In this document: positions 1 to 64,000 of the stretch, piece by piece
Layout: each line of letters begins with the position of its first letter
Numbering within the stretch: position 1 is the stretch's first letter
Origin: an uncultured Actinomycetes bacterium
GTDB taxonomy: Bacteria > Actinomycetota > UBA4738 > HRBIN12
Assembly: GCA_963723855.1 (NCBI GenBank)
Contig: CAVRSI010000015.1
Location: 195,553 to 259,552, forward strand
Length of the DNA stretch: 64,000 nucleotides
Direction of reading: 5' to 3'
Translations under genes and position numbers: made by a program
Notes under the pieces: model-generated
Databases searched by the model: none
The model's input: only the letters and a program-made list of their open reading frames with translations
What the model was told of the DNA's origin: nothing

Positions 1-1359
1 GCGTACAGGATCTCGCTGAACCCGTGGGGTCCCGCGTTCAGGCGCGCATCCAGGCCTGCGGGGATCACGACCGCCACGGCGGTGAGGGCGAGCACCACCA
101 GGAACGGCACCAAGATGGCGATCGCCGACAACTTGACCTCGCGGGCGCCGATCTTCTTGCCGAGGTACTCGGGGGTCCGCCCGACCATCAGCCCGCCGAT
201 GAACACCGCGATGATGACGTAGAACAGCATGCCGTACAGGCCGCTCCCGACACCGCCCCAGATGACCTCGCCCACCGCGATGTTGAACATCGGGGCGACC
301 ATGCCGTCGGCCTTGTAGGAGTCGTGCATCGAGTTCACGCTCCCGTTCGACGCATCCGTGGTGGCGACCGCCCAGAGCGACGATTGGTCGGTCCCGTACC
401 GGAGCTCCTTACCCTCCATGTTCGGGGCCGCAGCGGAGATGCCCGCGACGCGCATCGCCTGAGAGGACGTGTGCTCGTAGGGCACCGTCAACCAGAGACC
501 GGCGATGAAGAGCACCATCATCGCGGCGAAGATGGCCCATCCTTGACGGACGTTCCCGACCATCTTGCCGAACATGTAGCAGAGCGCAGCGGGGATCAGC
601 AGGATGGAAAGCAGCTCGACGAAGTTGCCGAGCGGACCCGCTCCCTCGAACGGATGCGCCGAGTTCACGTTGAAGAAACCGCCACCGTTCGTGCCGAGCT
701 GTTTGATCGCGACCTGGGACGCGACCGGTCCGCGGGCGATCGTCTGGTCGAACCCCTGGATACCATGCGCGACGGCCGAGCCAGAGAACGTCTGCACGAC
801 ACCCTGCGTGATCAGCACGACGGCGACGATCACCGCGAGCGGCAGCAGGATGTAGACCACGCCGCGAACGGTGTCGCGCCAGAAGTTCCCGAGGTCGTTC
901 GTGCGAGAACGGACGAACCCACGGATCAACGCGACGAGCACCGCCATGCCGACCGCCGCGGACACGAAGTTCTGGAACGTGAGCCCCAGCATCTGCGTGA
1001 GGTAGGTCATGGTGGTCTCGCCGCCGTAGGCCTGCCAGTTCGTGTTGGTCGCGAAACTGGTGGCGGTGTTGAAGGCCACGTACTGGTTCACCGCGCCGAG
1101 GCCCACCGGGTTGAGAGGGAGGTGCCCCTGCACGCGCATCAGGACGTAGAGCAGCACCGTGCCGATCGCGCTGAACCAGAGCGTGCAGGCCGCGTACCGC
1201 CGCCAGGTCTGCTCGACCATCGGGATCGACGCCGATCAAGCGGTAGATGACGCCTTCGACACGACCGACCCGTTCCGAGGTGTACACGCGGTACATGTAT
1301 GCACCGACCGGCGGCGTCAGGGCCGTCAGGATGACCAGATAGATCAGGATCGTCGTCAC
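1..1359 (-). CDS. kdpA: K+-transporting ATPase subunit A (KdpA); C-terminus runs off the left edge; one frame break near 1212-1227
   Basis: ORF 409..1359 starts as KdpA (MTTILIYLVILTALTPPVGAYMYRVY...IYRLIGVDP) and then turns Arg-rich. The adjacent minus frame is open to position 1, so it is absent from the track. My translation of it continues EQTWRRYAACTLWFSAIGTVLLYVLMRVQGHLPLNP...FATNTNWQAYGGETT...GTNGGGFFNVNSAHPFE...GRTPEYLGKKI, all KdpA hallmarks. Confidence 0.85.
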
Positions 1360-1360
1360 G

Positions 1361-1450
1361 TCAGAACCACTCCGGCCGGATCAACGCGATCGTGAGGTAG
1401 ACGAGCAAGGCAACCGAGATGATCAGCTCGAGGACGTCGGCGAGACTCAT
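1361..1450 (-). CDS. kdpF: K+-transporting ATPase subunit F (KdpF), 29 aa
   Basis: MSLADVLELIISVALLVYLTIALIRPEWF is a single TM helix with the KdpF-type AL..PE.F tail. It ends 1 nt upstream of the kdpA start and is hidden in the tail of track ORF 1361..1987. Confidence 0.75.
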   Translation of the reverse strand: MSLADVLELIISVALLVYLTIALIRPEWF

Positions 1451-1533
1451 ACGCGATCCAGCCATGCGACGAGCACCGCGGCGAAGAGGTAGAACGCGAC
1501 CACCAGGATCACCATCAGCAGATCGATGCCCAT
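1447..1533 (-). CDS. Candidate 28-aa hydrophobic peptide translationally coupled (ATGA) to kdpF
   Basis: Own translation: MGIDLLMVILVVAFYLFAAVLVAWLDRV*. The stop TGA at 1447-1449 overlaps the kdpF ATG at 1448-1450. An in-frame alternative ATG at 1557 would give 36 aa. The SD is weak, and the ORF is too short for the track. Confidence 0.3.
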   Translation of the reverse strand: MGIDLLMVILVVAFYLFAAVLVAWLDRV

Positions 1534-1651
1534 ATCCGCAGCATAGGAACGACTCATGAGGAACCCATAAGGGCGGAACGGCTCGACCTATGGGAGTCGT
1601 GAGAGCTCTCCGCCAAAGCCGGAGCGCGACATCCGGAAGCGTATCCTCGAC

Positions 1652-3196
1652 TTGATGGACGAGCGCGCGACGCTCCGGGAGCCAACCGATCTCCGCGGTC
1701 ACGGGATCCCGATACTCGCGCGACTCGCGAGGACGAGCCCCAACCTTCGGATCGCCGGCTATGTCATCGCCGTCGCCGGCACGGCACTCGTCACGATCGC
1801 GTTCCTCCCGATCCGGGACGAGGTCCTCCCGTTGAGCAAAGGGTTCGCGTTCCTTGCGGTCGTGGTCGCCGCCGCGGCGACCGGGAGCCTCGGCCCCGGC
1901 ATCGCGGCATCGATCCTCGGCTTCCTCTGCTTCAACTACTTCTTCCTCCCGCCGTACGGCCGATGGACGATCGCACGGCCAGAGCACGTAGTGGTGCTGT
2001 TCGCGTTCCTGGCACTCTCGGTCATCATCTCGGAGCTCTTGGCCCGTGCCGCCGAACGCGCCCGATCCGCGGAAGCTCGAGAGGCGGAGCTCCGCACCAT
2101 CCAGGAGCTCAGCCGTGAGCTGACCACCCGCGTGCCCGGCGAGGACACGATCGAAGTGGCGCTGCTGACCGTGAAGAACGCGTTCGGTTATGGAGCCGCG
2201 GCCCTCTTCGTCGAAGAAACCGAAGACGTGCGCGGTCTGGTCCAGCAGGTGACGGTCGGAGGACCGCCGGGATCGGTATCGGCGACGTGGGACCCCCGAT
2301 CGGCGGAGCAGCCGCCCGAGCGACTCCCGCTGTCCGTGGGAGGACGGATGCTCGGGCTCGTCGTCCTGAAGGGCGACCGGCCGCCGCTCACGCCCGCGGA
2401 GAGCCGCGTCCTCCGCGCGTTCTGCGATCAGCTTGCTCTGGTGCTCGAGCGCGACCGGCTCCTGCGCTCCGCGACGGAGGCCGAGGTCTACCGGCAGACC
2501 GAGAGCGTTCGCCGTTCGCTGCTCGCCGCGGTGTCACACGACCTCCGCAGCCCGCTCGCCGCGATCAAGGCGTCCGTGACGGATCTGCTCGACGACGTTC
2601 CCGGCACCACGGCGATCGATCGGCGCGAGGCGCTCGAGGCGATCGACGCCGAGACCGACCGGTTGAATGCCCTGATCGCCAACCTCCTGGACATGTCGAG
2701 GATCCAGGCGGGCTCACTCCGGGCGCGGCCCCAGACGGTGGATCTGACCGAGACGATCTCTGAATCGGTCGACCGACTCCGGCGCCAGCACGAGCACATC
2801 GCCGTCAACGTTCGGATCGCGCCCGAGGCGGCGTTGGTGCGAGCCGACCCCGTGTTCCTGGATCGGATCATGAGCAACCTCCTGGAGAACGCGGCCACGG
2901 CCGTCGACGATCACGAACACGCCACGATCGAGGTGGACGTCCGTCGTTCGAACAGCCTGGTGGCCGTGCGGGTGATCGATCACGGACCCGGCGTGTCGCC
3001 CGCCGCGCGCGAACAGCTCTTCTATCCTTTCTACCGGATGGACGACCGGAACCCGCGACTGGGGTCGGGACTGGGGCTCGCGATCTGCAAGGGGTTCGTC
3101 ACGTTGCTCGACGGGGACATCTGGATCGAGGACACGCCCGGCGGGGGCGCCACGTTCTCGTTCACGCTTCCATCCGCGGATGGGGGTGCGGACTGA
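1652..3196 (+). CDS. kdpD: KdpD-like sensor histidine kinase, short form (TM block + GAF-like + HisKA + HATPase_c) without the N-terminal KdpD/Usp module
   Basis: 514-aa ORF. It has an N-terminal multi-TM block (IAGYVIAVAGTALVTIAFLP...FLCFNYFFLPPYGRW), an H-box SLLAAVSHDLRSPLAAIK, an N-box NLLENAATA, and G-boxes DHGPGV...GSGLGLAICKG. It lies divergent to kdpFA and directly upstream of kdpE. Confidence 0.85.
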   Translation: MMDERATLREPTDLRGHGIPILARLARTSPNLRIAGYVIAVAGTALVTIAFLPIRDEVLPLSKGFAFLAVVVAAAATGSLGPGIAASILGFLCFNYFFLPPYGRWTIARPEHVVVLFAFLALSVIISELLARAAERARSAEAREAELRTIQELSRELTTRVPGEDTIEVALLTVKNAFGYGAAALFVEETEDVRGLVQQVTVGGPPGSVSATWDPRSAEQPPERLPLSVGGRMLGLVVLKGDRPPLTPAESRVLRAFCDQLALVLERDRLLRSATEAEVYRQTESVRRSLLAAVSHDLRSPLAAIKASVTDLLDDVPGTTAIDRREALEAIDAETDRLNALIANLLDMSRIQAGSLRARPQTVDLTETISESVDRLRRQHEHIAVNVRIAPEAALVRADPVFLDRIMSNLLENAATAVDDHEHATIEVDVRRSNSLVAVRVIDHGPGVSPAAREQLFYPFYRMDDRNPRLGSGLGLAICKGFVTLLDGDIWIEDTPGGGATFSFTLPSADGGAD

Positions 3197-3900
3197 GGAA
3201 GGAACGCATCCTCGTCGTCGACGACGAGGCCCAGATCCGCAAGGCGCTGAACCGTGCCCTCGTGGCCAGGGGATACGAGGTCGAGACCGCCGTGGACGGC
3301 GAGGAGGCACTGCTCGTCGCCGAACGCTTCGCGCCGGACCTGGTCGTCCTCGACCTGAACCTCCCCGGCATCGACGGGTTCGAGGTCTGCCGGCGACTCC
3401 GGACGTGGTCGGCGACGCCCGTCATCGTGCTCTCGGTGCGGGAGGACGAGGGCGACAAGGTCGAGGCGCTCGACCTCGGGGCGGACGACTACCAGACGAA
3501 GCCGTTCGGCATCGACGAGCTGCTCGCGCGGATCCGCGCCTTGCTGCGTCGCAGCGAAGACCGGAGCGGGCAGGTCGCATCCCGATTCCACTCCGACGGC
3601 CTCGAGATCGACCTGGCGTCCCACCGGGTCGTGCGCGACGGCGAGGGTGTTCGTCTCACGAAGACGGAGTGGGCGCTGCTCGAGGCGTTCGCGACCCATC
3701 CGGGCAAGCTCCTGACCCACGGATGGCTCCTCACGCACGTGTGGGGCGAGGGGTACGCGGACGACGTGGACGTGCTCCGGGTCTTCGTGAGCCAGCTGCG
3801 GAAGAAGATCGAGCGCGAACACACGCGCCCGGCGATCATCGTGACCGAGCCGGGCGTGGGATATCGCTGGGTGCTGCGAGCCTCGCCCGCGGAAGGCTGA
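3186..3900 (+). CDS. kdpE: OmpR-family response regulator KdpE; start region disturbed (probable 1-nt insertion near 3198-3204)
   Basis: Track ORF 3262..3900 has the receiver plus winged-helix domains (DLVVLDLNLPGIDG...KPFGIDELLARIRALLRR...VGYRW). The conserved receiver N-terminus RILVVDDE (3205-3228) is in frame upstream, but no ATG/GTG/TTG precedes it. GTG 3186 or ATG 3180 lie one frame off and would read M(GV)RTEEG-RILVVDDE if one base is removed. Confidence 0.8.
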
Positions 3901-3907
3901 CCGAGAC

Positions 3908-4268
3908 CTACGACGCGAACTCGAACCGGGGGTTCACCATGCGAACCTCGCCGCGCTTGTCCCCCAGCACCCCTTCGACGATGACCTTCGTTCCCAGCGT
4001 CATCCCCTGGATCCCTCGCCGCCCCATGAACACGATGTTCGCGTCGCCGGTCCCGTCGTAGAGCAGCGCCTCGAGCGTCTCCTGCCCCTCGACGGGGAAG
4101 ACCGTGATCCGCCGAACCACGCCGGCGAGCTTCACCGGCTCCCGGAGCGGCGCTTCGGCGATGCGCGTCGTGCCCGGCACCTTCTCCGCCCAGCCGCGGA
4201 TCTCCGGCCGAAAGGCGTGCCTCGTCGCTCTCCTTCAGCCGGTCGAAGAAGCGACGGAAGACTGCCAT
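3908..4268 (-). CDS. OB-fold nucleic-acid-binding domain protein (actinobacterial type); one frame break near 4198-4212
   Basis: The N-terminus MAVFRRFFDRLKESDEARLSA (start of ORF 3489..4268) joins EIRGWAEKVPGTTRIAEAPLREPVKLAGVVRRITVFPVEG...MVNPRFEFAS (ORF 3908..4180) after a 1-nt shift. The family assignment is from memory of mycobacterial homologues. Confidence 0.6.
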
Positions 4269-4277
4269 GCTTCGGTG

Positions 4278-6543
4278 CTACGACGCTGCCATCGACGAGG
4301 CATCGGCCTGCCGGACCACGTCCTCGAGCTCGGACTTGCGCGTCTTCGAGATGTAGATCATCACGCCGAGGATGACGACGCACACGGCGGCGACCGCGAT
4401 CCGGAACGCGACGTCCGTCGGCGTGCGTGACCACGAGCGGTGCGATCAACAGCGCGACCAGGTTCATCACCTTGATCAACGGGTTCAATGCCGGGCCGGC
4501 CGTGTCCTTGAACGGGTCGCCCACCGTGTCGCCGATGACGGCGGCCTTGTGCGCGTCGCTGCCCTTGCCCCCGAAGTGCCCTTCCTCGATGTACTTCTTG
4601 GCGTTGTCCCATGCGCCGCCCGAGTTCGACAGCATCACGGCGAGCAGCTGTCCGGTGAGGATCGCGCCGGCCAGGAACGCCCCGAGCGCTTCGCCCTTCA
4701 ACAGGAAGCCGGCGATGACGGGCGAGAGCACCGCCAGCAGGCCCGGCGTCATCAGCTCACGGAGCGAGGTCTTGGTGCAGATGTCCACGACACGGCCGTA
4801 GTCCGGCTTCTCCGAGTAGTCCATGATCCCCGGGTGATCGCGGAACTGGTTCCGCACCTCGACGACGACCTGCGCCGCCGCCCGGCCGACCGCGCGGATC
4901 GCGAGCGACGAGAACAGGAACGCGACCGACCCGCCGAGCAACAGCCCCACGAGCACGTCCGGGTGGTCGACCCGGATGCCGATGAAGTTGAAGCCGGCGC
5001 CGCGCAGCGCTTCCTCGAACGAACCGAACAGCGACGTCGCCGCGATCACGGCCGTCGCGATCGCGAGCCCCTTCGTGATGGCCTTCGTGGAGTTCCCGAT
5101 GGCGTCCAGGCCGCCCAGGATCTCGGCCGGCCTGCCCTCGAACTCCCCGGACATCTCCGCGATGCCCTGCGCGTTGTCCGAGATCGGCCCGAACGTGTCC
5201 ATGGACACGACGACCCCGACCGTGGTCAGCATCCCCATGCCGGTGAGCGCGATGAAGTACAGGCGCTCGGCGTTCGAGTGACCCAGCAGGAACGCGGCCA
5301 TGATGTCCCCGGCGATCACGATGATCGACCACACGGTCGATTCGAGCCCGACGGAGAATCCCGCCAGGACCGTCGTCGCCGCCCCGGTGACGGTGGACTC
5401 CGCGATCTCCTGCACGGGCCGGTGTTTCGTATCGGTGAAGTGCTGCGTGAGCACCTGGATGATGCTCGCCAGGATCAGCCCGAACGCCACGGCGAAGCCC
5501 GGCTTCCATGAGTGCATGTAGGAGTTCGAGATCACGAACACGGCCGCGGCTGAGATGACCGCGGAGATGAAGAACCCGCGGTTGATGGCCTTCATCCCGT
5601 GCTCCTCTTCACTCCGAGGAGCCACGGCGAGGATCCCGATGATCGAGGTGATCACGCCGACCGCTCGCACGAACAGCGGGAACATCACGCCGGCGATCGC
5701 GCCGATCGACGAGCCGCTGTACGCGGCCGCGCCCAGGATCAAGGAGGCAACCAGCGTGACCTCGTAGGACTCGAACAGGTCCGCCGCCATCCCGGCGCAG
5801 TCGCCCACGTTGTCGCCCACGTTGTCGGCGATCGTCGCGGCGTTGCGCGGATCGTCCTCGGGGATCCCCTGCTCGACCTTGCCGACCAGGTCGGCGCCCA
5901 CGTCGGCCGCCTTCGTGAAGATGCCGCCTCCCACCCGCATGAACATCGCGAGCAGGGCGCCGCCGAACCCGAAGCCCACCAGGACGCTCGTGGCGTCCTG
6001 CTTGTAGATGAGCAGGATCACCGTCGCGCCGAACAGGCCGAGTCCTACCGTGAACATCCCGGCCACGCCGCCGGCGCGGAAGGCGATCCGGACCGCGCGC
6101 CGCAGGCCCGACTCACGCGCGGCGTTCGCCGTCCGGACGTTCGCCCGGACCGCGAGCCACATCCCCACGTAACCGGTCGTGGCGCTGAACACCGCGCCCA
6201 GGATGAACGCGAGCGAGCGCCCGAACTTGATCGAGAACTCGGAGTGCACGGCGTCCTTCGGTGCCGGAAGGATGAAGAACAGGATCACGGTCAGGAGGCC
6301 CAGGAAGACCGCGAGCGTCCGGAACTGGCGCGAGAGGTAGGCCTTCGCCCCCTCCTGGATCGCCTTGGCGATCTCCTTCATCTTCTCGGTGCCCTCGGGA
6401 GCTCCGAGCACCTCGCGCACCAGGTAGTAGGCGAACAGCAGGGCGATCAGCGAGACGCCCATGGTCACCCACAGGAACGTGTTTTCGAACGACCCGAATA
6501 CCGCTCGGATCGGGCCACTCTCCTGGGCCAAGACGCCGTGCAT
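4278..6543 (-). CDS. hppA: Membrane H+-translocating pyrophosphatase, K+-independent type; one frame break near 4408-4424
   Basis: ORF 4132..6582 from [10 protein letters not shown] carries typical H+-PPase blocks ([72 protein letters not shown]). [10 protein letters not shown] has Lys at the position that is Ala in K+-dependent enzymes. After LVVTHAD the track frame turns Arg-rich; the shifted frame gives a final TM helix, [44 protein letters not shown], with its stop at 4278-4280. Confidence 0.9.
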
Positions 6544-6605
6544 CGAACCTCCTCGAGATGTGTGGGAGCGTGCCTCTCTCACCCGACCGGGCCGGGAACG
6601 CGTGA

Positions 6606-6611
6606 AGTATA
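6606..6611 (-). promoter_or_regulatory. Candidate -10 box TATACT upstream of hppA, inside a 10-mer (CCTATACTTC) shared with the riboswitch at 15560
   Basis: The coding-strand sequence TTCATTGCCTATACTTCACG lies about 60 nt upstream of the hppA ATG. An identical CCTATACTTC occurs at 15566-15575. No convincing -35 was found. Confidence 0.3.
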
Positions 6612-6660
6612 GGCAATGAACTGGTCGCCGACCTGCGAGAACGGTGGCTCAGCGACAGGA

Positions 6661-7023
6661 TCAGCGGGCGATCCAGTAGCCGAGCCCGGCGACCAAGAAC
6701 GCCGGCGGGCCGGAGAGCAACAGGTTCCAGCCCACGTAGCGCCATGCCCCGTCCTCGATCAGCTGCACCGTCTCGTACGTGAAGGTCGAGAACGTGGTGA
6801 ATCCGCCGATCACGCCGGTGCCGACGAACGTGAGCCATGTCGCCGAGACGTGCCCGGCGGTCGCGGCGCCGACCAGGAGTCCCAAGGCGAAGCTCCCAAC
6901 CAGATTCACCACCAGCGTGCTCAACGGGAACGGGCTGCGTTGGCGGGGAGCGATCACTCCCTCAACCGAATACCGAAGCAGCGCGCCCAACCCGCCACCG
7001 GCGGCAACGGAAAGCGCGATCAT
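6661..7023 (-). CDS. crcB: Fluoride channel CrcB/FluC (distal copy)
   Basis: 120 aa: MIALSVAAGGGLGALLRYSV...LSTLVVNLVGSFALGLL...TGVIGGFTTFSTFTYET. This is the CrcB signature with four TM segments. It has an ATGA overlap with the upstream DUF190 gene. Confidence 0.9.
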   Translation of the reverse strand: MIALSVAAGGGLGALLRYSVEGVIAPRQRSPFPLSTLVVNLVGSFALGLLVGAATAGHVSATWLTFVGTGVIGGFTTFSTFTYETVQLIEDGAWRYVGWNLLLSGPPAFLVAGLGYWIAR

Positions 7024-7361
7024 CCGGGATGGGTTCCCCGGTAGGAACGGACCTCCACCCGTTCGACGGTCACCAGCCCGTCGCCGACCATCGGATCGAT
7101 CTCCTCGATGAACGCGTCGATACGGTCGACCGTGTCGACGATCTCGATCAACAGCGGGAGGTCCTCTGAGAGACGAAGGATGCGTGCGGTGTGCAACCGC
7201 GAGCTGGCGCCGAATCCCTCGATCCCCCGGATCACGGTCGCTCCGGCAAGCCCCCGCTCGTGTGCGAGGTGGACGATCTCCTCGTACAGGGGTTTGTGCT
7301 GCCACGTATCCGATTCCCCGATGAAGATCCGCAACAGCTTGCATTCGCCTTCGAGCTTCAT
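7020..7361 (-). CDS. DUF190 (PII-like) protein, commonly linked to crcB
   Basis: 113 aa: MKLEGECKLLRIFIGESDTWQHKPLYEEIVHLAHERGLAGATVIRGIEGFGASSRLHTARILRLSEDLPLLIEIVD. It is sandwiched between two crcB genes, with ATGA overlaps on both sides. Confidence 0.8.
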   Translation of the reverse strand: MKLEGECKLLRIFIGESDTWQHKPLYEEIVHLAHERGLAGATVIRGIEGFGASSRLHTARILRLSEDLPLLIEIVDTVDRIDAFIEEIDPMVGDGLVTVERVEVRSYRGTHPG

Positions 7362-7732
7362 CGATCCTCCCTCGGCCTCGCCGGACCGAACCGTCCGGTC
7401 CAGATCCCGTAGACCCCCGCCGCCTGACCGGCGACCAGCGTGGCGAGCCAATACACGAGCGCCGTCCGTACATGGCCCGTATCGATGAGCTTGACCCCTT
7501 CCACGGCCATCGTCGAGAAGGTCGTGTAGGCGCCGAAGAACCCGATCGCGACCAAGGGGCGCATGAATCGGGTCGGCCTGAGCCGCTCGGAAAGCAACAC
7601 GGCGACGACGCCCAGCCCGAACGCCCCGGTGACGTTGACGAAGAACGTCGCCCACGGGAACGCCCCTTGATCGCCGGCGAACGCAAGGCCGATCCGCCAT
7701 CGGGCGAGCGCTCCCACGGCGCCGCCGACCAT
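7358..7732 (-). CDS. crcB: Fluoride channel CrcB/FluC (proximal copy); an alternative GTG start at 7765
   Basis: MVGGAVGALARWRIGLAF...WATFFVNVTGAFGLGVV...IGFFGAYTTFSTMAVEG matches CrcB. Paired crcB genes suggest a heterodimeric channel. Confidence 0.85.
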   Translation of the reverse strand: MVGGAVGALARWRIGLAFAGDQGAFPWATFFVNVTGAFGLGVVAVLLSERLRPTRFMRPLVAIGFFGAYTTFSTMAVEGVKLIDTGHVRTALVYWLATLVAGQAAGVYGIWTGRFGPARPREDR

Positions 7733-7829
7733 GACCGCCGCGGTCCGTGCATGCGAAGGCTTCACGATCGCCGAGCGTCTCAGACGGCCAGGTTCCATCG
7801 AGGCGATGCACCGATCGTGGCGCCTGTTC

Positions 7830-8366
7830 TCAAAGCTCGTCTCGCTTGCGGAAGAAGGCGACCGCAGCACGCCGCCGGCTCTCGTTCGAGACGTACTGAG
7901 GACGTTCGTAGGCGTCGACCGCAAGCGTCCCTTGCCAGTCGATGAACGGCTCGATGGTCGAGTGGTCGATCCCAGCCGCAGCCGCCTCTTCCTCGAGCCG
8001 ACGCAATTCGGTCCGCAAGCGTTGCGCCTCCAACTTCAGGAGCGGCACGATATCTCGGTCGAGCTTGATATACGCCAGGAACGCTTCGCGCTCAGCCTCC
8101 TCGGACACCGCGAACCGCGCACGGTTGGTCACGAGCAGGATGCGCAGCTCCGCAACTGACGCGGCGGATGCGGCGCACCGGATCCTCAGACCTTCGATCC
8201 TGGAACGACCGGTGTCACCGCTTCCGCTGAACGCGGGATCATCCTCAGCCACGATGCGGACCCCTCTGTCGCACGCTTCCGCGATCAACGCCTCCTGGGA
8301 AAGCTCCGGGCGTACCGCCTTCGCGCGGTCAAGATCGGCCTTGAAGATCCTCATGGGCTCGCTCAC
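7830..8366 (-). CDS. Hypothetical protein (178 aa from GTG 8366, or 174 aa from ATG 8354), second gene behind riboswitch A
   Basis: Clean ORF: (VSEP)MRIFKADLDRAKAVRPELSQEALIAEACDRGVRIVAEDD...LKLEAQRLRTELRRLEEEAAAAG...FFRKRDEL. GTG 8364-8366 overlaps the stop of the upstream gene (GTGA). I recognise no family. Confidence 0.6.
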   Translation of the reverse strand: MSEPMRIFKADLDRAKAVRPELSQEALIAEACDRGVRIVAEDDPAFSGSGDTGRSRIEGLRIRCAASAASVAELRILLVTNRARFAVSEEAEREAFLAYIKLDRDIVPLLKLEAQRLRTELRRLEEEAAAAGIDHSTIEPFIDWQGTLAVDAYERPQYVSNESRRRAAVAFFRKRDEL

Positions 8367-8830
8367 GTACTGCCCTCGCCGATCGCAGCGCGAAGGGCGA
8401 CGATCCGGGCTCGGTACGCGTCGATATCCCGTTGCAGACGGGGGAGCATCCAATCGACGGTCTGCTCGATCTCTCTTCGATACATCCGCGTGGACAATTC
8501 GCGCTTGCGGGTTTCCTTCGAACCATCGAACCAGGCGTAGCGGGTCACTGGGATCAGGGACTCCACAGATCTCACCACGTTCTCCAGGCGGTCGAGACGC
8601 TCTTCGTCCGTCGGGAGGCTGCTTAGCTCAGCCTCCACGACGATGTCGAAAAGGCCGGCTTCCAGGATGAACCGTCGCTCGGACGTGTCGATCGGCATGG
8701 CGGGCGACTCGGGCTCGGCGACGTCGATGAACTCCTCGGCGACGTATTCGTAGTCCAGGTCGCGCACCATCGGACGTAACGATCCGAGGTCGGGAGTGGG
8801 TCGCTTGAGCGAGTGATCCGATCCGGTCAT
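8363..8830 (-). CDS. Hypothetical acidic protein (155 aa), first gene behind riboswitch A
   Basis: ORF: MTGSDHSLKRPTPDLGSLRPMVRDLDYEYVAEEFIDVAEPES...RMYRREIEQTVDWMLPRLQRDIDAYRARIVALRAAIGEGST. The ATG lies only 2 nt after the GGAGG of the riboswitch platform, so the start could instead be the internal Met at 8770. I recognise no family. Confidence 0.6.
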   Translation of the reverse strand: MTGSDHSLKRPTPDLGSLRPMVRDLDYEYVAEEFIDVAEPESPAMPIDTSERRFILEAGLFDIVVEAELSSLPTDEERLDRLENVVRSVESLIPVTRYAWFDGSKETRKRELSTRMYRREIEQTVDWMLPRLQRDIDAYRARIVALRAAIGEGST

Positions 8831-8898
8831 GGCCTCCTACCTCGATCCGGTAGGAGCCATCAGCTCAGCGTGAGCGGGTTCGGCGAGCTCCATCGCCC
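8831..8898 (-). promoter_or_regulatory. Fluoride riboswitch (crcB motif), copy A: aptamer 8849-8898 plus an SD-sequestering helix
   Basis: Minus-strand RNA: GGGCGAUGGAGCUCGCCGAACCCGCUCACGCUGAGCUGAUGGCUCCUACC-GGAUCGA-GGUAGGAGGCC-AUG. Elements are P1 GGCG/CGCC, loop GAUGGAGCU, an AAC linker, P3 GCUCA/UGAGC, CUGAU, and a 3' GCUCC complementary to the loop GGAGC (pseudoknot), then CCUAC. CUCCUACC pairs with GGUAGGAG and masks the SD. A TAAGAT -10-like box is at 8910-8915. Confidence 0.8.
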
Positions 8899-8968
8899 TT
8901 CGACATCACATCTTAAGCCCTCAACCGGTTCGGCGCGTCCGTTCCGAGCTCGGTGTCAGCGGCATGAT

Positions 8969-10491
8969 CTACTGCCCGAGGTCAGTGGCCGTCCGCCCTT
9001 CGGTGTCCCGGGCGGTATCGAAGATGCGCCAGTAGGCGTCCTCGCCGAAGCTGGTTGGCAATGGTTCACCTTCGATGAGTCGGAACGTGCGCCGACCGTC
9101 GGGCTGCCGTTCGGCGCGAAGGAAGTAGGCAGTGTCCAGCTGCTGGATGTAGAAGCCGTGCGCGAGGTCGAACAGGTGCGTGACGAAGAAGACCTTGACG
9201 CCGGCATCTATCGATGCGCGGACGACTTGCCGGGCGATCTCGGAGCCCTCTCGCTCGTTCGTTGCCGAGAACGACTCGTTGCACAGCAAGAGGGAGTTCG
9301 GCGTGATCATGTCGGCGAGGTCGCTCATCCTCCCGAGCTCTTCGTCCAGCTTGCCGCTCTGCATCGTGACGTCTTCTCCTCGTTTGAAGTGCGTGAAGAC
9401 ACCGGTACAGACGTTGGCGCTGAAGGACTCCGCACCGACGAACATCCCGCTCTGCATCATCAGTTGCGCCGATCCGACGCTGCGCAGGAACGTCGACTTG
9501 CCGCCCTGGTTGGCGCCGGTGATCATGACGAGCAGCTTGCTCGCCGCTGTGACGTCATTGCCGACGACATCGTTCGCCACGCTCAGCGCCAGACAAACGT
9601 CGTACATCCGTCGAGCGGTGAGCGACGGGCGATCCTCAACGATGGGCATCGGGAAGGACGTCGGCTCTCCCTTCGCCGTCAGGCGTTCGTGCACATTCAC
9701 GCAGCCGATGTAGAAGCCGGTTTCCGCCCGCAACAGATCGAAGAAGCTGCGGATGTAATCGGCGGACTGAGCGAGCACGTTGGCAACCTGGTTGATCCTT
9801 TCGCTCGCAGGTCGCCCAGCGCCCTCGCCCCGCTCTCGTCGCGATCCGCGATCTGGAAGCTGAGGCCGGACCTGCCCCTGCGAGTGATCCGCTGCCTCCA
9901 GCTCAGCGTGGGGAGCGTCCGCAGCACGTAGTGGACGCCCTTGTTGCCCCTCCCGAGCTCGGCACTCATCAAGACGCCGCGCTCGAACCGCAACTCCTCG
10001 AGACGATCCTCGATGGTTCGGAAGTACGCGTCGTCCAGCTCCTCCGCGAGCATCGCGAAGAAACGCACGAAGCCATCGGACCGGAACCCTCCGGCGTGAT
10101 CGTCCGCGAGCCTGCGAAGCTGCCTGAGCGAACCCACGAACACCTCCATGGACTGGAGCGATCGCGTGAGGACGGCTTGCGGGGACATGAACGCGCCCCA
10201 GATCTTCTTCTCTTCCATGATCGCGCCGGCGGCGACCTGATAGATCTGTCTGACGACGGACGGTCGCTCCAGGCAGTCGGTCAGCACGTGCTGCCGGTAG
10301 ATGATCGCCTCCGGGCTCGTCAGGCTCGTCAGAACGGCCTTCCTCGCCACGTCGAACAGGAACGGGTCACCGGCCGCCATCGCGTTGAAGAGGATGTTCA
10401 GCTCGAGGTCTTGGGTGAGCGATCCTTCGTTCGACGGGAGTTCGCGCTGGAGGTCGAAGTCATCGTCCTCGTACATCAGGAAAGCCTTCAT
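8969..10491 (-). CDS. MutS-related ABC-type ATPase B (MutS domains III/V only); one frame break near 9796-9800
   Basis: The N-terminal half is ORF 9697..10491 (MKAFLMYEDDDFDLQRELPSNEGSLTQDLELNILFNAMAAGDPFLF...). The C-terminal half is ORF 8969..9778 (Walker A ITGANQGGKSTFLRSVG, LLLCNESFSATNEREG, Walker B/signature region). The two join as ...LRAKG-INQVANVLAQSADYIRSFF. There is no mismatch-binding domain I and no Smr/nuclease domain. Confidence 0.8.
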
Positions 10492-12020
10492 CGCACGTAT
10501 CCGCCTCCGCAGCGTCTCGTACGTAGGCCGTACTTCTCGGCGATGGCAGCGGCATAGGCAAGTCCGTCTGCGGGCTTCCTGGTGATCTTAACGTTCGCGT
10601 CGCGGGGTCATCGGGCACGACCGCGCTCACCATGCTGACCGTGACCTCGCTGAGGGAGGACAGCTCGTCCATGAAGGTCACGCACACGCACAACGAGTGC
10701 AACGCGATCAACCGATCCGTCACTTCCGTGCCGAGGAACACGGCGTCACGAAGCGAGGTCGAGTTGAAGCTCTCGTTCATGATGACGACGCTGTCGCTGG
10801 TCGCCAGGCGGAGGATTCGTGGAAGCTACCAGTTCATCCTCGAGCTTTCCGCGGAGGGTCGCGAGGTTCTCTTCCCGTTCGAAATGCGCGAAGACGTGAT
10901 CGGGCAGGGAGAGGTGCGCTGCCTTCGCAGGAACGAGACAACCGAGGTTGGCGAGATGATGCAGCTGGCCGAACATCCGTGCGAACGTCGTCTTCCCGCC
11001 TTGGTTCGGACCGGTAACGACGATGACGCGTTCCGGCTCCGTGAGATCGAACGAGTTGCACACGACCTCCGAACCCTGCGGGACGAGCTTGTTGGCGAGC
11101 GCGAGATCGAACGCATCGTGTGCGAACACGTGCTTCGCGCGAACGGACACGTGCGGGTAGCAGAACGGCAATCCGGCCGATCGGAACCGCTTGGCGTGCT
11201 CGAGATATGCCAGGTAGAACTGCACCTCCCGATCGAAGGTGCCGATGATCTGATCGAGGTAGTCACGGTGACGCACGCGATACTCGTCCAGCGCTCGCGA
11301 GACGTCGGGATACAGCTGTGCCACCAACTCGAACACGCGAGCTTCAACGGGATCCATGTCCAGCGAAGCAGTGAGTTTGACCCGGTGATCCCCCACGGCG
11401 CCGTGCTTGAACTTCGCGAACGTCTCCACGACCTCTGCGCTGAAGTCAGGCTCTCCCTCGTACCTGCTGACCGTGACCCGGTTCCCAGCGATGTGAACGC
11501 AGTACTTCACCGAAGCCAAGGCGTCCTTCAGCTCACGCGTTGCCGATATGAGTGACGTGAACGTCACGGACGCGGTGTAGTCCAGGATGTAGTCGCGGAA
11601 CGCCCGCAGGCCACGTGATGTCAATCCGAGAGATGCGAACCCTTCAGCCAGCGATCGAACCGCGTCGCAGTAGACCTCCACCGCCTCAACGAACCAACGC
11701 TTCTTCTGCGATGTGTAGTAGAGCTTCTCCACCTGAGCGAGATGCGCGCGCATCTCCTGCATGCGTCGCGAGAAGGCCTGGATGGCTTCCATGACCGCGC
11801 CATCCTCGAGGTCACGGAATACCTCATGCCGGTAGTACACGGCTTCGACGTCGCGCAACGGCGTGTAGAAGAAGGGCTTCAGTTGGTACTCGTCGCGACC
11901 GGCCGTTATCGACTCCACCACCTGATCGAGATTCAGGTCGCGGAAGAACCCGGGCTCTTCGAGCTCGTCGATCACGACGCTGCTCGGAGGCTGGTCGAAG
12001 AGGACGCTGTGGAACCGCAC
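10488..12020 (-). CDS. MutS-related ABC-type ATPase A (MutS domains III/V only); at least two frame breaks (10586-10594, 10818-10832); start revised to GTG 12020 (or 12032)
   Basis: ORF 10746..12164 contains (V)RFHSVLFDQPP...PGFFRDLNLDQVVESI and Walker A VTGPNQGGKTTFARMFG. It continues in ORF 10460..10780 (VIMNESFNSTSLRDA...VCVTFMDEL) and then in a third frame (KITRKPADGLAYAAAIAEKYGL...). The stop TGA 10488-10490 overlaps the ATG of ATPase B. The first 44-48 codons of the track ORF are occupied by riboswitch C and its leader. Confidence 0.75.
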
Positions 12021-12153
12021 GTCCCGACGCACCGGAGAGCCGTTCGGGTTCCGGAGCCTGCCGAGCTCCTGGGTCCCTCCGCCGGTGAAGGATCCTCGCT
12101 CGCTCGTGATACGCCTCCTTCCGCTGACGTCCGAAGCGCCCCGAGGGGCAGCC

Positions 12154-12202
12154 GTAGAAGCCATCAGCGTCGGAAGACGCGGTTCAGGCGAGCTTCATCG
12201 CC
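12154..12202 (-). promoter_or_regulatory. Fluoride riboswitch (crcB motif), copy C, aptamer; leader extends to about 12021
   Basis: Minus-strand RNA: GGCGAUGAAGCUCGCCUGAACCGCGUCUUCCGACGCUGAUGGCUUCUAC. Elements are P1 GGCG/CGCC, P3 GCGUC/GACGC, and loop GAAGC paired with 3' GCUUC. That pseudoknot carries a compensated double change relative to GGAGC/GCUCC in copies A and B. A TAACAT -10-like box lies at 12209-12214, 6 nt upstream. An SD-like GGAAGGAGG near 12114-12122 has no canonical start after it. The first in-frame GUGs are at 12032 and 12020. Confidence 0.75.
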
Positions 12203-12247
12203 ACCCCGATGTTAGCCCAGGAGGCGACGGACGGATGGCCTCGACCG

Positions 12248-12874
12248 CTATCCGTCTGACGTCGATCCCGCGAGCAGGCCGATGATGCGTCGCGCCGCGA
12301 GCGAGCGTTGTTCCGGGTCGTTGGCCGAGACTCGGGCGCGCGCGCTGAGCGCGAGGAGGGAGCGACGCTGCGTCGCGATGAGGAACCGCAGAGTGGACCG
12401 ACCGGGGCGAGTCCGACCGCCATGCTGAGATGCGGCCGGCAGATGCCGGTCGACACCTGATAGGCGGCGAGCACGTCGGGCTCGGCGAGCGCGTCGAAGA
12501 GCATCCCGAGCACCGACCGCCCTCGACGTTCTACCGCCGCGCATACGGGACACGCAGGTGGCCCCTCGGCCACACCCGCTCCGAAGTCCTCCGAGGCGGC
12601 CTGAGCAGATCCGCGAAAGGAGCCGCGCGCCCGCCGCCCCCAGATCCCCTCCTCGTCGGTCGAACACGCTCGCCCAGTGGGGCGCACAGAGTCCGCGGGA
12701 GTCGACGGTCTTGTCAATCGTCTCCTCTTCCCGGATGTTCGTGGTCGCGAGCCACGACAGGACCGCCCGTTCGGTCTCCCCCGCCAGCCGGCAGACGGGA
12801 CATCCGTCGCTACGAAGTGCGAGACCGAGCTCGGCCTCGAGGAGAATCTCGCGGAGAGGTTTCCGCTTCGTCAC
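12248..12874 (-). CDS. Hypothetical protein with two CPVC motifs (putative zinc-binding); two frame breaks (12398-12408, 12599-12614)
   Basis: Reconstructed from ORFs 12248..13243 and 12184..12717: VTKRKPLREILLEAELGLALRSDGCPVCRLAGETERAVLSWLATTNIREEETIDKTVDSRGLCAPHW...ARLLSRI / AQAASEDFGAGVAEGPPACPVCAAVERRGRSVLGMLFDALAEPDVLAAYQVSTGICRPHLSMAVGLAPV / RSTLRFLIATQRRSLLALSARARVSANDPEQRSLAARRIIGLLAGSTSDG. Its GTG start overlaps the phosphatase stop (GTGA). Confidence 0.55.
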   Translation of the reverse strand: MTKRKPLREILLEAELGLALRSDGCPVCRLAGETERAVLSWLATTNIREEETIDKTVDSRGLCAPHWASVFDRRGGDLGAAGARLLSRICSGRLGGLRSGCGRGATCVSRMRGGRTSRAVGARDALRRARRARRARRLSGVDRHLPAASQHGGRTRPGRSTLRFLIATQRRSLLALSARARVSANDPEQRSLAARRIIGLLAGSTSDG

Positions 12875-13504
12875 ATGCGCAGGGAGTCTTGTGCTCGACC
12901 TGCCTGTCGGAACAGGTCTTCGAGGACGGTCGGCACCTGCAGCCCTTCGTCGGTCGCCCGCAGCTCGATCACGGAGCCCGGCGACACGTCCGGGTCCCAA
13001 AACGCCGTTCCTTCGAGCCCCTTCAGACGCACGAGCACCAGCCGGATGAGGAGCTCGTGCGTGACCACGGCCACCGCTCGTTCGGGGTGCCGACCGCCTA
13101 TCGACTCCAGGGCCCTGAATGCACGTCGCTCGGCGGCCGCCATGCTCTCTCCGGAGGGGAAGGTCGCCGCCGCCGGGAACCGGAAGTAGAAGTCGAACGC
13201 TCTCGGCTCCGACTCCCTGATCGAGCGGCGTGCGAGCCACCACGAGCCCACGTCGACATCGGTCAGATCACTTCGATCGGCGTGGAACCACACCGACGGA
13301 ACGCCCGATGACGTCGGCGGTCTCCCGGGCGCGACGCCGGGGACTGGTGTAGATCGCGGAGACGTCCTCGAGAGCCAGACGCTCCGCCGCGCGCCGCGCA
13401 TCGTCCACGCCTTGCGCGGTCAGCGGGTCGTCCGTCTGTCCTTGCAGCCGACCTTCACTACTGAGAGCGGTCCGACCGGCTCGCACCACGAACAACGATG
13501 TCAT
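12871..13504 (-). CDS. Histidine-phosphatase (phosphoglycerate-mutase-like) fold protein with RAG in place of the catalytic RHG; one frame break near 13289-13306
   Basis: N-terminus from ORF 13268..13633: MTSLFVVRAGRTALSSEGRLQGQTDDPLTAQGVDDARRAAERLA...IYTSPRRRARETADVIG. C-terminus from ORF 12871..13401: VWFHADRSDLTDVDVGSWW...FRFPAAATFPSGESM...VAVVTHELLIRLVL. The codons read CGA GCC GGT, that is R-A-G. Confidence 0.7.
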
Positions 13505-13701
13505 CGGGAGCTCCCCCCATGTATGGCTTCCGCCGACGGCACATCCGGTGCGGTACGGATCGACATCGCCACGTGATCCCAGTCGATGCGGAGCAGCTCG
13601 ACCGGTCTGACGCGCGGGACGAACCGATTCCAATCCACGTCGACATCTTCGATCCGTCGCTCGCGCAGCGCAGGCGTCAGGTGCGGATAGGCGGAGGTCA
13701 T
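13501..13701 (-). CDS. Possible separate 66-aa ORF between the dynamin-like and phosphatase genes
   Basis: MTSAYPHLTPALRERRIEDVDVDWNRFVPRVRPVELLRIDWDHVAMSIRTAPDVPSAEAIHGGSSR. GGAGG lies 4 nt upstream of the ATG at 13699-13701. As sequenced it is in frame with the dynamin ORF. Removing one C from the C5 run at about 13712-13716 would end the dynamin gene with an ATGA overlap onto this ATG. Confidence 0.35.
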   Translation of the reverse strand: MTSAYPHLTPALRERRIEDVDVDWNRFVPRVRPVELLRIDWDHVAMSIRTAPDVPSAEAIHGGSSR

Positions 13702-15483
13702 GGCGCCTCCATCACCACCATGACGGGGGCCGGTCGCGGCCGTTTGGAACGCCTCACGGAGCTGGTCGAGCCGGCGTCGATCGACCCGCGCATCTTCCTT
13801 GGCTCGCAGGGCGTCTTCGGCCGACCGCTGCCGATCGCGTTCGGAGCGTTCGAATCCCCGCACCGAGGCTCTCGATGGTCGCTTCCAGGCTCCGGTCCAA
13901 TGCCGATCCAAGGTCACGGCGACTCCGGTCGAGCCGCTGCACGAAGTCCCAGTGAAGGCGTCCCATGTGCTTGTCGACGAGCGAAGGAGTCGCTCCCTCA
14001 AGGTCGCGCAGGAACAGGCGCCGCGCCGTCTCTCGCGGCAGGAACCGGCGAACGTCCGGCAGGATCGACTCGATGATCGATGGAGGTTCGAAGAAGCTGA
14101 AACTGAACGGGGTCCGGAAGACAGCTCGACGAGATGGCCCTCGGAAACGAGCTGGATCCCGAGGATCTCGCCGCACAGCCGGACGGTCTCCCGCTCGGTA
14201 CCGTCCGCCTCCTCGACGAAACGGGCCGTTGCGTCCCGGAACGCGGCGGAGAGCGTCTGCTCCTCGAGTCCGCGCCAGTGGCCGATATCGGTGCGGAGCG
14301 CCTCCCTCAAGAACACGAACCCCTCGTCGTCCCGCGCGATGCGCCGGACGTCCTCAAGCGAGGCAACGTGTTCCTCGACGGCAGACGTCAGGCGGGTCTC
14401 CTCCTCGGAACGAAGCTGTTCCAGATCCTGCTCGAGACGGGACACGAGCGCCTCGGCCTCCTGATCGAGAAGAGCGTGCATGTCGCGTTGTCTCGATCGA
14501 GCCTGGGCGAATACCTCCTGCATGCGCCGACGAGCCTCTTCCAGCTCCTGGACGGGGAGATCGAGCGCCCGCTCCTGCACCTCCAGCGCGTTGCGCTCGT
14601 CGTCCACCAGCCGCAGCGCACGCCCGGCCACGGAGGCCAGGATGGCCCGCCCTTTCTCGTCCAGCAGGAACGTCCGGAAATCACGTTCGAACGCGGGGAG
14701 CCCCGAAGCCTCCAACTCGCGGTCGTCTCCGGCGAGCTTCGCCCGGAGCGCCCGGCGGGCGCTCAAGGGATAGACAACGACGTCCTGCCCGACGGCTTCT
14801 TCGATAACCCGATGTGTGAACGCGATGGACTCGTCACGGTCGAGCCCCGACAGGTAGTCGATCTTGTTCAGGACGAAGAAGAGACGCGCCGTCTCCCCGC
14901 GAACTCCTCGAGGAACGCACGCTCCGTCTCGGAGAATTGGCGGGTCCGCAGAGGTGAGGAAGACGGCGGCGTCGGATTCGGAGAGGAAGGCGCGCGCCGC
15001 CTCGGTGTTGCGCTGGTAAACGCTGCCGACGCCGGGCGTATCGACTAGGAACACCCCGTCACGCAGATCTTCCGACGGGTACGACACCACGGCCCTCGCG
15101 ACCCCCAGCGCATTGTCCGGGTTGCCTCGCTCGGTCACGTACGTAGCGAGATCCGTCACGTCGACGTCCTCTTCGCGGCCGTCGAGATAGCCGATCCGAG
15201 CTCGGATCTCCCTCCCCCACGTCACCGCCGTGACGATCGAGGTGAGTGGCACGACGGCGGAAGGAAGCACGTCTGCGCCGAGGAGTGCATCCACGAACGT
15301 GGTCTTGCCCCGTTTGAACTCGCCGAAGACCACGACGTTGAATCGGTTCTCGACGAGCTTCTTGTCGAGGGCCCGTGCAGCGTCTGTGACGGCCCGGCTC
15401 TCGCGTCGGTCGGCGAACTCGGCGAGATCGTCGAGCGCCACGAGAAGCCTGTCCCGCTCCTCCGCGTAGGTTCGTTGACCCAT
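13699..15483 (-). CDS. Bacterial dynamin-like GTPase (BDLP family); four frame breaks inferred (13855-13862, 14125-14140, and a compensating pair at 14893-14900 / 14932-14938); 3' end uncertain
   Basis: ORF 13501..15483 has G1 VVVFGEFKRGKTTFVDALLG, G3 FLVDTPGVGS and G4 FFVLNKIDYL, followed by long coiled-coil-like stalk sequence. The middle of the C-terminal part is in ORF 13754..14176 (FRTPFSFSFFEPPSIIESILPDVRRFLPRETARRLFLRDLEGATPSLVDKHMGRLHWDFVQRLDRS...). It is the first gene after riboswitch B. Confidence 0.8.
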
Positions 15484-15560
15484 GGAAAAGCTCCTACCTC
15501 TGCATCCAGGTAGGAGCTATCAGCTCGCCGGGGCGAGCGGTTAGGCGAGCTCCATCGCCT
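15484..15560 (-). promoter_or_regulatory. Fluoride riboswitch (crcB motif), copy B: aptamer 15509-15560 plus an SD-sequestering, terminator-like helix at 15484-15520
   Basis: Minus-strand RNA: AGGCGAUGGAGCUCGCCUAACCGCUCGCCCCGGCGAGCUGAUAGCUCCUACC-UGGAUGCAG-AGGUAGGAGC-UUUUCC-AUG. Elements are P1 GGCG/CGCC, loop GAUGGAGCU, an AAC linker, P3 GCUCGC/GCGAGC, CUGAU, and a 3' AGCUCC complementary to the loop GGAGCU, then CCUAC. GCUCCUACCU pairs perfectly (10 bp) with AGGUAGGAGC and masks the SD AGGAG. A TATACT -10-like box lies at 15568-15573, 7 nt upstream. Confidence 0.85.
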
Positions 15561-15649
15561 CACCCGAAGTATAGGGGAGCGGAGGAGCGAACCTTCCCAA
15601 GGATCGCCAACGACGATGGTCGACTCTCCCCGCTCCGTAAACTCGCAGG

Positions 15650-16922
15650 ATGAGCTATCAGATCGATTCGATACGTGCGCTGGAGAGTCCTGGATTCCCG
15701 AGGCAGACCGACGCTGCACGTGACCCTGGGACTCGTCGGAGGCGCGATCGGGACGGCCGGCGTGCCATCCGGCGCGTCGACCGGGACCCGCGAGGCCGTC
15801 GAGAGGCGGGACGGCGACCAGGAGCGGTTCGAAGGCGCGGGCGTCCAGCGGGCCGTCATGACCGTCGAAGGGGAGATCGCGGACGCCGTGACCGGCCGCG
15901 ACTGGGAGTCTCTGGCGGAACTCGATCATGCCCTGATCGGGTTGGACGCAACGCCTAACAAGGAACGGCTCGGCGCGAACGCCATCGTCGGTGTCTCCAT
16001 GGCGGCGGCTCGCGCGATGGCGGCGGCCGACGAGCGTCCGCTCTACGAGTGGCTGGCTCCGTCGGGATACGCGCCACGTCTTCCCGTCCCGCACTTCAAC
16101 GTCATCAACGGCGGGGCGCACGCCGGCAACCAGCTCGCGTTCCAGGAGTTCATGATCGCGCCGATCGGCGCGCCGAGTTTCCGCGAAGCGCTGCGGGCCG
16201 GCGCTGAGACCTACGCCATGCTCCGGCACGGACTGAAGGAGGCCGGCTACGCGACCGGTCTGGGCGATGAAGGCGGCTTCGCTCCGGAGATCTCGGAGCC
16301 GGAGGAGGCGTTGGACCTCCTCGTCGAGGCCATCCGGGCCGCCGGATACGAACCCGGCCGGGACTCGGTCGCGATCGCGCTCGATCCAGCGGCGTCGGGC
16401 TTCCGTGCGGAAGACGGCATGTACGAGGTGACCGAGGCACGGCTGACCTCGGCGGAGATGACCGAGCGCTACGCGCAGATGGTGGACCGCTATCCGGTGT
16501 GGTCGATCGAGGACGGGCTCGCGGAAGACGATCCGGAAGGGTGGACCGAGTTGACCCAACGCCTCGGCGACCGGATACAGATCATCGGGGACGATAATTT
16601 CGTCACGAACCCGGGCCTCATACGGGAGGCCATCGCGCATGGCATCGGCAACGCTGCGCTCATCAAGCTGAACCAGATCGGGACCGTCACGGAAACCCTC
16701 GAAGCGATCGAGGTCAGCCGATCGGGCGGGTACGCGCAGATGATCTCGCACCGGTCCGGAGAGACATGCGATCCATTCATCGCCGACCTGGCGGTCGCCG
16801 TGGGCTGTGGCCAGATCAAGTCCGGGGCCCCGGCTCGAGGCGAGCGACTCGCGAAGTACAACCGCCTTCTCGAGATCGAGCTGGGGCTGGACCGTCCGAC
16901 GTTCGGCCTCGTACCCAAGTGA
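15650..16922 (+). CDS. eno: Enolase, divergent copy (SHRSGETCD instead of SHRSGETED); one extra base near 15683-15687
   Basis: ORF 15675..16922 has VLDSRGRPTL, VPSGASTGTREA, GDEGGFAP, LIKLNQIGTVTET, SHRSGETCDPFIADLAV and RGERLAKYNRLLEIE. The canonical N-terminus MSYQIDSIRALE is in ORF 15650..15958, one frame off. It joins as ...IRALE-VLDSRG. Confidence 0.9.
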
Positions 16923-17413
16923 GCTTCGAAGGGTCCGCGCTTTGGCGCGTCCGGCAGAAGATCGGGCACGACCTCCTGCTGTGGCCGGGCGCGACCGTGC
17001 TCCTGGAAGACGCGGACGGACGGATCCTCCTGGGTCTGCGGCGCGACAACGACGAGTGGACGATGCCCGGAGGCGGTGCCGAGGAAGGCGGGAGCTTCGC
17101 CGCGACGGCGCTCGACGAGTTGCGGGAAGAGGTGGGGCTCGAGGCCGACGCAGCGGACCTGGTCGCGTTCGCATGCGTCTCGGAGTCCGCCGACCACCTG
17201 ATCCCGTACCCGAACGGAGACCTCACCCACTACTTCGGCATCTGGTTCGTGCTCCGCCGGTGGCGGGGCGAGCCGGAGGCCGATGGCGACGAGCTCGTCG
17301 AGCTCGGGTGGTTCTCCCGCGACGCGCTCCCCGAGCCGTTGATGCACAGCTCGGCCGTGGCGCTCCGGCACTACACGGCGTACCTGGAGTCAGGCGTCTT
17401 CCAGATCGGCTGA
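16919..17413 (+). CDS. NUDIX hydrolase
   Basis: The Nudix box is GGGAEEGGSFAATALDELREEVGL. Its GTG start overlaps the eno stop (GTGA at 16919-16922). Confidence 0.75.
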   Translation: MSFEGSALWRVRQKIGHDLLLWPGATVLLEDADGRILLGLRRDNDEWTMPGGGAEEGGSFAATALDELREEVGLEADAADLVAFACVSESADHLIPYPNGDLTHYFGIWFVLRRWRGEPEADGDELVELGWFSRDALPEPLMHSSAVALRHYTAYLESGVFQIG

Positions 17414-18793
17414 GGGTGGTGACTCGGCGGCCTCGACGGGCCTGGTCCCCGATGTGCGGCGCAACCATACGAAACCGATAGGTCCCGCCAGGATCGCCGT
17501 CAGCAGGATCCCGATCTTCGCTTGCTCGACCGCTCCGGGCTGCCCGACGAAGGCCACATCAGCCACGAACAACGAAACCGTGAACGCGACGCCAGCGGCC
17601 GCGGCCACGGCGAATATGCTTCCGAGTCGTGCCCCGTCGGGTAGCCGCCCGATCCCGAGCCGAACCGTGAGCCACACCCCTCCCCCGATCCCCACGATCT
17701 TTCCCACCACGTGGCCGCTCACCACCCCAAGCGTCACCGGACTCCTGAGCGCATCGGCGACCGCATCGACGGATAGTGGTATGCCCGCGTTCGCCAACGC
17801 GAACAGCGGAAGCACCACGATCGTCGCCATAGGGAGGAGCAGGTGCTCCATCCTTGCGAGCGGCGACACAGCCTCTTTCGAGAGCCAAGCGAGCTGCAAC
17901 CACCAACGCGCATCGGCGTCGGGCGGGTCGGGTTCGTCAACGGTCTCATCGGCGACACGGATCGCTTCCTCGCGCACGTGGCGGGGTCGCTGGAGCGGGA
18001 ATGCCGGCGTGAGCAGCCCCACCACCACGCCCGCGAGGGCAGGCTCCACGCCCGAGGCATCGAGCGACAACCACATCGCCACTCCCAACGCCGCGAAGAT
18101 CGCCATCGAACGAACGCCGAGACGTCGGATCAGCACCATCGCGCCGGCCACGCCGATCGCCAGCAGGAGTGCTGGGAACCGGATGAGGGACGGATAGAAC
18201 ACCGCGATCACGACGACGGTGAGGATGTCGTCCACGATCGCCAGCGTGAGCACGAAGGCCCGAAGGCCGACCGGAGCGTTCCGGATGGCGAGCGCGAGGA
18301 TCCCCAGCGTGAACGCGATATCGGTCGGCATCGCGATCCCCCACCCCCGCGAACCAGCCCCGCCTCTGTTCACGAGCAGATAGATCAGAGCGGGCACGAC
18401 CATCCCTGCGACCGCAGCGATGACGGGGAGCGCTGCCGCGCGCACATCCCGCAGTTCACCGATCAATACCTCGCGCTTGATCTCCAGCCCGACGACGAGG
18501 AAGAAGAACGACATCAATCCGTCGTTCACCCACGCTCGCAGGCTGTCGTTGACTGTCCAGCTGCCCACGCCGAGAGAGATCGGGGTGCGCCATAGCCGCA
18601 CGTAGCTTTCGGCGAGCGGCGAGTTCGCCCATACCAATGCAACGACCGCCGCGGCGACGAGCAGGATCCCGCCTGACGTCGAGGACTCGAGGAACTCCTG
18701 AAGTGGGCGCACGACGCGGCGCGGCACAGCACGGTTCGACTGCGCCCACGAGGGCCGGATCGCGGGGCCGGGTCTGGGGGTGTCGTTCGCCAT
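17390..18793 (-). CDS. nhaA: Na+/H+ antiporter NhaA (copy 1)
   Basis: 467 aa with ...LVWANSPLAESYVRLW...NDGLMSFFFLVVGLEIKREVLIGEL...VPALIYLLVN...AIVDDI..., typical NhaA. Confidence 0.85.
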   Translation of the reverse strand: MANDTPRPGPAIRPSWAQSNRAVPRRVVRPLQEFLESSTSGGILLVAAAVVALVWANSPLAESYVRLWRTPISLGVGSWTVNDSLRAWVNDGLMSFFFLVVGLEIKREVLIGELRDVRAAALPVIAAVAGMVVPALIYLLVNRGGAGSRGWGIAMPTDIAFTLGILALAIRNAPVGLRAFVLTLAIVDDILTVVVIAVFYPSLIRFPALLLAIGVAGAMVLIRRLGVRSMAIFAALGVAMWLSLDASGVEPALAGVVVGLLTPAFPLQRPRHVREEAIRVADETVDEPDPPDADARWWLQLAWLSKEAVSPLARMEHLLLPMATIVVLPLFALANAGIPLSVDAVADALRSPVTLGVVSGHVVGKIVGIGGGVWLTVRLGIGRLPDGARLGSIFAVAAAAGVAFTVSLFVADVAFVGQPGAVEQAKIGILLTAILAGPIGFVWLRRTSGTRPVEAAESPPSADLEDA

Positions 18794-18819
18794 CGTGGAT
18801 CTAGGCGCCCCGACGGTGA

Positions 18820-20211
18820 TCAGCGCGGTCCATCAAGGCCGGCTCTCGCCTCACGGCGACCGATCTGGAGGAAGAAGAATCCGAAGACACCCGACAGGAG
18901 CGAAGCGGCGAACACACCGATCTTCGCTTCGGCGAGGCTCGCGGATCCCTCGCCGAACGCGAGCTCCGCGATGAAGAGCGCCACGGTGAACCCGATCCCC
19001 GCCACCTGGCCTACCCCCACCAGATCTCGGGAGGTGGCTCCGGTCGGGAGGGATCCGTGGCCCGCTCGCGTGGCGATCGACGCAGCCCCCCACACGCCGA
19101 CCAGCTTTCCGACGACCAACCCGAGGACGATCCCGAGGGTGACGCGGCTCCCCATCGCATCTCGCAGGACGCTCGCAGAGAGTCGGATCCCCGAGTTCGC
19201 CAGAGCGAACAGCGGCAAGACGACGAAGCTCGTCCATGGCAGGAGCGTGTGCTCGACCCGCGCGAGGGGGGACACAGCCTCCCTGGACAGCCACGAGAGT
19301 CGCATCCAGGAGTCGGCGTCCGCGTCGGGAGGACGGGGATCGTCGACGGTTTCGTCGGCCGTGCGCCGGGCCTCCTCGCTCACGTGTCGAGGGCGCTGGA
19401 ACGGCCTGACCGGGGTGAGGAGGCCGAGGATCACCCCGGCAAGGGTCGCTTGCACTCCCGATTCGAACATGGCGAACCACAAGCAGGTTCCGAGCACCAG
19501 ATACACAGCAGTTGCACGCACGTGGATCCGCTGGAGGCCGACGATGGCGAGGATGATGACCACGGCGGCCGCGATGGCCGGCCACTCGACGCCCTCCGAA
19601 TAGAACAGGGCGATGATGACGATCGCCCCGATGTCGTCGACGATCGCGAGGGTGAGCAGGAAGGGTCTGAGGTCCGTCGGTGCATGCCTCGCAGCAAGCG
19701 TCAGAACCGCTAGCGCGATCGCGATGTCCGTCGCCATGGGAACGCCCCAACCACGGACGTCTGTCGTGCCTCGATTCACTCCCACGTAGATGAGGGCCGG
19801 CACCACCATCCCGCCGATCGCTCCGACGATCGGGACGGACGCTGCGCGCCAATGCTGCAGCTCCCCGGTCACCAGCTCGCGTTTGATCTCCAGACCGACC
19901 ACGACGAAGAACAAGGCCATCAGACCGTCCGTCACCGCGTGGCGGAGGTCTTCCGATATGTGACGAGCGCCGACATGCAAGGAGATGGGGGTCGTCCACA
20001 GACGCTCATACGCATCCCGCCATGGTGAGTTCGCCCACACGATCGCGACGATCACCGCCAAGAGCAGGACGACCGCGCTGGCCGACGAGGTTTGCAGGTA
20101 TGCCTGGAGCGGGCGGAGCACGATCCGGGGGACGGGACGCTCGGACTGCGCCCACGGAAGGTTGATGCCGGATCCGGCACGCTCGTCGTCTTGCCTGCTG
20201 GTCGGTGCCAT
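18820..20211 (-). CDS. nhaA: Na+/H+ antiporter NhaA (copy 2, tandem paralogue); the ORF extends to 20247
   Basis: IVWANSPWRDAYERLW...TDGLMALFFVVVGLEIKRELVTGEL...AIVDDIGAIVIIALFY. It lies 26 nt upstream of copy 1 on the same strand. Confidence 0.85.
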   Translation of the reverse strand: MAPTSRQDDERAGSGINLPWAQSERPVPRIVLRPLQAYLQTSSASAVVLLLAVIVAIVWANSPWRDAYERLWTTPISLHVGARHISEDLRHAVTDGLMALFFVVVGLEIKRELVTGELQHWRAASVPIVGAIGGMVVPALIYVGVNRGTTDVRGWGVPMATDIAIALAVLTLAARHAPTDLRPFLLTLAIVDDIGAIVIIALFYSEGVEWPAIAAAVVIILAIVGLQRIHVRATAVYLVLGTCLWFAMFESGVQATLAGVILGLLTPVRPFQRPRHVSEEARRTADETVDDPRPPDADADSWMRLSWLSREAVSPLARVEHTLLPWTSFVVLPLFALANSGIRLSASVLRDAMGSRVTLGIVLGLVVGKLVGVWGAASIATRAGHGSLPTGATSRDLVGVGQVAGIGFTVALFIAELAFGEGSASLAEAKIGVFAASLLSGVFGFFFLQIGRREARAGLDGPR

Positions 20212-20338
20212 GCGTCGCACTCCTGCCGACCAGACTTCCCGGCGCACCTTCGGACCGGCACATGCTACCCCGGGTCACATCCCTTCACGAGTTCCTCACA
20301 CGGGTTCGGTTGTTGCTCAACGAGAGCGCCCGTACGCT

Positions 20339-21046
20339 TTGCGCGCCTTGTCAGACGGTCGACACGTATCGAAGTCTTCCCGCATCAAGCCCGCGTACCT
20401 CATCGCCGGTGGGGTGGTTGTGGTCGCGGCTGTGGTGCTCGGTTTCGTGTTGCTGGGTGGCGCGGACAGCCTCCCCATCATCGGAGGGAGCCCACCCCCG
20501 CCGACCCCGGAGTTCGCGTTCACCATGACGAAGGTCACGCCGGTCGCAACCAGTTCCGAGAGCACCCACAAGGACCTGGAGACCAAAGCGAAGGAAGCCG
20601 CTGGTCAGGTCACCGACCAGATGAACACGTTGTACATCGGCGCGTTCCTCGATCCCGGCAACTGGTTGGACGGTTCCTACGACAGCGTCTGGGAGCTGTT
20701 CGACCAAGGGGCGAGCGCCGAAGCGCAGACGCAGGTCGAGACGCTGACCGCCGGGACCGGGGCCGGCGACACGTTCGAGCAGATCCTGCCCGACGCCGGA
20801 AAGCTGAAGGCCAAGGTGCTGTTCGACCTCAAGGACCAGCCGTACTCCGTGGTGGCGATCACCAGGTTCGAGGCCGTCGGCAGCGGCAAGGACGGTCAGG
20901 ACGTGAAGATGACCAGCCGGGGCCAATACGTGTTCCAGCGGGTGGACGGGGACTGGCGGGTCGTGTCGTTCAAGGTGCTCCGCGACAACGAGGCGCAGGC
21001 GCCGAGCCTGTCGCCGAGCGCGACCCCCACGGAGAGCCCGTCGTGA
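20339..21046 (+). CDS. Hypothetical membrane-anchored protein; start uncertain (TTG 20339/20348)
   Basis: The tail of ORF 19985..21046 has a TM anchor, IKPAYLIAGGVVVVAAVVLGFVLLGG, and then a soluble domain ending QYVFQRVDGDWRVVSFKVL. The earlier part of the track ORF overlaps nhaA antisense. Confidence 0.5.
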   Translation: MRALSDGRHVSKSSRIKPAYLIAGGVVVVAAVVLGFVLLGGADSLPIIGGSPPPPTPEFAFTMTKVTPVATSSESTHKDLETKAKEAAGQVTDQMNTLYIGAFLDPGNWLDGSYDSVWELFDQGASAEAQTQVETLTAGTGAGDTFEQILPDAGKLKAKVLFDLKDQPYSVVAITRFEAVGSGKDGQDVKMTSRGQYVFQRVDGDWRVVSFKVLRDNEAQAPSLSPSATPTESPS

Positions 21047-21996
21047 CCGGCCGGCGGCGAGCGGTGTTCGCGGTCATCGCGCTGGCGGCGTGGGTCGCCG
21101 GCTCCGCGCTCGGCTCGATCGGCGCGGTCGCGCCCGCGTCGGCCCAGTCTGCGGGACTCGTGATCGGAAAGGCGCACGCCGGGTACGCGCCCTCGCTCAC
21201 GGGCGACAAGCCGATCGTGCTCCTGGTCGTCGGCAGCGGCGCGCGCCTCGGCGACGACATCCAGCACTCGCTCGCCGACTCGATCCACGTGGTCTCGATC
21301 AACCCCGACAAGCACAAGGCGACGATCATCGGCATCCCGCGCGACTCGTGGGTGGACATCCCCGGACACGGCACGAACAAGATCAACGCGTCGCTCGTCG
21401 AGGGCGGCCCGGACCTCCTGATCCAAACGGTGGAGAGCATCTCGGGCCTGAAGATCGACTACTACGCGCTGACGACCTTCTGGGGCCTGACACAGCTGTA
21501 CGACAACCTCGGCGGTCTCACGATCGACGTTCCGTTCCCGATGCAGGACTCGTATTCAGGCGCCGACTTCGAGCCGGGCGTGCAGACGATGGACGGCAAG
21601 CAGGTGCTCGCGTTCTCCCGCGACCGGCACAGCGTGAGCAGCGGCGACTTCGGGCGCTCCGAGAACGCCGGCCGCGTGTTGATCGCCTCGCTCACGCAGT
21701 TCCGCAAGGAGTTCCAGTCTGACCAGAGCTCGCTGTTCACATGGATCGCGTCGGGCATGCGGAACGTGGACACCACCGTTCCGTTCGACGAGGTGATCCA
21801 GCTCGCGTACACCTGCTCCCACATCAACCCGAAAGCCGTGACGAACGCGGTCCTCCCCGGCACGACCGGGTTCGAGGGCACCCTCTCGGTCGTCCATCTC
21901 TCGTCGGACAAGGACGCGATCTTCGCCGACGTCAAGCCCGACGGCATCCTCAGCAAGAAACACATCCCACCGAGCCCCACGGCGAACCAGACCTGA
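21043..21996 (+). CDS. LytR-CpsA-Psr (LCP) family cell-envelope phosphotransferase
   Basis: From GTG 21043 (GTGA overlap): VTGRRRAVFAVIALAAWVAG...DSIHVVSINPDKHKATIIGIPRDSWVDIPGHGTNKINASLVEGGPDLLIQTVESISGLKIDYYALTTFWGLTQLYDNLGGLTIDVP. Confidence 0.8.
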   Translation: MTGRRRAVFAVIALAAWVAGSALGSIGAVAPASAQSAGLVIGKAHAGYAPSLTGDKPIVLLVVGSGARLGDDIQHSLADSIHVVSINPDKHKATIIGIPRDSWVDIPGHGTNKINASLVEGGPDLLIQTVESISGLKIDYYALTTFWGLTQLYDNLGGLTIDVPFPMQDSYSGADFEPGVQTMDGKQVLAFSRDRHSVSSGDFGRSENAGRVLIASLTQFRKEFQSDQSSLFTWIASGMRNVDTTVPFDEVIQLAYTCSHINPKAVTNAVLPGTTGFEGTLSVVHLSSDKDAIFADVKPDGILSKKHIPPSPTANQT

Positions 21997-22008
21997 GGCT
22001 GCCGCCGT

Positions 22009-23046
22009 TCAGATCCGCGTGATGACGTACGTGACATAGCCGACGTAGAAGATCCCCTGCAACAGCAGCAGCTGCGCCGTGAGCCTTCCGCGGAACCGAA
22101 CCTGGAGCCAGAGGACGCCGCCCGCCGACAGCGCGATGACGGCGGCCACGAGTGCGGTCCCCTCCAGGTGCCAAGGCGTGAGCAGCAAGCCGATCGTCAC
22201 CGGGAACGACGACTGGAAGACCATCGCACCCGTCATGTTGCCGAGCGCGAGCGTGTCCTTGCGACGACGGATCCAGATGACGCTGTTGAACTTCTCGGGA
22301 AGCTCCGTCGCGATCGGCGCCACCAACAACGAGAATGCGAGCGGCGAGATGTCGAAGAGCTCGGCGATGTGGTCCACCGCGTGTATGAACAGCTCGGCTC
22401 CGCCGATGATCAGAGCGAGTGCGAAGGCCACCTGAACGAACGGCGCCGGCACGGATGCGTCCTTGCTCCATGCGGGGAGCGACTGCCTGACCAGGCGCAT
22501 CGCCTGCCACAGATGGAGCGGCTTGATCTCGGCTCCGGCCTCCTTCTCGAGCTCACCCCCCGCCGGTGCCTGGAAGTGTCGCCGGACGTAGTAGGCGTAG
22601 CCGACCAACAGGACGATGACGAGCGCATAGTCGAACGCCTTGTTGTCCAACAATCCCGCGACCACGGCGAGCGAGTACATGATCAGGAAGTAGCCGAGGT
22701 CCTGGCGGAGCACCGGCACATCGAACTGGAGATCGGTGCTTCGTCGTCCGCCGCGCGCCGTCACCAACACCGTCACCGCGATCACGACCATCGCGAGCGT
22801 CGTCAGCATGAACGGGGCGCCCAGGATGGCGCCGACCCCGATCTCCTCGCCGCTGGCGTGACCCGACAGGATCGCGACGAGCGGGAGCAGCGTCTCGGGA
22901 AGCGCCGTGCCGACCGCGGCGAGCACCGATCCGACCGCTCCCTCCGAGAGCCCGAACCCCTCCCCGATCCATTCGATGCCATTCGTGAACAGCTCGGCTC
23001 CGGCGAGGATCACCAGGAGCGACGCGGCGAGCAGCGCCCAGACCAT
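22009..23046 (-). CDS. Sodium/calcium exchanger (CaCA) family membrane protein
   Basis: MVWALLAASLLVILAGAELFTNGIEWIGEGFGLSEGAVGSVLAAVGTALPE... and a second repeat, GGAELFIHAVDHIAELFDISPLAFSLLVAPIATELPEKF. These are the two alpha-repeats. Confidence 0.75.
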   Translation of the reverse strand: MVWALLAASLLVILAGAELFTNGIEWIGEGFGLSEGAVGSVLAAVGTALPETLLPLVAILSGHASGEEIGVGAILGAPFMLTTLAMVVIAVTVLVTARGGRRSTDLQFDVPVLRQDLGYFLIMYSLAVVAGLLDNKAFDYALVIVLLVGYAYYVRRHFQAPAGGELEKEAGAEIKPLHLWQAMRLVRQSLPAWSKDASVPAPFVQVAFALALIIGGAELFIHAVDHIAELFDISPLAFSLLVAPIATELPEKFNSVIWIRRRKDTLALGNMTGAMVFQSSFPVTIGLLLTPWHLEGTALVAAVIALSAGGVLWLQVRFRGRLTAQLLLLQGIFYVGYVTYVITRI

Positions 23047-23196
23047 CGGCGGATTCTCCCACCCTCTGCTACGGTGAACGTTCGAAGGGGAGTAGTCCGT
23101 TAGGGTCACGCCGTCATCTCGGTCGCGCATCGCGACCCGGCGACCCTCCGCCGACACGGGGACGAGACCTTCGGCTCCAAGGTTGGAGGAACACCG

Positions 23197-24543
23197 ATGT
23201 CGCTCGTGGACGATCCCACCGGCATACACCCATCGCGCCAGCGATTCGCGATGTCGCTCGCGATCGCCGGAGCCGTGCCGGCCCTGATCATCCGGGCCAC
23301 GGCGCCCGACCTACCGCACCCGGTGGAGGCCGCGCTGTTCGGTCTCGCGATCGTCGGGGCGGCATTCATCCTGTCGTGGGCAGCGGAGGTCGCGCAGCTG
23401 GACATCTCGGCCGGCTTGGCGATCGCGCTGCTGGCGCTCATCGCGGTGCTGCCGGAGTACGCGGTCGACTTCGTCTTCGCCTGGCAGGGCGGAAACGCGT
23501 TCGAGGCGACCGGGCCGGCGTGCCTGCCACCTCCCGGCGGCGGGACGGAGTCTCCGTGCGGGCTCGCGCTGGCGAACATGACCGGCGCCAACCGGCTCCT
23601 GATCGGGATCGGGTGGTCCATGGTGGTCTTCATCGCGTGGTACCGGATCCGCCGGCGCGACGGCGCCGGGACCGCCAGACGCTGGGAGGGCATCCGGCTC
23701 GATCGCGGCCATTCCGTCGAGCTCGCCTTCCTGGCCGCCGCGACGATCTACTCGCTCACCCTTCCGCTGAAGCACTCGATCACACCGGTGGATGCGCTCG
23801 TCCTCGTCACGATCTTCGTGCTCTACACGATCCGCGTGTCCGGAGCGCCGTCGGAGGATCCCCACCTCGTTGGACCGGCGCGCTACCTGGGCACGTTCTC
23901 GAAGGCCGCCCGGCGAACCTGGATCGTCGGGATGTTCGTGTTCGCGGCGGGCGTGATCCTGGTATGTGCCGAGCGATTCGCACATTCCCTGGTGCAGACG
24001 GGAGCCGACCTGGGGATCAGCGAGTTCGTCCTGGTGCAGTGGCTCGCGCCGTTGGCCTCTGAGGCCCCCGAGTTGCTGATCGCCGGTCTCTTCGCGTGGC
24101 GGCTGAACACGAACGCGGCCCTGGGAACCCTGGTCTCGTCGAAGGTCAACCAGTGGACGTTGCTCGTCGGGACCCTGCCGATCGTCTTCTCGATCGCGGC
24201 CGGCGGACTGCACGGCCTCCCGATCGACGCGCAGCAGCGCGAGGAGCTGTTCCTCACCGCGGCGCAGTCGTTCTTCGCGGTGGCGATCTTGTCCAACCTC
24301 ACGATGTCGATCCGAGAGGCGTGGTTCTTGTTCGCCCTGTTCTGGGCTCAGTTCATCGTGGGCGCGCTGGTGCCGGAGTCGTGGCACGCCGCCGAGCTGA
24401 TCGGCGTCGGGATGGTCTACCTGGCGCTCGGCACGTGGGTGCTCGTCGGCGACCGGGCACGACTCCCCCGGCTCCTGCGCGACGGCTTCGCGACGCCGCA
24501 TGCAGAGCTCGTCGAACCCGGAACGACGGCCGACCCCCGGTAG
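23197..24543 (+). CDS. Sodium/calcium exchanger (CaCA)-like membrane protein, divergent from the previous gene
   Basis: 448 aa with SWAAEVAQLDISAGLAIALLALIAVLPEYAVD and ISEFVLVQWLAPLASEAPELLIAG. GGAGGA lies upstream of the ATG. Confidence 0.65.
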   Translation: MSLVDDPTGIHPSRQRFAMSLAIAGAVPALIIRATAPDLPHPVEAALFGLAIVGAAFILSWAAEVAQLDISAGLAIALLALIAVLPEYAVDFVFAWQGGNAFEATGPACLPPPGGGTESPCGLALANMTGANRLLIGIGWSMVVFIAWYRIRRRDGAGTARRWEGIRLDRGHSVELAFLAAATIYSLTLPLKHSITPVDALVLVTIFVLYTIRVSGAPSEDPHLVGPARYLGTFSKAARRTWIVGMFVFAAGVILVCAERFAHSLVQTGADLGISEFVLVQWLAPLASEAPELLIAGLFAWRLNTNAALGTLVSSKVNQWTLLVGTLPIVFSIAAGGLHGLPIDAQQREELFLTAAQSFFAVAILSNLTMSIREAWFLFALFWAQFIVGALVPESWHAAELIGVGMVYLALGTWVLVGDRARLPRLLRDGFATPHAELVEPGTTADPR

Positions 24544-24553
24544 CATCGGCCGT

Positions 24554-26833
24554 GTGGATCCCCGTGCGTTCCTCGCGACGCTGACCGAGGACGACCTCGT
24601 CGCGCCGTCGCTCGTCCACGTCCGGGAGCTGCCCGCGAGAACGCCCGTGATCTCGCCGTTCCCGGGGTGGATCCCACCCCTGGTGCGGGATCGGATGGAA
24701 CTGGTGGGGGTCCGTGGCCTCTATCCGCACCAGGCCGACGGTCTCGAGGTCCTCGCCGCAGACCGGAACCTGATCATGGCGACGGGGACGGCGAGCGGGA
24801 AGACGCTGGTGTACAACCTGGCGTTCGCGGCTGAGGCGGTCGAGCGCCCCACGTCGACCGCCCTCTACCTCTTCCCCACGAAAGCCCTTGCGCGGGACCA
24901 GCTCCGAGCGGTGCGTGCCCTCACGATCCCGCAGATGAAGGCGGCGGTCTACGACGGCGACACGCCGCGCGCGGAGCGGCCGCTGATCAGGAAGAACGCG
25001 AACCTGGTGATGACCAACCCGGACATGCTGCACCTGGCGCTCCTGGCCGACCACGCCCGGTGGGCCGACTTCTTCTTCCGGCTCTCGCTCGTGGTCGTCG
25101 ACGAGGCGCACGTGTGCCGGGGCGTGTTCGGGTCGCACGTGGCCATGGTGCTCCGGCGGCTGCGGCGGATGGTCGCGCACTACGGCGGTTCGCCACGGTG
25201 GATGCTCGCGAGCGCGACGATCGGCAATCCCGGCGAGCTCGCGACCCGCTTGACGGGACTGACGTTCGACGAGGTCGTGGCCGACGCCGCGCCGTCGGGC
25301 GAGAAGCTGTTCGCGCTGTGGAACCCGCCGATCATCGACGAGGACGACGGGACACGGCGGAGCGCGCTCACCGAGGCGTCGTGGCTGATGTCACGGCTCG
25401 TCCAGAACGACATCCGCACGATCGGCTTCACCCGGTCGCGGCGAGCCGCGGAGCTGCTGGCCGAGTTCGCCCGTCGCGACGTGGGCGACGCGCAGAAGCG
25501 CGCGCGGATCAAGTCGTACCGAGCCGGCTACCTGGCCGAGGATCGTCGGAAGCTCGAGCGGGAGCTGGCCAACGGCGAGCTGCTGGCGATCGCGTCGACG
25601 AACGCCCTCGAGCTCGGTATCGACATCGGCTCGCTCGACGCCGCCGTGTTGACCGGCTACCCGGGCACGCGCGCCTCCATGTGGCAACAGGCCGGCCGCG
25701 CCGGGCGCCGGGACGGGGACTCGCTCGCGATGCTGGTGGCGCAGGACGATCCGCTCGACCAGTACCTCGTGCACCATCCCGAGGACCTGTTCGACAAGCC
25801 GGCGGAGGCGGCCGTGATCGATCCGACGAACCCCTACATCCTGGAGCCGCACCTGCGATGCGCGGCGCGCGAGCTGCCGATCCGTGAGGAGGAGCTCGCG
25901 TTCTTCGGGGACGTGCCCGACGTGAGACGGGCGGTCGATCGGATGGTCGAACGCGAGGAACTGGTGCGGCGCAAGGAGACCTGGAACGATCGAGGGCGGG
26001 AGTCCCCGCACCGCTCGGTCGACATCCGCGCCGGGGCCGGGAACATCTATTCGATCGTCATCGGCGAAACGGGCGAGCTGCTGGGCACGGCCGACGAGCA
26101 TCGCGCGTACGCGTCCCTGCACCCCGGGGCCGTGTATCTGCACCAGGGCGATCAGTACCTGGTCGACGAGCTGGACCTCGTGTCGCGCGTCGCCGTCGTG
26201 CACGATGCCGACCCCGACTACTACACGCAGTCGCGCGACATCACCGACATCGAGGTGGTCGACGTCGGCGAGGCGGGCAGGACCGGCGACGTCGATGCGT
26301 TCTTCGGCACCGTGCGCGTCACGAACCAGGTCGTGAGCTACGTGATGAAGCTCGTCTCCACCAACGACGTGATCGACGAGATCCCGCTCCCGCTCCCCCC
26401 GCAGCATCTCGAGACCAAGGCCGTGTGGTGGACGATCCCGCAGGCGATCGTCGATCGAGCGGCCGTCTCGGCGCGCGCCCTCCCGGGCGCCGTGCATGCG
26501 GCCGAGCACGCGGCGATCGGTCTCCTCCCGTTGGTGGCGACGTGCGATCGGTGGGACGTCGGCGGCGTCTCGACGCCGCTGCACCCCGACACCGGGCTCT
26601 GCACGATCTTCATCTACGACGGCTACCCGGGTGGCGCCGGCATCGCCGAGCGCGGGTTCCGCACCGCGGACCGCTGGCTCGCCGCGACGCTCGAAGCGAT
26701 CAAGCGATGTCCCTGCTCGCACGGGTGCCCGTCGTGCGTCCAGTCGCCGAAATGCGGCAACGGCAACGAGCCCCTCGACAAGCAGGGAGCGGCGGCGCTG
26801 CTGGCGGCGATCCTCGGCGACCCGTGGGGATGA
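24554..26833 (+). CDS. DEAD/DEAH-box helicase with a C-terminal DUF1998 zinc module (MrfA/YprA-like)
   Basis: Motif I MATGTASGKT, DEAH-type VVDEAH, and a C-terminal CPCSHGCPSCVQSPKCGNGNEPLDK. GTG 24554 is preferred over the track start at 24500, which overlaps the upstream gene. Confidence 0.8.
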   Translation: MDPRAFLATLTEDDLVAPSLVHVRELPARTPVISPFPGWIPPLVRDRMELVGVRGLYPHQADGLEVLAADRNLIMATGTASGKTLVYNLAFAAEAVERPTSTALYLFPTKALARDQLRAVRALTIPQMKAAVYDGDTPRAERPLIRKNANLVMTNPDMLHLALLADHARWADFFFRLSLVVVDEAHVCRGVFGSHVAMVLRRLRRMVAHYGGSPRWMLASATIGNPGELATRLTGLTFDEVVADAAPSGEKLFALWNPPIIDEDDGTRRSALTEASWLMSRLVQNDIRTIGFTRSRRAAELLAEFARRDVGDAQKRARIKSYRAGYLAEDRRKLERELANGELLAIASTNALELGIDIGSLDAAVLTGYPGTRASMWQQAGRAGRRDGDSLAMLVAQDDPLDQYLVHHPEDLFDKPAEAAVIDPTNPYILEPHLRCAARELPIREEELAFFGDVPDVRRAVDRMVEREELVRRKETWNDRGRESPHRSVDIRAGAGNIYSIVIGETGELLGTADEHRAYASLHPGAVYLHQGDQYLVDELDLVSRVAVVHDADPDYYTQSRDITDIEVVDVGEAGRTGDVDAFFGTVRVTNQVVSYVMKLVSTNDVIDEIPLPLPPQHLETKAVWWTIPQAIVDRAAVSARALPGAVHAAEHAAIGLLPLVATCDRWDVGGVSTPLHPDTGLCTIFIYDGYPGGAGIAERGFRTADRWLAATLEAIKRCPCSHGCPSCVQSPKCGNGNEPLDKQGAAALLAAILGDPWG

Positions 26834-26849
26834 GCGCCCGCGCGGACGG

Positions 26850-27386
26850 CTACTGATCGCGCAGCGCCTCGAGCGCGCGGCCCGCCTGCGCCATGTGGAA
26901 CCGATCGTGGCCGGCGATCATGCGGAAGGCGAGGTCGTAGCTCTCCGGGCCGCGTTCGGCGTGCATGCCCACGCGCTGGCGCTGTTCGCCGCGCGTGCGC
27001 TGCCAGAGCGTGATGTTCGCCAAACGGAGCGCGTCGAACAGGTCCAGCAGGCTGTCGAGGCCGTCATCGTCGACGTGCAGCCGGTCCACCCACAGATCCT
27101 GGTCGTAGCCGATCAACGGCGGCTCGTCGTGCGCGAGCACCCACCGGTAGCGTCCCGACATCACGATCTCGGCATCCGTGATGTGCGCCATGCATTCGAA
27201 CGCCGACCACTCCTTCGGTTCCGGGCGAAGGTAGAGGTCCGGTCCTGCTCCGGCGGCGAGCTGGCGCAGGGTGCCGGGGGTCCTCGCCTGCACTGCGGCG
27301 GGGTCGTCGTCCCCCAGCAGACCGAGCAGGTGGTCCTGATACCCCTTCGGATCCTCGATCGGATCGGGCGACGCCGGGTGTTCCAT
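26850..27386 (-). CDS. DinB-superfamily protein
   Basis: 178 aa: ...WSAFECMAHITDAEIV...MIAGHDRFHMAQAGRALEAL. This shows the DinB-type His pattern. Confidence 0.65.
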   Translation of the reverse strand: MEHPASPDPIEDPKGYQDHLLGLLGDDDPAAVQARTPGTLRQLAAGAGPDLYLRPEPKEWSAFECMAHITDAEIVMSGRYRWVLAHDEPPLIGYDQDLWVDRLHVDDDGLDSLLDLFDALRLANITLWQRTRGEQRQRVGMHAERGPESYDLAFRMIAGHDRFHMAQAGRALEALRDQ

Positions 27387-27400
27387 CTTCGCGATCCTCC

Positions 27401-27907
27401 TTACGAGGGGAGGGTACCGTCGCCGGACGACAGCCGGCGCTCCATCTCGATCTCGTCAGTTATCGGCACGCCGCGGTCGTTCACGAGAGGGATGGAGGGC
27501 TTGAGCTTCCGTGACGCCTCGATCGCGCCTTCGCGGATCTCCACGACCTCGAACCCGTTGGCGAGGTAGAAGCCGATCGCTCGTTCGTTGTCGTTCGTCG
27601 TGATCAGCCGGAGACGCGAGCAGCCGGCCTCGCGAGCCACGCGTGCGACCTCGTTCAGCAGACGCGACCCGTGTCCCCGGCCCTCGACCACCGCGTCGAT
27701 CGTGACGATCTCGCACGCATCCCCATCGATCGCGTAGGTGAGGAGCGCGCCCCGCCTCCCCCCATCGGTGAGGACGAAGCCGGGCAACGAGGCCGGCCGG
27801 AAGACGACGCCGTGACCGACGACGGTCTCGTCCCCCCAGCGTTCCCGGATGAAGTCGCGGACCCAGCCGCGGTCGTCGTCTCCCAGCGGCCGGACGATCG
27901 GGGTCAC
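27401..27907 (-). CDS. GNAT family N-acetyltransferase
   Basis: From GTG 27907 (GTGA overlap with the flippase stop): ...IDAVVEGRGHGSRLLNEVARVAREAGCSRLRLITTNDNERAIGFYLANGFEVV. Confidence 0.75.
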   Translation of the reverse strand: MTPIVRPLGDDDRGWVRDFIRERWGDETVVGHGVVFRPASLPGFVLTDGGRRGALLTYAIDGDACEIVTIDAVVEGRGHGSRLLNEVARVAREAGCSRLRLITTNDNERAIGFYLANGFEVVEIREGAIEASRKLKPSIPLVNDRGVPITDEIEMERRLSSGDGTLPS

Positions 27908-29454
27908 GCGACCGAGGAGCGGTGCAGCAGCCGCATGACCGCGCCCTTCTCGGTCGGCGTCAGACCGAACAGCAGGAACGCGGTGTAGTAGACCAACCCC
28001 CCGACCAGGCCCGTGGCCAGCAGGTCGAGGCCCCACTTCGGACCCTGCAGCATCGAATGGACCACGATCATCGCCGTCGCCCCGATCGCCGTGGGGATCA
28101 GCATGCGCGCGTAGTCGCGGTCGTACGGCTGGATGTGCACGAACCGCCAGACCAGATACAGGCGGAGCATGTTGGAGAACACGAGCGTGCTGGCCTGGGC
28201 GATCGCCGCACCCTCAGGACCCAGGTGCGGGATCAGCAGCAGCGCCATGACGATGTCCAGCACGAACGACAACGAGTACACGATCAGGTCCCACGTCGTG
28301 CGTCCGACCATGATCAGGACGAACCCGGCCGCGCCCACGCTCACGTTCACGGCCTGGCCGACCAACAACGTCCGCAGCCATGCGGTTCCCTCGTCGTAGC
28401 TGGAGCCGAACAGGTGGAGCACCTGCGCGGGGGCGATCAAGAAGAGCAACAACAACGGCACGGTGAGTGCGAGCGTCCACCTGGTGATCGTCTTGAAGAG
28501 TTCGTTCAGCCGCTCCCGCTCGCCCCGTTCGTGGAGATCGGCGACGAACGGGCTGAACATGTACGACACCGCCGTGAGGAACAACACGAGCGCCTGCGAA
28601 ACGCGCACGCACGCCGCGTACACGCTGAGCGACGGATCGCCCTCTGGCAGCTTGATCGACAGCACGAACAGGTCGGTGTAGAAGAGCGCCTGCGACAGCA
28701 GCGCGGCCGGTGCGCGAGGCGCGCCGTACCGGATCAACGCTCGCGACTCGCCCTCCTCCGCCGCGAGATGCTCCTTGAATCGCCCGGACTCCTTGCGCCA
28801 GAAGAACCACGCGACCACGGTCGCGAAGACCCACGACGCCGCGTACGCGAGCACGGTCACGCCGACGGTCTTGTGGAAGGCGCCCCACGCGACGAGCGTG
28901 AACACGATCCAGCTGATCGACTGCCCGATCCAGTACGCGTACAGCGTGTGCTTCATGATCTTCAGGCCGCGGCTGCCGCCCAGGTACACCTGCGCGACCG
29001 CCACGAACACCAGCGCGATGGCCGCCGCGCGGTAGGCGCCGGCTGGCGCGTTCATCAGCGAGGCGATCGCCGGCGCGAACACGAACGCCAACAACCCGAC
29101 GACCAACGACACCGTGAGCGCGATCGTGACCGCGATGCGTACGATCGCCCGCGACCTGCCGCCCGTGCCCTTGCCGACCTCGATCGCGACGCGGCGAACG
29201 GCGGCCATGTCCATCCCGAACCGGGTGGCGGCACCGACCACGAACGCGAGCTGCGTCGCCACGGTGATCTGCCCGAACGCCGCGGACCCCTTGCCGAACG
29301 CCTGCGCGATCAGGATGTTCATCCCGAAGCTGGCGATCACGAAGATGCCCAGCCCGACCACGTTCTGGCCCGTGCCGGCCAGGATCGTCCTGCGGTCCTG
29401 TGAATCGTCGCCGCCCAGACCGAGGGCGTCTCCGAGTCGGTTCGAGGAGCTCAT
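27904..29454 (-). CDS. MOP-superfamily polysaccharide/oligosaccharide flippase (Wzx/MurJ-like)
   Basis: About 516 aa from MSSSNRLGDALG, with roughly 12-14 predicted TM helices and a family-typical layout. Confidence 0.65.
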   Translation of the reverse strand: MSSSNRLGDALGLGGDDSQDRRTILAGTGQNVVGLGIFVIASFGMNILIAQAFGKGSAAFGQITVATQLAFVVGAATRFGMDMAAVRRVAIEVGKGTGGRSRAIVRIAVTIALTVSLVVGLLAFVFAPAIASLMNAPAGAYRAAAIALVFVAVAQVYLGGSRGLKIMKHTLYAYWIGQSISWIVFTLVAWGAFHKTVGVTVLAYAASWVFATVVAWFFWRKESGRFKEHLAAEEGESRALIRYGAPRAPAALLSQALFYTDLFVLSIKLPEGDPSLSVYAACVRVSQALVLFLTAVSYMFSPFVADLHERGERERLNELFKTITRWTLALTVPLLLLFLIAPAQVLHLFGSSYDEGTAWLRTLLVGQAVNVSVGAAGFVLIMVGRTTWDLIVYSLSFVLDIVMALLLIPHLGPEGAAIAQASTLVFSNMLRLYLVWRFVHIQPYDRDYARMLIPTAIGATAMIVVHSMLQGPKWGLDLLATGLVGGLVYYTAFLLFGLTPTEKGAVMRLLHRSSVA

Positions 29455-29729
29455 GTGCGCCAAGTATGGCCGCCGATCGCCTCCTGATGGTGGCACTCGT
29501 CCCGTTCCGGATCCGCGACGTCACCTGACGCGCACGGAACCGTCAACTCCGTCACGAAGTCGTCACGTCCTCAACACGGATCGAACACCTCTTCCGCGGA
29601 TGGCGAACATACGGTGTGGCCATGAAGCTCTTCGGCGCATTCCACCGCCTCCGGCATCGGTGGAGACGATGGCGCTACTACCGGCGGTACCCGTGGCATC
29701 GCCCCACCGGGTGAACGAGTGCTGCGGGC

Positions 29730-31214
29730 TCACATCGAGTGGAAGGTCGGGGCCAGCGCCGGGTACAGCGCCCGGTATCGGGCATACCGTTCGCGATACG
29801 CCTCGAACGATGGCGAGGGCTCGACCGGTTCCCCGAGCGTCACGACCTGCCGACACACGTCTTCCACGGTCGCGAACCATCCCGCGCCAACCCCCGCGAG
29901 CATGGCCGCTCCTTGCGCCGCGCCCTCCGACGTCGCGGTCGTGACGACCGTCGCCTCCAGCACGTCGGCGAGGATCTGGCGCCACAACGGGCTCGTGCTA
30001 CCGCCGCCCGTCGCCCGTATCTCCTCGAACCCGCTCAGGCCGACCGACCGCATAAGCTCGAGCGAGTCCCGCAGTCCGAACGCCACACCCTCCAAGACGG
30101 AGCGCGTCATGTGCGACCGGCCGTGATGGGTCGTGAGGCCGATGAATCCGCCGCGGGCGCGCGGATCCGGGTATGGCGTCCGCTCCCCCGACAGGTACGG
30201 CAGGAAGAGCAAGCCGTCGCTCCCGGGAGGCACGCTGTTCGCCTCGTCGACGAGCGCCGTGAACGTCACGCCCGGGGCGAGCGCGTCCCTGAACCACCGG
30301 AGGCTGCCGGCCGCCGACAACATCACACCCATGACGTGCCATCGCTCCGGCACCGCGTGACAGAACGAATGGAGGCGGCCCTCAGGATCGATGAGCGGTC
30401 CGTCGGTCGTGGCGAACACGACCCCGGACGTTCCGAGCGAGAGGGACACGACACCGGGCAGCACGGCTCCGACACCCACGGCGGCGGCGGCCTGATCGCC
30501 TCCGCCCGCGACCACCGGCGTTCCCGCGCACAGTCCGGTCGCCTCCGCGGCCTCCGAAGAGATCACGCCGGTGATCGCCGGCCCTTCGTACGTCCGGGGG
30601 AGCCACGCACTGTCGATCCCGAGCGCCTCGACCACTTCGTCCGACCAGTCGCGCGCCGCGAGGTCGAACAGCAGGGTTCCGGAGCCGTCGGCCCGGTCGA
30701 CGGCATGATCGCCCGTCAATCGGAGCCGCACGAAATCCTTCGGCAGCAGGATGTGCGCGATCCCGGACCACACGTCGGGTTCGTTGCGCCGCACCCATAG
30801 GAGCTTGGGTGCCGTGAAACCTGGGAGCGCGTCGTTGCCGGTGGTCGCGATCAGCCGGTCCCTGCCGATCGTCTCCCGGATCAGATCGCACTCGGCCTCG
30901 GTTCGTTGGTCGTTCCACAGGATGGCCGGGCGCAGGACCCGGTCGTCACCGTCGAGGGCGACCAACCCATGCATCTGACCGGCGAGCCCCACGGCCTCGA
31001 CTCCCTCACCGCGGATCCCCGAGTCGGCGAGCACGCTCCGGATCGCGTGAACCGCGCCGTCCCACCAGAGCTGCGGATCCTGCTCGCTCCACAGCGGTTG
31101 AGGCGTCTCGAACCGGTACTCGGGGCACGAGGCCGCGCGGACGTCACCCCCGGCGTCCAGGAGCACCGCCTTCGTGGCCGTGGTGGACACATCGAGACCG
31201 ATGACGTGGCTCAA
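29730..31214 (-). CDS. xylB: Xylulokinase
   Basis: From TTG 31214 (TTGA overlap, GGGAGG SD): [20 protein letters not shown]...GLAGQMHGLVALD...ILWNDQRT...GGGDQAAAAVGVG...GERTPY...ATGGGSTSPLWRQILADVL. The rest of track ORF 29730..31784 is an out-of-gene extension. Confidence 0.85.
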   Translation of the reverse strand: MSHVIGLDVSTTATKAVLLDAGGDVRAASCPEYRFETPQPLWSEQDPQLWWDGAVHAIRSVLADSGIRGEGVEAVGLAGQMHGLVALDGDDRVLRPAILWNDQRTEAECDLIRETIGRDRLIATTGNDALPGFTAPKLLWVRRNEPDVWSGIAHILLPKDFVRLRLTGDHAVDRADGSGTLLFDLAARDWSDEVVEALGIDSAWLPRTYEGPAITGVISSEAAEATGLCAGTPVVAGGGDQAAAAVGVGAVLPGVVSLSLGTSGVVFATTDGPLIDPEGRLHSFCHAVPERWHVMGVMLSAAGSLRWFRDALAPGVTFTALVDEANSVPPGSDGLLFLPYLSGERTPYPDPRARGGFIGLTTHHGRSHMTRSVLEGVAFGLRDSLELMRSVGLSGFEEIRATGGGSTSPLWRQILADVLEATVVTTATSEGAAQGAAMLAGVGAGWFATVEDVCRQVVTLGEPVEPSPSFEAYRERYARYRALYPALAPTFHSM

Positions 31215-32044
31215 GCGCCTCCCGCCCGCCGCAGGATCCAGCGTTCGCGATGTGATGCCACGCCCTCCGGCGCCACCTCTCGGAGCGGACCGAGCGACTC
31301 GAGCTCGCAGAAGTCGTCGCAGACGAAGACCTGGATCACGGCGCCGAAGTCCGCGTGCAACGCGGTCGGATCGAGGTCGACGTGCTTCTCGAACACGTGT
31401 CCACCTCGCCGATACGACACGCGTCCCCGGCTGGGCGCAACCCCGATCTTCAGCCGCGCCCCGGGCGCGGCGTCGACGCGGAACTCGTCCGGGCGCAGGT
31501 GCAGACGAGGGTCGCCGGGGTCGGTGTACGGCCACAGCACCAGCGAGCGGTCGGCCTGCGGCCCCCTCGATCCCGTCGAGGCCGGAACGACGACCTCCCC
31601 GCCAGGAGGGAACTGCGTGATCGCCCACGGCGCGAGGGTGGTGGCGAAGCCGGAACCGTTGCGGATGTGGTGATCGACGATCCATCCGGCCTCGGACCGG
31701 CGGACCTCGATGATCTTGACCAGTCCCGCCCCGTCCGCCGACGCTTCGACCCTGACTCCCCCCTCGATCTCGGTTGCGACGCACGGGCGATCGTCGGGCT
31801 CGTAGGTGATCGACGGGACCTCGGGCCCCGCCCAGAGGCGATGCCCGCCGAGCAACCGGAAGGGCGGCCCTTCGGCCCGATCGAGCGTCGCGTCCGGCAG
31901 AACCGCAAGCACGTTGTCCTCGTCACCGTCTCGGAACAGGCCGATGATCCTCGGACCCACCGACGTGCTCACGATGGCCGCGTCGGATCCATCTCCCAAC
32001 CGGACGCACGCATGTCCCGCGAACGCGACGACCTCGAGCGTCAC
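31211..32044 (-). CDS. Hypothetical beta-sandwich protein between xylA and xylB (possibly aldose-epimerase-like)
   Basis: 277 aa from GTG 32044 (GTGA overlap with the xylA stop): [36 protein letters not shown]...[12 protein letters not shown]... The functional guess comes only from context and loose sequence resemblance. Confidence 0.4.
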
Positions 32045-33204
32045 CGAGCGCCGAGCAGCAGATCGATCGTCAGCTGATCGAGCTCCTCGTACGGCTGCCC
32101 ACGAGCGGCGAGGGCGCCCCGGTCGAACTCGATCTCGCTCAACGCGGCGGCATGCTCCGCCGAGTATCCGCTGAGGTACGTCGTCATCGATCCGTCGTCG
32201 CCGTACGCGGCGGCGACCAACGCCTGGATGTCGGGGTCGGCGTTCCACCGCTCGGCCTTCTCCTTGAGGATCAGGTACGTCCGCATGCATCCGCGCGCGA
32301 ACGCCTTCACGTCCTCGTAGTCCGACGTGCGATACGCGTGCGCGTCGAAGTGCCGGCTCCCGGTGTAGCCCACGTCCTCAAGGAACTTCACCAGGAAGAA
32401 CGCCGCCTTTGGGTTGCCGGAGCCGAACCGGAGGTCCTGGTCGTAACGGCCCGGGATCTGGTCGTTCAGGTCGATATGGAACAGCTTGCCCATCGACCAG
32501 GCCTGCGCCACGTGGTGCGTCGAGTTCAGCCCGGCCATGTGCTCGTGCGCGACCTCGGGGTTCACGCCCACCATCTCGCCGTGCTCCAGCGTGGCGATGA
32601 ACGCGAGCATCGCGCCCGTCGTGGGGAGGTATATGTCGCCGCGCGGCTCGTTCGGCTTGGGCTCCAGTGCGAACCGCAGGTCGTACCCTTGGTCCTTCAC
32701 GTACGCGCACAGGAAGTTGATGGCATCCGCGTACCAGCCGAGCGCGCGGAGCGGGTCCTTGGAGGAATCGGTCTCGACGCCCTCGCGTCCACCCCAGAAC
32801 ACGTACGTCGTCGCGCCCAGCTCCACGCCCAGGTCGATCGCGCGCATCGTCTTCTGCAACGCGTATGCCCGCACCTTGGGATCGCTCGCGGTGAACGCCC
32901 CGTCGCGGAAGACAGGGTCGCGGAACAGATTGGTCGTCGCCATGGGCACGACCAGGCCGGTCGCGTCCAGCGCCTTCTTGAAATCGGCCACGATCTGGTC
33001 GCGCTCGTGTGCGCTCGCGTCGATAGGCACCAGGTCGTTGTCGTGGAAGTTCACGCCCCACGCGCCGACCTCGGCCAGCAGCTCCACCAGTTGCACAGGC
33101 GAGAGCTTGTCGCGGACGGGTTCGCCGAACGGGTCGATGCCCGGGTTGCCGACGGTCCACAGGCCGAACGTGAAGCGATGCTCCGCTTTCGGTTCGTACG
33201 TCAT
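32041..33204 (-). CDS. xylA: Xylose isomerase (class I, actinobacterial type)
   Basis: 387 aa: [29 protein letters not shown]...FHDNDL...VFWGGREG...[18 protein letters not shown]...[14 protein letters not shown]...FHIDLNDQ. Confidence 0.95.
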
Positions 33205-33219
33205 GGCGCTCTCCTTCGA

Positions 33220-34005
33220 TCAGTGGAGCTCGGCGAGATCCTTCTGGGTCACTTCACCCGGCTTCTTCCCCAGGATGATCATCGCCAGGACCTCGTCCGT
33301 GGTCACGTCTTCCTTCTTGACCGTCCCGACCAGCTTGCCTTGGAGCATCACGCTGATCCGATCGGACAGGTCGAACACGTCGTGGATGTCGTGGCTGATC
33401 AGGAAGATGCCGATCCCCTCATGCTGGAGCTGCCGGATCAGCTCGCGCACCTGATTCGTCTCTGCGGGCCCGAGCGCCGCGGTCGGCTCGTCCATGATCA
33501 GGATCCGCGCGTTGAAATGGACGGCCCGCGCGATCGCGACGGACTGGCGCTGCCCACCTGACAATGAGGCCACCGGGACCACGAAGTTCTTGAACTTCGG
33601 GTTCAGCCGGTTCATCAGCTTGCGCGTGGCGTCCTCCATCGCGCTGTCGTCGAGGTTGCCGAAGCGCGTCGTCAGCTCCCGCCCGAGGAACACGTTCGCG
33701 GGGGCGTCGACGTTGTCCGCCAATGCGAGCGTCTGATAGATCGTTTCGACACCGAGGGATTTGGCGTCGCGCGGGCTGGTGATCGTCACGGGTTCGCCGT
33801 TGATCAGGACCGTGCCCGAGTCGGCGGGGTGCGCACCCGAGAGCGTGCGGATCAGCGTCGTCTTGCCCGCGCCGTTGCCGCCGACCAGACCCACGACCTC
33901 GCCGGGGTACAGGTCCACGGTCACGTCGTCGACCGCGTGGACACCTCCGAACGCCACGCGGATGTTGCGCAGCTCGACCAATGGTGCATCCGTCCGCTCC
34001 GTCAC
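33220..34005 (-). CDS. xylG: Sugar (probably xylose) ABC transporter ATP-binding protein, single-cassette
   Basis: From GTG 34005 (GTGA overlap): Walker [10 protein letters not shown], signature LSGGQRQ and Walker [12 protein letters not shown]. It lies in the xyl locus. Confidence 0.7.
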
Positions 34006-35330
34006 TTGGCGGATCTCCTCCGGACGATGGTGTCGAGTGCAACGGCGACGACCAGGACGACGCCCACGACGATGTCCTGCAGCGGTGCCTCGATCCCCAT
34101 CAGGACCATGCCGGACACGAGGGACTGCATCACGAGCGCCCCGAGCACCGCCCCGGAGACCGTGCCGATCCCGCCGCTGAACGATGTGCCGCCGATCACG
34201 GCCGCGGCGATCACGTTCAGCTCCATGCCCGTGCCCAGGCTGCTGACGGCGGCGTTCAGGCGGGCGATCTGCACCGCGGCGGCGAGCCCGACCAGGAACC
34301 CCATCAGGGCGAACGTCTTGACGATCGTTCGCTTCGTCTTGATGCCGGCGAGCTCGGCCGCTTCGGGGTTGCCCCCGATGCCGTAGACGTAGCGCCCGAA
34401 CCGGCGGCGGGTCGCGATGAACGTCATCACGATCGCCGTGCCGACCGCGATCAGGACCGGGATCGCCAGACCGAGTGGGATATCGGTGCCGGGCGGCTCG
34501 CCCCGCTGTGCGACGAGACCCTCGGGCAGGTAGTAGCGGTTCAGGTACCAGATCGCCAGCAGCACCGCGCCGCACGCGAAGGCGCCGAGCGCGACCTCGG
34601 CCCACATCGGTCGCAGGCCGAAGCCGTACCGGGCGCGCTGCCGTCGCCGCATCACCTGCATCGCCACGATCCCGCCGCACGCGAGCAGCCCGACGACCCA
34701 GCTCATGGTCCCACCGATCGTCCCGTCGGCGCCCCCGCCGAGGCGCCGGAACAGCGTGTCCATCGGCGCGATCGTTTGTCCGCTGGCGGTCCACCACGCG
34801 ACCCCGCGCCACACCAGGAACCCCCCGAGGGTCACGATGAACGAAGGGACGCCGACGTACGCGACGATCGCCCCCTGGAACGCGCCGATCGCGGCTCCCA
34901 GAGCCAGGCCGATCACCACCGCGATGATCCACGTCGCCGGGTGGTCGATCCTCAGCAGGTTCGGCAGCCAATCGTGTTGGACGACCGCCATGACCATGCC
35001 CACCGCGGCCATCACGGCGCCGACCGAGAGGTCGATGTTGCGGGTCACGATGATCAGGACCATCCCGGTCGCCATGATCGCGACGACCGAGGTCTGGACC
35101 GACAGGTTCCACAGGTTCCGCGGGGTGAGGAACGTGTGGCCCGGGGTGATGATCTGGAAGGCGATCCAGATGATCGCCAGAGCAGCCAGCATCCCGACGA
35201 GCCGGGCATCGATCTCGACCGACCGCAGCAGCGACCTGAACGAGCGAGCCTCCGCTTCCTCCCGCTCGGGGGCCGGAGCCGTCTGTGTAGGCCCGGGCGC
35301 CGTTACTTCGGTCTCAGCCACGCGCTCCAT
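34002..35330 (-). CDS. xylH: Sugar (probably xylose) ABC transporter permease
   Basis: A multi-TM CUT2-type permease (...[16 protein letters not shown]...[14 protein letters not shown]...). The start is taken at MERVAETEV; the track ORF starts at 35369. Confidence 0.7.
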
Positions 35331-35411
35331 CCTATGCCCACCGTGGCCGGCGCCCCGCACGGGCATCAACCCGTGCGGGGCGCCTGCCGAACGATCAGGC
35401 TTCGGTCAGCG

Positions 35412-36500
35412 TCAGCCGCAGACGTCCACCGTCCCCGCCTTCACGCCCTGACACAGGGTCGCCTGGTCGATCCAGCCGGCGTCGAGCACGACGTTGAGGT
35501 TGTCCGGCGTGATCGCGATCGGCGTCAGCAGGATCGCCGTCATCGAGTTCCCGCCGGGGGAGTCGAACGGGACGGTCCCTTCAACATCAGCGAGGGCAGC
35601 GCCGTTCGCGAGCGCGACCGCAGCCTCGCCGGCCGCCTTGCCGAGCTCCCGCGAGTCCTTCCACACGTCCACGGTCTGCGTGCCGAGCGCGATGCGGTTC
35701 AACGCCGCCGCGTCGCCGTCCTGCCCGGAAACCGCCACCTGGCCCGCCAGGCCCTGGGCCTCGAGCGCAGCCACGACGCCGCCGGCCATCCCGTCGTTCT
35801 CCGCGACGACCGCGTCGACCTTGTTGTTGTTCTCGGTCAGGAATTGCTCCATCTCGGTCTGCGCGAGTGCGGGGTCCCAGTTGTCCGTGTAGGTCTCGCC
35901 GACGTTCTTGATGTCACCCGCACTTTCCGCGTCCTTCAGGATCTCTTTCTGGCCACTCCGGAGGAAGTCCGCGTTCGCATCGGCGGCGTTGCCCTTGATG
36001 TAGACGTAGTTCCCCTTCGGGACCTGTGCGAGGACGGCCCGCGCCTGCATGCGTCCGACCTCGACGTTGTCGAACGTGATGTAGAGGGCGCCCGGGTCCT
36101 CGATGAGCCGGTCGTACGCGATCACCGGGATGCCTTGATCGAGGGCGCTCTGCACGGCGGGCAGGATCGCCTCGCCGTCCTGCGCCAGGATGATCAGCGC
36201 GTCGGCGCCCTGCGAGATCAGATTCTCAACGTCGGTCAGCTGCTGCTCGGCCGACGATCCGGCGTCCGACGAGATGTACTTGGCACCCCCCGCGTCGAGG
36301 GCTGCTTTGATGGCGGGCTCGTCCCACTTCGCCCAGCGCTCCTCGTTGTAGTTGTTCCAGGAGACACCGACGGTGATGCCGCCTCCTCCGGTGGTGCCGG
36401 TGGTACCGCCGGTGGTACCGCCACCGCCGTTGTCGTTGTTGCTACACGCGGCGCCGACCACCGCGAGAAGCGCGATGATCACGAACAAGCGATGCTTCAT
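35412..36500 (-). CDS. xylF: Sugar (probably xylose)-binding lipoprotein of the ABC transporter
   Basis: Signal peptide with lipobox LLAVVGAAC, a Gly/Thr linker, then PBP type I sequence (VGVSWNNYNEERW...VIAYDRLI...VSGQDGD). A strong SD, GGAAGGAGGGG, precedes it. Confidence 0.7.
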   Translation of the reverse strand: MKHRLFVIIALLAVVGAACSNNDNGGGGTTGGTTGTTGGGGITVGVSWNNYNEERWAKWDEPAIKAALDAGGAKYISSDAGSSAEQQLTDVENLISQGADALIILAQDGEAILPAVQSALDQGIPVIAYDRLIEDPGALYITFDNVEVGRMQARAVLAQVPKGNYVYIKGNAADANADFLRSGQKEILKDAESAGDIKNVGETYTDNWDPALAQTEMEQFLTENNNKVDAVVAENDGMAGGVVAALEAQGLAGQVAVSGQDGDAAALNRIALGTQTVDVWKDSRELGKAAGEAAVALANGAALADVEGTVPFDSPGGNSMTAILLTPIAITPDNLNVVLDAGWIDQATLCQGVKAGTVDVCG

Positions 36501-36958
36501 CCTGTCCCCTCCTTCCGGATGGAGGCGCCCCAGCGACGCACCACCCTTTCCCCACTACTACGGCGCCACGTGCCTCCCAGGCTTCGAACGCGGCCGTCCG
36601 CAATGCTCTTCACCTACGTATGGATCGTTGATCCCTCAGCCCGCCTCCTCTTGCACCGAAACGGAGCTCGCGGCAACGATGGCACAATTATCCGGGCCGC
36701 GCAACAAAACGGACCCCTACGGGGGCGAGCATCGTCGGGCGGGCTGTTGCACCTATCCGACGTGCTCGGATACCCTGCCTTCCAGCCGGGGGTTGGCTCC
36801 ATCGCGATCGGGAACCCCCGCGTGATCCCACCGCTTGACGGCGGTCGACGTAGGAGCGCACGCTGGTCCATACAACGGAGTCCCCAACAAACCCGGCAGG
36901 CGAAGCGGGCAGGAGGGCCACCGCCATCGGAGAGCGCGGTCCCGGACGGCGCCGGGGA

Positions 36959-38143
36959 GTGGCCACGGAGGAGGTTCGACGACACAACCTCGGCGCGGTG
37001 CTCGAACGACTGCACCTCTCGGGGCCCTTGTCTCGTTCCGAGCTCACGGCTGCGACCGGGCTCAATCGGTCGACCATCGCCGACCTGCTCGGTGAGCTCA
37101 CGGCCCTCGGATTGGTCGAGGAACGCCGCGGGCCGGCCGGGTCGAAACCGGGCCGTCCGTCGCCGTTGGTGCTGTGCCGGCCCCAGGGCGCGACGGTGCT
37201 CGCGGTCGACCTCGCCGTCGACTCGATCGCGGTCGCGACGTTGGGCCTGGGAGGACACATGTACAACCGGGTCCGGGTGGCGAGACCCCGTGGCCGGTTC
37301 TCGCCGGAGGAGACGGTTCAAGACGTCGCGAAGCTGGCTGGTCCGCTCCTGGACTCGCTCCCCACGAAGCACACCCTGGCGGGCATCGGCGTCTCCGTCG
37401 TCGGGATCACGAGGCGGTCCGACGGGTTCGTCCACCTGGCTCCGAACCTGGGATGGCGCGACGTGCCGCTCGCGGCGATGCTCGCCACCGAGATCGATCT
37501 CGACGTTCCCGTATTCGCGGCCAACGATGCCGACCTCGGGGCGTTGGCGGAGCATCGTCGCGGGCTGCGCCCCGGCATCGGCGATCTGATCTACATCGCC
37601 GGCGAGTTCGGGATCGGCGCCGGGATCATCGTGGATGGGAGGCCCTTGCGCGGATCCGCCGGGTATGCCGGTGAGGCGGGGCACACGCTGATCAATCCCG
37701 ATGGGTTGCAGTGCCGGTGCGGGTCGACCGGGTGCTGGGAGACCGAGGCGGGAGAGGTCGCGCTCCTGCGCCACGCCGGGCTGAGCGAGGGAGCGGGGCG
37801 CGTCGACGAGATGGGTGAGCGTGCGGCGGCCGGCGACGGCCCCACCCTTCGAGCGATCGCAGAGGTCGGAAGATGGCTCGGGTTCGGCATCGGCAATCTC
37901 ATCAACATCTTCAATCCCGACCTCGTGATCCTCGGCGGTCTGTACCAGCGCTTGTTCAAGTACCTCGAGCCCTCGGTGGTCGAGGGCGCCCGGCTGACGA
38001 CCCTCGATCCGCCGGGCGCGCTGGCAACGATCGCCTGCAGCGGCCTGCGCTCGGATGCTCCGCTCATCGGAGCAGCCGAGCTGGTGCTGTCGGACGTGAT
38101 CGCCGACCCTGCGGGGGCCAACGCTCGGAGCGCCGTCGGGTGA
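36959..38143 (+). CDS. ROK-family transcriptional regulator, divergent from xylF (XylR-like)
   Basis: N-terminal wHTH (RRHNLGAVLERLHLSGPLSRSELTAATGLNRSTIADLLGEL) and a ROK sugar-kinase fold with the CRCGSTGCWE zinc motif. Confidence 0.8.
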   Translation: MATEEVRRHNLGAVLERLHLSGPLSRSELTAATGLNRSTIADLLGELTALGLVEERRGPAGSKPGRPSPLVLCRPQGATVLAVDLAVDSIAVATLGLGGHMYNRVRVARPRGRFSPEETVQDVAKLAGPLLDSLPTKHTLAGIGVSVVGITRRSDGFVHLAPNLGWRDVPLAAMLATEIDLDVPVFAANDADLGALAEHRRGLRPGIGDLIYIAGEFGIGAGIIVDGRPLRGSAGYAGEAGHTLINPDGLQCRCGSTGCWETEAGEVALLRHAGLSEGAGRVDEMGERAAAGDGPTLRAIAEVGRWLGFGIGNLINIFNPDLVILGGLYQRLFKYLEPSVVEGARLTTLDPPGALATIACSGLRSDAPLIGAAELVLSDVIADPAGANARSAVG

Positions 38144-39816
38144 CGCGAGGCAGCGCCGGTCGCGCACCCGTGATCTGGCTCGTCCTCGGCGTGACGACGG
38201 GGTCGTTGGCGGCGCTCGCCATCGTGGTGCTGACCCTCAACGTGCTCGGGTCGGATGCATCCGCGGCGGCGACGGCTCCACCTCACTTCGTCGAGGAAGC
38301 GGCCGCCGCCGGTGTGCATCACGTCTACGACGGCGACTTCAGGTTCTTCGTCGGAGGGGGCGTCGCGGCGTTCGACTGCAACGACGACGGACGGCCGGAC
38401 CTCTACTTCGCCGGAGGCACCGACCCCGCCGCGCTCTATCGCAACGAGAGCCCGGTCGGAGGGGAGCTGCGGTTCGCCCAGATGCCGGATCCCGTCACCG
38501 ATCTCAAGCGCGTCGTCGGCGCCTACCCCGTGGACATCGATGGGGACGGGCGGATCGACCTCGCCGTCCTGCGGTACGGCGAGAACGTGCTGCTTCGTGG
38601 CCTCGGCGACTGCCGGTTCGAGCGCGCGAATGAGGCTTGGGGCTACGAGGGTGGCGACGCCTGGACGACGGCGTTCAGCGCCAAGTGGGAGGGCTCGGCG
38701 ATGCTGCCCACGCTCGCATTCGGCAACTACCTGGATACGAGTCGTGGTCAGCAGCGCACGACCTGCGCCGACAACCAGATGGTGCGGCCGAAGGACGGCG
38801 CCGCCACGTATGCCGAGCCGATACCCCTCACCCCCGGTTGGTGCACCCTGTCGATCCTGTTCAGCGACTGGGACCGATCCGGTCGAAACGACCTGCGGAC
38901 CACCAACGACCGGCACTACTACATCGACGGCGAGGAGCAGCTGTGGCGCGTCGCCACCGGCCAGCCTCCGCGTCTGTACACCCACGATGAAGGGTGGCAG
39001 AAGCTGCAGATCTGGGGCATGGGCATCGCCACCTACGACGTGACCGGCGACGGCCTCCCGGAGGTGTTCCTGACAAGCCAGGGGGACAACAAGCTCCAGA
39101 CGCTGGCCAACGGAGCCGCCCAGCCGAACTATCGCGACATCGCGATCCAAGCGGGTGTCACCGCCCATCGGCCGTACACGGGAGGCGACATATTGCCATC
39201 CACGGCCTGGCATGCCGAGTTCCAAGACGTGAACAACGACGGCTTCATCGACCTCTTCATCACCAAGGGCAACGTCGAGGCGATGCCGGACTTCGCCACG
39301 AAGGACCCGAGCAACCTCTTGTTGGGTCAAGCCGGCGGGACGTTCAGCGAGAGCGGCGCGGCAGCCGGCATCGTCTCCTTCGCTCGCGGCCGTGGCGCAG
39401 CCGTCGTTGACCTCAATCTGGACGGGATGCTCGACCTGGTCGAGGTGAACCGCCGCCAGAACGTGAGCCTCTACAGGAACGTCGGGTGGGGCGACGCCAC
39501 ACGGCCGGCACCGATGGGCGATTGGATCGCGATACGGCTCGAACAACCAGGCCCCAACCGGGATGCGATCGGATCCTGGATCGAGGTCAGGATCGGCGAC
39601 CGGACGATCCAACGAGAGCTGACCATAGGTGGGGGCCACGCCAGTGGTGAGCTCGGCTGGATCCACTTCGGGCTCGGCGATGCCGCCGGAGCCGAGATCC
39701 GTGTTCGATGGCCGGACGGCGGAACGGGGCCGTGGCTCGAGCTGACCGCCAACCGGTTCGCGACGATCCAACGCGGAGCGACGGAACCGCAGATCTGGGT
39801 CCCGCCGAAGGACTGA
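38140..39816 (+). CDS. CRTAC1-like protein (FG-GAP/VCBS repeats + ASPIC/UnbV domain), N-terminal TM anchor
   Basis: From GTG 38140 (GTGA overlap): repeats CNDDGRPDLYFAGG, DIDGDGRIDLAV, DVTGDGLPEVFL, DVNNDGFIDLFI, DLNLDGMLDLVEV, and a C-terminal GSWIEVRIGDRTIQRELTIGGGHASG. Confidence 0.75.
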   Translation: MTRGSAGRAPVIWLVLGVTTGSLAALAIVVLTLNVLGSDASAAATAPPHFVEEAAAAGVHHVYDGDFRFFVGGGVAAFDCNDDGRPDLYFAGGTDPAALYRNESPVGGELRFAQMPDPVTDLKRVVGAYPVDIDGDGRIDLAVLRYGENVLLRGLGDCRFERANEAWGYEGGDAWTTAFSAKWEGSAMLPTLAFGNYLDTSRGQQRTTCADNQMVRPKDGAATYAEPIPLTPGWCTLSILFSDWDRSGRNDLRTTNDRHYYIDGEEQLWRVATGQPPRLYTHDEGWQKLQIWGMGIATYDVTGDGLPEVFLTSQGDNKLQTLANGAAQPNYRDIAIQAGVTAHRPYTGGDILPSTAWHAEFQDVNNDGFIDLFITKGNVEAMPDFATKDPSNLLLGQAGGTFSESGAAAGIVSFARGRGAAVVDLNLDGMLDLVEVNRRQNVSLYRNVGWGDATRPAPMGDWIAIRLEQPGPNRDAIGSWIEVRIGDRTIQRELTIGGGHASGELGWIHFGLGDAAGAEIRVRWPDGGTGPWLELTANRFATIQRGATEPQIWVPPKD

Positions 39817-39878
39817 CCGGCGGTGGGGAGATGACCAGCGCGAGGCTCGCCGAGATCTCCTTGCCCGACTTCGGGCGG

Positions 39879-40274
39879 TCAACCGTCCGGCGCCGCGACG
39901 GCTTCGATCTCGACCAGCTGTCCGCGATACCCGAGGATCGCCACTCCCACCAGGGTGCTCGGCGCTGCAGCGATCGGTGATCGCTGCACCGCCTCCCATA
40001 CAGCGGCCTGCCGATCGTGATCCCCGGCGACGATGAACACGGTCGTCTTCACCACGTCCTCCGGGCCGGCGCCGGCGGCGGCAAGCGCGGCCAAGAGGTT
40101 GGCGATCACCTGATCGGTCTGTGCGACGGCGTCGTCGGGTCCGACCAAACCGCCGCGGGCGTCCAAGGGAACGGCACCTGCCGTGAAGACGAGCGTGGCG
40201 CCGCGTGCGATGGCGACGTGCGAGTAGCCGGGAGGATCGGCCAGTCCGGATGCGTTCCGCCGTTCGACGGCCAT
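39879..40274 (-). CDS. RidA/YjgF-family protein
   Basis: MAVERRNASGLADPPGYSHVAIARGATLVFTAGAVPLDARGGLVG...VKTTVFIV...STLVGVAILGYRGQLVEIEAVA. Confidence 0.75.
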   Translation of the reverse strand: MAVERRNASGLADPPGYSHVAIARGATLVFTAGAVPLDARGGLVGPDDAVAQTDQVIANLLAALAAAGAGPEDVVKTTVFIVAGDHDRQAAVWEAVQRSPIAAAPSTLVGVAILGYRGQLVEIEAVAAPDG

Positions 40275-40496
40275 GCGGGAACCGTAACAGCCGCGCTGCG
40301 CCGGGGGCCGAGTTCGTCCCCGTGTCGAGGGAGTCACCGGCTCGACGGCCGATCCCGACCGCAACGAGTCCTTCTTCCCAACGGAGGTCCCTTCAGGGCG
40401 GGGTCCTTCGGCCCGTAAGGGCCCGTCGTCCTACCCCGAGACTGAACGCATACCTGTTAGCGGCCCACGAAGGGCCCGATCCAAGGGAGGCACCAC

Positions 40497-41090
40497 ATGG
40501 ACAGGACGACCTGGGACAAGATCGTCAGTGCGAGCGCCGCGGTCATCGCCGTGGCGATGATCGTGCTCGGAGGCTTCGCCATCTACGGCGGGAACTTCGG
40601 ACGCGACAACGTGAAGAGTCGGCTCGAGCCGGAGAAGGTCTCGTTCGCACCGCTCGACGCGATGTCGCCGGAAGAGCAGCAGACGCTCGGGGAGTTCGCG
40701 GGGCAGCAGGTCACGACCGGCCCGCAGGCCGAGGCGTTCGCCCGCTACATCGCGGGACACCTCCAGGGCGTGAACGACGGGAAGACCTACGCGGAGACCA
40801 GTGCAGCGGCACGCGCCGAGGGCCTGGCCCCCGACGTCGCGGCGGAGCTCGCAGGCAAGGCCGATACCCTCTTCAAGGGTGAGACGCTCCGCTCGATCAT
40901 GCTGAACGCCTACGGCTGGTGGACGGTCGCGACGATCGCCCTCTACGTGGGTTACGCGATGATCGCGCTCGGGATCCTGCTCGGGGTGCTCTCGATCCTC
41001 GGATTCTGGCACGCGAAGCGCACGAAGGCCGACGCTCCCGTCGGGGACGACACCGACAACAGCAAGCTGCCGGTGACCGCATCCGTGTAG
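40497..41090 (+). CDS. Hypothetical two-TM membrane protein
   Basis: 197 aa with an N-terminal TM (AAVIAVAMIVLGGFAIYGG) and a C-terminal TM pair (WWTVATIALYVGYAMIALGILLGVLSILGFW). The SD GGGAGG precedes it. Confidence 0.6.
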   Translation: MDRTTWDKIVSASAAVIAVAMIVLGGFAIYGGNFGRDNVKSRLEPEKVSFAPLDAMSPEEQQTLGEFAGQQVTTGPQAEAFARYIAGHLQGVNDGKTYAETSAAARAEGLAPDVAAELAGKADTLFKGETLRSIMLNAYGWWTVATIALYVGYAMIALGILLGVLSILGFWHAKRTKADAPVGDDTDNSKLPVTASV

Positions 41091-41112
41091 GAACGCACTC
41101 GTACGGCACCTC

Positions 41113-41140
41113 CGACCGCCCGGGATACCCCGGGCGGTCG
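41113..41140 (+). terminator. GC-rich hairpin after the 40497..41090 gene (12-bp stem, ATAC loop, no U tract)
   Basis: CGACCGCCCGGG-ATAC-CCCGGGCGGTCG is a perfect inverted repeat 23 nt after the stop codon. Confidence 0.5.
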
Positions 41141-41249
41141 TTCCATGCCCGGCGAGCTACTGGGATGATGGGTTCGGTTTCGCGGCCGGCGCACATGGGG
41201 TAGCCCTTCGGAACGGGGACGACCGACCGTCCGGCCGGGAGATGGTGTC

Positions 41250-41471
41250 GTGCAGGAGCGGAACACCTTCTGGGTCATGGAGCGAGCGCGACAGTGGATC
41301 GTGCGCCACGACGACGTCGACATCGCAACCCTGCCCAGCCGGACCCATGCGGTCGCCGTCGCCATGAACCGCGCCAAAGAGGACCAGCCGAGCGAGGTCC
41401 TGGTCCTCGGACCGACCGGGGCCATCGAAGAACGCAGGACGTTCGGCGAGGATCCCCTCGCGGAAACCTAG
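41250..41471 (+). CDS. Small DUF2188-like protein
   Basis: 73 aa, (M)QERNTFWVMERARQWIVRHDDVDIATLPSRTHAVAVAMNRAKEDQPSEVLVLGPTGAIEERRTFGEDP. The family call is from memory of the DUF2188 pattern. Confidence 0.5.
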   Translation: MQERNTFWVMERARQWIVRHDDVDIATLPSRTHAVAVAMNRAKEDQPSEVLVLGPTGAIEERRTFGEDPLAET

Positions 41472-42358
41472 CTCCGGCTCCGCCTGCCTGTCAGCATCAC
41501 GCCCGCCGCGATCAGGAACGTCGACGTCAGGAAGATGCTCTCGGGCGGGAACGCCTTGATGCCGGCGACGTCCGCGTTCGCCTGGAAGACACCGCCGACC
41601 ATGAGGTTGAGCTGCTCGAGCGCTCCGAAGACGGCGACCGCCGCACCGAGCAGGTATCCCATCGCGCGACGACGGACCAGCAACACGCCGGCAACGATCA
41701 GCGCCGGCATCGCCAACCCGAGGTCGAGCGCGAACACCAGATGTTGTCCACGCACCGGGATGTCCTCGATGACCGCTCCGGTCGCCACGTTCCGCACCAG
41801 GACGAAGATCCAGAGCGCCGCTTGCAGCACGCCGACCGTCATCAGGAACCCGCCGACCCATCGAGCGGTTCGATCGTTGCAGAGGCGATCGGCGATCGAG
41901 CCGACATCGAGGCTCGGGATGGCGCACGCCAGCGTGAAGACCGAGAGCGACAGCAGAGCGATGTGCATCAGGAAGAGATCGTTGAACGCCGCTCCGAACG
42001 CGTAGAACGCGTAGTTGTACAGCGTGTACGCGATCACGCCGATCCACACGGCCTGCGCCCGGCGAGAGCCTCGTGATGCCAGGAGGAGCGCGACGATCAG
42101 CACGGGAGCGGCAACCGCGAGGGTCACGAGATCGCCGCCGCGCAACGCCTCACGCGCCCAGGCGCCCTCGTGGTACAGGTCGTGCACGAACAGTCCCGCC
42201 GCGGACGCCGCGATCATCAGGCCGGCGGCGAGCCACGACATGACGGAGGCCACCCGCAACGGAGCGCTCGTCGCCCGTGTGGGTCGCCCGTCATGCGGAG
42301 CCAGCGCCATCGGGCGTCCGGCACCGTTCGTCGTGACAACGGTATCCATCGTCCTCAC
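41468..42358 (-). CDS. Hypothetical integral membrane protein (about 7-8 TM)
   Basis: A 296-aa ORF that is hydrophobic throughout. I recognise no family. Confidence 0.55.
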   Translation of the reverse strand: MRTMDTVVTTNGAGRPMALAPHDGRPTRATSAPLRVASVMSWLAAGLMIAASAAGLFVHDLYHEGAWAREALRGGDLVTLAVAAPVLIVALLLASRGSRRAQAVWIGVIAYTLYNYAFYAFGAAFNDLFLMHIALLSLSVFTLACAIPSLDVGSIADRLCNDRTARWVGGFLMTVGVLQAALWIFVLVRNVATGAVIEDIPVRGQHLVFALDLGLAMPALIVAGVLLVRRRAMGYLLGAAVAVFGALEQLNLMVGGVFQANADVAGIKAFPPESIFLTSTFLIAAGVMLTGRRSRS

Positions 42359-42538
42359 CTCGTCTCGCTCTTCTCGATCCGAGGCTAGGACGCGGCTGGG
42401 AACCGGTCCCGGGTCGTCCGTCCCGGGGCGACCGGGTCCAGCGGAGGGCCCTCAGGCCGCGCGCTTCCCGCGAGCGTTGCCGATCGCGATCGTGGCGAAC
42501 CCTCGCAGGCCGGGCACCCTCCTGAAGGTTGCCGGGAC

Positions 42539-44617
42539 TCAAGGGTTCTCGGCATCCACGGGGACCCGTCCGAGCACCGAGGTGCCTTCGCCCGGAGACG
42601 TGCGCACGTCCAACGAGCCGCCGAGCGCGGCGAGACGATCGGACATGTTCTGCAGGCCCATCCCGTAGGGCGTCGCCGCCTTGTTGAATCCCCTGCCGTC
42701 GTCCGTCACGGAGAACGCGAGGCTGCCGTTCTCCGGATGCAGCCTGATCGCGACATGAGACGCCTGCGCGTACTTCGCGACGTTCTGCAACGCCTCGAGC
42801 ACCGAGAAGTAGACGGCCGACTCGATCTCCCGCGGGTACCGGCCGATGCCGTCGCTGTCGACGGTGACGGGGAGCGGCGACTTGCGAGCCTGGGCCTCGA
42901 GCGCTTCCGGCAGACCTCGGTCGGCAAGGAGCGGCGGGTAGATCCCGCGGGCGAGGTCGCGGAGGTTCTCCAACGCGTCCTGTGCGTCGTCCAGGATCCC
43001 GTGGAGCGCCTCGCGTTGCTGCTGTTCGTCCTGACCGACCATGCCTTCGGCCAACCGCACCTTCACCGCCAGCGCGACGAGCTGCTGCTGCGCCCCGTCG
43101 TGGATGTTGCGCTCCAACCGCCGGCGCTCTTCGTCCTGCGCGGCGACCAGCCGTTGACGCGACGAGCGGAGGTCCTCGATCAGCCGGAAGTTCTCCAGGA
43201 TCAAGCCGGCCTGCGCGGCCAGATCCGCGAGCAGCTCGTCCTCCTCGGGCACGACCGGATCGTTCGGTGGCTTCGTGACGGTGAGCGCGCCGAGCAGCTC
43301 GCTCCCGTGGCGGACCGCGACGGCGGCGTCCGCGTCGGGGAACGTGGGGAGCGTCGATCCCTCCGAAACGATCGGCGGATGCGGCGCCGTCGGCTCCGGC
43401 CACGACGCGGCAGGACGCATCTCGACGCCGACGCGGAGCCAGACCGTGGCGTCTGCCGCGCCCGTTCCCTCCGCCAGCAGCCGCGCCATGCGCGGAAGGA
43501 GATGCTCGCCCGCGAACGTCTCGCCGACGTTCGCGGAGAACCCCGAGAGGACCTCGTACGGTGTGGCACGCTTGCCGTAGATCACGCGGTTCGCGGCGCG
43601 TTTCGCCTTCTCGCGCGCGGGCTGGAACGCGATCGCGACGACGGCGGTGGCGACGAGCGACAGGAACTGCGTCGCGCCGACGAACGCGCCGACCACGACG
43701 ACGAACGCGACGTACACGACCGTGATGAACGCCGCGAGCAGTCCGTAGACGACCGCCTTGTTGACGAAGAAGTCGATGTCGTACAGGCGGTGCCTGAGGA
43801 TCGCGGTCCCGATGGCCGCGTAGAGGAGCAGCAGTGAGACGTCGAACAACACGGAGGCGAGCGAACTGTTGGTGAGGAGCGTGGCGGTGAAGGTGACCGC
43901 GACGAGGAGTGCCGCGGTCACGAACCACTTGAGTTGCACGCGTTCGTGACCCACCGACCGGGAGAACCTGACGGCGAGCGACGCGAACGAGAGGAACGTC
44001 GCGACCGGGAGCGCGAACACGACGATCACGAACAGCGTCAGCGCGAACGAGGTGAGCCACCCGCCCCGCGCGGTGTTCGCCAGGGTGAACGGCCGGGTCC
44101 ATATGGCGGTGGCGAAGATGGTGGTGGTGAAGACGATCAAGGCGAACGAGGCCGCCGCGAACCAGGCTACCGGCCTCCATCGTGGCGACGGGAGATGGCC
44201 GTCGGGGAACAGGAGGAACAGGAACGGCAGCAACGCGACCGGTATCGGCCAGATGGCGTTCGCGATCCAGCCGGAGGCGCGTCCTCCCGGGAGCGTCCCC
44301 CGCTCGGCGATCAGGGCGTGCAACGCGTAGGCACGCGAGAACCCGCTCAAGCCGAGGGCGAATCCGGCGGCGAGCAACAGCCAGCCGATCGGGTTCTCGG
44401 GACGGCGGGCCGCGATGACCAGGCCGATGACGGGCACGCCGACGGTGACCAGGAGACCGAACACGTTGGTCAAGCTCCAGTCGTCGGACGCTTCCGGGAG
44501 CACGACGTTGCGATCCACGTACATGAGGACGAGGTTCGCGACCATCAGCGCGATGGACGTGACGCCGATCGTCCACGCGACCCAGCGGGCCTTCCACCAC
44601 GGGCTACCGTCGCTCAC
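42539..44617 (-). CDS. Sensor histidine kinase, HisKA_3 (NarL-partner) type, with a large multi-TM N-terminal domain; no response regulator adjacent
   Basis: 692 aa. H-box ERRRLERNIHDGAQQQLVAL, and an HATPase_c region (EALQNVAKYAQAS...DDGRGF...GMGLQNMSDRLAALGGSL). Confidence 0.8.
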   Translation of the reverse strand: MSDGSPWWKARWVAWTIGVTSIALMVANLVLMYVDRNVVLPEASDDWSLTNVFGLLVTVGVPVIGLVIAARRPENPIGWLLLAAGFALGLSGFSRAYALHALIAERGTLPGGRASGWIANAIWPIPVALLPFLFLLFPDGHLPSPRWRPVAWFAAASFALIVFTTTIFATAIWTRPFTLANTARGGWLTSFALTLFVIVVFALPVATFLSFASLAVRFSRSVGHERVQLKWFVTAALLVAVTFTATLLTNSSLASVLFDVSLLLLYAAIGTAILRHRLYDIDFFVNKAVVYGLLAAFITVVYVAFVVVVGAFVGATQFLSLVATAVVAIAFQPAREKAKRAANRVIYGKRATPYEVLSGFSANVGETFAGEHLLPRMARLLAEGTGAADATVWLRVGVEMRPAASWPEPTAPHPPIVSEGSTLPTFPDADAAVAVRHGSELLGALTVTKPPNDPVVPEEDELLADLAAQAGLILENFRLIEDLRSSRQRLVAAQDEERRRLERNIHDGAQQQLVALAVKVRLAEGMVGQDEQQQREALHGILDDAQDALENLRDLARGIYPPLLADRGLPEALEAQARKSPLPVTVDSDGIGRYPREIESAVYFSVLEALQNVAKYAQASHVAIRLHPENGSLAFSVTDDGRGFNKAATPYGMGLQNMSDRLAALGGSLDVRTSPGEGTSVLGRVPVDAENP

Positions 44618-44665
44618 GAGCCGATTCTCTCCGCGCGCAGGTCCGAAAGGAAGCCCGCCGACAGC

Positions 44666-45544
44666 TCACCAGGTGCGGGCCCAGGCCGGCGCCTCGGTGG
44701 GGTCGGGCTCGAGGCCGTTCAGATCGTGTGACCACGTCGTGCTCCACGTGCCGGCGCCCCGCTCGCGGATCTGGATCTCGCCACCCCGGGTCGCGACCAG
44801 GAGCCGGCCGGCGGCATCCCAATCGGCCCACCCGACATCCTCCAGCGACGTCGTTCGTGTGCCGTCTTCCAGTAGGTACGCGACCTCCACGCCCTCGATA
44901 AAGGGCTCGGCGTGCGAGTGCCCGCCGTGCGCCAGGACCAGCGCCGTCGCCCCGTCGCCGGGCCGGAGGCGGCGGAGCATCAGATGGATCGATCGATCCG
45001 GGATGGGCAGGTGCGCGAGCCGTGAGTCGCCGGCCCTGACCTCGAGCGGTTCCCATCCGCGTCGGAGCTCGTTCGCCACGTCACGCTCGTCGAACGCGTT
45101 GTCTCCCACCCAGGTCTCCGCGCGAGGCACCCTGGCGACCACCCGCCCGTCGAAGCGGCCGTGATCCGGCGGGTCGTCCGGACGGAACGGAACGGCGAGG
45201 CTGCCCTCCTGGAGGAACTCGCATCCCCAGGCGTAGGTGGTCCCCATGTGCCACGCGGCGAGCGCCGTGAGCCACGGGACCTTCGACACGGCGTAGTACG
45301 TGTCCCACGGCGCGGGCCGGCCGGTGAGCGCGAAGTACGCGAACAGCCGCCCGTCGCCCGAGATCTCGCAACGGCGCGGGTAGATCGTGCCGTGGAACCA
45401 GGCGCCGGGCTCGACGGTCTGTGCGTCCAGATCCCACCGGAGCAGGTGGAACCACTCGGTGGGACCGCGCCGGAGCACGAGCGCGACCGGCGCGGCGCGG
45501 GCCACGAGGACGTACAGACGCGGCGGCGGCATCCGGGCCTCCAC
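44666..45544 (-). CDS. Hypothetical protein
   Basis: A clean 292-aa ORF with non-repetitive composition. I recognise no family. Confidence 0.5.
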   Translation of the reverse strand: MEARMPPPRLYVLVARAAPVALVLRRGPTEWFHLLRWDLDAQTVEPGAWFHGTIYPRRCEISGDGRLFAYFALTGRPAPWDTYYAVSKVPWLTALAAWHMGTTYAWGCEFLQEGSLAVPFRPDDPPDHGRFDGRVVARVPRAETWVGDNAFDERDVANELRRGWEPLEVRAGDSRLAHLPIPDRSIHLMLRRLRPGDGATALVLAHGGHSHAEPFIEGVEVAYLLEDGTRTTSLEDVGWADWDAAGRLLVATRGGEIQIRERGAGTWSTTWSHDLNGLEPDPTEAPAWARTW

Positions 45545-45559
45545 GGGTCGACGGGCGGT

Positions 45560-46456
45560 TCAGGCGGTGGGTCCCGACACGCCTCGAAGGTACTCCGCGA
45601 CGGCGCTCAGGTCGTGACCCTCGAACCCGGCGGCAAGCGCGTCGCCCACGGTCCTGCGGTTCTGTGCCGCCTGGTCCATCGGCGCGCCGACCTCCTCGGC
45701 GAGGGCGAGGATCAGATCCAGGTCCTTCGCCATCAGGTCCATGAGGAACGCCGGCGCGGTCTCGTCGGGACGCTCGAACGCGTCCCGCTTGTAGAGGACG
45801 AACGGGGCGGCGGCAGCGCCCGACGCGAAGATCTCGTAGGCGGCGAGACGATCGACCCCGGCCTTCTCGGCCAGCACGAGGGCCTCGGACAATCCGACGT
45901 CGATCGCATGGATGAGCGAATTGACCGCCAGCTTCATCGTGGCTCCCGCGCCGAGCGCGCCGACGTGGAAGACCTTCGTGGCCAGCACGTCGAGCACGGG
46001 CCGCGCGCGATCCAGGGCGGAGGGATCGCCGCCGACCATGATCGTGAGCTCGCCCTTCTCGACCGTCGAGACGCTTCCGGAGACCGGGGCGTCCAACAGC
46101 GTCGCGCCGCGCGCTTCGATCGGCGGTGCGATCTCGCGAACCGTCTGCGGCGCGATCGTGCTCATCTCCAGCACGACTTGCCCTTCCTGCACCCCGGCGG
46201 CCACGCCCGTCGGCCCGCCGTACGTCTGGATCACCGCGGCGTCGTCGGCCAGGCTCGAGATCACGACATCCGCGCCGTCGATCGCACCGGCGATGGTCTC
46301 CGACGCTGAGGCTCCGGATCGGTCGGCCACCTCGCTCGCGGCCGCGGCCGTCCGGTTCCAGACGCGAACGGGCACGCCGGCGCGCCGGAGCGTCCCGACC
46401 ATCGCGCCCCCCATCCGACCGGCGCCGACGACGGCGACCGTCTTCGGATCGGTCAT
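45560..46456 (-). CDS. NAD(P)-dependent beta-hydroxyacid dehydrogenase (3-hydroxyisobutyrate dehydrogenase family)
   Basis: VAVVGAGRMGGAMVGTL Rossmann motif, ...LDAPVSGSVSTVEKGELTIMVGG..., and MKLAVNSL. Confidence 0.8.
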   Translation of the reverse strand: MTDPKTVAVVGAGRMGGAMVGTLRRAGVPVRVWNRTAAAASEVADRSGASASETIAGAIDGADVVISSLADDAAVIQTYGGPTGVAAGVQEGQVVLEMSTIAPQTVREIAPPIEARGATLLDAPVSGSVSTVEKGELTIMVGGDPSALDRARPVLDVLATKVFHVGALGAGATMKLAVNSLIHAIDVGLSEALVLAEKAGVDRLAAYEIFASGAAAAPFVLYKRDAFERPDETAPAFLMDLMAKDLDLILALAEEVGAPMDQAAQNRRTVGDALAAGFEGHDLSAVAEYLRGVSGPTA

Positions 46457-47151
46457 GTGAGCGACCAGCCTCCGTCGATCCGGATCTCGGTGCCGTTCAT
46501 CGAGGGGTTCTCCAGCAGGAAGAACGCCGCGTCGGTCACGTCGCGCGCCTGGACCCAGCGTCCGGTCGGGGTCTTCGCCCTCACACCCTCGAGCGCCTCG
46601 GTCTTCGGCTCCCAGAACGGCGTGTCGGCCACGATCCCCGGGTGGAGCGCGTTCACGCGGATCGGTGCGAGCTCGGGCACCATCGTTCGCACCATCCCGT
46701 CCACGCCGTGGTTGATCGTCGTGATCGTCGTGGAGCCGGGATAGGGACGGAGCTTCGCGAGCCCGCCGTACAGCACGATCGAGGCGTCCGGCGTGAGCCG
46801 GCCCAGGAGCTGATGGATCGTCTCGGTGTACCCGACCAGCTTCAGCGTCACCAGCCGCATCGCCGCCGCCACGTCGTAGTCGGCCACGGTGTTCAGGTCG
46901 CGGTCGAGCGCGCAGAGCGCCAGGCGGTCGACCGTCCCCACGTCGGCCAGCGCGGGTCCGATCGTCGCGGGCTCGGAGAGGTCGAACGCGGCGCTCCCGA
47001 CGTCGTCGCCGAGCTCGGCCGCGACCTTCGCCGCCCGCTCAGCGTCGCGACCCGTGACCAGCACGCGCCGGCCTGCCTCCACGTAGCGACGGGCCAGGTC
47101 CAACCCGAGACCCTGCGTGCCGCCTACCACCACGACCAGATGCTCGCTCAC
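46453..47151 (-). CDS. Short-chain dehydrogenase/reductase (SDR)
   Basis: From GTG 47151 (GTGA overlap): VVVVGGTQGLGLDLARRY...VNALHPGIV... ATGA overlap with the downstream dehydrogenase. Confidence 0.7.
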   Translation of the reverse strand: MSEHLVVVVGGTQGLGLDLARRYVEAGRRVLVTGRDAERAAKVAAELGDDVGSAAFDLSEPATIGPALADVGTVDRLALCALDRDLNTVADYDVAAAMRLVTLKLVGYTETIHQLLGRLTPDASIVLYGGLAKLRPYPGSTTITTINHGVDGMVRTMVPELAPIRVNALHPGIVADTPFWEPKTEALEGVRAKTPTGRWVQARDVTDAAFFLLENPSMNGTEIRIDGGWSLT

Positions 47152-48054
47152 TCCGACCGTCCCTTCTTCTCCGTCGCCGCCACCAGGTACTCCCAGTCCC
47201 GCGCGAACCGATACGAGTGACGCGCCGGGGGCTGCGGCGCCTGGGTCTCGAGCCACCGGACGATGCCGGGCCCGGGGTTCGAGAACGCATGGACGCAACC
47301 GACGCCAGCCCACGCCACGTCGCCGGGGACCATGTGGTAGGACTCGCCGTCGAACTCGGCGTCGACCTCGCCGTCGAGGATCAGGTACGTCTCTTCGTAC
47401 GCGTGGTCGTGCCTGCCCGCCATCCCGCGCGGCTCGTACTGCACCATGAACATCGTGAGCAGCTGCGCGCCCAGATCGCTGTCGATCATCATCTTCACGG
47501 TGATCCCGCTGTAGACGAGGAGCGCGGTGCGCATGCTGGCCGAGACGGCGAGCATGTCCTGCGTCTGCTTGTCGACCTCCATGTTCCCGGGGTCGATGTG
47601 GCCGAACGACCGCGTTCGCGGATCGCGGACGTCGATCGGCGTCGGCTCGCGCTCGGGGAGCGCCGGCACCGGATACGTGTCACCCTGGACCCGCGCGCGC
47701 GGCTGCGGCGCCAGCATCTGCGCCCATCGGACCGGCGAGTCGGACACGTTGCGGAGCGCGTGCGGCGCCCCGACGGCGCTCACCCCGTAGTCGCCGACGC
47801 GCAGGAGGTTCGCACCCTCCCCGGTGTCGACGACGACCTCGCCGTCCAGGACGTACAGGCTGTCCTCGTAGCTGTGGACGTGCCAGGGGACGAGGCCGCC
47901 CGGCGGCCAGCTCGACGATCGCGAAGCCCGTGTGTACCGCGCCGGGCGTGCCTTCGTCGACGATCGACCACCGTCGCAATCCCGTGGCGTTGGAACCCGC
48001 AGGGGCGGCGAGGTCGATCTCGCCGCCCCTGCGGACCACATGGCGGGAGCTCAC
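47148..48054 (-). CDS. Bicupin protein; one frame break near 47892-47905
   Basis: N-terminus from ORF 47680..48636 (VSSRHVVRRGGEIDLAAPAGSNATGLRRWSIVDEGTPGAVHTGFAIVELAAG). It joins GLVPWHVHSYEDSLYVLDGEVVVDT... and a second cupin, GRHDHAYEETYLILDGEV, in ORF 47148..48041. Confidence 0.7.
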
Positions 48055-49417
48055 GATCCCGCTGCCTCCTGCTGCTTCTTCGCCAGCGCGTCCCGCAGGT
48101 AGGAGCTCGAAGCCTCGAGCTTCTTCCGCGCCGACTCCCAATCGGCGGTCAGCTTCCCGCCCTGCTTCTGGATCGCGCCGCCGATGATCACCGTGTCGAC
48201 GTTCGAGGTGTCGGCGCAGAGCACGACGGTTGCCACCGGGTCGATCACCGGCGCGGTCCCGGGCGCCTTGCCGTCGATCACGACCACGTCCGCCTTCTTG
48301 CCCGGCGTCAGCGAACCGGTGCGGTCCTCGAGCCCGGCCACGTGGGCACCGTCGAGCGTGGCCATCGTCAGCATGTCGCGGGCCGTCAGCGCGTCGTCGG
48401 GCAGCGGCGCCTCGCTCTCCCAGACCGAGTCGTTCGACTTCCACCGCTCCTCGGCGAACGCGCACCGCATCTCGGTGAACATGTCGCCGGGCACGGTGGT
48501 GACGACGTCGATCGACAGGCTGGGCCGCAGACCGTGCGCCCGCGCCTTCATGATGGGCGGCCACCCGTGCCCCATCTGCATCTCCACCTGCGGCGCGATC
48601 GAGATCGTGCCCCTGCTCTTCGCGACCAGGTCCCACTCCTCGTCGCTGAAGTAGCAGCAGTGGATGTAGGTCGTGTCGGCGCCGAGCAAGCCGAGACCGT
48701 CAAGTTGCTTGACCATCCCCCACTTGCCGGCCAGCTTCCCCATCGCGATGTGCACGGTGATCGGGATGCCGAGGTCGCGGGCCATCCCCCACTCCGCGCG
48801 CACCACGTCGTCCTGGCAGAACCCGGGGCCGCGCGTGGCGAGCCCCATCGTCAGCAGCCCGTCGTCCGATGCGAAGTACGTCGACGCGGATCCGCTCCAC
48901 GTCGTCGCGCGGGATCGCGATCGAGCTATTGAACCAGTAGTCGGCGAGCGACGTGTTCGCGCTGCCGTACGCGTAGAGCGAGCGGATGCCCGCCTCCCTG
49001 AGACCCTGGATCCCGGCATCGGGATGATCGGGCGTGTTGTTGATGTGCGACCAGTCGACGAGCGTCGTGATGCCGGCGTTGATGCACTCCAGCGCCCCGG
49101 CCAGGTTGCTGGCGTAGACGTCCTCGGGGCGGTACAGCGGCGCGAAGCTGTCCAGGACCTCCACGAAGTAGTCGTCGAGCGTGGCGTTGGGGGCGCAGTT
49201 GCGGATCGCCGCCTCCCACGTGTGCCGGTGCGTGTCGACGAAGCCGGGGATCACGATGTCACCCGAGCACGTCGATCACCTGGGCGTCGGCGGAGAGGTC
49301 CGTCCCCACCTGGACGATCGTGTCGCCCTCGATCAGGACGTCGCCGCCCGGGATGTCCCCGAGCTGCGGGTCCACCGTGAGCACGTGCCCCCCTCGCAGC
49401 AAGATCCGATCCGCCAT
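48051..49417 (-). CDS. Amidohydrolase (metal-dependent, HxH type), paralogue A; two frame breaks (48880-48892, 49257-49262)
   Basis: MADRILLRGGHVLTVDP...VIDVLG (ORF 49259..49471), then (D)IVIPGFVDTHRHTWEAAIRN...DWSHINN (ORF 48700..49254), then STYFASDDGLLTMGLATRGPGF...ITVHIAMG...YIHCCY...LSIDVVT...GSLTPGKKADVVVID (ORF 48051..49019). A strong SD, GAGGAGGAAG, precedes it. Confidence 0.8.
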
Positions 49418-49448
49418 GTCGCTTCCTCCTCGATCGGTCGACGTTCGC

Positions 49449-50423
49449 TCAGCCCACGGCGCGACGGACACCCTCGACGATCCGATCGACGGACGGGATC
49501 GCGGCGTCTTCGAGCACGTCGGCGGACGGCAACGGGATGTGCGGCGTCGTCACGCGGACGATCGGCCCGTCGAGCGCGAAGAACCCCTCCTCCGCCACGA
49601 TCGACGCGACCTCCGCTCCCCAGCCGCACAGGCGCGGGTTCTCCTCGACGGTGACGAGCCGGCTGGTCCTGCCGACGGAGTCGAGGATCGCGGGTACGTC
49701 GAGCGGCACCAGCGAACGGACGTCGATCACCTCTGCCGAGACGCCGTCGCCGGCCAGCGCCTCCGCGGCCGAGAGCGCCTTCGGAACCATGGCGCCCAGC
49801 GCGCAGATCGTGACGTCATCGCCCGAGCGCAGCACCCGGGCGGTCCCCAGCCGATCGACGATCTCTCCGTCCGGCACCTCGCCCTTGGACGAATAGAGCA
49901 CCTTCGGCTCGACGACGATCACGGGATCCGGGTCGCGCACCGCCGCGGCGAACAGCCCGATCATGTCGACCGGCGTGGACGGGACGACGACCTTCAACCC
50001 CGGGATCGCCATCATCCAGGACTCCACGCTCTGCGAGTGCTGCGCGCCGAACCGGACCCCGCCGCCGTTCGCGGTCCGGATCACGAGCGGCAGGGCGACC
50101 TGCCCGTTCGTCATGTAGCGGGTCTTCGCGATCTGGTTCGCCACGAGGTCCCAGCAGACGGCGAAGAAGTCGCTGAACATGAGCTCGGCGATGGGACGCA
50201 GGCCGTTCATCGCTGCGCCCATCGCCGCGCCGATGATCGCCTGCTCGCTGATCGGCGTGTCGCGCACGCGGTCGGGACCGAACCGATCCAACAGCCCTTC
50301 GGTCGTCTTGAACACACCGCCGGCCGCCGCGATGTCCTCGCCGATGAAGTACACGGTCGGGTCGCGCTCCATCTCCTGCGCGATCGCCCGCGCGACCGCC
50401 TCGCGGTACGTCAGCTCCGCCAC
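49449..50423 (-). CDS. 2-oxoacid (pyruvate/acetoin-type) dehydrogenase E1 component, beta subunit
   Basis: 324 aa: MAELTYREAVARAIAQEMERDPTVYFIGEDIAAAGGVFKTTEGLLDRFGPDRVRDTPISEQAIIGAAMGAAMNGLRPIAELMFSDF... Confidence 0.85.
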   Translation of the reverse strand: MAELTYREAVARAIAQEMERDPTVYFIGEDIAAAGGVFKTTEGLLDRFGPDRVRDTPISEQAIIGAAMGAAMNGLRPIAELMFSDFFAVCWDLVANQIAKTRYMTNGQVALPLVIRTANGGGVRFGAQHSQSVESWMMAIPGLKVVVPSTPVDMIGLFAAAVRDPDPVIVVEPKVLYSSKGEVPDGEIVDRLGTARVLRSGDDVTICALGAMVPKALSAAEALAGDGVSAEVIDVRSLVPLDVPAILDSVGRTSRLVTVEENPRLCGWGAEVASIVAEEGFFALDGPIVRVTTPHIPLPSADVLEDAAIPSVDRIVEGVRRAVG

Positions 50424-51411
50424 GCGGACCCCCCGTCGGCCCAGAGCTGGGTCTCGATCGACGCCGCGTCGGGCGGCGGCGCGGCCCTCGCCTCTTCGGT
50501 CGCACGGTCGACGGCCGCCAGGACCTCTTCATCGATCCCGTCCAGGACGGCGGCCTCCACACCATCGCCCGCCAGGCGCGCGCGATACATCGGGATCGGG
50601 TCGCGGCCGAGCCACTCGGCCACCTCGTCGTCGGGACGGTACTTCCCGGGGTCGGCGCGCGAGTGGCCGCCGTGGCGGTACGTCACGGCCTCGACCAGCG
50701 ACGGACCCTCGCCGGCCCGCGCCCGGTCGACCACGCGACGGGCGGTCGCGTGCACCTCGTCGGGATCGTTGCCGTCGATCAGGATCGACTCGAGGCCGTA
50801 CGCGGATGCCCGGTCGGCGGCCGGATGCTCGACCGCGGTGACCTCCCCGATCGCGCGTGTACTCCATATAGAGGTTGTTCTCGCAGACGTAGACGACGGG
50901 CAGCTTCCACACCACGGCCAGGTTCAGGGCCTCGTGGAACGCACCGATGTTCGTGGTCCCGTCCCCGAAGAAGCAGACGGCGACCTGCCCGGTGCCGCGC
51001 GCCTTCGCCGCCCATGCCGCCCCCGCGGCGATCGGCATGTGCGCCCCGACGATGGCGTAGGAGCCCATCGCGCCGTGTTCGACGTCGGTCAGATGCATCG
51101 ACCCGCCCTTGCCGCCGCACACGCCGGTCGCCCGGCCCATCAGCTCGGCCATCAGCCCGCCCATCGGCGCGCCGCGCAACAGCGTGTGGACATGGCCGCG
51201 GTACGTGCAGAACACCAGGTCCTTCGGCTCCAGCGCGGCAGCGAATCCGGCGGCCACCGCCTCCTGGCCCAGGCCGAGGTGAGACGTCCCCTTCACCAGG
51301 CCCTCGAGGAACAGGTCGTGCGCCCGCTTCTCGAACAGGCGCGCCCTCCTGCATCTTCCGGTAGATGTCGACCCGGACGTCCAGGTCCGATCGCGTCGCC
51401 GTGTCCGTCAT
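50411..51411 (-). CDS. 2-oxoacid dehydrogenase E1 component, alpha subunit (TPP-binding); two frame breaks (50848-50859, 51338-51352)
   Basis: MTDTATRSDLDVRVDIYRKMQ, then ARLFEKRAHDLFLEGLVKGTSHLGLGQEAVAAGF...GGKGGSMHL...FFGDGTTNIGAFHEALNLAVVWKLPVVYVCENNLYMEYT, then AIGEVTAVEHPAADRASAYGLESILIDGNDPDEVHATARRVVDRARAGEGPSLVEAVTYRHGGHS. Pieced together from three track ORFs. Confidence 0.8.
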
Positions 51412-51440
51412 CGCTCTGCCCCGTCCGCCCGCGCCCATGA

Positions 51441-52701
51441 TCAGTACTCGTTCGCGACCATGAGCTCTTCGCACGGGAACAGCGTGATCACGCGAGGGCC
51501 GTCAGCGGTGACGACGACCTCTTCCTCGATCCGCGCCGCCGAACGACCGTCCGCGGCCGGGCAGTACGTCTCCAGCGCGAACAGCATCCCCTCCTTGATC
51601 TCCAGGGGATCGATGAAGGAGTTCAGGCGCGTGATGATCGGACGTTCGTGCAGGCTGGCCCCGACCCCGTGGCCGAACTGGAGCCCGAACGCATCCATCT
51701 CGTCTTGCGAACCCGAACTCCTCGGCCTTCGGCCACACGGCGGCGATCTGGTCGGTCGAGACCCCCGGCTTGACCAGGTCGAGCGCGGCGTCCATCCATT
51801 CGCGCGACTGCTTGAACGCGTCGCGCTGCGCCGTGCTGGCGCGGCCGACGACGAACGTCCGGTAGTAGCAGGTCCGGTACCCGTTGAAGACGTGGATGAT
51901 GTCGAAGTACGCCTGATCGCCGGGGCGGATGAGCCGGTCGGTGAAGACGTGCGGGTGCGGGCTGCACCGCTCGCCCGCGATCGAGTTGATCGCCTCGACG
52001 AACTCCGATCCCATCTCGAACAGGCGCGCGTGCGCGAGGGCCACGATGTCGCTCTCGCGGACGCCGGGCTTCAGGGCCTCGAAGATGTCCTGGTACACGC
52101 CGTCGACCATCGCGCAGGCCTGCGTCAAGAGCATGATCTCGTCCGGGCTCTTGATCTCGCGTGCGTCGGCCATCACCTGCTGACCGTCGCGGACCGCGAT
52201 GCCGGCGTTCGCGAGCTCCAGGAAGACCGACGTCTCGGCGACGTCGACGCCGAGCGGCATGTCGCCCACGCCCTCCTCCATCATGATCGACTGGATCTCC
52301 TGCACGGCGCGCTTCTGCAGGCCGACCCGCGGATGGATCGCACCCTGGAGGCCGGTGTTGCCCCCGACCGAGTTCTTCTCGTCGTACAGGTGCGGCAGCT
52401 GCAGCCGATGCGCCTTCGCGGCCGAGCCGAAGTCGAAGATCCGCGGTCGGCCCGTCCGCGTGAGGAGCGCGTAGCGCTCACCCTTGTTGAACGCCCAGTA
52501 GCCGATCTGGGTGGCGGTGACGTAGCGGATGTTGCTCGTCTCGAACAGCAGGAGCGCGCCCAGATCGGAGGCCTCGAGCGCCTCACGGGTGCGGTCCAGC
52601 CGGTAGGTGCGGAGCCGCTCGAAATCGACGCGTACCTCCCAGTCGACGCCGGCGATGCCGGGTGATGGGGTCGTCGCGACCGGGAACCCGTCCGTCGTCA
52701 T
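51441..52701 (-). CDS. M24-family metallohydrolase (creatinase / Xaa-Pro peptidase-like); one frame break near 51701-51714
   Basis: ORF 51502..52749 (…IKSPDEIMLLTQACAMVDGVY...GERCSPHPHVFTDRLIRPGDQAYFDIIHVFNGYRTCYYRTFVVG...) continues in ORF 51441..51698 (DEMDAFGLQFGHGVGASLHERPII...GMLFALETYC...ARIEEEVVVT). ATG 52701 has better SD spacing than 52707. Confidence 0.75.
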
Positions 52702-52848
52702 GGGCATGTCCTCCTCGAGTGCTGGCGACCGACCATCGGATAGCCCCACTTACCGGGTCCGTCGCGATATGCATCATACGCAGGTCGCTCGTTCGCGTGC
52801 ACGGGCACATCGTGTGCAGTGACACTACTCACCGGCGCTCCTCTCTCA

Positions 52849-55306
52849 TCAGATGCTCGGGGGTTTGAACCCCGACTTGGCCAGGACGAACGCGCGGGAC
52901 TCCGTGGCCATCCGCTTCACCGCCGGCCAGTCGACGTGCAGCAACTCGCCGTGTCGCTTCATGATCCGGCCGGCGATCACGACCGTGTCGACGTTCCCGG
53001 TGTCCATCCCCGCGACGACCGCGGTCGCCGGATCGTTGAGCGGCGTCACGTTCATCCGGTCGGTGCGCAACATGATCAGGTCGGCCTGTTTGCCCGGCGT
53101 CAGCGTCCCGATCTTGGAGTCGAGCCCGATCGCCTTGGCCCCCTCGATCGTGGCGCAGGCGAGGACCTCCTGCGCTCGGAGCGGCGGCTTGCCTTCGGCG
53201 GCCGCCGAAACGCGTTGCAGCGCCTGCACCGAACGCATCTGGTTGAACATGTCGCCCGGCACGTTGGTCTCGACGTCTACGCTCAGGCTCGGCGGCAGAC
53301 CCCGGTCCAGGAACTTCTGGATCGGGGGCATCCCGTGCCCCATCATCATCTCCACCGGAGACGCCAGGGACACGGTTCCGCCCGAGTCGACGATCATCTG
53401 GATCTCGGTGTCGTTCAGCGTGGTGCAGTGGATGTACGTCGTGTCGGGACCGAGCAGCCCGGCCTCGCCGAACTCCTGGAGCTTGGCGTCCTGCCCGTAG
53501 CTCCCCACCCCCACGTGGGTCGTGATCCGCGCGCCCGCCTCCCGGGCCAGCTTCCAGTGGTCGCGCGTCACCTCGAAGTCCGTGAACTCCGGGCCCGGCG
53601 CGGCGAGCGCCAGCGTCAGCATCTGATCGTTCGATGAGAAGTACTCGGTCGCCGCGCGGACGAACCAACTGGGCTGACGCTCCTCCCACTTGCCCCACCA
53701 CGGGAACCCGTAGGCGAACACCGCTCGCATGCCGGAATCCTGGAGGGCCTGGATCACCGCGTCGGTGTGGGCCGGCGAGCCCTGGATGTGCGACCAGTCC
53801 AGGAGCGTGGTGATGCCGGCGTCGATCGCGCCGAGCGCCGAGATCAGATCGCCGATGTACGCGTCCTCCGGCCGGAACGCCGGCGCCAGCTTGTGCAAGA
53901 CGAACGAGATGTAGCCGGACCGCCCCTCGAGCGGGACGTCGGTGCCGATGTTGCGCAGGAGCCCTTCCCAGATGTGGCGATGGGAATCGACGAAGCCCGG
54001 CATCACGATCATGCCCGACGCGTCGATCACCTCGGCTTCCCCGTTCTGCAGACCGGGCCCGACCGCGACGATCTCGCCGTGCCGGATCAGGACGTCGGCC
54101 GTCGCGAAGTCCCCCACGTTCGGATCGAGGCTCATCACCGTGCCTCCCCGGATCAGCATCCGTCCGGTCGGCACCACGCGGAAGTCGGGACCCGACGGGT
54201 AGAGCTCGGGGATGGCGGCCGAGGCGGGAGGTCGGCTCCCGATCACCCGGCGCCGGGCTCGCTTGTAGTTCCGCTTCACGAGCTCCTTGATGTCGCCCGC
54301 CTGGAACAACATGATCCCGAGGAGCACCAGGACGCCCGTGATCACCATGCCGTGCTCGGCGCTCAGGCCCAGGAAGGGCAGCGCGGCGATGATCAGCGCC
54401 AGGAGCACCGACGCGACCGTTCCCCCGATGAACGTCGCCCGTCCACCCGAGAGCGCGGCCCCACCGAGCACCGCAGCCGTGATGCTGCTCAGCGCGTAGC
54501 TGTCGCCGATCTGCGCGTTCCCGATCCCCGAGCGCGTCATCACCATGAACGAGGCGAGGGCCGCGAACAACGCCGACAGCACCAGGGCCCGCACCCGGAT
54601 CCACGCGGTGGGGACGCCGCTGCGTTTCGCCGACTGCTCGTCGAAGCCGGTCGAGCGCACGCGGAGGCCCGAACCGGTGGCGTGGAGCCAGTAGTCGAGC
54701 GCACCCGCCCCGATCACGATGGCGATGAACGCGATGGGGATCGGGCCGATCCGTTTCGCCAGCAACGAGGTGAAGTTGCGATCGATGATCCCGCCCGGCG
54801 TGTCCCGCAGGCTGAGCGAGATCCCGCTGAGGATGCTGAGCGTGGCCAGGGTCGCGATGATCGACGGGATCTTCAAACCGCGAACCAGACCGGCGTTGAC
54901 CAGTCCGAGGGCCAGGCCGGCGAGGAAGACGACGCCGACCCCGAGGACGACGTGCGCGGTGGTCGAGTCGGGGCCGATCAGGAAGGACGCGATCACGACG
55001 CCGAGGGTGACCATCGCCCCCACCGAGAGGTCGAGGTAGCCGACGAGGAGCGCGTGGGTCTGGCCGATCGCCACCAGCGCGAGCGGCGCGGCCAGAAGCA
55101 GGATGCTCGTGACGTTCGCGTGGTTGATGAATCCCGGGAAGCGCGAGCTGGTGTACACGGCGACCGCCACGATCAGCAGGAGCTGCAGCACCACCGGCAT
55201 CCACAGGCGGAACCGGACGATCTTCCGCCACTTGTTCTTGTCGCGGGCGTCGCGGATGACCTTGCGGATCGCCAGCCTGCTCGGAATCGAGACGGGTGGT
55301 GGTCAC
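52849..55306 (-). CDS. CUT2-type ABC permease fused in frame to amidohydrolase paralogue B (permease about 54290-55306, linker, amidohydrolase about 52849-54177); one N-terminal frame break near 55270-55285
   Basis: ORF 52849..55200 reads through from a 10-TM permease (…NVTSILLLAAPLALVAIGQTHALLVGYLDLSVGAM...RSTGFDEQSAKRSGV...) via ...LFQAGDIKELVKRNYKRARRRVIGSRPPASAAIPELYPSGPDFRVVPTGR into MLIRGGTVMSLDP...MPGFVDSHRHIWEG...THVGVG...YIHCTT...LSVDVET...GTLTPGKQADLIMLR, with no stop. The upstream in-frame codons LAIRKVIRDARDKNKWRKIVRFRLW lack a start. GTG 55306 (GTGA with a TGA at 55303) is one frame off. Confidence 0.65.
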
Positions 55307-56899
55307 GTCATGCCTTGCGAGGAAGGGCTCTTCGGCATGGCCATCCCGAACGGGAGAACGCCCGGCCTTGGAGAGACCGGGCCCGCGCACGATGGCCTCG
55401 ACGATACGGCGCTCGTCCAGCTCCTCGGCGGGGATCTCCTCGATGATCTGGCCGCGGGACATGACGAGCACCCGATCGCACAGACCGGCGAGCTCGAGCG
55501 GGTCGCTCGATTTGACCAGGAGCGCGGCCCCGGCGTCGGTCCGCGAGCGCAACGCGGCGTAGATGTCGAAGCGGGAACCGACGTCGACGCCCTGCGTCGG
55601 CTCGTACGCCAGGATGACGGTCGGCTCCCTGAGGAACGATCGTCCGACGGCCACCTTCTGCTGGTTCCCACCGGAGAGGAACTGCACCGGCTGCTCGAGC
55701 GACGGCGTGCGGATCTCGAGCCGGTCGACCAGTTCCTGGACGGTCCTGCGTTCGCGTCGCCGACGGAGCACACCCATCACGCTGAACCGTCGCAACGTCT
55801 GAACGGTCGAGTTGACGCGGACCCCGAGCACCGGCATCAGCGCCTCGCGCTTGCGGTCGCCGGGAAGCAACATGATCCCCGCCCGCACCGCCTCGTGGGT
55901 CGACGTCAGCATCAACTCCGTGCCGTCGCAGTCGACACGGCCCGCTCGCGGCGGTTGCCGGCCCGCCAGGCAATCGAACAGCTCGGGCTGGCCGTTGCCC
56001 TCGGCGCCGGCGATGCCGACGATCTCCCCACGCTGCATCGTGAAGCTGACGGGGCCGAAGGACTGACCCTGGAGACCGTCGACGAGCAGGACCTCGCGCT
56101 GCTCGCCGCCGTCCGGTGAGGCGGGAGGGAACGCCGCCTCGAAGGGGCGCCCGACGATCAACTCGACCAGGGCGGATTCGGTGGTATCGCGGGCATCGAA
56201 CGTGCCCTGGCTCCGGCCGTCCCGCAGGACCGTCACCCGATCGGCGACCTCCAGGACCTCCGGCAGCCGATGGCTCACGTAGACGACGCCTACGCCGCGT
56301 TCCCGGCAGGCGATCACGGTCCGGTGCAGCGCCTCCACCTCGGTAGGGCCGAGCGCCGTGGTGGGCTCGTCGAGGAGGAGCACCTTGGGGTCGGTGACGA
56401 GGGCCTTGGCCACCTCGAAGAGCTGGCGGTCGGCCAGGGTCAGGAACCCGGCCGGCGCGTCGGGGAAGAGCTCGAGGTCCAGGTCGAACTCGGCCAACAC
56501 GCGCCGCGCCCATCGCTTCCTCCGCCAGAAATGCGGACGGTGGTCCGATGGTGCGGCCAGGTAGAGGTTGTTCTTGACGGGCTGGGCCAGGATCAGCGAC
56601 GTGTCCTGGTAGGCCATGGCCAAGCCCAGCTTCCTGGCCTGCGCCGGAGAGTCCCGGCGCAGGGGTTGGCCCCCGATCTGGACCGTGCCCAGATCGGGGT
56701 CCACGAACCCGCTCGCGATCCCGAGGAGGGTCGACTTCCCCGAGCCGTTCTCGCCGACGAGCGCATGCACTTCGCCGGCACGGCAGTCGAAGCTGACGTC
56801 GGTCAGCGCCCGGACCGCCCCGAACTGGCGGGATACCCCGCGCAGTTCAAGGACCAGGTCCGAGGTCGCCGACCCTCCTTCGGGAACGCTGCTGCTCAT
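55303..56899 (-). CDS. ABC transporter ATP-binding protein, double-cassette (CUT2 type); 3' end uncertain (frame break near 55303-55330 inferred)
   Basis: The N-terminal 530 aa of the 1356-aa track ORF 52829..56899 carry Walker A GENGSGKST, LADRQLFEVAKAL, and LLLDEPTTAL. The second cassette has GAEGNGQPE, LSGGNQQKVAV, and ILAYEPTQGVD. Downstream of about 55300 that ORF is Arg-rich antisense of the permease. Confidence 0.8.
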
Positions 56900-58185
56900 C
56901 CGTTCGGGTACATCAAGGCGAGCACGTTGTCCGGCACCAACGAGGTGCCCGACACCGTCGGCGTCACCCTGTCCGGGTTGCAGTCCGACGCCGTGACCTG
57001 CCGCATGACGTGCGGGACGACGATCTCCGGCGGGATCTGCGCCCCTTGGAGATACATCATCGACGCGGTGACGGCGACCCGCGACTGGAAGTTGCCGCCC
57101 GCCGAGTACCAGATGTTGAAGTTGGGGTTGTCCATCTTCTTCCAGGTACAGAACAGGGTCTGCTCGTCGGTCCGCAACGCGACCGTGAGGTTCCCGATCG
57201 GGATGCCCAGCTGGTCGTACGCCTTCAGCGCGGTGTTGAGCCCGTCGGCGTACTCATAGGCGTACCCCGCGATGTCGGGGTTGGTCGAGAGCCAGCCGTT
57301 GACCGTCTTGAGCGCGATGTCGTTCGCCCAATAGGTGTCGGCGGGACCGAGCGTCTTGATCGACGGGTTCAACGCCTTCTCGTAACACCGCTGCCATCCG
57401 AGGGAAAGCGCGTTGCCCGGTGTGCCTCCCATGAGGCCGACCGTGCCGGACGGAACGCCGTCGTTGATCACCTGGGCGAAGCTCTTGCCGAGCGCGCAGA
57501 GGTCCTCGCCGACCACGGTGAGGTAGTCCTGACCGGGGACGAGCGCGCCCTCTTGACCGGGCAGACCGACCCAGCCCGCCGAGTACGTGGAGTACGGGAT
57601 CCCCGCCTGCTTGGCTTCCAGGATGGCGTCGGCGATGTTCGTGCCCTGGTCCGGGTAGCCGATGATGAAGCTCACGCCGGCCTGGATGAGGAACCGGATG
57701 TCACCGGCCGCGACCGACGGGTCGGGGTTCCACTGGGCGTCGGTGAACATCATCTTCCCGATGTCCGGGTAGGTGAGCGCTTGCAGGATGGCTTCCATGC
57801 GGGTCACCTGACGCCACACGTTGAGCCCTCCGCCGTCGGCGTACCCCATGGTGATGTCGCCACCGGTACCGGTGTCGCACTCCGTCGCCTTCCAGCATTC
57901 GATCGCCTTGTCGATGGTCGCCTGGTCCAGATCCTGGTTGGCGCGGGCGATCGAGGCCAGGATGATGTCCGGCACATCGGTGACGGGTCCCATGGCCTTC
58001 GACACCAGCGCCGGGTCGGCGTTCGTGTTCTCGCCGTACTGCGCCAACGGCCCGGTGGCCCCGGATGCTCCCGTCGATGCACCGCCGGTGGCGGCCGGGG
58101 ACGTCCCGGAATCGCCACCGCTGCTGCATGCCGCAGCCACCATCGCGAGGGTCGCGACGATGCCGATGATCTTGATGCGTTTCAT
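56896..58185 (-). CDS. ABC transporter substrate-binding lipoprotein (PBP type I-like), ligand unknown
   Basis: MKRIKIIGIVATLAMVAAACSSGG (lipobox), 429 aa. Its stop overlaps the ATPase ATG (ATGA). Confidence 0.7.
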   Translation of the reverse strand: MKRIKIIGIVATLAMVAAACSSGGDSGTSPAATGGASTGASGATGPLAQYGENTNADPALVSKAMGPVTDVPDIILASIARANQDLDQATIDKAIECWKATECDTGTGGDITMGYADGGGLNVWRQVTRMEAILQALTYPDIGKMMFTDAQWNPDPSVAAGDIRFLIQAGVSFIIGYPDQGTNIADAILEAKQAGIPYSTYSAGWVGLPGQEGALVPGQDYLTVVGEDLCALGKSFAQVINDGVPSGTVGLMGGTPGNALSLGWQRCYEKALNPSIKTLGPADTYWANDIALKTVNGWLSTNPDIAGYAYEYADGLNTALKAYDQLGIPIGNLTVALRTDEQTLFCTWKKMDNPNFNIWYSAGGNFQSRVAVTASMMYLQGAQIPPEIVVPHVMRQVTASDCNPDRVTPTVSGTSLVPDNVLALMYPNG

Positions 58186-58260
58186 GTTCCCCCTCCCGTT
58201 GGGTCGATGGCACTCACCATCTGTTGATCGCTTAGACCTGCGAAGCGCGTGCCTCCTTTC

Positions 58261-59313
58261 TCAATGCGTGCCGCCGCTGGACGTGCTGACGGTTGGTGTC
58301 TCGACGACCTCCGTTCGCTTGCGCTCTCGAAGGACGTGCTCCACACCCCGGATGATCCGATCTCCCGAAACCAACATGCCGCCGATGATGACGATCCCGA
58401 AGACCACGAATTGGAGCGCCGTCGGCAGGCCCATCACCCGCATCATCTGGTCGAGCCCGGCGAGGAAGAACGCGGCGACCCACGTCGACAGCGGGCTGGC
58501 CAGCCCACCCGTGAGCGACGCGCCGCCGATGACCACCGCGGCGATCGGACCGAGGAGGTAGGGAGCGCCGATGGTGATGCTGACGGTGCCGAGGAACGAC
58601 GCCAGCAAGATCCCCGCCATGCCGTAGAGGACCGCGGCCACCACGTAGGCCGAGACCTGGTTGAGGTTGACCCGGAGCCCGGCGATCGACGCCGCCGTCG
58701 GATTGGCGCCGACCACCTGGAACCTGCGGCCGGGGGTCGTGAACCGGAACAGGACGATCAACACGAGCGTGATCGCCACCCCCATCCAGAAGGTTCGGGT
58801 GACGCCGAGGAAGCGCGTCGATGTCCACGCGGAGAGCCCGTCGGGGACCGGTGTCTGGATCGCGACCTCCGAGTAGTAGCGGAAGGCGATGCCGCTCACG
58901 ATCTGCCCCACCGCGAGCGTGACGATGAGGGCGTTGAGCCCGAGGCCCCCGATGAGGATCCCGTTGACCAGCCCGACCACCGCGGCCAGCACGAGCGCGA
59001 TGCCGATGGCGGTCCAGATGCGCTCGTCGGACCCCTGCCCCACCCCGACCGTGATCACCGCCGCCAGCGTGAGCGTCCCGGGGACGCTCAGGTCGATCCC
59101 CCCGGTCATGATCACCAGCATCTGGCCCAGCGCGGTGATGGCCAGGAACGTTCCGAACGGCGCGATCGAGCTGAGGCCCGGTCCCCGCAGCGTCGCCGGG
59201 GCCCAGATCGATGCGATGACGGCGAGGAGCACGATCGCGACGTAGACCGGCAGGTAACGGGAAGCAACGACGAAGGACGTGACCGCCGACGACGGGCTCC
59301 GAGGACGACTCAT
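58261..59313 (-). CDS. CUT2-type ABC transporter permease (first permease)
   Basis: MSRPRSPSSAVTSFVVASRYLPVYVAIVLLAVIASIW...TALGQMLVIMTGGIDLSVPGTLTLAAV...VVGANPTAASIAGLRV... Its ATG overlaps the stop of amidohydrolase C (ATGA at 59310-59313). Confidence 0.8.
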   Translation of the reverse strand: MSRPRSPSSAVTSFVVASRYLPVYVAIVLLAVIASIWAPATLRGPGLSSIAPFGTFLAITALGQMLVIMTGGIDLSVPGTLTLAAVITVGVGQGSDERIWTAIGIALVLAAVVGLVNGILIGGLGLNALIVTLAVGQIVSGIAFRYYSEVAIQTPVPDGLSAWTSTRFLGVTRTFWMGVAITLVLIVLFRFTTPGRRFQVVGANPTAASIAGLRVNLNQVSAYVVAAVLYGMAGILLASFLGTVSITIGAPYLLGPIAAVVIGGASLTGGLASPLSTWVAAFFLAGLDQMMRVMGLPTALQFVVFGIVIIGGMLVSGDRIIRGVEHVLRERKRTEVVETPTVSTSSGGTH

Positions 59314-60648
59314 CGCTGCTCTCCGTACGCCGCACCGACGACGAGCCCGGAGGCGGCGGCCACCCGATCCAGGGCGGCGGTTGCCAGCGCTCGCGCCCGT
59401 TGCACGTCGGCTTCGAGCACGCCGTCGCGCATCACGACACGTCCGTCGACGAACACCATGTCGACGTTCGACGTGTCCATACCCCAGACGACCGCGCCGA
59501 TCGGGTCGTTGATCGGGAAGACGTTGGGCCGGTCGGTCCGGAGCACGATCACATCGGCGCGCATCCCGGGTTCGAGGGAACCGGTCACGCCACCCAACCC
59601 CGCGACCCGCGCGCCGTCGGTGGTGGCGTAGCGGATCATGTCGCGCGTGTTCATCAGTCGGGGCACGCCGGCCTTCCCGGCCAGCTTGCGATCGAACACG
59701 GTGGCGTGCTGCATCGAGTTCGTCGCCCGCATCTGCGCGAACATGTCGCCCGGCGTGACGCATCCGTCGTCGACCCCGAGCCCGGGCCGGATGTCGCGGT
59801 CGACCAGCTGCTGAACGATCGGGAGCGAGCCCAGATCGCTCGACACCTCGTTCGTGGGCACCAGCGCCACCGACGCGCCGGACGCCGCGATGGCATCGAC
59901 GTCCGCGTCGTCGAGCTCCACGCAATGCACGAGCGTGACGTCCTCGCCCAGGAGGCCACGAGCGGCCAGATCGGCGACCACGCCACGTCCGCGAGCTCCG
60001 CGAACCCGCGTGGACGTGGATGCGCACGCCGAGCTCCCGGGCGAGCGCCCACTCCTCGGCGATCGCGCCGAGGTCGGCCGACCCGGGCACGTCGAACCCG
60101 AGGGCGACGCTGGTCCTCGGCCCGGCCGCGTCGGTGAGCCGGGCGACGAGTTGCCGCGTCGTCGGCCCAGCGTGCGTCTCCTCCGTGCGAGGGCGACCGG
60201 CGGAGACGAACACGGTGCGCGCTCCGGCGTCGGCGTGCGCCTGGAGCGCGGCTTCCGCGAAACCGGAGTCGGATCGGATGGGTGACCAATCGACGACGGT
60301 GGTGATCCCCGCCTCGACGGCGCCCAGCACGCCGATCAGGGTGGCGGCGTAGACGTCCTCGGTCTGATAGTGATCGGCGACCTCCGCCGGCACCGGGGAC
60401 TCCCTGCTCGTGTCGAGCTCCCCGACGTTGCGGAACAACGACGTCCACGCATGACGGTGGGTGTCGACGAAGCCCGGCATGACGATGGTGTCGGTCGCGT
60501 CCACCCGCTCGGCGTCACGGGCGCGGAGCCCGGGGCCGACCTGCGCCACCATGCCGTCGTCGATCAGGACGTCGGCCTGGGTGAAGTTGGGGGTCTTCGC
60601 CCCCAGGGTCAGGACGCAGCCGCCGGTCAGCAGGACCTTCGATGTCAT
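59310..60648 (-). CDS. Amidohydrolase (HxH type), paralogue C; at least one frame break near 59980-60005
   Basis: MTSKVLLTGGCVLTLG...IVMPGFVDTHRHAWTSLFRN...DWSPIRS...GVRIHVHAG (ORF 58261..60696) continues as VVADLAARGLLGEDVTLVHCVELDD...GVDDGCVTPGDMF...GSLEPGMRADVIVLRT (ORF 59310..59981). Confidence 0.8.
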
Positions 60649-60881
60649 ACCTGGCCGATCGAGCCGCCATCCCCCCGTGCCTGAGCGACCCCTCACTGTC
60701 CAGGGACACTACATAGGTTGGGTCGGCTGCGCTAGGTAGGGCCGGCCGAATCGAACAGCGAGGCTGCACACCGCGCGCCTGCGCTAGTAGCCTTGCTGTT
60801 TGCGCGGGCCGGCCACCACTCGAGATGTCCAGTCGTGGCTGAACGTCTATCCTGCGAGCGTCGAGGGGAACTGAGGGCGGG

Positions 60882-61487
60882 ATGGCCGGCGAACTGGAGG
60901 ACATCGGAACCAGGCTCCGTGAGGAACGCGAGCGCGTCCAGATCAGCCAGCGGGAGCTGGCGCGGAGGATCGGACTGTCGGCGAGCCTGATCTCCCAGAT
61001 CGAGTCGGGGCAATCCAAGCCGTCCGTGAGCACGCTCTACGCGATCGTCACGGAGCTCGGCGTCTCCGTGGACGACGTGTTCCGCGGGAGCAACGGTCAC
61101 GGCGACGCCGCCCCCGGAGCCGGCGAAGGGCCCGCGAGCGCCGACGAGGCGCCGGTGGTGCGATCCGACGAGCGCCACGTGATCGACCTCGACTCGGGGG
61201 TTCGGTGGGAGCGACTCACCAGCCATCAACACGAGGACGTCGACTTCCTCCACGTGATCTACGACGTCGGGGGGTCGTCGGCGTCCGACACGATGATGAT
61301 GCGGCACCCCGGCCGCGAGTACGGCATCGTGATGTCCGGTCGCCTCGGCGTCCAGCTGGGGTTCGACCAGTACGAGCTCGCGCCGGGAGATTCGATCGGG
61401 TTCGATTCGACCTTGCCGCATCGCCTCTGGAACCTCGGCGACGAGCCGGTGCACGGCATCTGGTTCGTCGTCGGCCGGGACGGCTAG
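60882..61487 (+). CDS. XRE-family HTH + cupin transcriptional regulator, divergent from the catabolic/transport operon
   Basis: IGTRLREERERVQISQRELARRIGLSASLISQIESGQSKPSVSTLYAIVTELGV, then a C-terminal cupin (YGIVMSGRLGVQLGFDQYELAPGDSIGFDSTLPHRLWN). Confidence 0.8.
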   Translation: MAGELEDIGTRLREERERVQISQRELARRIGLSASLISQIESGQSKPSVSTLYAIVTELGVSVDDVFRGSNGHGDAAPGAGEGPASADEAPVVRSDERHVIDLDSGVRWERLTSHQHEDVDFLHVIYDVGGSSASDTMMMRHPGREYGIVMSGRLGVQLGFDQYELAPGDSIGFDSTLPHRLWNLGDEPVHGIWFVVGRDG

Positions 61488-61516
61488 CACCGCGGCGCGC
61501 TTCGCGCGCCGCGGTG
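61488..61516 (+). terminator. Perfect 13-bp GC hairpin immediately after the regulator stop codon (no U tract)
   Basis: CACCGCGGCGCGC-TTC-GCGCGCCGCGGTG at 61488-61516, following the TAG at 61485-61487. Confidence 0.5.
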
Positions 61517-61534
61517 ATGAGTGAAGGAGTGGTC

Positions 61535-62206
61535 ATGGGTACGTACGAGCACGAGATCGACATGCTCGAGCGCGAGCTGCAGGGGGTGCTCGCGGTCTTC
61601 GACGGCGTGTCGGGCGACGACTGGAAGAAGCCCACCCGGCTGGAACCGCTGGACCCGGGCGTGAAGCATTGGACGGTCTTCGAGCTCGCCGGGCACTTCG
61701 ACATCTCGATCGGGCTCACGCGCATGTTGATCGCGCAGCCCTCCGACGGCCAGGTCGGCCGCGACCGCGTCAGCTTCTTCATCTTCCCGCGGTCGGAGGT
61801 GGCGCCGGTCGTCTACTCGTACGCGTACACCATGGTCGAGGGCAAGACGCCGGCCGACATGCCGGGCGTGCTCCGCGAGACGTTCACGAAGACGATCGAG
61901 GAGTCGCGCGCGAACCCGCCCTCGCTCGTCGGTTCGGGCTATTACGCGTTGATGGAGCTGGGCGAGTTCGCGCCGAGCCGGATCGTCGAGGCGGTCGTGC
62001 ACGGGTTCGATCTCACCGACGCGCTCGGGATCGACACGATCGCGACGCCGGACGGGATCGCGTTCACCGCCGGCGTCATGGACGAGCTGCTCCGCCGGCG
62101 GACGGTGGGTGGACGCCCGGCCGACCTGTCGGACGACCTCGCGTGGGTGCGCGCGGCGTCGGGCCGCGCCCCGCACGACGACCCGCGCCTCCCGCTCATC
62201 GGCTGA
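61535..62206 (+). CDS. Maleylpyruvate-isomerase-N/DinB-like (mycothiol-dependent enzyme family) protein
   Basis: MGTYEHEIDMLERELQGVLAVFDGVSGDDWKKPT...WTVFELAGHFDISIG... A GAAGGAG SD lies 5 nt before ATG 61535. The upstream part of track ORF 61205..62206 overlaps the regulator. The family call is from memory of the TIGR03083-type N-terminus. Confidence 0.55.
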   Translation: MGTYEHEIDMLERELQGVLAVFDGVSGDDWKKPTRLEPLDPGVKHWTVFELAGHFDISIGLTRMLIAQPSDGQVGRDRVSFFIFPRSEVAPVVYSYAYTMVEGKTPADMPGVLRETFTKTIEESRANPPSLVGSGYYALMELGEFAPSRIVEAVVHGFDLTDALGIDTIATPDGIAFTAGVMDELLRRRTVGGRPADLSDDLAWVRAASGRAPHDDPRLPLIG

Positions 62207-62231
62207 GGCGCACCCCGCGAGCCGCGGGCCC

Positions 62232-62382
62232 GGCGTCAGGGTCAGCTGCCTGACGGGGAGTCTGTCCTGACGCGCAGCCCGGCGTCAGGCGCCTGACGAT
62301 TCCGACCTGCAGCTCTGGGGTCAGCCTCCTGACGCGGGGCGCCGATGGCAGCGCCCTCACCCGTCAGCTGGCCGGCCTGACG
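62232..62382. repeat. Array of short inverted repeats built on CGTCAGG / CCTGACG
   Basis: Perfect CCTGACG at 62249, 62266, 62292, 62328 and 62376. Perfect CGTCAGG at 62234 and 62283. Partial GTCAGC at 62241, 62320 and 62363. Includes the perfect 16-bp palindrome CGTCAGGCGCCTGACG at 62283-62298 and an 8-bp stem CCTGACGC/GCGTCAGG at 62266-62289. Confidence 0.8.
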
Positions 62383-62523
62383 CCCCACGGCGCCCGATCC
62401 GCATTCGTAGGTAGCCACCCCCGCAAGCACGAGTGATCCCTCGGATTTCCGCGAACAGCCCTCTCCCTAGCGTCGCCTCAACGGCCCTCACGTGGGCCAC
62501 CGAGGCGAAACGGGGTGGGTTCG

Positions 62524-64000
62524 ATGGGTATCCGGATCACGCGGAACACGTTCCGTACCAGGGGTTCTCGCTTCATCACGCTGGTGCTGCTGTTCACCGT
62601 CGCGGCCGGCGTTGTCGTGCTGGACACGACCCGCTCGGCTGGCTCGGCGATCCCGGTAACGGCGACACGCAGTCTCGCTCGTTCGACCGGTGTGTCGACC
62701 CTGTTCCGGGCGGACTCGGCCACGGGAACGTCGCCGTCCGCGACGTCGACGCAGGCATCTTGGGTAGTCGCCGAGAACCGGAAGCCCGGCACCTCGAAGT
62801 GGCGGATCCCCGACAGCGCTCCGACGAGCATCGAGGGATACGCCGACGCCGTGAGCGCACAGGTCGGTGACGAGGTGACCGTGTTCGTCTCGACACCGGC
62901 AGCTTCCTTCCACGTCGAGGCGTATCGGATCGGCTACTACCAGGGCCTCGGGGGCCGGTTCGTCTGGCGGTCGCGCCAGCTGCGCGGGCACGATCAACCG
63001 CCGCCCACCCGTACGTCCGGGACCAACATGATCGAGACGCATTGGTCACCGTCGCTCCGGATCCACATCACCGACGACTGGCCCCAGGGCGTCTACATGC
63101 TGAAGCTCGTCGCGAGCAACGGCGCACAGAGTTACGTTCCGCTCACCCTCCGCGACGACTCGAGCCACGCCGCCTTGGTGATCCAGAACTCCGTGACGAC
63201 GTGGCAGGCGTACAACGACTGGGGCGGGTACAGCCTGTACCACGGCTCCGGCGGTTCATTCAGCGCGCGATCCCGCGTGGTGTCGTTCGACCGTCCCTAC
63301 CTGGGCCGGAGGGGCTCGGCCGACTTCTTCTGGATCGAGTCGCCGCTGGTGTTCCTCGCCGAGCGGCTTGGACTCGACGTCACGTACTGGACCGACATCG
63401 ACCTGCACGAGCGGCCCGGACTCCTGATGAACCACCGTGCGCTCGTCTCGCTCGGTCACGACGAGTACTGGTCGAGCGTCGATGCGCCGCGGAGCGCTCG
63501 CCGCTCGCGTCCACGGGGTCAACCTCGCCTTCCTCGGCGCGAACGACGTCTACCGGCACATCCGCCTCGTCGCGTCGCCGCTCGGGAAGGATCGCCGAGA
63601 GATCGACTACAAGGTGGCCTCCGAGGATCCGCTGTACGGGGTCGACAACGAAGAGGTCACCTCCCAGTGGCGGGAGGCGCCCGTGCCGAGGCCGGAGAGC
63701 GTGCTGCTCGGCGGGCTCTACCAATGCAACCCTGTGCACGCCGACATGGTCGTCGCGGCCGCGTCGTCATGGGTCTTCGCCGGGACCGGCATGGCCAACG
63801 GCGACCGCCTGCCGGGCGCGATCGACCTGGAGTACGACCGGGTGGACGGAAGCCTCCCCACCCCGGCCTCCGTCCAGATCCTCGCTCACTCGCCCCTCAC
63901 GTGCCAGGGACACGGCGACCACGCGGACGTGACCTACTACACGACGCGCAGCGGTGGAGGCGTGATCGACATGGCGAGCCAGGGATGGATCCCGCTCCTG
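62524..64000 (+). CDS. Large exported/anchored protein, N,N-dimethylformamidase beta-subunit-like family; 3' end beyond the window; one frame break near 63470-63482
   Basis: This is my own translation; both frames are open to the window end and so absent from the track. MGIRITRNTFRTRGSRFITLVLLFTVAAGVVVL...KWRIPDSAPTSIEGYADAVSAQVGDEVTVFVS...YRIGYYQGLGG...GVYMLKLVASNGAQSYVPLTLRDD...VTTWQAYNDWGGYSLY...LGHDEYWS, then MRRGALAARVHGVNLAFLGANDVYRHIRL... The family name is from memory. Confidence 0.55.
   Translation, partial: MGIRITRNTFRTRGSRFITLVLLFTVAAGVVVLDTTRSAGSAIPVTATRSLARSTGVSTLFRADSATGTSPSATSTQASWVVAENRKPGTSKWRIPDSAPTSIEGYADAVSAQVGDEVTVFVSTPAASFHVEAYRIGYYQGLGGRFVWRSRQLRGHDQPPPTRTSGTNMIETHWSPSLRIHITDDWPQGVYMLKLVASNGAQSYVPLTLRDDSSHAALVIQNSVTTWQAYNDWGGYSLYHGSGGSFSARSRVVSFDRPYLGRRGSADFFWIESPLVFLAERLGLDVTYWTDIDLHERPGLLMNHRALVSLGHDEYWSSVDAPRSARRSRPRGQPRLPRRERRLPAHPPRRVAAREGSPRDRLQGGLRGSAVRGRQRRGHLPVAGGARAEAGERAARRALPMQPCARRHGRRGRVVMGLRRDRHGQRRPPAGRDRPGVRPGGRKPPHPGLRPDPRSLAPHVPGTRRPRGRDLLHDAQRWRRDRHGEPGMDPAP

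Follow-up and report, generated by a model that had tools for sequence, protein, structure and literature searches.

Frame breaks in the window

The window, by which is meant the whole 64 kb stretch of DNA analysed (contig C15:195553-259552), belongs to a draft metagenome-assembled genome (G000) of 55 contigs and 3.3 Mb, with an estimated completeness of 76%. It holds two gene blocks in which conserved reading frames are repeatedly interrupted by changes of one or a few bases, the left from kdpA to the enolase gene eno and the right from a bicupin gene to the last gene of the window, and between them a long central block in which they are not (Table 1).

Frame breaks were checked with a codon-usage frame tracker, by tblastn with intact ORFs of relatives, by the alignment phase relative to the clean relative G011 and in multi-genome DNA alignments, and were polarised with the congeneric genomes G011, G007, G006, G008, G010, G012 and G001. 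Raw blastn gap lists, at ca 80% identity, were found to contain many spurious compensating gaps (those at 21150 and 31411, for example, are alignment artefacts), for which reason the indels were judged instead by phase tracking and by agreement among several genomes. The use of G005 as the only reference was likewise dropped, as its syntenic left part is far more error-ridden, with frame switches every 100-400 bp. Sites were compared with 1-10 relatives, positions 15687 and 63481 being set against one relative each.

Table 1. Frame breaks and related features of the window (window coordinates). The names OB-fold, 'CPVC', phosphatase and 'DMFase-like' are those of the original prediction, given from the sequence alone.
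Feature	Position	Strand	Change
kdpA	1225	-	extra A
kdpD stop/kdpE start junction	3180-3262	+	not a frame break
small OB-fold protein	4207	-	extra G; absent from 6 relatives (alignment) and 10 (multi-genome scan)
H+-pyrophosphatase hppA, C-terminal tail	4421	-	extra G; absent from 6 relatives (alignment) and 10 (multi-genome scan)
MutS-domain-V protein B	9797	-	1 base short vs G005, G011
MutS-domain-V protein A, C-terminal end	10590	-	1 base short vs G005, G011
MutS-domain-V protein A	10817-10828	-	net frame change
'CPVC' protein	12402	-	1 base short vs G005, G011
'CPVC' protein	12607	-	1 extra base
phosphatase	13221-13282	-	several small indels, net frame change; G011 orthologue aligned in two frames
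dynamin-like GTPase	13854, 14115	-	extra A at 13854, base lost at 14115
dynamin-like GTPase	14904, 14936	-	base lost at 14904, extra A at 14936; compensating, 32 nt apart
enolase (eno), codon ~13	15687	+	extra G vs G005
clean block	15688-47900	n/a	no window-specific frame break
bicupin	47901	-	extra C; absent from 5 relatives
amidohydrolase A	48885, 49268	-	extra C at each
E1 alpha (E1_dh)	50856, 51343, 51417	-	extra C, G and T, respectively
M24 peptidase	51706	-	extra T
two-gene ATGA stop/start junction (ATPase/permease)	55281, 55351	-	extra T, extra C
amidohydrolase C	59988	-	extra T; absent from 5 relatives
last gene of the window ('DMFase-like')	63481	+	1 extra base vs G007; G007 orthologue aligned in two frames

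The original prediction had read about 25 single-base breaks from the sequence, and intact congeneric orthologues (n = 2-10 genomes) bear out 24 of those 25 sites. The exception is the break placed in kdpE at 3198-3204, which is a conserved kdpD/kdpE junction: comparison with G005 and G010 reveals no indel there, and G008 differs by a 3-nt indel only; the start codon of kdpE is probably the CTG within the CTGA overlap. In two further places the prediction needed adjustment: both breaks that it gave for E1 alpha are present but a third, at 51417, had been overlooked, and of the two that it placed within 55270-55330 of the ATPase/permease junction the second lies just beyond that range. At this junction the extra T falls in the N-terminus of the downstream gene and the extra C in the C-terminus of the upstream one.

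The 25 breaks comprise 18 extra bases, five missing bases and two complex changes, and lie mostly outside homopolymers. The same bias is seen in an alignment of 65 kb of C15 with a clean part of G005, in which 56 extra bases stand against 21 missing ones and 70% of the extra bases have no identical neighbour. Neither the inserted bases nor the sequences around them are uniform, and they share no slippery motif.

As had been proposed, the proteins run on in the neighbouring frame, and the coordinates of their Pfam profiles are contiguous across the breaks. KdpA matches its profile at positions 2-47 in one frame and 50-450 in the next, and adjacent frames likewise carry MutS_V positions 1-58 and 71-131 (protein A), Amidohydro_1 positions 1-88 and 116-343 (amidohydrolase A), E1_dh positions 10-163 and 178-298, and Peptidase_M24 positions 3-137 and 150-208. 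In the dynamin-like GTPase the 261 nt between 13854 and 14115 are out of frame while the long ORF stays open. The essential genes eno and hppA are indeed among those affected, eno close to its start and hppA in a tail beyond an H_PPase domain that is complete despite the break.

Frequency and distribution of the breaks

The breaks are not confined to the window. Across the 3.3 Mb of the genome, the codon-usage frame tracker made 1393 conservative frameshift calls, equivalent to 4.2 per 10 kb, as against ca 0.3-0.5 per 10 kb at loci of the cleaner relatives (G007, G011, G001, G008 and G012), which is a roughly tenfold difference. The genes rpoB and gyrA are each split over two frames, while rpoC is intact.

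The absence of breaks from the central block, also part of the original prediction, is confirmed, since the only phase changes seen there relative to G011, at 35937 and 40066, are extra bases of G011 itself. The contrast with the flanks is as sharp as was claimed: a gap of 32.2 kb among 25 events placed uniformly in 64 kb has P = 6.6e-7. Moreover, the block lies within a stretch of 33.8 kb (C15:209674-243454) that has no calls and is the longest of its kind in the genome, exceeding the largest gap of all 2000 uniform-placement simulations (<= 30.8 kb; P < 1/2000). Call-free stretches of at least 15 kb make up ca 8.5% of the genome. Binned at 10 kb, the calls have a variance/mean ratio of 3.0, and binned at 5 kb, one of 2.4; their density is autocorrelated significantly at lag 1 only (5 kb bins), and contigs differ strongly from one another (chi2 p = 7e-30). 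In this genome, call density shows no correlation with how far a place lies from the contig end.

Two relatives assembled in few contigs, G005 and G010, have patches of their own, which are much denser. The region syntenic with the centre looked clean in G000, G005 and G010 alike, from which a cause intrinsic to the locus was considered and then rejected, since over ca 290 kb of synteny the call densities of G000 and G005 are uncorrelated (Spearman 0.015, circular-shift p = 0.46); the shared cleanness is accordingly taken as chance. In other words, the patches of the two genomes do not coincide, which places the cause in the assembly rather than in the locus. G+C content was likewise discarded as the cause of the patches, its correlation with call density being positive but weak (rho 0.18); this correlation may reflect a detection bias or a real effect of sequence.

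Origin of the breaks

Comparison with related genomes, as had been proposed, shows that the indels are private: all 24 sites so checked are specific to the window, and the relatives read uninterrupted across them. With private indels, a genome-wide excess and a pattern of purifying selection, the preference of the original prediction for indel-type errors over pseudogenisation is upheld. Almost certainly, then, what breaks the frames is single-base consensus error left over in a draft metagenome assembly, the genes being intact in the organism. Spurious extra bases predominate among these errors, dropped ones being rarer. Noisy long reads that were not fully polished are the most likely source of the assembly. 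The error rate varies in patches of ca 5-30 kb and from contig to contig, as is expected if consensus accuracy depends on how deep the reads are, or how well polishing worked, at each place, and the central 32 kb of the window is the longest well-resolved patch of the assembly.

What gives rise to the patches appears to be depth, strain mixture or polishing, with uneven depth or polishing most likely behind the regional contrast. It is also possible, albeit doubtful, that the breaks are artefacts of the same kind but that the contrast comes from a contig pieced together from several data sources or populations, the centre being a short-read contig, a higher-depth co-occurring strain or a low-diversity (swept) region, and the flanks a long-read gap fill or a mixed-strain consensus. 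The sharp transitions, the exceptional length of the clean block and the heterogeneity between contigs are all in keeping with such a mosaic. So is the finding that the flanks carry no excess of substitution errors over the centre, which means that any 'low depth' explanation must act on indels only. Against this, there is no jump in identity to G005, G010 or G011 at the block borders, a search with the left flank alone, down to weak matches, returned no alternative high-identity copy from the bin, and the length of the patches, with autocorrelation at lag 1 only in 5 kb bins, would also result from a plain fluctuation of long-read depth.

It is improbable that the patchwork of errors depicts real population structure. 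If it did, the clean blocks, such as that at 15.7-47.9 kb, would be places where the sampled population is in effect clonal, or where co-occurring strains are nearly identical after a recent gene-specific sweep or transfer, and the error-rich blocks would be merged diverged strains, in which case the density of frameshifts in such metagenome-assembled genomes could be used to map local strain diversity without a reference.

Real mutation, with genes decaying regionally or throughout the genome in a lineage that is reducing its genome or is a mutator, is a very unlikely origin. The breaks are truly present in the deposited sequence, they cluster regionally and they include the two MutS-like genes of the window, all of which decay would accommodate. 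It would, however, have to accommodate ca 1400 or more breaks genome-wide, with rpoB, gyrA and eno among them, while the coding pieces contain no in-frame nonsense codons (as was originally observed), protein identity to relatives by tblastn is high on either side of each break, and the sister genomes have other breaks in other places. Moreover, the third codon position takes most of the window-specific substitutions in the flanks (right flank: position 3, 45-65 per kb; positions 1-2, 5-13 per kb), a pattern which indicates that the flank genes are under purifying selection and are not decaying. The breaks are private to the assembly, genome-wide and present in essential genes, with no other sign of decay, and their density is significantly patchy in a manner specific to the assembly.

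Programmed recoding, whether by ribosomal frameshifting, transcriptional slippage or quadruplet decoding, would suit the predominance of +1-type extra bases and the seamless continuation of the proteins in the next frame but can be dismissed almost entirely, since the sites lack conservation, orthologues in the relatives reading straight through them, the inserted bases share no slippery context, and both +1 and -1 changes occur, with compensating pairs 32-261 nt apart.

Consequences for the use of the genome

There is no sign of new biology in these breaks, and the use of the result is a practical one. In G000, except in a few clean blocks, no reliance can be placed on gene calls, completeness estimates or readings of 'pseudogenes' or 'split genes', and the same holds for at least two more few-contig congeneric genomes, G005 and G010. 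Caution is therefore due with any finding in G000 that rests on broken or fused ORFs.

Comparison with known systems

Pseudogene-rich reduced genomes, such as those of Mycobacterium leprae and recent endosymbionts, contain nonsense codons, deletions and genes under relaxed constraint, while their rpoB and gyrA are intact. The genome studied here is like them in its many frameshifted genes and unlike them in that its core genes are broken and constraint is kept.

A closer likeness is to frameshift-laden long-read metagenome-assembled genomes, as documented by Sereika et al. 2022 (PMC9262707) and in the proovframe preprint (10.1101/2021.08.23.457338), in which single-base indels also truncate conserved genes throughout an otherwise contiguous genome. 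Common to both are a depressed marker-based completeness, here 76%, and, probably, a dependence on depth and polishing; the proovframe preprint gives sufficient coverage as a requirement for consensus accuracy. The Nanopore pattern stressed in these two sources consists of errors in homopolymer length, whereas the errors here are mostly extra bases outside homopolymers, and it is this difference from the classical Nanopore pattern that makes the platform uncertain. In this regard, the insertion bias resembles that of raw PacBio continuous long reads, the errors of which are, according to the proovframe preprint, dominated by insertions.

Frame breaks in the flanks

The high G+C content (68%) of the assembly that holds the window at C15:195553-259552, G000 (3.30 Mb in 55 contigs; estimated completeness 76%, contamination 3.4%), makes long spurious ORFs plentiful, and the coding frame was therefore followed with a codon log-likelihood model, trained on 240 long ORFs from the same assembly and applied as a Viterbi pass over six frames and a non-coding state. 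Same-strand frame switches appear at almost every coordinate of the original prediction, which had some 25 breaks confined to 1-15.7 and 47.9-63.5 kb; no in-gene switch was found between about 16 and 47.9 kb. The nearest relative, G005 (same genus, 6 contigs, DNA identity 91-94%), is syntenic with most of the window. Its left part, however, has 168 single bases that the window lacks, and its first 23 kb switches frame every 100-400 bp, far worse than the window there, so G011 (clean, with 61.5 kb falling into 69 frame segments, and syntenic with almost the entire window) and pieces of G001, G006, G007, G008, G010 and G012, all congeneric, were brought in.

At the predicted sites, intact ORFs of relatives match the window in at least two adjacent frames with contiguous query coordinates (translated alignment), as expected of proteins that continue in a neighbouring frame, and the alignment to G011 shifts phase persistently at the same sites. 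Five Pfam domains are likewise cut between adjacent frames. Base identities, read from multi-genome DNA alignments, give 25 breaks, 14 on the left and 11 on the right: 18 extra bases, five missing bases and two complex changes, with every break of the right block an extra base. The predicted list thus stands, save that kdpE must be struck from it and a third break in E1 alpha (51417) added. At the ATPase/permease junction, an ATGA stop/start overlap, two breaks had been placed within 55270-55330; one lies there (55281), at the N-terminal end of the downstream gene, and the other beyond it (55351), at the C-terminal end of the upstream gene, with the overlap between them.

Frame breaks and divided Pfam domains in the window
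Feature	Left block or first frame	Right block or next frame
Extra bases	1225, 4207, 4421, 12607, 13854, 14936, 15687	47901, 48885, 49268, 50856, 51343, 51417, 51706, 55281, 55351, 59988, 63481
Missing bases	9797, 10590, 12402, 14115, 14904	
Small complex changes	10817-10828, 13221-13282	
KdpA (profile)	2-47	50-450
MutS_V (profile)	1-58	71-131
Amidohydro_1 (profile)	1-88	116-343
E1_dh (profile)	10-163	178-298
Peptidase_M24 (profile)	3-137	150-208

The supposed kdpE break (3198-3204) shows no indel against G005 or G010, and G008 differs by a 3-nt indel only. The kdpD stop is TGA, and KdpE homology begins in the other frame at the CTG of a CTGA overlap (window 3180-3262, homology from 3193). No in-frame ATG, GTG or TTG is available before 3262, and the CTG is kept in G000, G005, G010 and G008, which suggests that kdpE starts at this CTG and is translationally coupled to kdpD. 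Elsewhere on the left, the minus strand of 9000-15500 encodes a conserved cluster, in synteny in both G005 and G011, of two proteins with MutS domain V only, a 'CPVC' protein, a phosphatase and a dynamin-like GTPase.

The clean centre

Between 15688 and 47900 each G011 protein falls in one single window frame, in keeping with the original prediction. The two persistent phase changes within window genes, at 35937 and 40066, are isolated extra bases of the otherwise clean G011; at both sites G001, G007 and G010 match the window. The remaining gaps in the multi-genome alignments are intergenic or alignment artefacts. For 25 events placed uniformly in 64 kb, a gap of 32.2 kb has P = 6.6e-7.

Some 10 kb of the centre (29500-40000) is absent from the syntenic site of G005, which holds about 5 kb of other sequence; G011 does carry the segment, at 86% identity. 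In all genomes of the genus, the C-terminal portion of the 692-aa kinase gene (42535-43840) is matched by many paralogues (DNA identity 68-70%), a sign that the gene family is large.

Mutation or artefact

A conservative frameshift call, made only where the upstream frame runs on without a stop for 50 nt or more past the switch, picks up 15 of the window's 25 breaks and flags nothing in the centre. Across G000 it yields 1393 calls (4.2 per 10 kb), as against 1 in 54 kb, 3 in 61.5 kb and 2 in 29 kb at the loci of G007, G011 and G001, and 0 in 16.6 kb at those of G008 and G012. Core genes are not spared: rpoB (C13:280674-283983) is split over two frames near C13:282271-282284, the adjoining rpoC (C13:284205-287918) being intact, gyrA (C29:19159-22816) near C29:22253-22266, and the enolase reading frame breaks near codon 13. 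An in-frame insert of ~1.26 kb in gyrA (19506 to 20764, between profile positions 116 and 115) looks like an intein.

Window-private substitutions, scored where two relatives agree, are mostly third-position changes in flanks and centre alike; first and second codon positions show no excess on the right and no clear one on the left. Programmed recoding and pseudogenisation are both rejected, because core genes are broken in number, a load that no organism could bear, there is no accompanying decay, and none of the breaks is shared with any relative. As originally proposed, the window's frame breaks are judged from sequence comparison to be an assembly artefact, not a biological feature.

Origin of the regional contrast

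Calls in G000 are over-dispersed (variance/mean 3.0 in 10 kb bins, 2.4 in 5 kb bins), heterogeneous between contigs (chi2 p = 7e-30) and correlated between adjacent 5 kb bins (rho 0.19, p = 5e-6) but no longer by lag 2. The contrast is therefore statistically real, yet the extreme of a genome-wide property: 14 call-free stretches of at least 15 kb make up 8.5% of the genome, and the longest, 33.8 kb, is the window's centre; 2000 uniform-placement simulations gave gaps of at most 30.8 kb. G005 and G010 show a like, denser patchwork, reaching 16 calls per 5 kb (G005:C6:983001-1458413) and 26 calls in 16.5 kb (G010:C6:68500-85000). Reference genomes of the genus should not be taken as error-free.

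As G005 and G010 also happen to be clean opposite the centre, patches intrinsic to the locus were tested, and call densities of G000 and G005 proved uncorrelated over ~290 kb of synteny (Spearman 0.015, circular-shift p = 0.46). Little of the patchiness is accounted for by G+C (rho 0.18) and none by distance to contig end, and the block borders bring no step in identity to relatives; the cause is thus specific to each assembly. On the most economical reading, residual indels would track local read depth or polishing success, both of which would vary on roughly the scale of a single long read. The contrast may instead reflect a strain-mixed consensus or a contig pieced together from several data sources.

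Error spectrum

Over 65 kb of C15, the window's contig, isolated extra bases outnumber missing ones by 56 to 21 against a clean part of G005, and 70% of the extra bases have a different base on either side. The spectrum is unlike the homopolymer errors stressed for Nanopore assemblies (PMC9262707); its insertion bias resembles that of raw PacBio continuous long reads, with 8% insertions and 3% deletions (proovframe preprint, 10.1101/2021.08.23.457338).

Follow-up and report, generated by a model that had tools for sequence, protein, structure and literature searches.

The window is the whole 64,000-nucleotide stretch that was analysed, from an uncultured Actinomycetes bacterium. On its minus strand three fluoride aptamers each head a set of genes, termed B, C and A, which carry a bacterial dynamin-like GTPase (BDLP), a pair of MutS-domain-V (MutS-V) ATPases and a crcB-DUF190-crcB channel unit, respectively. 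The features are as follows; identities are to locus L001.

4278..6582, minus: membrane H+-pyrophosphatase (H_PPase 3e-254), 80 nt downstream of crcB
6661..7023, minus: crcB (Fluc) subunit 2 (CRCB 1e-23; 98% identity)
7020..7361, minus: DUF190 protein (PF02641 1e-41; 100% identity)
7358..7732, minus: crcB (Fluc) subunit 1 (CRCB 7e-24; 97% identity)
7830..8366, minus: p178, 174/178-aa protein, family unassigned, intact, all-helical
8363..8830, minus: p155, 155-aa protein, family unassigned, intact
8829..8860, minus: expression platform A, hairpin of GGCUCCUACC with GGUAGGAGGCC
8844..8906, minus: fluoride aptamer A (RF01734, 52.6 bits)
8910-8915, minus: TAAGAT box, 11 nt before aptamer A
8969..10491, minus: second MutS-V ATPase (MutS_V 4e-18), ATGA overlap with the first
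10488..12020, minus: first MutS-V ATPase (MutS_V), probable GTG start at 12020
12021..12147, minus: set C leader, 128 nt, conserved in an alignment of four relatives
12148..12211, minus: fluoride aptamer C (RF01734, 45.2 bits), pseudoknot GAAGC:GCUUC
12209-12214, minus: TAACAT box, 6 nt before aptamer C
12248..12874, minus: double-CPVC protein, DUF6062, ~208 aa (window copy 24 bits against a threshold of 27)
12871..13504, minus: His_Phos_1-fold protein, Pfam His_Phos_1 match split across two frames
13501..13701, minus: 66-aa ORF after BDLP, coupled to the next gene by an ATGA overlap
13698..15483, minus: BDLP (Dynamin_N 5e-23), 3' end approximate
15489..15518, minus: expression platform B, 11-bp hairpin of the pseudoknot 3' strand AGCUCCUACC with GGUAGGAGCU
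15504..15568, minus: fluoride aptamer B (RF01734, 49.0 bits)
15568..15573, minus: TATACT -10-like box, 7 nt before aptamer B
15675-16922, plus: enolase, divergent from set B, without its own aptamer
16766-17413, plus: NUDIX, divergent from set B, without its own aptamer
17390..20247, minus: two tandem NhaA Na+/H+ antiporter genes (Na_H_antiport_1 2e-129, 7e-140)

The three aptamers are genuine and intact. An earlier note had read crcB motifs from the letters at these places and proposed a covariance-model check; Rfam cmscan of the whole window returned three RF01734 matches, all on the minus strand and over the gathering score of 34 bits (45-53 bits), that enclose its coordinates, and no match beyond them. 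Aptamer B scores 69.4 bits with a purpose-built covariance model. Aptamers B and C have syntenic counterparts in L001, L002 and L007, and L001 holds all three at syntenic positions. The P3 helices read from the letters are GCUCGC/GCGAGC, GCGUC/GACGC and GCUCA/UGAGC; two copies of the pseudoknot are GGAGC:GCUCC and the third is GAAGC:GCUUC. The covariation that the note had seen in these helices was borne out by an alignment of 16 aptamers, each Rfam-verified, in which 92% of cells overall and 100% of those in the pseudoknot are paired, 7 of the 13 pairs show changes on both sides, and the observed score was matched by none of 500 shuffles. The TAnnnT boxes and their 6-11 nt spacings are likewise legible in the sequence, and L001 keeps an ATACT matching the box of aptamer B. 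A consensus sigma-70 scan found no match, so TATACT is taken here as a pattern only.

How would these aptamers control their genes? In platform B, the ATG at 15483 follows the Shine-Dalgarno in GGUAGGAGCU at a distance of 7 nt, and in platform A GGUAGGAGGCC spans the Shine-Dalgarno and extends to the ATG at 8830. Both sequestering hairpins are present in the minimum-energy and centroid folds. From fold and sequence we infer that sets A and B are governed by translational ON switches. With fluoride absent, the 3' pseudoknot strand GCUCCUACC would pair with the Shine-Dalgarno strand GGUAGGAG, and translation would therefore be off; the Mg-fluoride complex would lock the pseudoknot, releasing the Shine-Dalgarno for translation of the first gene, and the genes downstream would follow by ATGA/GTGA translational coupling. 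Unlike sets A and B, with their Shine-Dalgarno-sequestering hairpins, set C has a longer conserved leader that can pair with the aptamer through GCUGAUG:CGUCAGC and also CGCGUCUUCC:GGAAGGAGGCG (fold z = -1.7, weak). A different platform is seen at L025, where a terminator overlaps the pseudoknot strand, against Shine-Dalgarno sequestration in the window. Platforms thus differ by lineage, and the link between aptamer and BDLP has therefore been retained across lineages with different platforms.

Each aptamer heads the gene set that the note had assigned to it, and the composition of all three was found as described there. Set B consists of the Dynamin_N GTPase, the 66-aa ORF, the His_Phos_1-fold protein and the double-CPVC protein. 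BDLP is a real dynamin-like GTPase by motifs, sequence profile and predicted fold: the GTPase motifs GEFKRGKT, DTPGVGS and NKxD are intact, Nostoc BDLP (2j68) matches the profile at 7e-39, and BDLP and IniA match the AlphaFold2 model along its whole length. The family is ~590 aa long; the window copy has about four indels in the frame map (near 14934, 14903, 14110 and 13845), and its orthologue P0001 is intact (591 aa, 86% identity). BDLP has no transmembrane segment, and its membrane binding is putative, the candidate membrane tip (residues 449-498) being a low-confidence part of the model. The junction between BDLP and the 66-aa ORF is placed approximately. The 66-aa ORF matches no family and has counterparts in L001 (66 aa) and L202 (72 aa, Illumina assembly), where it is a called gene, and in L002 and L007. 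The His_Phos_1-fold protein, with a frame change near 13250, has RAG in place of RHG and lacks the catalytic histidine; RAG (RTG in L202) is kept in the window, L001, L002, L007 and L202-L204. The middle ~75 codons of the DUF6062 protein lie in another frame between two compensating indels; the L002 orthologue, which is intact, reaches 41 bits, and orthologues P0174-P0187 carry PF19538.

Set C is the expected pair of MutS_V proteins. The first gene, whose start is approximate (GTG 12020 comes from start-codon analysis), is interrupted by three or more frame changes (near 10820, 10590 and 10510); its orthologues are 513-530 aa long and intact in L001, L002 and L202-L205. Solved MutS/MutS2 structures match its product only in the ATPase domain. 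The second gene has one frame change, near 9830 as mapped against the intact L002 copy, and orthologues of 507-512 aa. In set A, the 155-aa and 174/178-aa proteins, both without a family match, precede CRCB-DUF190-CRCB. No match to p155 was found in Pfam, NCBIfam or PADLOC; its homologues at eight BDLP loci, L149 and L204 are aptamer-controlled in every case. p178 always adjoins p155 and falls into just 43 representative clusters in a set of 1.84 billion proteins, and a structural search with its AlphaFold2 model (pLDDT 89) gave no match. The H+-pyrophosphatase that follows on the same strand is possibly co-transcribed with crcB. It has a frame change near 4410 and holds the same position in L001, L002 and L007, in L002 directly after the p155 operon.

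The note had asked whether these families recur beside fluoride riboswitches elsewhere, and they do; the linkage was sampled in both directions. Among 81 species-level loci encoding BDLP relatives, from at least four phyla (Actinomycetota, Nitrospirota, Thermodesulfobacteriota and Proteobacteria among the sources), a same-strand aptamer lies at most 300 nt upstream of BDLP in 66 and within 3.5 kb in 76; five have no aptamer nearby. In the reverse sample, 80 metagenome loci chosen solely by aptamer pattern, the aptamer is followed by crcB in 25, by BDLP in 10 and by the MutS-V pair in 5, which places BDLP second, behind crcB, among ten scorable families. The other modules recur one by one. In L161, L103, L203, L204 and L205 the MutS-V pair stands behind an aptamer of its own; in L139 and L159 it shares one operon and one aptamer with BDLP. 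The p155/p178 pair is always aptamer-controlled and adjoins BDLP in Actinomycetota. The His_Phos_1-fold/DUF6062 pair has its own aptamer in L203-L205: Rfam confirms it in L203, and in L204 a partial model match precedes the pair, alongside Rfam-confirmed aptamers before the MutS pair and before BDLP-p142-p178-HisPhos2. Recurrence of the 66-aa ORF holds in five close relatives and nowhere else.

Established riboswitch-associated genes include Fluc, Na+/H+ antiporters, pyrophosphatase, enolase, phosphatases and mutS (PMC11139923; PMC2864571). The link of mutS to the fluoride riboswitch motif, which the note had mentioned, is present in Weinberg 2010 (PMC2864571). Links of crcB, DUF190, MutS, enolase, pyrophosphatase and NhaA to fluoride are already known. 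The link between BDLP and fluoride appears unreported: no earlier description was found, and a listing of this GTPase in Baker et al. 2012 or its supplements is possible. Taken as genomic linkage, ~170 other loci show BDLP to be a widespread, presumptive part of the bacterial fluoride response, and they support membership of the block's uncharacterised genes in an extended response. It is highly probable that BDLP belongs to the fluoride regulon.

The block is likely to be a fluoride-inducible stress island of three independently gated transcription units. The note's extended fluoride response is upheld as linkage, but the 9 kb comprise separately gated units, not one operon. For the three units here we infer induction by fluoride from the RNA alone. 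Transcription of each would begin at a -10 box of its own, immediately ahead of the aptamer. Switched on would be the fluoride channel of two CrcB/Fluc subunits and DUF190, probably with the H+-pyrophosphatase; the BDLP module, whose partners vary by lineage (the p155/p178 pair or the 66-aa protein); a presumably catalytically dead histidine-phosphatase-fold protein with a zinc-binding-type DUF6062 protein; and the two-gene pair of MutS-V ATPases. As to what BDLP might do, analogy offers a tentative answer: it could use GTP to remodel or repair the cytoplasmic membrane when fluoride or HF stresses the cell, much as IniA and DynA do under other envelope stresses.

Could BDLP and MutS-V, rather than act as envelope or DNA proteins, deal with fluoride chemistry directly? 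This would sharpen the note's speculation that the block replaces or repairs enzymes poisoned by fluoride. Both would hydrolyse nucleotides at sites that dimerisation activates and that bind NDP-metal-fluoride complexes (MgF3-, AlF4-); they might be sinks or sensors for such complexes, or rescue the cell's GTPases and ATPases trapped by them. Dynamins and MutS are both families of P-loop NTPases that act as dimers, L139 and L159 place BDLP and MutS-V in one operon under a single aptamer, and among solved structures the MutS-V proteins are closest to MutS2, which acts on collided ribosomes. For most of the island's products, moreover, the chemistry is that of Mg-phosphate (PMC11139923). However, the idea is purely speculative, and a sink that scales with the amount of protein would do little against sub-millimolar fluoride. 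BDLP also keeps its full stalk with a conserved hydrophobic tip, which points to a membrane role and not a soluble sink. Direct handling of metal fluorides is thus unlikely.

A further question is whether sets B and C still work in this organism, since sets B and C have ~10 frame changes in 6.5 kb and set A none in 2.2 kb. If these changes are real, the copies from BDLP to MutS are dead here; sets B and C would be decaying pseudogenes, their riboswitches relics, and only the crcB unit would still work. The block's third-codon-position GC, lower than in the flanks, its nucleotide identity to L001 (88%, against 93% in the flanks) and dN/dS estimates of 0.25-0.6 would fit such decay. However, these frame changes occur in the window alone: L001 and L002 have intact copies of BDLP, the His_Phos_1-fold gene and the first MutS-V gene, and in the Illumina contigs L202-L205 every gene is intact. 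Frame changes extend beyond the block to the H+-pyrophosphatase and the next gene, and enolase is split into four pieces in the sister assembly L007; L001 and the close relatives L002 and L007 (MFD MAGs) are taken as long-read assemblies from their contig_N names. No damage is seen in the aptamers or platforms, and several indels form compensating pairs that leave the reading frame open. With intact orthologues in other genomes, and breaks in adjacent housekeeping genes as well, the frameshifts are most likely long-read assembly indels, and decay is improbable. That BDLP belongs to an Eleos-type (LeoA/LeoBC) anti-phage defence that simply lies close to the fluoride genes is hardly credible, as the weak PADLOC matches (LeoA 52 bits, LeoBC 48 bits) are confined to shared dynamin-family regions, there is one BDLP gene and no LeoA and LeoBC pair, the partner proteins have no PADLOC matches, and in 66/81 loci the gene stands directly behind a fluoride aptamer.

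Among the neighbours of the stress island, the tandem NhaA genes have no aptamer in the cmscan of the window. Enolase lies inside BDLP operons at L013, L032, L043, L066, L069, L071 and L109, and in L204 it is preceded by a candidate aptamer under the Rfam gathering score.

The earlier note read three crcB-motif aptamers on the minus strand of the window, each heading a gene set of its own. Scanning all 64 kb of the window with the Rfam models (cmscan) bears this out: the fluoride riboswitch family RF01734 is the only one to match at or above its gathering score, and it does so exactly three times, always on the minus strand and always in the 5' leader of a gene set on the same strand.

Fluoride aptamers of the window (RF01734, gathering score 34; model positions 1-64 fully covered in each)
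8844-8906, minus strand, aptamer A, 52.6 bits
15504-15568, minus strand, aptamer B, 49.0 bits
12148-12211, minus strand, aptamer C, 45.2 bits

All three copies share an architecture of a P1 helix, a P3 helix and a pseudoknot that joins the P1 loop to the 3' tail, and every pair claimed for these elements forms in each copy when the sequence is read directly, including the compensatory pseudoknot GAAGC:GCUUC of copy C. The covariation claimed from the three copies is upheld by pair counts in an alignment of 16 Rfam-verified aptamers from the window and related loci. Pairs form in 92% of the alignment cells and in 100% of the pseudoknot cells, both-sided changes occur in 7 of the 13 pairs (3 of the 5 in the pseudoknot), and neither shuffles nor slid registers approach the observed pairing score. 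The claimed TAnnnT boxes are also present, 7, 6 and 11 nt upstream of the aptamers; taking them as -10 elements is a pattern argument, and a promoter and terminator scan of the window returned nothing above chance.

The gene content proposed for the three sets holds as well. Set B encodes a bacterial dynamin-like GTPase with a Dynamin_N domain (BDLP), a 66-aa ORF, a His_Phos_1 protein with RAG in place of the RHG motif, and a protein with two CPVC motifs, while set C encodes two MutS_V proteins. Set A consists of two family-less proteins, of 155 aa (p155) and 174/178 aa (p178), which stand at the head of the crcB operon, followed by CRCB-DUF190-CRCB. The two CRCB subunits (124 and 120 aa, E 7e-24 and 1e-23) form a predicted Fluc channel pair, and their genes flank the DUF190 gene with 4-nt overlaps. 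An H+-pyrophosphatase gene lies downstream of the block, and the flanks also hold divergent enolase and NUDIX genes and two NhaA genes, the latter full-length tandem paralogues adjoining the island (17390-20247, minus strand). Three close relatives of the window carry a second, RHG-type His_Phos gene between p178 and crcB (L001 11270-11860, L002 17861-18398, L007 17771-18313), and the window is without it at the corresponding 7733-7829. In L002 no crcB-DUF190-crcB follows the p155 operon, which continues straight into the H+-pyrophosphatase.

About ten frame changes interrupt the genes of sets B and C. They fall in the BDLP gene (near 14934, 14903, 14110 and 13845), the phosphatase-fold gene (one), the CPVC gene (two, compensating), the first MutS-V gene (at least three) and the second (one). 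The CPVC ORF, a DUF6062 gene at 12248-12874, is open in one frame from start to natural stop, and its middle ~75 codons, including the second CPVC motif, lie in a different frame, which points to two compensating indels. Are these changes errors of assembly or signs of decay? Assembly indels are the most likely cause, because the changes are private to the window: the BDLP, His_Phos and first MutS-V genes are intact in L001 and L002, and all the genes are intact, with 4-nt overlaps, in the Illumina-type contigs of four further relatives (L202-L205). The same reading is favored by frameshifts outside the block, in the window pyrophosphatase and the gene beyond it, by the enolase of the nearest relative L007, which is in four pieces, and by the contig_N names of L001, L002 and L007 (the latter two MFD MAGs), which suggest long-read assemblies. 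The H+-pyrophosphatase (3900-4450, minus strand) changes frame near 4410, with its true C-terminus in another frame, and the OB-fold-like gene after it has a frame change too, so the indels reach beyond the riboswitch block. True decay of the set B and C genes in the window strain alone, which these observations make very improbable, would fit the higher density of indels in the block than in its flanks. Identity to L001 is 88% in the block versus 93% in the flanks, and this divergence may raise the risk of consensus error where related strains co-occur. Estimates of dN/dS that compare the window with L001, L002 and L007 are noisy, as off-frame segments align through indels in both assemblies (0.12-0.35 for the pyrophosphatase), and most indels are single bases outside long homopolymer runs.

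Taking the frame changes as assembly indels, the reconstructed BDLP has thousands of homologues of ~590 aa. A forward scan with an alignment of 15 BDLP homologues against one genome per GTDB species gave 80 loci, spread over Actinomycetota, Nitrospirota/Thermodesulfovibrionia and Thermodesulfobacteriota, with a few in Proteobacteria. Seven diverse loci were scanned with Rfam, and in six of them a fluoride aptamer immediately precedes the BDLP gene on the same strand. The seventh, in a Candidatus Aquicultor MAG (L025, 5705-5790), has a recognisable BDLP-linked aptamer that scores below the Rfam gathering score, with CUAAUAG replacing CUGAUGA, so that threshold misses some real members; a classic terminator follows, and the pseudoknot strand is part of it. 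When a covariance model built on 16 verified aptamers is run on 81 related loci, the nearest aptamer lies within 300 nt upstream of the BDLP start in 66 of them, at 301-3500 nt in 10 and beyond 3.5 kb in one. Four loci have no aptamer upstream; for these and the one beyond 3.5 kb, five in all, an unfiltered search confirmed that none is nearby. The 301-3500 nt group typically has crcB-DUF190-DUF190 in between, and therefore represents longer operons. Since aptamer and BDLP are coupled through different expression platforms in different phyla, selection appears to act on the link itself.

The reverse scan starts from the aptamer. A degenerate pattern of conserved aptamer nucleotides, run against metagenome contigs, yielded 80 loci with 97 matches to the same covariance model at E <= 0.001, and the 4.5 kb downstream was scored with ten profiles. 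crcB follows the aptamer in 25 of the 80 loci, BDLP in 10, the MutS-V pair in 5, and enolase and His_Phos in 2 each; because many contigs are short and the profile panel lacks CLC(F) and others, these counts are minima and their ranking is rough. Operons take the forms aptamer-BDLP-p155-p178 (L149), aptamer-BDLP-crcB-DUF190-crcB (L100), aptamer-enolase-BDLP (L109) and aptamer-MutS-MutS-BDLP (L139, L159), all with aptamers above the Rfam threshold. In L204, covariance-model matches precede four modules within 6.5 kb: those ahead of the MutS pair and BDLP are confirmed by Rfam, the one ahead of the histidine-less phosphatase and DUF6062 is partial, and the one ahead of enolase is below gathering score. 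Three aptamers in 7 kb are thus the norm for the window clade. The earlier note had asked whether its gene families are linked to fluoride riboswitches elsewhere; the linkage recurs in both directions (66 of 81 BDLP loci forward, 10 of 80 loci in reverse) and lends support to the extended fluoride response it proposed. Judged from sequence, the locus would be a modular, multi-aptamer fluoride island with a widespread riboswitch-gated dynamin-like GTPase and partner families.

The classical fluoride riboswitch operons, reportedly those of Baker et al. 2012, are crcB and eriC(F) units. The island shares with them the aptamer class RF01734, the core effectors (the Fluc pair and DUF190), the presence of enolase, pyrophosphatase and Na+/H+ antiporters nearby and, in the predicted folds, an ON logic that would set a pseudoknot strand against an expression-platform helix. 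It differs in having three aptamers in 6-7 kb (elsewhere four model matches), each of which would gate its own module. Among these modules are the dynamin-like GTPase, a pair of novel helical proteins and the pseudo-phosphatase with its DUF6062 partner. Established associations of the riboswitch are Fluc/CLC(F), Na+/H+ antiporters, pyrophosphatase, enolase, HAD phosphatases and formate hydrogen lyase (PMC11139923), and the dynamin-like GTPase, the helical proteins and the pseudo-phosphatase/DUF6062 pair are not among the associated genes in PMC11139923, PMC7266159 or PMC2864571. A literature search found no paper linking dynamin to the fluoride riboswitch, to riboswitch and fluoride or, in a relevant way, to crcB, though the supplements of Baker et al. 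2012 may mention it.

BDLP has a G1-G4 GTPase domain (Dynamin_N, 5e-23), and 15 relatives share its motifs GEFKRGKT, DTPGVGS and NKxD unchanged. In an AlphaFold2 model (pLDDT 74), long helices at 262-441 and 500-554 form the neck and trunk of a stalk; Foldseek aligns the model to 2j68, 2j69 and 6j72/6j73 over 559-657 columns, and a profile comparison pairs the sequence with 2j68 at 7e-39. Between the two trunk helices, at the stalk tip, lies a conserved hydrophobic segment, TRFSYxFFExPTILE, modelled at pLDDT below 50. The predicted model resembles IniA (6j72/6j73) and the Nostoc BDLP (2j68/2j69) in that a helical neck and trunk come after a Dynamin_N GTPase, with full-length fold matches at E 1e-16 to 3e-18, whereas identity to them is just 17-20%. 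IniA belongs to the mycobacterial iniBAC operon, which responds to cell-wall inhibitors, and the window BDLP is likewise predicted to be stress-induced and non-constitutive. Unlike IniA, it is a single gene without IniB or IniC partners, its predicted inducing signal is fluoride, sensed by RNA, and its partners vary with the phylum: p155/p178, a 95-aa protein or a zinc-ribbon/HEAT protein. IniA and DynA are precedents for membrane remodelling, and by analogy BDLP could, as a tentative proposal, remodel or repair membranes under fluoride or HF stress.

The gene directly after BDLP varies by phylum (L013, L028, L048, L051, L053 and L066, among others). It encodes a 128-aa zinc-ribbon and HEAT-like protein in eight Nitrospirota loci and a 95-aa protein in 11 Thermodesulfobacteriota loci; BDLP is followed by an MFS transporter in 11 loci and by a small HAD-like hydrolase in 5. 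The Eleos anti-phage system (LeoA/LeoBC) was considered and rejected, as its matches of 52 and 48 bits cover only the shared GTPase region and BDLP is a single gene. PADLOC found no match among the BDLP neighbors.

The small proteins are more narrowly distributed. Homologues of p155 and p178 are confined to Actinomycetota, where the two always accompany each other: immediately after BDLP (L004-L006, L149, L204), behind their own aptamer, divergent from that of BDLP (L003), or at the head of the crcB operon, as in the window. In L003 the two aptamers lie back to back on opposite strands, 33 nt apart (9815-9986), with p155-p178 in one direction and BDLP in the other. The p178 family is rare and makes up 43 representative clusters in a set of 1.84 billion proteins; its predicted structure is all-helical with high confidence, and neither fold nor sequence searches found relatives for it. 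A word-based search with p155 returned close relatives only, and a structural similarity to apolipoprotein A-I helices was set aside as non-significant (E ~0.07). The 66-aa ORF after BDLP recurs in five relatives, one of them an Illumina contig.

In set B, the two halves of the phosphatase-fold protein match His_Phos_1 at 67 and 65 bits, and the L001 orthologue matches the cobC, PspA and GpmB models, all below equivalog cut-offs. The protein shares the fold and most motifs of histidine phosphatase branch 1 (the cofactor-dependent phosphoglycerate mutase, PspA and CobC type), but the DUF6062-paired copy is without the nucleophilic histidine: the RHG position reads VRAGRT in the window, L001, L002 and L007, VRAGWT in L203 and L204, and VRTGRT in L202. 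The second paralogue and the Thermodesulfobacteriota orthologues retain RHG, and the histidine is lost in the DUF6062-paired form in every lineage examined. By its motifs, the paired form probably acts as a binding partner and not as an enzyme. In ten Thermodesulfobacteriota loci BDLP is followed by a canonical RHG version, as is p178 in the window relatives, which agrees with the established association of phosphatases with fluoride riboswitches (PMC11139923). The window copy of DUF6062 (PF19538), its middle part out of frame, scores 24.2 against a gathering score of 27; the intact L002 orthologue reaches 41.3 bits, and homologues P0174-P0187 carry precomputed PF19538 annotation. Throughout L202-L205 the DUF6062 gene is preceded by the histidine-less phosphatase gene with a 4-nt overlap, and the pair has its own aptamer in L203-L205 (a partial match in L204). 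DUF6062 as a general fluoride family is not tenable, as the distant member P0190 lies in an unrelated gene neighborhood that contains no aptamer.

Both set C genes carry the ABC-type ATPase domain V (MutS_V), of which residues 298-487 match MutS, MSH and MutS2 chains at 1e-15 to 3e-17. Outside domain V, these proteins of ~510-530 aa have no Pfam or NCBIfam match and no mismatch-binding, connector or Smr domain, and their NCBIfam equivalog scores are far under the cut-offs (77 versus 480, 55 versus 400). Given their short length as well, they are filed as neither MutS1 nor MutS2. The earlier note mentioned a mutS listing among crcB-motif-associated genes, and mutS does appear in the paper that first described the motif (Weinberg et al. 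2010, PMC2864571) and also in PMC7266159. Like those genes, the set C pair encodes MutS-domain-V ATPases directly behind an aptamer; it differs in being a fixed pair of ~520- and ~510-aa paralogues with overlapping stop and start codons, in the window and at least nine other loci, and in sharing an operon with BDLP in two loci. The fixed pairing, the missing mismatch-binding and Smr domains and the shared operons make a classical DNA-repair role doubtful, and the long-unexplained "mutS" association can be recast as a two-gene ATPase pair able to share the BDLP operon. It is conceivable, if unlikely, that the BDLP clade and the MutS-V pair defend against metal-fluoride poisoning, by binding NDP-MgF3/AlF4 or by removing trapped GTPases and ATPases from their targets (e.g. 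translation factors stalled on ribosomes); fluoride tolerance would then have a protein-rescue arm besides export.

How would the aptamers act on these genes? Folding predictions for sets A and B pair the 3' strand of the pseudoknot with GGUAGGAG, which is the Shine-Dalgarno sequence and lies 2-7 nt ahead of the start codon; the resulting hairpin has 11-12 bp. In this model fluoride binding would keep the 3' strand in the pseudoknot, freeing the Shine-Dalgarno sequence and turning translation ON, and the ATGA/GTGA overlaps would couple translation of the downstream genes. The set C leader is 128 nt long and conserved in four relatives; it can be folded to pair with aptamer segments, a weak prediction that is not statistically distinctive. 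The start of the first MutS-V gene is uncertain, with the GTG at 12020 as the best candidate on sequence grounds; an AUG inside the aptamer was rejected, being in frame in the window and L007 and out of frame in L001 and L002.

Fluoride riboswitches have been the chief lead in working out cellular responses to fluoride, as the genes under their control are presumed to counter its toxicity. The accepted list comprises exporters, pH and phosphate homeostasis, and glycolysis. To it can be added a dynamin-like GTPase that lies behind an aptamer in most species encoding it, in at least four phyla, and behind about one in eight aptamers in the environmental sample, a rough minimum from the reverse scan. 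This link implies a target of fluoride toxicity absent from current models, most plausibly the membrane or envelope. We know of no function for p155, p178, the DUF6062 subgroup or the histidine-less phosphatase fold, to which their position behind aptamers would now assign fluoride as a physiological signal. These genes bear on the engineering of fluoride-tolerant strains that degrade or make organofluorine compounds. A further candidate lies at 4232-5241 of L202 (minus strand), where two small genes stand behind a fluoride aptamer (5162-5237) confirmed by Rfam. Their 112- and 160-aa products consist of repeated (V/I)GRFSxGQ motifs and match no Pfam family, and the two genes may also belong to the fluoride regulon, as a member not yet described.

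Follow-up and report, generated by a model that had tools for sequence, protein, structure and literature searches.

A fluoride riboswitch predicted to act as a translational ON switch for two unannotated genes associated with a bacterial dynamin-like GTPase, with a crcB block as a later addition

Riboswitch cargo is a reliable guide to physiology related to the ligand. The fluoride response described so far consists of export, pH homeostasis, and overproduction of fluoride-inhibited enzymes. The functions of bacterial dynamins are mostly unclear; in the iniBAC operon a dynamin-like protein is co-operonic with small accessory proteins and is induced by chemical stress. Fluoride exporters are the commonest cargo of the fluoride riboswitch class, and about 15% of Fluc genes are under riboswitch control (PMC11139923). 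The Bacillus cereus crcB riboswitch has an intrinsic terminator that overlaps the aptamer (PMC11077080). The locus considered here lies in a 64-kb stretch of DNA (the window) from an uncultured Actinomycetes bacterium. Our preferred reading, to which we give a probability of roughly 0.7, is that positions 8828-8915 of the minus strand form a self-contained fluoride leader that works as a translational ON switch for two genes, unk1 and unk2, the conserved partner of a dynamin-like GTPase (DLP), and that the crcB-DUF190-crcB block behind them is a later addition. The leader has the following parts:

8910-8915, minus strand: -10-like hexamer TAAGAT, 12 nt upstream of P1, putative promoter
8844-8906, minus strand: fluoride riboswitch aptamer (RF01734), cmscan 52.6 bits
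8897-8894 with 8885-8882, minus strand: aptamer P1, GGCG/CGCC
8875-8863, minus strand: aptamer P3, GCUC/GAGC
8891-8887 with 8857-8853, minus strand: aptamer pseudoknot, complementary strands GGAGC and GCUCC
8829-8860, minus strand: sequestor hairpin, 5' arm at 8860-8849 (including the pseudoknot strand), loop at 8848-8842
8841-8835 and 8833-8829, minus strand: 3' arm of the sequestor hairpin, spanning the SD motifs plus the AU of the start codon
8833-8843, minus strand: two overlapping SD candidates, GAGGU (8843-8839) and GGAGG (8837-8833)

The aptamer matches RF01734 over its full length (model positions 1-64 of 64; Rfam cmscan, E 1e-11, gathering score 34). It has P1, P3 and the pseudoknot between the P1 loop and the 3' tail, it sits in a same-strand 5' leader with a platform that overlaps it, and its 3' end is 13 nt ahead of the AUG at 8830. 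This match bears out the initial annotation, which had named the element fluoride riboswitch copy A; the RNA quoted there corresponds exactly to the minus strand of 8898-8828, and the near-identity to a copy B outside P3 holds for the copy at 15504. That copy (15504-15568, 49.0 bits) and another at 12148-12211 (45.2 bits), also found by cmscan, make three within 7 kb; the one at 12148 shows compensation within its pseudoknot, where GAAGC pairs with GCUUC. The three riboswitch copies serve three adjacent sub-operons. Orthologous copies of 45-59 bits are found directly upstream of unk1 in the related loci L001-L004, in which P3 varies and the pairing of the helix is kept. By the covariance model, 8844-8906 is a genuine fluoride riboswitch, for which fluoride binding and fluoride-dependent expression are predicted.

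How might fluoride binding be converted into gene expression? The CUCCUACC/GGUAGGAG helix, which had been proposed to mask the SD, is indeed the predicted minimum-energy fold and extends to UGGC/GCCA. The hairpin at 8825-8862 has an energy of -19.8 kcal/mol (z = -4.2, with 0 of 200 shuffles as stable), and the sequestor hairpin is also the minimum-energy fold within the full leader. The 3' tail of the riboswitch can pair with GGUAGGAG-GCCAU, covering the ribosome-binding site and part of the AUG, and the hairpin shares GCUCC (8857-8853) with the aptamer pseudoknot, so the two helices are mutually exclusive. The hairpin is followed by GACCGGAUCGG, which contains no U-run, and a terminator scan found no terminator-like site on the minus strand at the leader; a riboswitch of the transcription-terminating type was rejected on these two grounds. 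Since the hairpin hides the SD and AUG and no U-tract follows it, the platform is predicted to be a translational ON switch. The platform sequence is invariant in six assemblies (the window, L001-L004, and L044), and the same design is found in L005 and L006 (GAGGUGGGCGCC-AUG and GAGGUAGGCGCC-AUG, respectively), L030 (GGAGGUAGGAGC-GUG), and L032, where the helix arm abuts the start codon and GAGGU is 6-9 nt upstream.

In the proposed mechanism, the TAAGAT promoter would start the transcript a few nucleotides upstream of the RF01734 aptamer. Without fluoride, the tail (AUGGCUCCUACC) would pair with GGUAGGA/GCCAU, so that the two SD-like motifs and the AU of the start codon would be hidden and unk1 left untranslated. 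Capture of the tail in the pseudoknot by fluoride is established for this riboswitch class; here, GGAGC would pair with GCUCC, the hairpin would be blocked, GAGGU would be exposed 8 nt upstream of the AUG, and unk1 would be translated, followed by unk2 through coupling at the GTGA overlap. The crcB1-DUF190-crcB2 genes are probably co-transcribed from the riboswitch promoter. Because the switch would act on translation of the first ORF, and a translational switch does not by itself regulate distal cistrons, any fluoride dependence of crcB would be only indirect, mediated by polarity of the Rho type or by mRNA stability as long as unk1 stays untranslated. The genes concerned, and the sister unit that carries the DLP, are:

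13501-15568, minus strand: sister unit, fluoride riboswitch (15504-15568) followed by the bacterial dynamin-like GTPase (DLP)
8363-8830, minus strand: unk1, 155 aa, first cistron and predicted direct target of the switch, no known family
7830-8366, minus strand: unk2, 178 aa, GTG start overlapping the unk1 stop (GTGA), no known family
7733-7829, minus strand: 97-nt spacer between unk2 and crcB1, in which 7785-7828 is the scar of a deletion of about 670 nt
7358-7732, minus strand: crcB1 (Fluc subunit), 124 aa, Pfam CRCB 85.6 bits, TIGR00494 82.5 bits
7020-7361, minus strand: DUF190 protein, 113 aa, PF02641 144 bits, ATGA overlap with crcB1
6661-7023, minus strand: crcB2 (Fluc subunit), 120 aa, Pfam CRCB 88.0 bits, TIGR00494 84.4 bits, ATGA overlap with DUF190

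The 155-aa and 178-aa genes, which the initial annotation could not place in any family, are present as described there and have no match in Pfam-A, NCBIfam, or PADLOC. No known family is shared among 32 unk1 members or among 17 unk2 members. In profile searches against PDB sequences the best E value was 1.7 for unk1 and there was no match for unk2; Foldseek searches of the PDB with low-confidence AF2 models gave nothing better than E = 0.5 (cut-off E <= 0.001), and hhalign found no relationship between unk1 and unk2 (probability 0.95%). Unk1 is predicted to be all-helical and soluble, and Unk2 helical with a coiled-coil-like stretch and an invariant N-E-S-R-R motif near its C terminus; the AF2 models, built from shallow alignments and of low confidence, have pLDDT values of 54 (Unk1, helical) and 57 (Unk2). 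Homologues of both proteins were found down to 27-35% identity. The close homologues of Unk1 fall into 10 clusters, and 1.84 billion proteins yielded 54 representatives at 50% identity. A scan of genome contigs found two MAGs only, both labeled 'uncultured Actinomycetes bacterium'. An apparent 312-aa unk1-unk2 'fusion', P0081, was rejected as a frameshifted read-through in an indel-rich assembly. The conservation of unk1 and unk2, with a dN/dS of 0.25 for unk1 against L003, marks them as real genes under purifying selection. The position of an internal Met in Unk2 is occupied by Val or Ile in homologues, which supports the GTG start, and unk1 and unk2 are probably translationally coupled through the overlap.

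The nature of the pair becomes clearer from its neighbors. Where unk1-unk2 occurs in related uncultured soil actinobacteria, its neighbor is nearly always a dynamin-like GTPase under fluoride control. About 20 related loci hold the pair within a cassette of riboswitch, DLP, unk1, unk2, and His_Phos_1 and/or DUF6062, with overlapping stop and start codons in, for example, L009 and L005. We define the cassette as adjacent unk1 and unk2, directly downstream of a DLP, with a fluoride riboswitch heading the unit. A tblastn map of 44 loci places unk1 and unk2 side by side wherever the sequence reaches, and, outside the window lineage, L030, and L031, the pair immediately behind the DLP; a riboswitch is found upstream of the DLP in L005, L006, L009, L013, L014, L017-L020, L022, L025, L032, and L041. 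Nostoc BDLP (2J68, E 9e-25) and IniA (6J72, E 4e-13) are matched by an intact orthologue of the DLP, and the G1, G3, and G4 motifs are visible in the window protein. The initial annotation had missed the link between unk1-unk2 and the DLP behind the riboswitch at 15504-15568. In the window the DLP is 4.7 kb upstream of the pair; since the pair has a riboswitch and the DLP stands apart behind its own, the window can be viewed as a split version of the cassette. The ancestral operon would have been riboswitch, DLP, unk1, unk2, and His_Phos_1 and/or DUF6062, and in the window lineage two MutS-like genes would have split it, with unk1-unk2 keeping fluoride control by means of its own riboswitch copy. 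L030 carries the DLP in inverted orientation and, for unk1 itself, a second riboswitch (29.8 bits, E 6e-5), which on sequence grounds is an independent case of unk1-unk2 keeping fluoride control. In L031 the pair has neither a DLP nor a riboswitch within 3.7 kb upstream. That the predicted control survived two separate rearrangements, one in the window lineage and one in L030, is an argument that selection has acted on it. It is a tentative suggestion, with the odds somewhat against it, that DLP, unk1, unk2, His_Phos_1, and DUF6062 constitute a dedicated, undescribed fluoride-stress module, in which Unk1 and Unk2 would be obligate partners of a membrane-remodeling GTPase needed specifically when fluoride accumulates. 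Within the literature library searched, no paper connects dynamin-like proteins with fluoride riboswitches, and a search on DUF6062 found no paper.

What might explain the presence of exporter genes behind this pair? Both crcB products score above the CrcB/Fluc cut-offs (PF02537, 32.9 bits; TIGR00494, 80.45 bits) and belong to that family, crcB2 being about 36% identical to crcB1; the crcB1 start is equivalent to the called start in L002, and L044 has GTG at that codon. The gap of 64-97 nt given in the initial annotation is correct, with 97 nt to the ATG at 7732 and 64 nt to a GTG at 7765, as is the statement that the gap has no riboswitch, there being no Rfam match of any kind at E <= 10. A fourth, degenerate riboswitch ahead of crcB was sought with cmscan at the same E value in 6500-9000 of the window and 10950-11800 of L002, and none was found. 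The spacer at 7733-7829 has no terminator-like site, no significant fold (z = +0.36), and no TANNNT -10-like hexamer, and the next such hexamer downstream on the same strand is TATACT at 6611, ahead of the H+-PPase gene. In L001 and L002 a His_Phos_1 gene and, about 50 nt before crcB, a -10-like TATTCT lie ahead of the crcB block. In blastn comparisons, homology to these two loci stops at 7829 and resumes at 7784, the right breakpoint falls within their TATTCT in the alignment, and the junction is also present in the independent assembly L044. Judged from these alignments, a deletion of about 670 nt removed the His_Phos_1 gene and the -10-like hexamer upstream of crcB in the window strain, which makes it plausible that the crcB block is co-transcribed as the tail of the riboswitch unit. 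L003 and L004 have riboswitch-unk1-unk2 with no crcB block following it. With TATTCT ahead of crcB in L001 and L002 and no crcB in L003 and L004, the link between riboswitch and crcB is not conserved, and by this comparison of loci the crcB-DUF190-crcB block is a recent, lineage-specific addition behind unk1-unk2.

Other readings of the leader concern its two ends. The GGAGG that is only 2 nt from the ATG at 8830, an observation of the initial annotation that is correct, had raised the ideas that the real unk1 start is Met21 (8770) or that a base is lacking, and the spacing could also be an artefact; these long-read MAG assemblies do carry indels (52 gaps in 8.2 kb between the window and L044), and the MutS-like and His_Phos_1 genes are frameshifted in the window. 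However, six independent assemblies all share CTCCTACCGGATCGAGGTAGGAGGCCATG unchanged, which rules out a missing base, and GGAGGCCATG is identical in the window, L001, L002, L003, L004, and L044. Across the five aligned loci, codons 2-13 of unk1 diverge but contain no stop, and four of the loci are free of indels there, the exception being L001, where one insertion and one offsetting deletion restore the frame. The conserved residues 14-20 line up with the N-terminal ends of homologues that begin at an ATG overlapping the DLP stop, which identifies ATG 8830, rather than Met21, as the start. A second SD motif, GAGGU, is at a spacing of 8 nt, and the design recurs in four other leaders. A misassigned start, a lost base, or an artefact is hardly credible, and the spacing between GGAGG and ATG is no error. 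At the other end, the leader might be promoterless, an internal riboswitch of a long transcript that comes from 12148-12211 through two MutS-like genes: the MutS-like stop (8969) is only 62 nt from the aptamer, with no terminator-like site between them. A strict sigma-70 two-hexamer scan of 6000-16500 found nothing, and a -10-only TANNNT criterion, calibrated on the window's own background, was used instead. TANNNT is rare in the 68% G+C window (62 in 128,000 positions, 4.8e-4 per position), and the chance of finding it in an 11-position span is P = 0.005. Of the non-redundant riboswitch leaders in the window and related loci whose P1 starts in the typical way, 24 of 24 carry it 6-13 nt ahead of P1, compared with 0 of 14 chance pattern matches elsewhere. 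The hexamer itself is conserved, reading TAAGAT in L001 and L002 and TATGAT in L003 and L004. A conserved -10-like hexamer at the P1 distance common to every other riboswitch leader examined suggests that TAAGAT is the riboswitch's own promoter and makes a promoterless leader quite improbable. A promoter of its own and a long transcript from upstream are not mutually exclusive.

The remaining readings concern the exporter genes, and pull in opposite directions. The five genes unk1, unk2, crcB1, DUF190, and crcB2 could constitute one strictly fluoride-controlled operon, with the riboswitch as the main exporter regulator and an OFF state that leads to Rho-dependent premature termination, so that crcB mRNA would be made only with fluoride. 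All five are on the same strand, the spacer is empty of riboswitch, terminator, and -10-like hexamer, the deletion took away the TATTCT that precedes crcB in L001 and L002, this is the sole crcB pair in the window (tblastn, blastp), and exporters are the commonest cargo of the class (PMC11139923). We rate such strict control as rather unlikely. The platform is translational and has no intrinsic terminator; the polarity is assumed; a cell without basal exporter expression would be vulnerable; and riboswitch-unk1-unk2 exists without crcB in L003 and L004, from which it follows that control of crcB was not what the riboswitch was selected for. Riboswitch control extends to only about 15% of Fluc genes (PMC11139923). 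Conversely, the riboswitch could control unk1-unk2 only, with crcB-DUF190-crcB expressed constitutively from an unrecognized promoter in the spacer or in unk2. Most Fluc genes have no riboswitch (PMC11139923), the 97-nt gap is unlike the overlaps of 4 nt found in the rest of the unit, and there are two candidate hexamers, the TATTCT of L001 and L002 and a TATCGT inside unk2 at 8052, a possible internal promoter. Yet in the window the deletion interrupts TATTCT, and no TANNNT occurs in the spacer. The TATCGT at 8052 coincides with, and is accounted for by, codons of the conserved LDRDIVP motif; it is absent where the motif is DVVP, and its count equals chance expectation. There is also no terminator between unk2 and crcB, and we consider an independent crcB unit unlikely. 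A translational switch for unk1-unk2, with crcB as a later, probably co-transcribed tail, accommodates these observations best.

The riboswitch class is ordinary and the genes under its control are new. Since the RNA is a textbook fluoride riboswitch, it offers nothing new on RNA mechanism. It does flag two unannotated families (about 54 and at least 17 sequence clusters) and, as a putative part of the fluoride response, the neighboring DLP. If true, a bacterial dynamin would gain a defined inducer and a physiological setting open to testing, and the known fluoride regulon would be extended; a module of the kind suggested above would add a membrane or envelope arm to the fluoride response. The locus can also be viewed as a clear example of operon remodeling, in which inserted genes split a cassette, each fragment kept a riboswitch copy, and a deletion set the exporter behind the pair.

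In comparison with known systems, the window RNA itself is no different from other RF01734 members. It shares with the translational, SD-sequestering type the conserved nucleotides of P1, P3, and the pseudoknot, a tail that would alternate between pseudoknot and anti-SD helix, and the predicted ON logic. Its neighborhood holds known fluoride-related genes, i.e., crcB, enolase, H+-PPase, Na+/H+ antiporters, and MutS-like (PMC2864571, Weinberg 2010; PMC11139923); however, the first cistrons are two unannotated families and the exporter is distal. The B. cereus crcB riboswitch has the same aptamer class and ligand logic, fluoride turning expression on, but unlike that element the window leader has no U-tract or terminator and a competing helix would hide the SD and AUG. 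The two divergent crcB paralogues flanking DUF190, with overlapping stop and start codons, are like those of crcB-DUF190-crcB clusters encoding heterodimeric Fluc, except that the window block has no riboswitch or recognizable promoter of its own and lies 97 nt behind unk2 through a deletion. The ancestral upstream neighbor of unk1-unk2 encodes a bona fide BDLP, and the arrangement is reminiscent of BDLP operons such as that of mycobacterial iniBAC (IniA/IniC) and that of Nostoc BDLP. No similarity of Unk1 or Unk2 to IniB, IniC, LeoB/C, or any entry of the PDB or Pfam could be detected, and, in contrast to iniBAC, the predicted inducer of the window system is fluoride, acting through a riboswitch.

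What does a fluoride riboswitch control when the genes directly behind it belong to no known family? Scanned in full against Rfam, the window holds three fluoride riboswitches (RF01734, gathering score 34 bits), each on the minus strand. The copy under study is an ordinary member of RF01734: it matches the full covariance model well above the gathering score, and the RNA quoted in the initial annotation is the exact minus strand of 8898-8828. As that annotation noticed, this copy and the one at 15504 are almost identical except in P3.

Features of the riboswitch under study, its sister copies and its first two genes
8844-8906, minus strand, riboswitch under study, RF01734 52.6 bits, full model
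15504-15568, minus strand, second riboswitch copy, RF01734 49.0 bits
12148-12211, minus strand, third riboswitch copy, RF01734 45.2 bits
8915-8910, minus strand, -10-like hexamer TAAGAT, upstream of P1 of the riboswitch under study
8843-8839, minus strand, GAGGU, immediately 5' of GGAGG and 8 nt from the AUG
8363-8830, minus strand, unk1, 155 aa
7830-8366, minus strand, unk2, 178 aa, GTGA overlap with unk1

The third copy carries a compensatory pseudoknot change (P1 loop GAUGAAGCU with tail GGCUUCUAC; GGAG with CUCC in the other two), and its expression platform differs, the predicted competing helix pairing CGCUGAUG with CGUCAGCG and not with the Shine-Dalgarno (SD) sequence. ATG 12164 falls within this aptamer, so it is ambiguous where the downstream MutS-like gene begins.

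In the copy under study, the fold predicted to have the lowest energy is a hairpin in which the aptamer 3' tail pairs with the downstream GGUAGGAG-GCCAU (8825-8862; -19.8 kcal/mol, z = -4.2, with none of 200 shuffles folding as well); it is also the minimum-energy fold within the whole leader. Its 5' arm (8860-8849) includes GCUCC (8857-8853), which the ligand-bound pseudoknot needs to pair with GGAGC (8891-8887), so that hairpin and pseudoknot cannot form together. The 3' arm (8841-8835, 8833-8829) takes in the greater part of each SD-like motif as well as the first two bases of the AUG, bearing out the earlier proposal that a helix masks the SD. The sequence has no U-tract after the hairpin, and a terminator scan at the platform found nothing; given this and the SD occlusion, the switch is predicted to be translational, of the SD-sequestering fluoride type with ON logic. 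Among related loci from other assemblies (L001-L044), the riboswitches at L003 5167-6469 (minus strand), L012 4018, L037 3095 and L032 2533 (minus strand) use a different tail, GGCCUCUACC in the first three and GGCUUCUACC in L032, with Na_H_Exchanger-type cargo seen in L003 and L012. Behind their tail, L003, L012 and L037 carry a sequestor to match it (CUGGUGGAGGC or CUGGUAGAGGC), and the sequestor helix thus appears to co-vary with the aptamer tail across platform types.

The position of GGAGG only 2 nt from the ATG had been read as a sign of a missing base or of a true start at Met21 (8770), and neither reading holds. The platform CTCCTACCGGATCGAGGTAGGAGGCCATG is invariant in six independent assemblies (the window, L001-L004 and L044), even though flanking divergence among them reaches ~20%; this rules out a missing base. 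Codons 2-13 of unk1 diverge freely without a stop codon in all five aligned loci and without indels in four of them, the insertion in L001 being balanced by a nearby deletion. Residues 14-26 (DLGS[LI]RPMVRDLD) are conserved and match the N-terminal ends of distant homologues, in which the ATG overlaps the upstream gene's stop codon; unk1 therefore starts at ATG 8830 and not at Met21. The GAGGU at 8843-8839 is complementary to ACCUC at the 3' end of 16S rRNA. Other leaders of this family are similarly built, with the helix 3' arm abutting the start codon and GAGGU or GGAGGU 6-9 nt upstream, as in L005 and L006 (GAGGUGGGCGCC-AUG and GAGGUAGGCGCC-AUG), L030 (GGAGGUAGGAGC-GUG) and L032. The 3' arm is SD-like wherever it is placed because it complements the invariant tail CUCCUACC, itself anti-SD-like.

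The two proteins translated first are, as initially annotated, of no recognizable family: neither matches Pfam, NCBIfam or PADLOC, their profiles match no PDB sequence, no common known family emerges among 32 unk1 or 17 unk2 members, and direct comparison finds them unrelated to each other. Both families are small (for unk1, 10 close clusters, and 54 representatives (50% identity) in a set of 1.84 billion proteins; for unk2, 17 clusters in a profile search). Conservation down to ~27-35% identity and a dN/dS of 0.25 for unk1 between the window and L003 mark both as evidently real genes, and the GTG start of unk2 is supported by Val or Ile in homologues in place of the window's internal Met. Their AF2 models are all-helical and of low confidence (pLDDT 54 and 57), and searching structures with them gave no usable match.

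Genomic context gives the pair a partner. Across 44 related loci mapped by tblastn, unk1 and unk2 lie side by side in every locus whose sequence extends far enough, and outside the window lineage (the window, L001-L004 and L044) a ~590-aa gene lies directly upstream, frequently with 4-nt stop/start overlaps (L009, L005). Its product matches the Nostoc BDLP (2J68, E 9e-25), IniA (6J72, E 4e-13) and the Campylobacter DLP1/2 structure (5OWV), and the window copy carries G1 (GEFKRGKTT), G3 (DTPG) and G4 (NKID) motifs; on sequence grounds this is a genuine bacterial dynamin-like protein (DLP). Downstream of the pair come His_Phos_1 and/or DUF6062, frequently followed by an MFS transporter. Every locus that includes the 5' side has a fluoride riboswitch ahead of the DLP gene (L005, L006, L009, L013, L014, L017-L020, L022, L025, L032 and L041). 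The window lineage has this unit split into three riboswitch-headed parts: the DLP gene followed by small ORFs, His_Phos_1 and DUF6062; two MutS-like genes; and unk1-unk2. In L030, the DLP gene is inverted and two divergent riboswitches (3489-3650), 40 nt apart, point outwards, each preceded by a TATACT, one serving the DLP gene and the other unk1-unk2; the latter has a degenerate P1 and scores 29.8 bits (E 6e-5), under the gathering score. Since the pair has its own riboswitch in both arrangements, fluoride control appears to have been retained in two independent rearrangements. L031 is the single locus with the pair and without DLP or riboswitch. We hypothesize that unk1 and unk2 may be accessory subunits of the DLP that act in membrane stress. 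The loci to which an organism name could be given come from 'uncultured Actinomycetes bacterium' MAGs. The ORFs at 12248-13243 (minus strand), with repeated zinc-binding-like CPVC...C(A/R)PH motifs, correspond to the DUF6062 gene of the cassette.

Several window genes look frameshifted (8969-12164, 12961-13501 and 13501-15483, minus strand): the MutS-like genes are split (10746-12164 and 10460-10780; 9697-10491 and 8969-9778), His_Phos_1 appears as two tblastn pieces in different frames, and the DLP ORF extends ~75 codons beyond its usual end. With 52 gaps in 8.2 kb against L044 and a heavily fragmented L001, these are probably long-read assembly indels and not pseudogenes.

Where does transcription of the leader begin? 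In this window of 68% G+C, the actinobacterial-style -10 criterion TANNNT, calibrated on both strands, occurs 62 times in 128,000 positions (~0.5% chance per given 11-position span). It lies 6-13 nt upstream of P1 in all 24 non-redundant riboswitch leaders with a typical P1 start, drawn from the window and related loci, and ahead of none of 14 chance matches to the same P1-like pattern elsewhere. The TAAGAT at 8915-8910 is kept in L001 and L002 and is TATGAT in L003 and L004, from which we infer a promoter belonging to the leader itself, with transcription starting a few nt before P1; transcripts of the MutS-like gene ending at 8969 may also run through into the leader.

In the initial annotation the fluoride exporter, crcB1-DUF190-crcB2 (7358-7732, 7020-7361 and 6661-7023), appeared to be the tail of this unit. 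What that annotation observed is borne out, and its interpretation in part: the unfamiliar first cistrons and SD-masking switch stand, and the exporter as tail is plausible. Colinearity of the window with L001 and L002 is broken only at 7785-7828, where 44 nt replace ~670 nt encoding His_Phos_1, the right breakpoint lying inside a -10-like TATTCT ~50 nt upstream of crcB in those loci. The deletion is real, because L044, a 98% identical independent assembly from another sample, shares the junction; codon 7732, ATG in the window and GTG in L044, is consistent with the crcB1 start. L003 has riboswitch, unk1, unk2, His_Phos_1 and MFS, and in L004 His_Phos_1 comes next, with the H+-PPase gene after it. 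As both lack crcB there, the exporter block is a late, lineage-specific addition, and its control is not what this riboswitch was selected for. Scanning this strain's 97-nt spacer (7733-7829) against Rfam gives nothing at E <= 10, in agreement with the riboswitch-free gap described earlier, and the spacer contains no TANNNT, terminator-like site or significant fold (z = +0.36), so the simplest reading is that transcripts from the riboswitch promoter include crcB. The sole minus-strand TANNNT between 8830 and 6661, TATCGT at 8052, falls on the D-I-V codons of a conserved motif, LDRDIVP, and a single such hexamer agrees with chance expectation. Because the switch acts on unk1 translation, fluoride dependence of crcB would need a polarity or mRNA-stability effect, a link that we only infer. 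Only ~15% of Fluc genes are riboswitch-controlled (review, PMC11139923). The next minus-strand TANNNT, TATACT (6606-6611), lies ahead of the H+-PPase gene; it and the ~100 nt upstream of that gene (6538-6639) are 85-90% conserved even in L003 and L004, where the upstream genes differ, which suggests that H+-PPase has its own promoter and leader.

The riboswitch under study sits in a dense fluoride island (4132-19998), with the three RF01734 riboswitches within 7 kb. Besides the genes listed here, it holds the crcB pair, two MutS-domain-V proteins, His_Phos_1, DUF6062-like ORFs and the dynamin-like GTPase.

Further genes of the fluoride island
4132-6582, H+-PPase
15675-16922, plus strand, enolase
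17390-18793 and ~18865-19998, two NhaA-type antiporters

In L003, another fluoride riboswitch (12756-13311, minus strand, 44.9 bits) precedes a 147-aa ORF that by tblastn is not crcB and has no Pfam match; this ORF may be a further unannotated fluoride-regulated gene. A literature search found no paper on the DUF6062 family and no report of dynamin-like GTPase, DUF6062 or unk1/unk2 as fluoride-riboswitch cargo, which the Baker 2012 supplement may list. What makes the locus of interest is what the switch controls, namely two protein families without annotation that are tied to a bacterial dynamin under fluoride control. The neighborhood itself, with enolase, two NhaA-type antiporters, H+-PPase, MutS-like ATPases and crcB, fits the described fluoride 'super-regulon': mutS has been associated with the fluoride riboswitch since Weinberg 2010 (PMC2864571), and enolase, pyrophosphatase and Na+/H+ antiporters are treated in PMC11139923.

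Follow-up and report, generated by a model that had tools for sequence, protein, structure and literature searches.

The stretch of DNA analysed here, a window of 64,000 nucleotides, carries on its minus strand two adjacent genes for MutS-like ATPases, mutS4A and mutS4B, behind a fluoride riboswitch of their own. They sit within a 12-kb island that holds three such riboswitches in all and includes genes for a dynamin-like GTPase, CrcB fluoride channels and an H+-pyrophosphatase. The features to which we refer are as follows.

15568-15504, minus strand: fluoride riboswitch RS1 (Rfam, 49.0 bits)
12211-12148, minus strand: fluoride riboswitch aptamer RS2 (Rfam RF01734, 45.2 bits against a gathering score of 34, E 2.6e-09)
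12168-12114, minus strand: putative expression platform of RS2 (minimum-free-energy fold)
12020-10488, minus strand: mutS4A, MutS-like ATPase A, 511 aa after repair (GTG start at 12020, TGA stop at 10490-10488; frame analysis and repaired translation)
11012-10986, minus strand: Walker A of A, GPNQGGKTT (Lys invariant in 80/80 A proteins)
10789-10766, minus strand: Walker B of A, VVIMNESF (Asn replaces the canonical Asp; aligns to the Asp-Glu of MutS2)
10684-10661, minus strand: H-loop position of A, CVTFMDEL (Thr-Phe, histidine absent)
10491-8969, minus strand: mutS4B, MutS-like ATPase B, 507 aa after repair (ATG at 10491, TAG stop at 8971-8969)
9517-9491, minus strand: Walker A of B, GANQGGKST (G, N, G, G, K and S invariant in 68/68 B proteins)
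9292-9269, minus strand: Walker B of B, LLLCNESF (Asn-Glu; aligns to LVLLDEVG of Taq MutS and LVLIDELG of MutS2)
9187-9164, minus strand: H-loop of B, FVTHLFDL (Thr-His kept; aligns to ATHYFEL of Taq MutS)
8906-8844, minus strand: fluoride riboswitch RS3 (Rfam, 52.6 bits)

In the raw window A is spread across three reading frames and B across two, with single-base indels at 10828, 10817, 10590, 10525 and 10498 in A and a deletion at 9799 in B. Both genes were repaired against contig L083 of a second assembly, which is 97.7% identical and has the frame-restoring base at each of the six sites; the breaks are thus attributable to assembly error. Six frame-breaking indels within 3 kb might alternatively be biological, leaving A and B as real pseudogenes of the source organism, a reading that we consider very improbable: L083 is right at all six sites while carrying different indels of its own, the two sequences differ by 81 indels in 9.9 kb across all genes, and a relative at 87% identity, P0001, is intact over the five sites in gene A. 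The repaired proteins, moreover, have the modal lengths of their families, which run to about 511 and about 508 aa, A aligning end to end with homologues of 510-511 aa and B having homologues of 500-509 aa, and they retain every invariant family residue. In the living organism both genes would therefore be intact, the frameshifts most probably being long-read assembly errors.

After repair, the two proteins begin at their predicted starts with the family-specific N-termini already recognized in the preliminary description, M/V-RFHSVLFDQ from 12020 for A and MKAFLMYEDDDFDL from 10491 for B, and both bear the MutS-type Walker A motifs that it had named. Above cut-off, Pfam recognizes MutS_V and nothing else, whether in the unrepaired fragments, in repaired A (E 8e-20) and B (E 1.4e-17), in orthologues with intact frames or in 52 + 53 members of the family. 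Searched at E <= 10, neither the repaired proteins nor the intact ones show MutS_I or MutS_II; MutS_I, MutS_II, MutS_IV and Smr gave no match at E <= 1 in 105 relatives, and no other nuclease domain was found in the repaired proteins or these relatives. The earlier claims that the pair lacks both a mismatch-binding domain I and an Smr or other nuclease domain thus hold for A and B and extend to the family. Both proteins end at the helix-turn-helix of domain V, of which the C-terminal SYG/AYA helix-turn-helix is kept. Against the MutS models of NCBIfam they score 46-58 bits (cut-offs 480-642 bits), and against the MutS2 model TIGR01069 39-57 bits (cut-off 400). That the pair is a canonical MutS1 or a mis-split MutS2 endonuclease, as the database names of relatives (for example, "DNA mismatch repair protein MutS") would have it, is scarcely credible in view of scores so far under the cut-offs (51-58 bits in the MutS comparison), the absence of MutS_I, MutS_II, MutS_IV and Smr from the 105 relatives, and lengths of about 510 aa against about 800 aa for MutS and MutS2.

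By sequence, the closest solved structure is a MutS2 core, 7vuf, which A matches at E 1e-21 and B at 1e-17. The match of A to solved MutS and MutS2 proteins falls mainly within residues 318-507, and that of B to Bacillus subtilis MutS2 extends back to residue 206. An AlphaFold model of B (pLDDT 81.5, pTM 0.81), built on an alignment of 128 sequences in which both paralogues are mixed and a Firmicute clade is included, matches only MutS, MSH and MutS2 proteins in Foldseek, at E about 1e-15, TMq 0.5-0.6 and about 500 aligned columns, and reaches a TMt of 0.52 against the Thermus thermophilus MutS2 core; this agrees with the core/clamp-like N-terminal half described before. The match covers the full length of B, which divides into a lever/core, a basic "clamp" tip of reduced size and the ATPase. 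The clamp region of B is small, with residues 171-216 predicted to be disordered, and its tip carries a net charge of +3.8 (whole protein -7.9), which favors contact with a polyanion, while the clamp region of A is neutral; a region so small, disordered in one subunit and neutral in the other, may not encircle DNA in the manner of the MutS1 clamp. The model of A is poor (pLDDT 59, from 52 close homologues), and its Foldseek matches, at TM 0.2-0.4, are to the MutS family.

The stop codon of A and the start codon of B share an ATGA at 10491-10488, the overlap reported in the preliminary description, which is restored by the repair. B follows A in the window and in 80/80 loci from 80 other species, and the overlap measures 4 nt in 72/74 assessable junctions. 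The two proteins are homologous over 428 columns (hhalign probability 99.9), and they are set apart by invariant motifs. Walker B reads Asn-Glu, not Asp-Glu, in every A (80/80) and every B (68/68), and the H-loop is Thr-Phe in A (80/80) and Thr-His in B (68/68), such that the histidine is kept in B only. The proposal that A and B form a heterodimer is supported by this constant adjacency, the 4-nt overlaps, the full-length paralogy and the complementary motifs. Two apparent A-B fusion proteins, P0379 (1026 aa) and P0384 (800 aa), were considered as Rosetta-stone evidence and rejected, because their linkers are out-of-frame garbage and the fusions are thus frameshift artefacts.

By their organization we assign these genes to the MutS4A/MutS4B subfamily, a kind already described, of which the window pair is an ordinary member. 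Lin, Nei and Ma (2007, Nucleic Acids Res, PMC2190696) defined the subfamily as adjacent paralogous genes in which the A stop codon overlaps the B start codon and MutSac (domain V) is the only recognizable region, and left its function unassigned. They knew it from five bacteria and two archaea, patchily spread over distant taxa including Thermoanaerobacter, and did not mention riboswitches. We find no structural difference from the window pair, which shares the domain, the paralogy, the adjacency and the overlap. In a Thermoanaerobacter genome (L005) the pair is 56-58% identical to that of the window and has the same overlap. The founding members are those of Thermoanaerobacter tengcongensis, Thermoplasma and Ferroplasma. 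In contrast to the seven genomes of the original account (PMC2190696), the family is here seen in no fewer than 598 species genomes and lies nearly always within fluoride islands, and clustering at 50% identity gives about 2,100 clusters with the A-type N-domain; this makes good the earlier surmise of a widespread pair. A PADLOC defence-system scan returned no match for A and only P-loop-level matches for B (E about 1e-3).

RS2 lies directly ahead of the pair, 128 nt separating the end of the aptamer from the GTG start at 12020. It matches RF01734 over its full length (model positions 1-64 of 64) and scores 56.9 bits with our own covariance model, R1, so that the dedicated fluoride riboswitch of the preliminary description is confirmed. 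In the minimum-free-energy fold, the 3' strand of the aptamer, GCUGAUGGCUUCUAC (12168-12154), pairs with CGUCAGC (12129-12123) in a hairpin that encloses an inner GCCCCUCGGGGC stem and is followed by a GGAAGGAGG stretch (12122-12114); this hairpin may serve as the expression platform. The RS2 leader contains neither a U-tract nor a canonical terminator, its fold has no added stability over shuffled sequence (z -0.63), and a promoter and terminator scan of positions 8700-15800, which are high-GC DNA, gave nothing useful and located no promoter. In two Firmicute relatives, Thermoanaerobacter and Formimonas (L005 and L017), the arrangement is plainer: at the corresponding position ahead of mutS4A stand clear terminators that share sequence with the 3' end of the aptamer, the standard ON-switch design.

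The other two riboswitches frame the rest of the island. RS1 precedes the gene of the dynamin-like GTPase (about 15483-13640; Dynamin_N E 5.2e-23), and the genes that run from there to RS2 encode a protein of 66 aa, a His_Phos_1 protein and a DUF6062-like one, in an order that is identical in the related loci L001 and L002. RS3 lies immediately 3' of mutS4B and is followed, as read from the open reading frames and the gene order of L001, by two unannotated ORFs, crcB-DUF190-crcB and the H+-pyrophosphatase gene. A tblastn search of the 80 loci with the 66-aa ORF, the two small ORFs behind RS3 (155 and 177 aa), the H+-pyrophosphatase and NhaA found no counterparts, which marks these as lineage-specific companions.

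Across species, the association with fluoride riboswitches is a general one. They are present in 72/80 loci from many phyla, the remaining eight having none within 6 kb, and in 52/80 a riboswitch stands directly upstream of A at 1-450 nt (median 98 nt); a minimum score of 35 bits leaves 37/80. A custom covariance model, searched at E <= 0.1 over 1.08 Mb comprising the window and 82 related loci, gave 172 matches, and within the 64-kb window it picked out the three island aptamers only. The pairing of riboswitch and gene is far beyond chance. The regulon of this riboswitch class was reportedly described by Baker et al. in 2012. Neighbours of the MutS4 pair match the published regulon (Sherlock and Breaker 2020, PMC7266159) and include CrcB, Na+/H+ antiporters, enolase, pyrophosphatase, formate-hydrogenlyase-like complexes, USP and MFS proteins. 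The pair thus lives almost only in fluoride-response islands, in bacteria and archaea alike, and the frequency of riboswitches, their position directly upstream of A and the company of regulon genes all favor the earlier suggestion of a role in the fluoride response rather than in mismatch repair.

How might such a pair work? RS2 would switch on expression of MutS4A and MutS4B in the presence of fluoride, as part of the 12-kb island, and the overlapping paralogous genes would be translationally coupled. Each subunit combines a MutS-type lever/core and a much reduced clamp tip with an ABC-type ATPase (domain V) bearing C-terminal dimerization helices, and neither has a mismatch-binding, connector or nuclease domain. 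An obligate A/B heterodimer is the most likely assembly, which would have two unequal composite ATP sites. The site based on B, with its Walker A, Walker B and H-loop histidine complemented by the RGK signature of A, is probably hydrolytic, while that based on A, which lacks the H-loop histidine, is probably slow or regulatory. Both subunits carry the invariant Walker B Asn, a change that in Escherichia coli MutS weakens catalytic Mg2+ binding. There, D693N (3k0s; Lebbink et al. 2010, PMC2857095) lowers Mg2+ and ATP affinity, renders the ATPase Mg-dependent, impairs switching and leaves partial repair activity. D693N is, however, an engineered mutant of a mismatch-repair MutS, whereas MutS4A and MutS4B carry Asn at this position by nature and without exception.

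On this basis we propose that the fluoride-induced MutS4A/MutS4B heterodimer is an ATP-gated clamp or switch acting on a polyanionic substrate, most probably nucleic acid, and not a mismatch sensor, a proposal whose prospects of being right we judge to be evenly balanced. Our guess is that this would be DNA, or a complex with some other nucleic acid, that is thrown out of order once fluoride has poisoned Mg-dependent enzymes of phosphoryl transfer. Heterodimers of paralogues whose two ATP sites differ in function are familiar in the eukaryotic MSH2-MSH6, MSH2-MSH3 and MSH4-MSH5, whose fold the B model matches, although these are much larger, keep domains II-IV in full along with a canonical Walker B, and are not under stress regulation. 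MSH4-MSH5, like MutS4, lacks domain I, and it clamps on DNA junctions. An extension that we regard as speculative, and unlikely to prove correct, is that the Walker B Asn fits the ATP site to Mg-fluoride chemistry, resisting or sensing NDP-MgFx trapping, and that the clamp, possibly together with the dynamin-like GTPase, rescues fluoride-frozen nucleic-acid or NTPase complexes.

Other substrates are conceivable. MutS2 offers one template: like MutS4, MutS2 (7vuf, 7qv3, 9kce) has no domain I and consists of lever/core, clamp and ATPase, with the best sequence match to the window pair and a comparable fold, and a fluoride-induced A/B dimer might similarly clamp stalled or collided ribosomes and split them with ATP, for example where fluoride-Mg complexes trap translational GTPases. 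Besides the sequence match to 7vuf and the alignment of B with B. subtilis MutS2 from residue 206 on, such translation rescue could appeal to the absence of domains I and II from both families, and to the top Foldseek match of the poor A model, which is an entry for MutS2 on a collided disome (7qv3). Yet MutS2 forms a homodimer, is about 785 aa long, ends in KOW and Smr domains and has the canonical Asp-Glu in Walker B, whereas MutS4 comprises two paralogues of about 510 aa each that are not extended at the C terminus, read Asn-Glu in Walker B and have a reduced clamp. The missing KOW and Smr are the very domains that, in the published disome structure, reportedly help to dock MutS2 on ribosomes. 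The fold of the B model, moreover, scores equally well against DNA-bound MutS and MSH, and ribosome-related neighbours are absent from the 80 loci, so that we hold a ribosomal role to be unlikely.

A second template lies outside nucleic acid altogether. KamC (NCBIfam NF052383), a MutS_V-type ATPase some 508 aa long, is annotated as the reactivase of lysine 5,6-aminomutase, a role away from DNA, and illustrates that MutS_V proteins need not act on DNA. By analogy, the A/B ATPase might pry open fluoride-poisoned Mg-dependent enzymes and release the inhibitor, with enolase, pyrophosphatase and NTPases holding NDP-MgFx as candidate clients. Enolase genes do occur in 16-20 of the 80 neighbourhoods, the H+-pyrophosphatase belongs to the window island, and the changed Mg-site residue could matter for Mg-fluoride chemistry; no client enzyme is constant among the neighbours, however. 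The KamC model matches both proteins weakly (40.7 and 56.3 bits), far under its cut-off of 300 bits and over the ATPase core only, and no aminomutase gene lies near the MutS4 pair. We know of no precedent for reactivase activity against fluoride complexes, and consider this reading rather improbable.

The dynamin-like GTPase raises a third prospect, namely that it and MutS4AB form a membrane- or nucleoid-organizing machine that serves, for instance, to repair membranes or to handle the chromosome during HF or acid stress. It is the commonest neighbour, encoded in 35/80 loci, and at times shares an operon with the pair, in the order riboswitch, dynamin, A, B or as A, B, dynamin; 17 riboswitches stand directly ahead of a dynamin gene, as RS1 does in the window, and there is a weak match to the clamp-binding dynamin-like protein CrfC. 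Against a physical partnership, the GTPase gene is absent within 6 kb in 45/80 loci, a transmembrane segment was looked for and none was found, and co-regulation by one ligand accounts for proximity on its own. A joint machine is thus distinctly improbable, and the ATP-gated clamp on nucleic acid remains our preferred reading of the pair.

Fluoride riboswitches revealed cellular fluoride export, and several members of their regulon are still unexplained. The MutS-like genes are among its oldest loose ends: "DNA repair (mutS)" was listed in 2010 among the genes downstream of the crcB (fluoride) motif (Weinberg et al., PMC2864571), and a 2024 review of fluoride resistance leaves MutS out altogether. 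In the literature searched, these "mutS" genes are nowhere equated with the MutS4 pair, their association with the motif is unquantified and the dynamin-like GTPase is unmentioned; searches for the fluoride riboswitch together with MutS, mismatch repair or dynamin gave nothing relevant, and this literature yielded no experiment with a MutS4 protein. Identifying them as the MutS4A/MutS4B pair, with a fixed and unusual ATP-site chemistry and a built-in A/B asymmetry, turns a vague label, "DNA mismatch repair protein MutS," into a defined and testable system for which cultured hosts exist. Were the pair indeed a machine for handling fluoride damage, the MutS fold would have acquired a cellular role not seen before, and fluoride defence a second tier in addition to export. 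In genome surveys, MutS4 genes should not be counted as mismatch-repair capacity.

Six-frame translation locates two MutS-like reading frames downstream of RS2, the middle one of three fluoride riboswitch aptamers (RF01734) that lie in series on a single co-directional 12-kb gene array (15568-4132, minus strand). The bounds assigned to the pair in the preliminary description, 8969-12020, prove exact.

Features of the array (aptamer scores from Rfam, gathering score 34)
15568-15504, minus: RS1, fluoride riboswitch aptamer, 49.0 bits
15483-13640, minus: dynamin-like GTPase gene behind RS1 (Dynamin_N, E 5e-23)
13633-13268, minus: His_Phos_1 (phosphoglycerate-mutase-like) gene, between the dynamin-like gene and RS2
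~13243-12248, minus: DUF6062-like gene, between the dynamin-like gene and RS2
12211-12148, minus: RS2, fluoride riboswitch aptamer, 45.2 bits
12020, minus: start of mutS4A (A), V/M-RFHSVLFDQ
11012-10986, minus: Walker A motif of A, GPNQGGKTT
10491-10488, minus: ATGA containing the ATG of mutS4B (A/B overlap)
10491, minus: start of mutS4B (B), MKAFLMYEDDDFDL
9517-9491, minus: Walker A motif of B, GANQGGKST
8971-8969, minus: stop codon of B
8906-8844, minus: RS3, fluoride riboswitch aptamer, 52.6 bits
8830-8363, minus: ORF of 155 aa, first gene behind RS3
8453-7830, minus: ORF of ~177-207 aa behind RS3, ahead of crcB-DUF190-crcB
6582-4132, minus: H+-translocating pyrophosphatase gene, end of the array

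In the raw window, A is split among three frames and B between two, and the window's own gene call (P0002, on a 277,711-bp contig) is 424 aa long. Over 9.9 kb, the related locus L083 matches the window at 97.7% identity, yet with 81 gap openings; it carries the frame-restoring base at all six window breaks (10828, 10817, 10590, 10525, 10498 and 9799), and its own, separate indels lie at 11394 and 9250. P0001, an A homologue at 87% identity, shows no break at any of the gene A positions. Once the six corrections are made, A comprises 511 aa, with the C-terminus ...RRRIVR and its TGA within the ATGA, and B comprises 507 aa, the modal lengths of their respective families. Because L083 restores each frame, P0001 is intact and the repaired lengths are modal, we regard the frameshifts as assembly errors and take A and B to be unbroken in the living organism; that the breaks are biological, and A and B true pseudogenes in the organism, is scarcely credible. 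Compared with L083, the source assembly is error-prone across window positions ~4000-16500, which explains why many window genes look frameshifted, among them the mutS4 pair, the dynamin-like gene and, probably, further ones, and ORF-based readings of the window require frame repair.

What emerges is two intact, coupled paralogous genes whose products have a MutS lever and ATPase fold but carry neither recognition nor nuclease modules. In a profile-profile comparison, A19-483 pairs with B19-474 (probability 99.9, 23% identity), and B lies downstream of A on the same strand in 80/80 loci from 80 species. The ATGA junction proposed in the preliminary description is present after frame repair, and an overlap of exactly 4 nt, ATGA or GTGA, recurs at 72 of 74 assessable junctions. 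On gene organisation, the pair is assigned to MutS4A/MutS4B, with every organisational trait of that family: Lin, Nei and Ma (2007) described MutSac as its sole domain and two adjacent copies of unknown function, the stop codon of the first overlapping the start codon of the second (PMC2190696).

MutS_V is the sole Pfam domain above threshold in the fragments, the repaired A and B, the intact orthologues P0003 and P0123, and 52 A-type and 53 B-type relatives. In the same proteins, all 105 relatives included, MutS_I, II, IV and Smr are found nowhere even at E <= 1, and MutS_III gives one faint match (E 0.18) in a single protein. NCBIfam equivalogs for MutS, MutS2 and KamC score 39-58 bits against cut-offs of 300-642. 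Against solved structures, both profiles align over the ATPase region only: the A profile at residues 318-507, best to Thermus thermophilus MutS2 (7vuf, 1e-21), and the B profile, against Bacillus subtilis MutS2, back to residue 206. Both alignments reach the C-terminal helix-turn-helix, which mediates MutS dimerisation. A first AlphaFold run for A was poor (pLDDT 59); the model of B, built on a mixed alignment of greater depth, is good (pLDDT 81.5, pTM 0.81), and Foldseek matches it in the PDB to nothing but MutS, MSH and MutS2 (E ~1e-15, TMq 0.5-0.6, ~500 columns, almost the whole protein; TMt 0.52 to the MutS2 core). In this model the first 300 residues form long lever/core helices, and the clamp (domain IV) position is occupied by a short region predicted to be disordered (171-216). 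In B this tip carries a net positive charge (+3.8 on average, against -7.9 for the whole protein); in A it is neutral. Since Pfam content and the modelled fold of B agree, the architecture first read from the sequence—a core/clamp-like N-terminal half lacking domain I and any nuclease—was correct, with the clamp reduced. Canonical mismatch repair is excluded by this architecture, and the name "DNA mismatch repair protein MutS", which databases apply alongside "MutS-related protein" and "MutS domain V", is misleading for MutS4 proteins.

In an ABC-type dimer, each ATP site is composite: one subunit supplies Walker A, Walker B and the H-loop, and its partner supplies the signature. Across the aligned sequences, these motifs are invariant and asymmetric in the MutS4 pair.

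ATP-site motifs over the species of the 80 loci (A, n=80; B, n=68)
Walker A lysine: A, invariant; B, invariant
Walker B: A, Asn-Glu 80/80; B, Asn 68/68
H-loop: A, Thr-Phe 80/80; B, Thr-His 68/68
Signature position: A, R-G-K; B, S-G-K

In MutS and MutS2, Walker B reads Asp-Glu and the signature position S-T-F, whereas MutS4A and MutS4B carry Asn at Walker B, with R-G-K and S-G-K. As the H-loop histidine is fixed in one paralogue only, the pair would possess two unequal ATP sites and constitute an obligate heterodimer. High-affinity binding of Mg2+ and ATP is lost in the engineered Escherichia coli MutS D693N, whose ATPase activity comes to depend strongly on Mg concentration (Lebbink et al. 2010, PMC2857095); on the proposed model, the Walker-B Asn of MutS4 would likewise reduce Mg affinity.

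MutS4 pairs reside almost exclusively behind fluoride riboswitches. The association is not itself new: "DNA repair (mutS)" appears in the list of genes downstream of the crcB motif that Weinberg et al. published in 2010 (PMC2864571), a listing repeated by Sherlock and Breaker (2020; PMC7266159). Rfam detects 16 fluoride riboswitches in 9 of 11 phylogenetically spread MutS4 loci. A custom covariance model built from these yields 172 matches in 1.08 Mb (the window plus 82 related loci), matches only the three Rfam aptamers in the window, and finds at least one riboswitch in 72/80 species loci. A same-strand riboswitch ends 1-450 nt before A in 52/80 loci (median 98 nt), or lies directly before A in 37/80 once matches below 35 bits are dropped; in many remaining loci it lies further upstream, with co-directional genes between.

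A terminator sharing the aptamer 3' strand is the standard fluoride ON-switch design. In the Firmicute loci L017 and L005 this strand also supplies the 5' arm of a classic terminator that has a U-run behind it. The putative expression platform of RS2 contains an analogous competing hairpin, GCUGAUGG...CGUCAGC; a U-tract is absent from this hairpin in the window leader, and the RS2 fold is not statistically distinctive. As RS2 begins only ~36 nt past the end of the upstream ORF, it may gate read-through of the RS1 transcript, plus any internal promoter.

Fluoride bound to RS2 would permit read-through or translation, and A and B would then assemble 1:1 via domain V, the B-based site hydrolysing ATP and the A-based site binding ATP or turning it over slowly. 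Such a dimer could work on a polyanionic substrate as a clamp or switch gated by ATP. We tentatively favour DNA or another nucleic-acid complex as that substrate, at somewhat under even odds, because the tip of B is basic and substrates of this sort are what most MutS-fold proteins of known role act on. A MutS2-like role at the ribosome appears unlikely, and a KamC-like role as an enzyme reactivase a little less likely still.

The weakest of these alternatives, that the pair acts jointly with the dynamin-like GTPase, seems improbable, although this gene is the commonest neighbour (35/80 loci). Its window copy, by its placement, is directly controlled by its own riboswitch, RS1; across the 80 loci, 17 riboswitches lie immediately upstream of dynamin-like genes, which at times share the operon of mutS4AB. 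A transmembrane segment was not found in the window GTPase, and an aromatic loop, FSFSFFEPP, occurs near residue 470. Other neighbours are Proton_antipo_M/formate-hydrogenlyase-like subunits (20/80), MFS (17/80), enolase (16/80), DUF190 (13/80), DUF4129 with DUF58 (12/80), USP (11/80), CrcB (10/80) and a Na+/H+ exchanger (10/80). These match the published fluoride regulon, the dynamin-like GTPase being the sole exception, and a literature search found no paper linking dynamin-like proteins with fluoride riboswitches. The DUF4129/DUF58 (/MoxR-like AAA) set recurs beside MutS4 pairs and fluoride riboswitches (L006, L010, L018-L020, L023, L025, L027, L039, L043, L047, L055, L073); no mention of it as a member of the regulon was found.

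Gene order is shared by the window, L001, L002 and L083: with enolase and an MFS gene upstream, the island runs RS1, dynamin-like GTPase, 66-aa ORF, His_Phos_1, DUF6062-like, RS2, mutS4A, mutS4B, RS3, two unannotated ORFs, (His_Phos_1), crcB, DUF190, crcB and H+-pyrophosphatase. The three-switch layout is also kept in the close relatives L001 and L002. Only there do the two post-RS3 ORFs, for which Pfam, NCBIfam and PADLOC give no match, have counterparts.

The window locus is an ordinary MutS4A/B member, 60-87% identical to many database entries, and of a kind already described in 2007 (the pair) and 2010 (its crcB-motif association). Relatives occur in at least 598 species genomes, including a Thermoanaerobacter genome (L005; 56-58% identity), and at 50% identity the A-type N-domain occurs in 2,097 clusters, of which 689 have E <= 1e-30. 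Features of the family that may be new are its near-obligate coupling to fluoride riboswitches, an Asn that never varies at Walker B, an H-loop that differs between A and B, and the dynamin-like companion. A 2024 review of fluoride resistance leaves MutS4 genes unmentioned, and their biological function is a genuine, tractable question. The cultured organism Ca. Formimonas warabiya would offer a good experimental model: on its chromosome (L017, 1-13521), at least seven riboswitch matches crowd into 13.5 kb, an extreme case of a fluoride island, and control three genes of the dynamin-like type, a Na+/H+ exchanger with USP, a MutS4 pair and crcB-DUF190. The actinobacterial locus L025 apparently carries two sets of MutS4 genes, oppositely oriented, in a 13-kb stretch.
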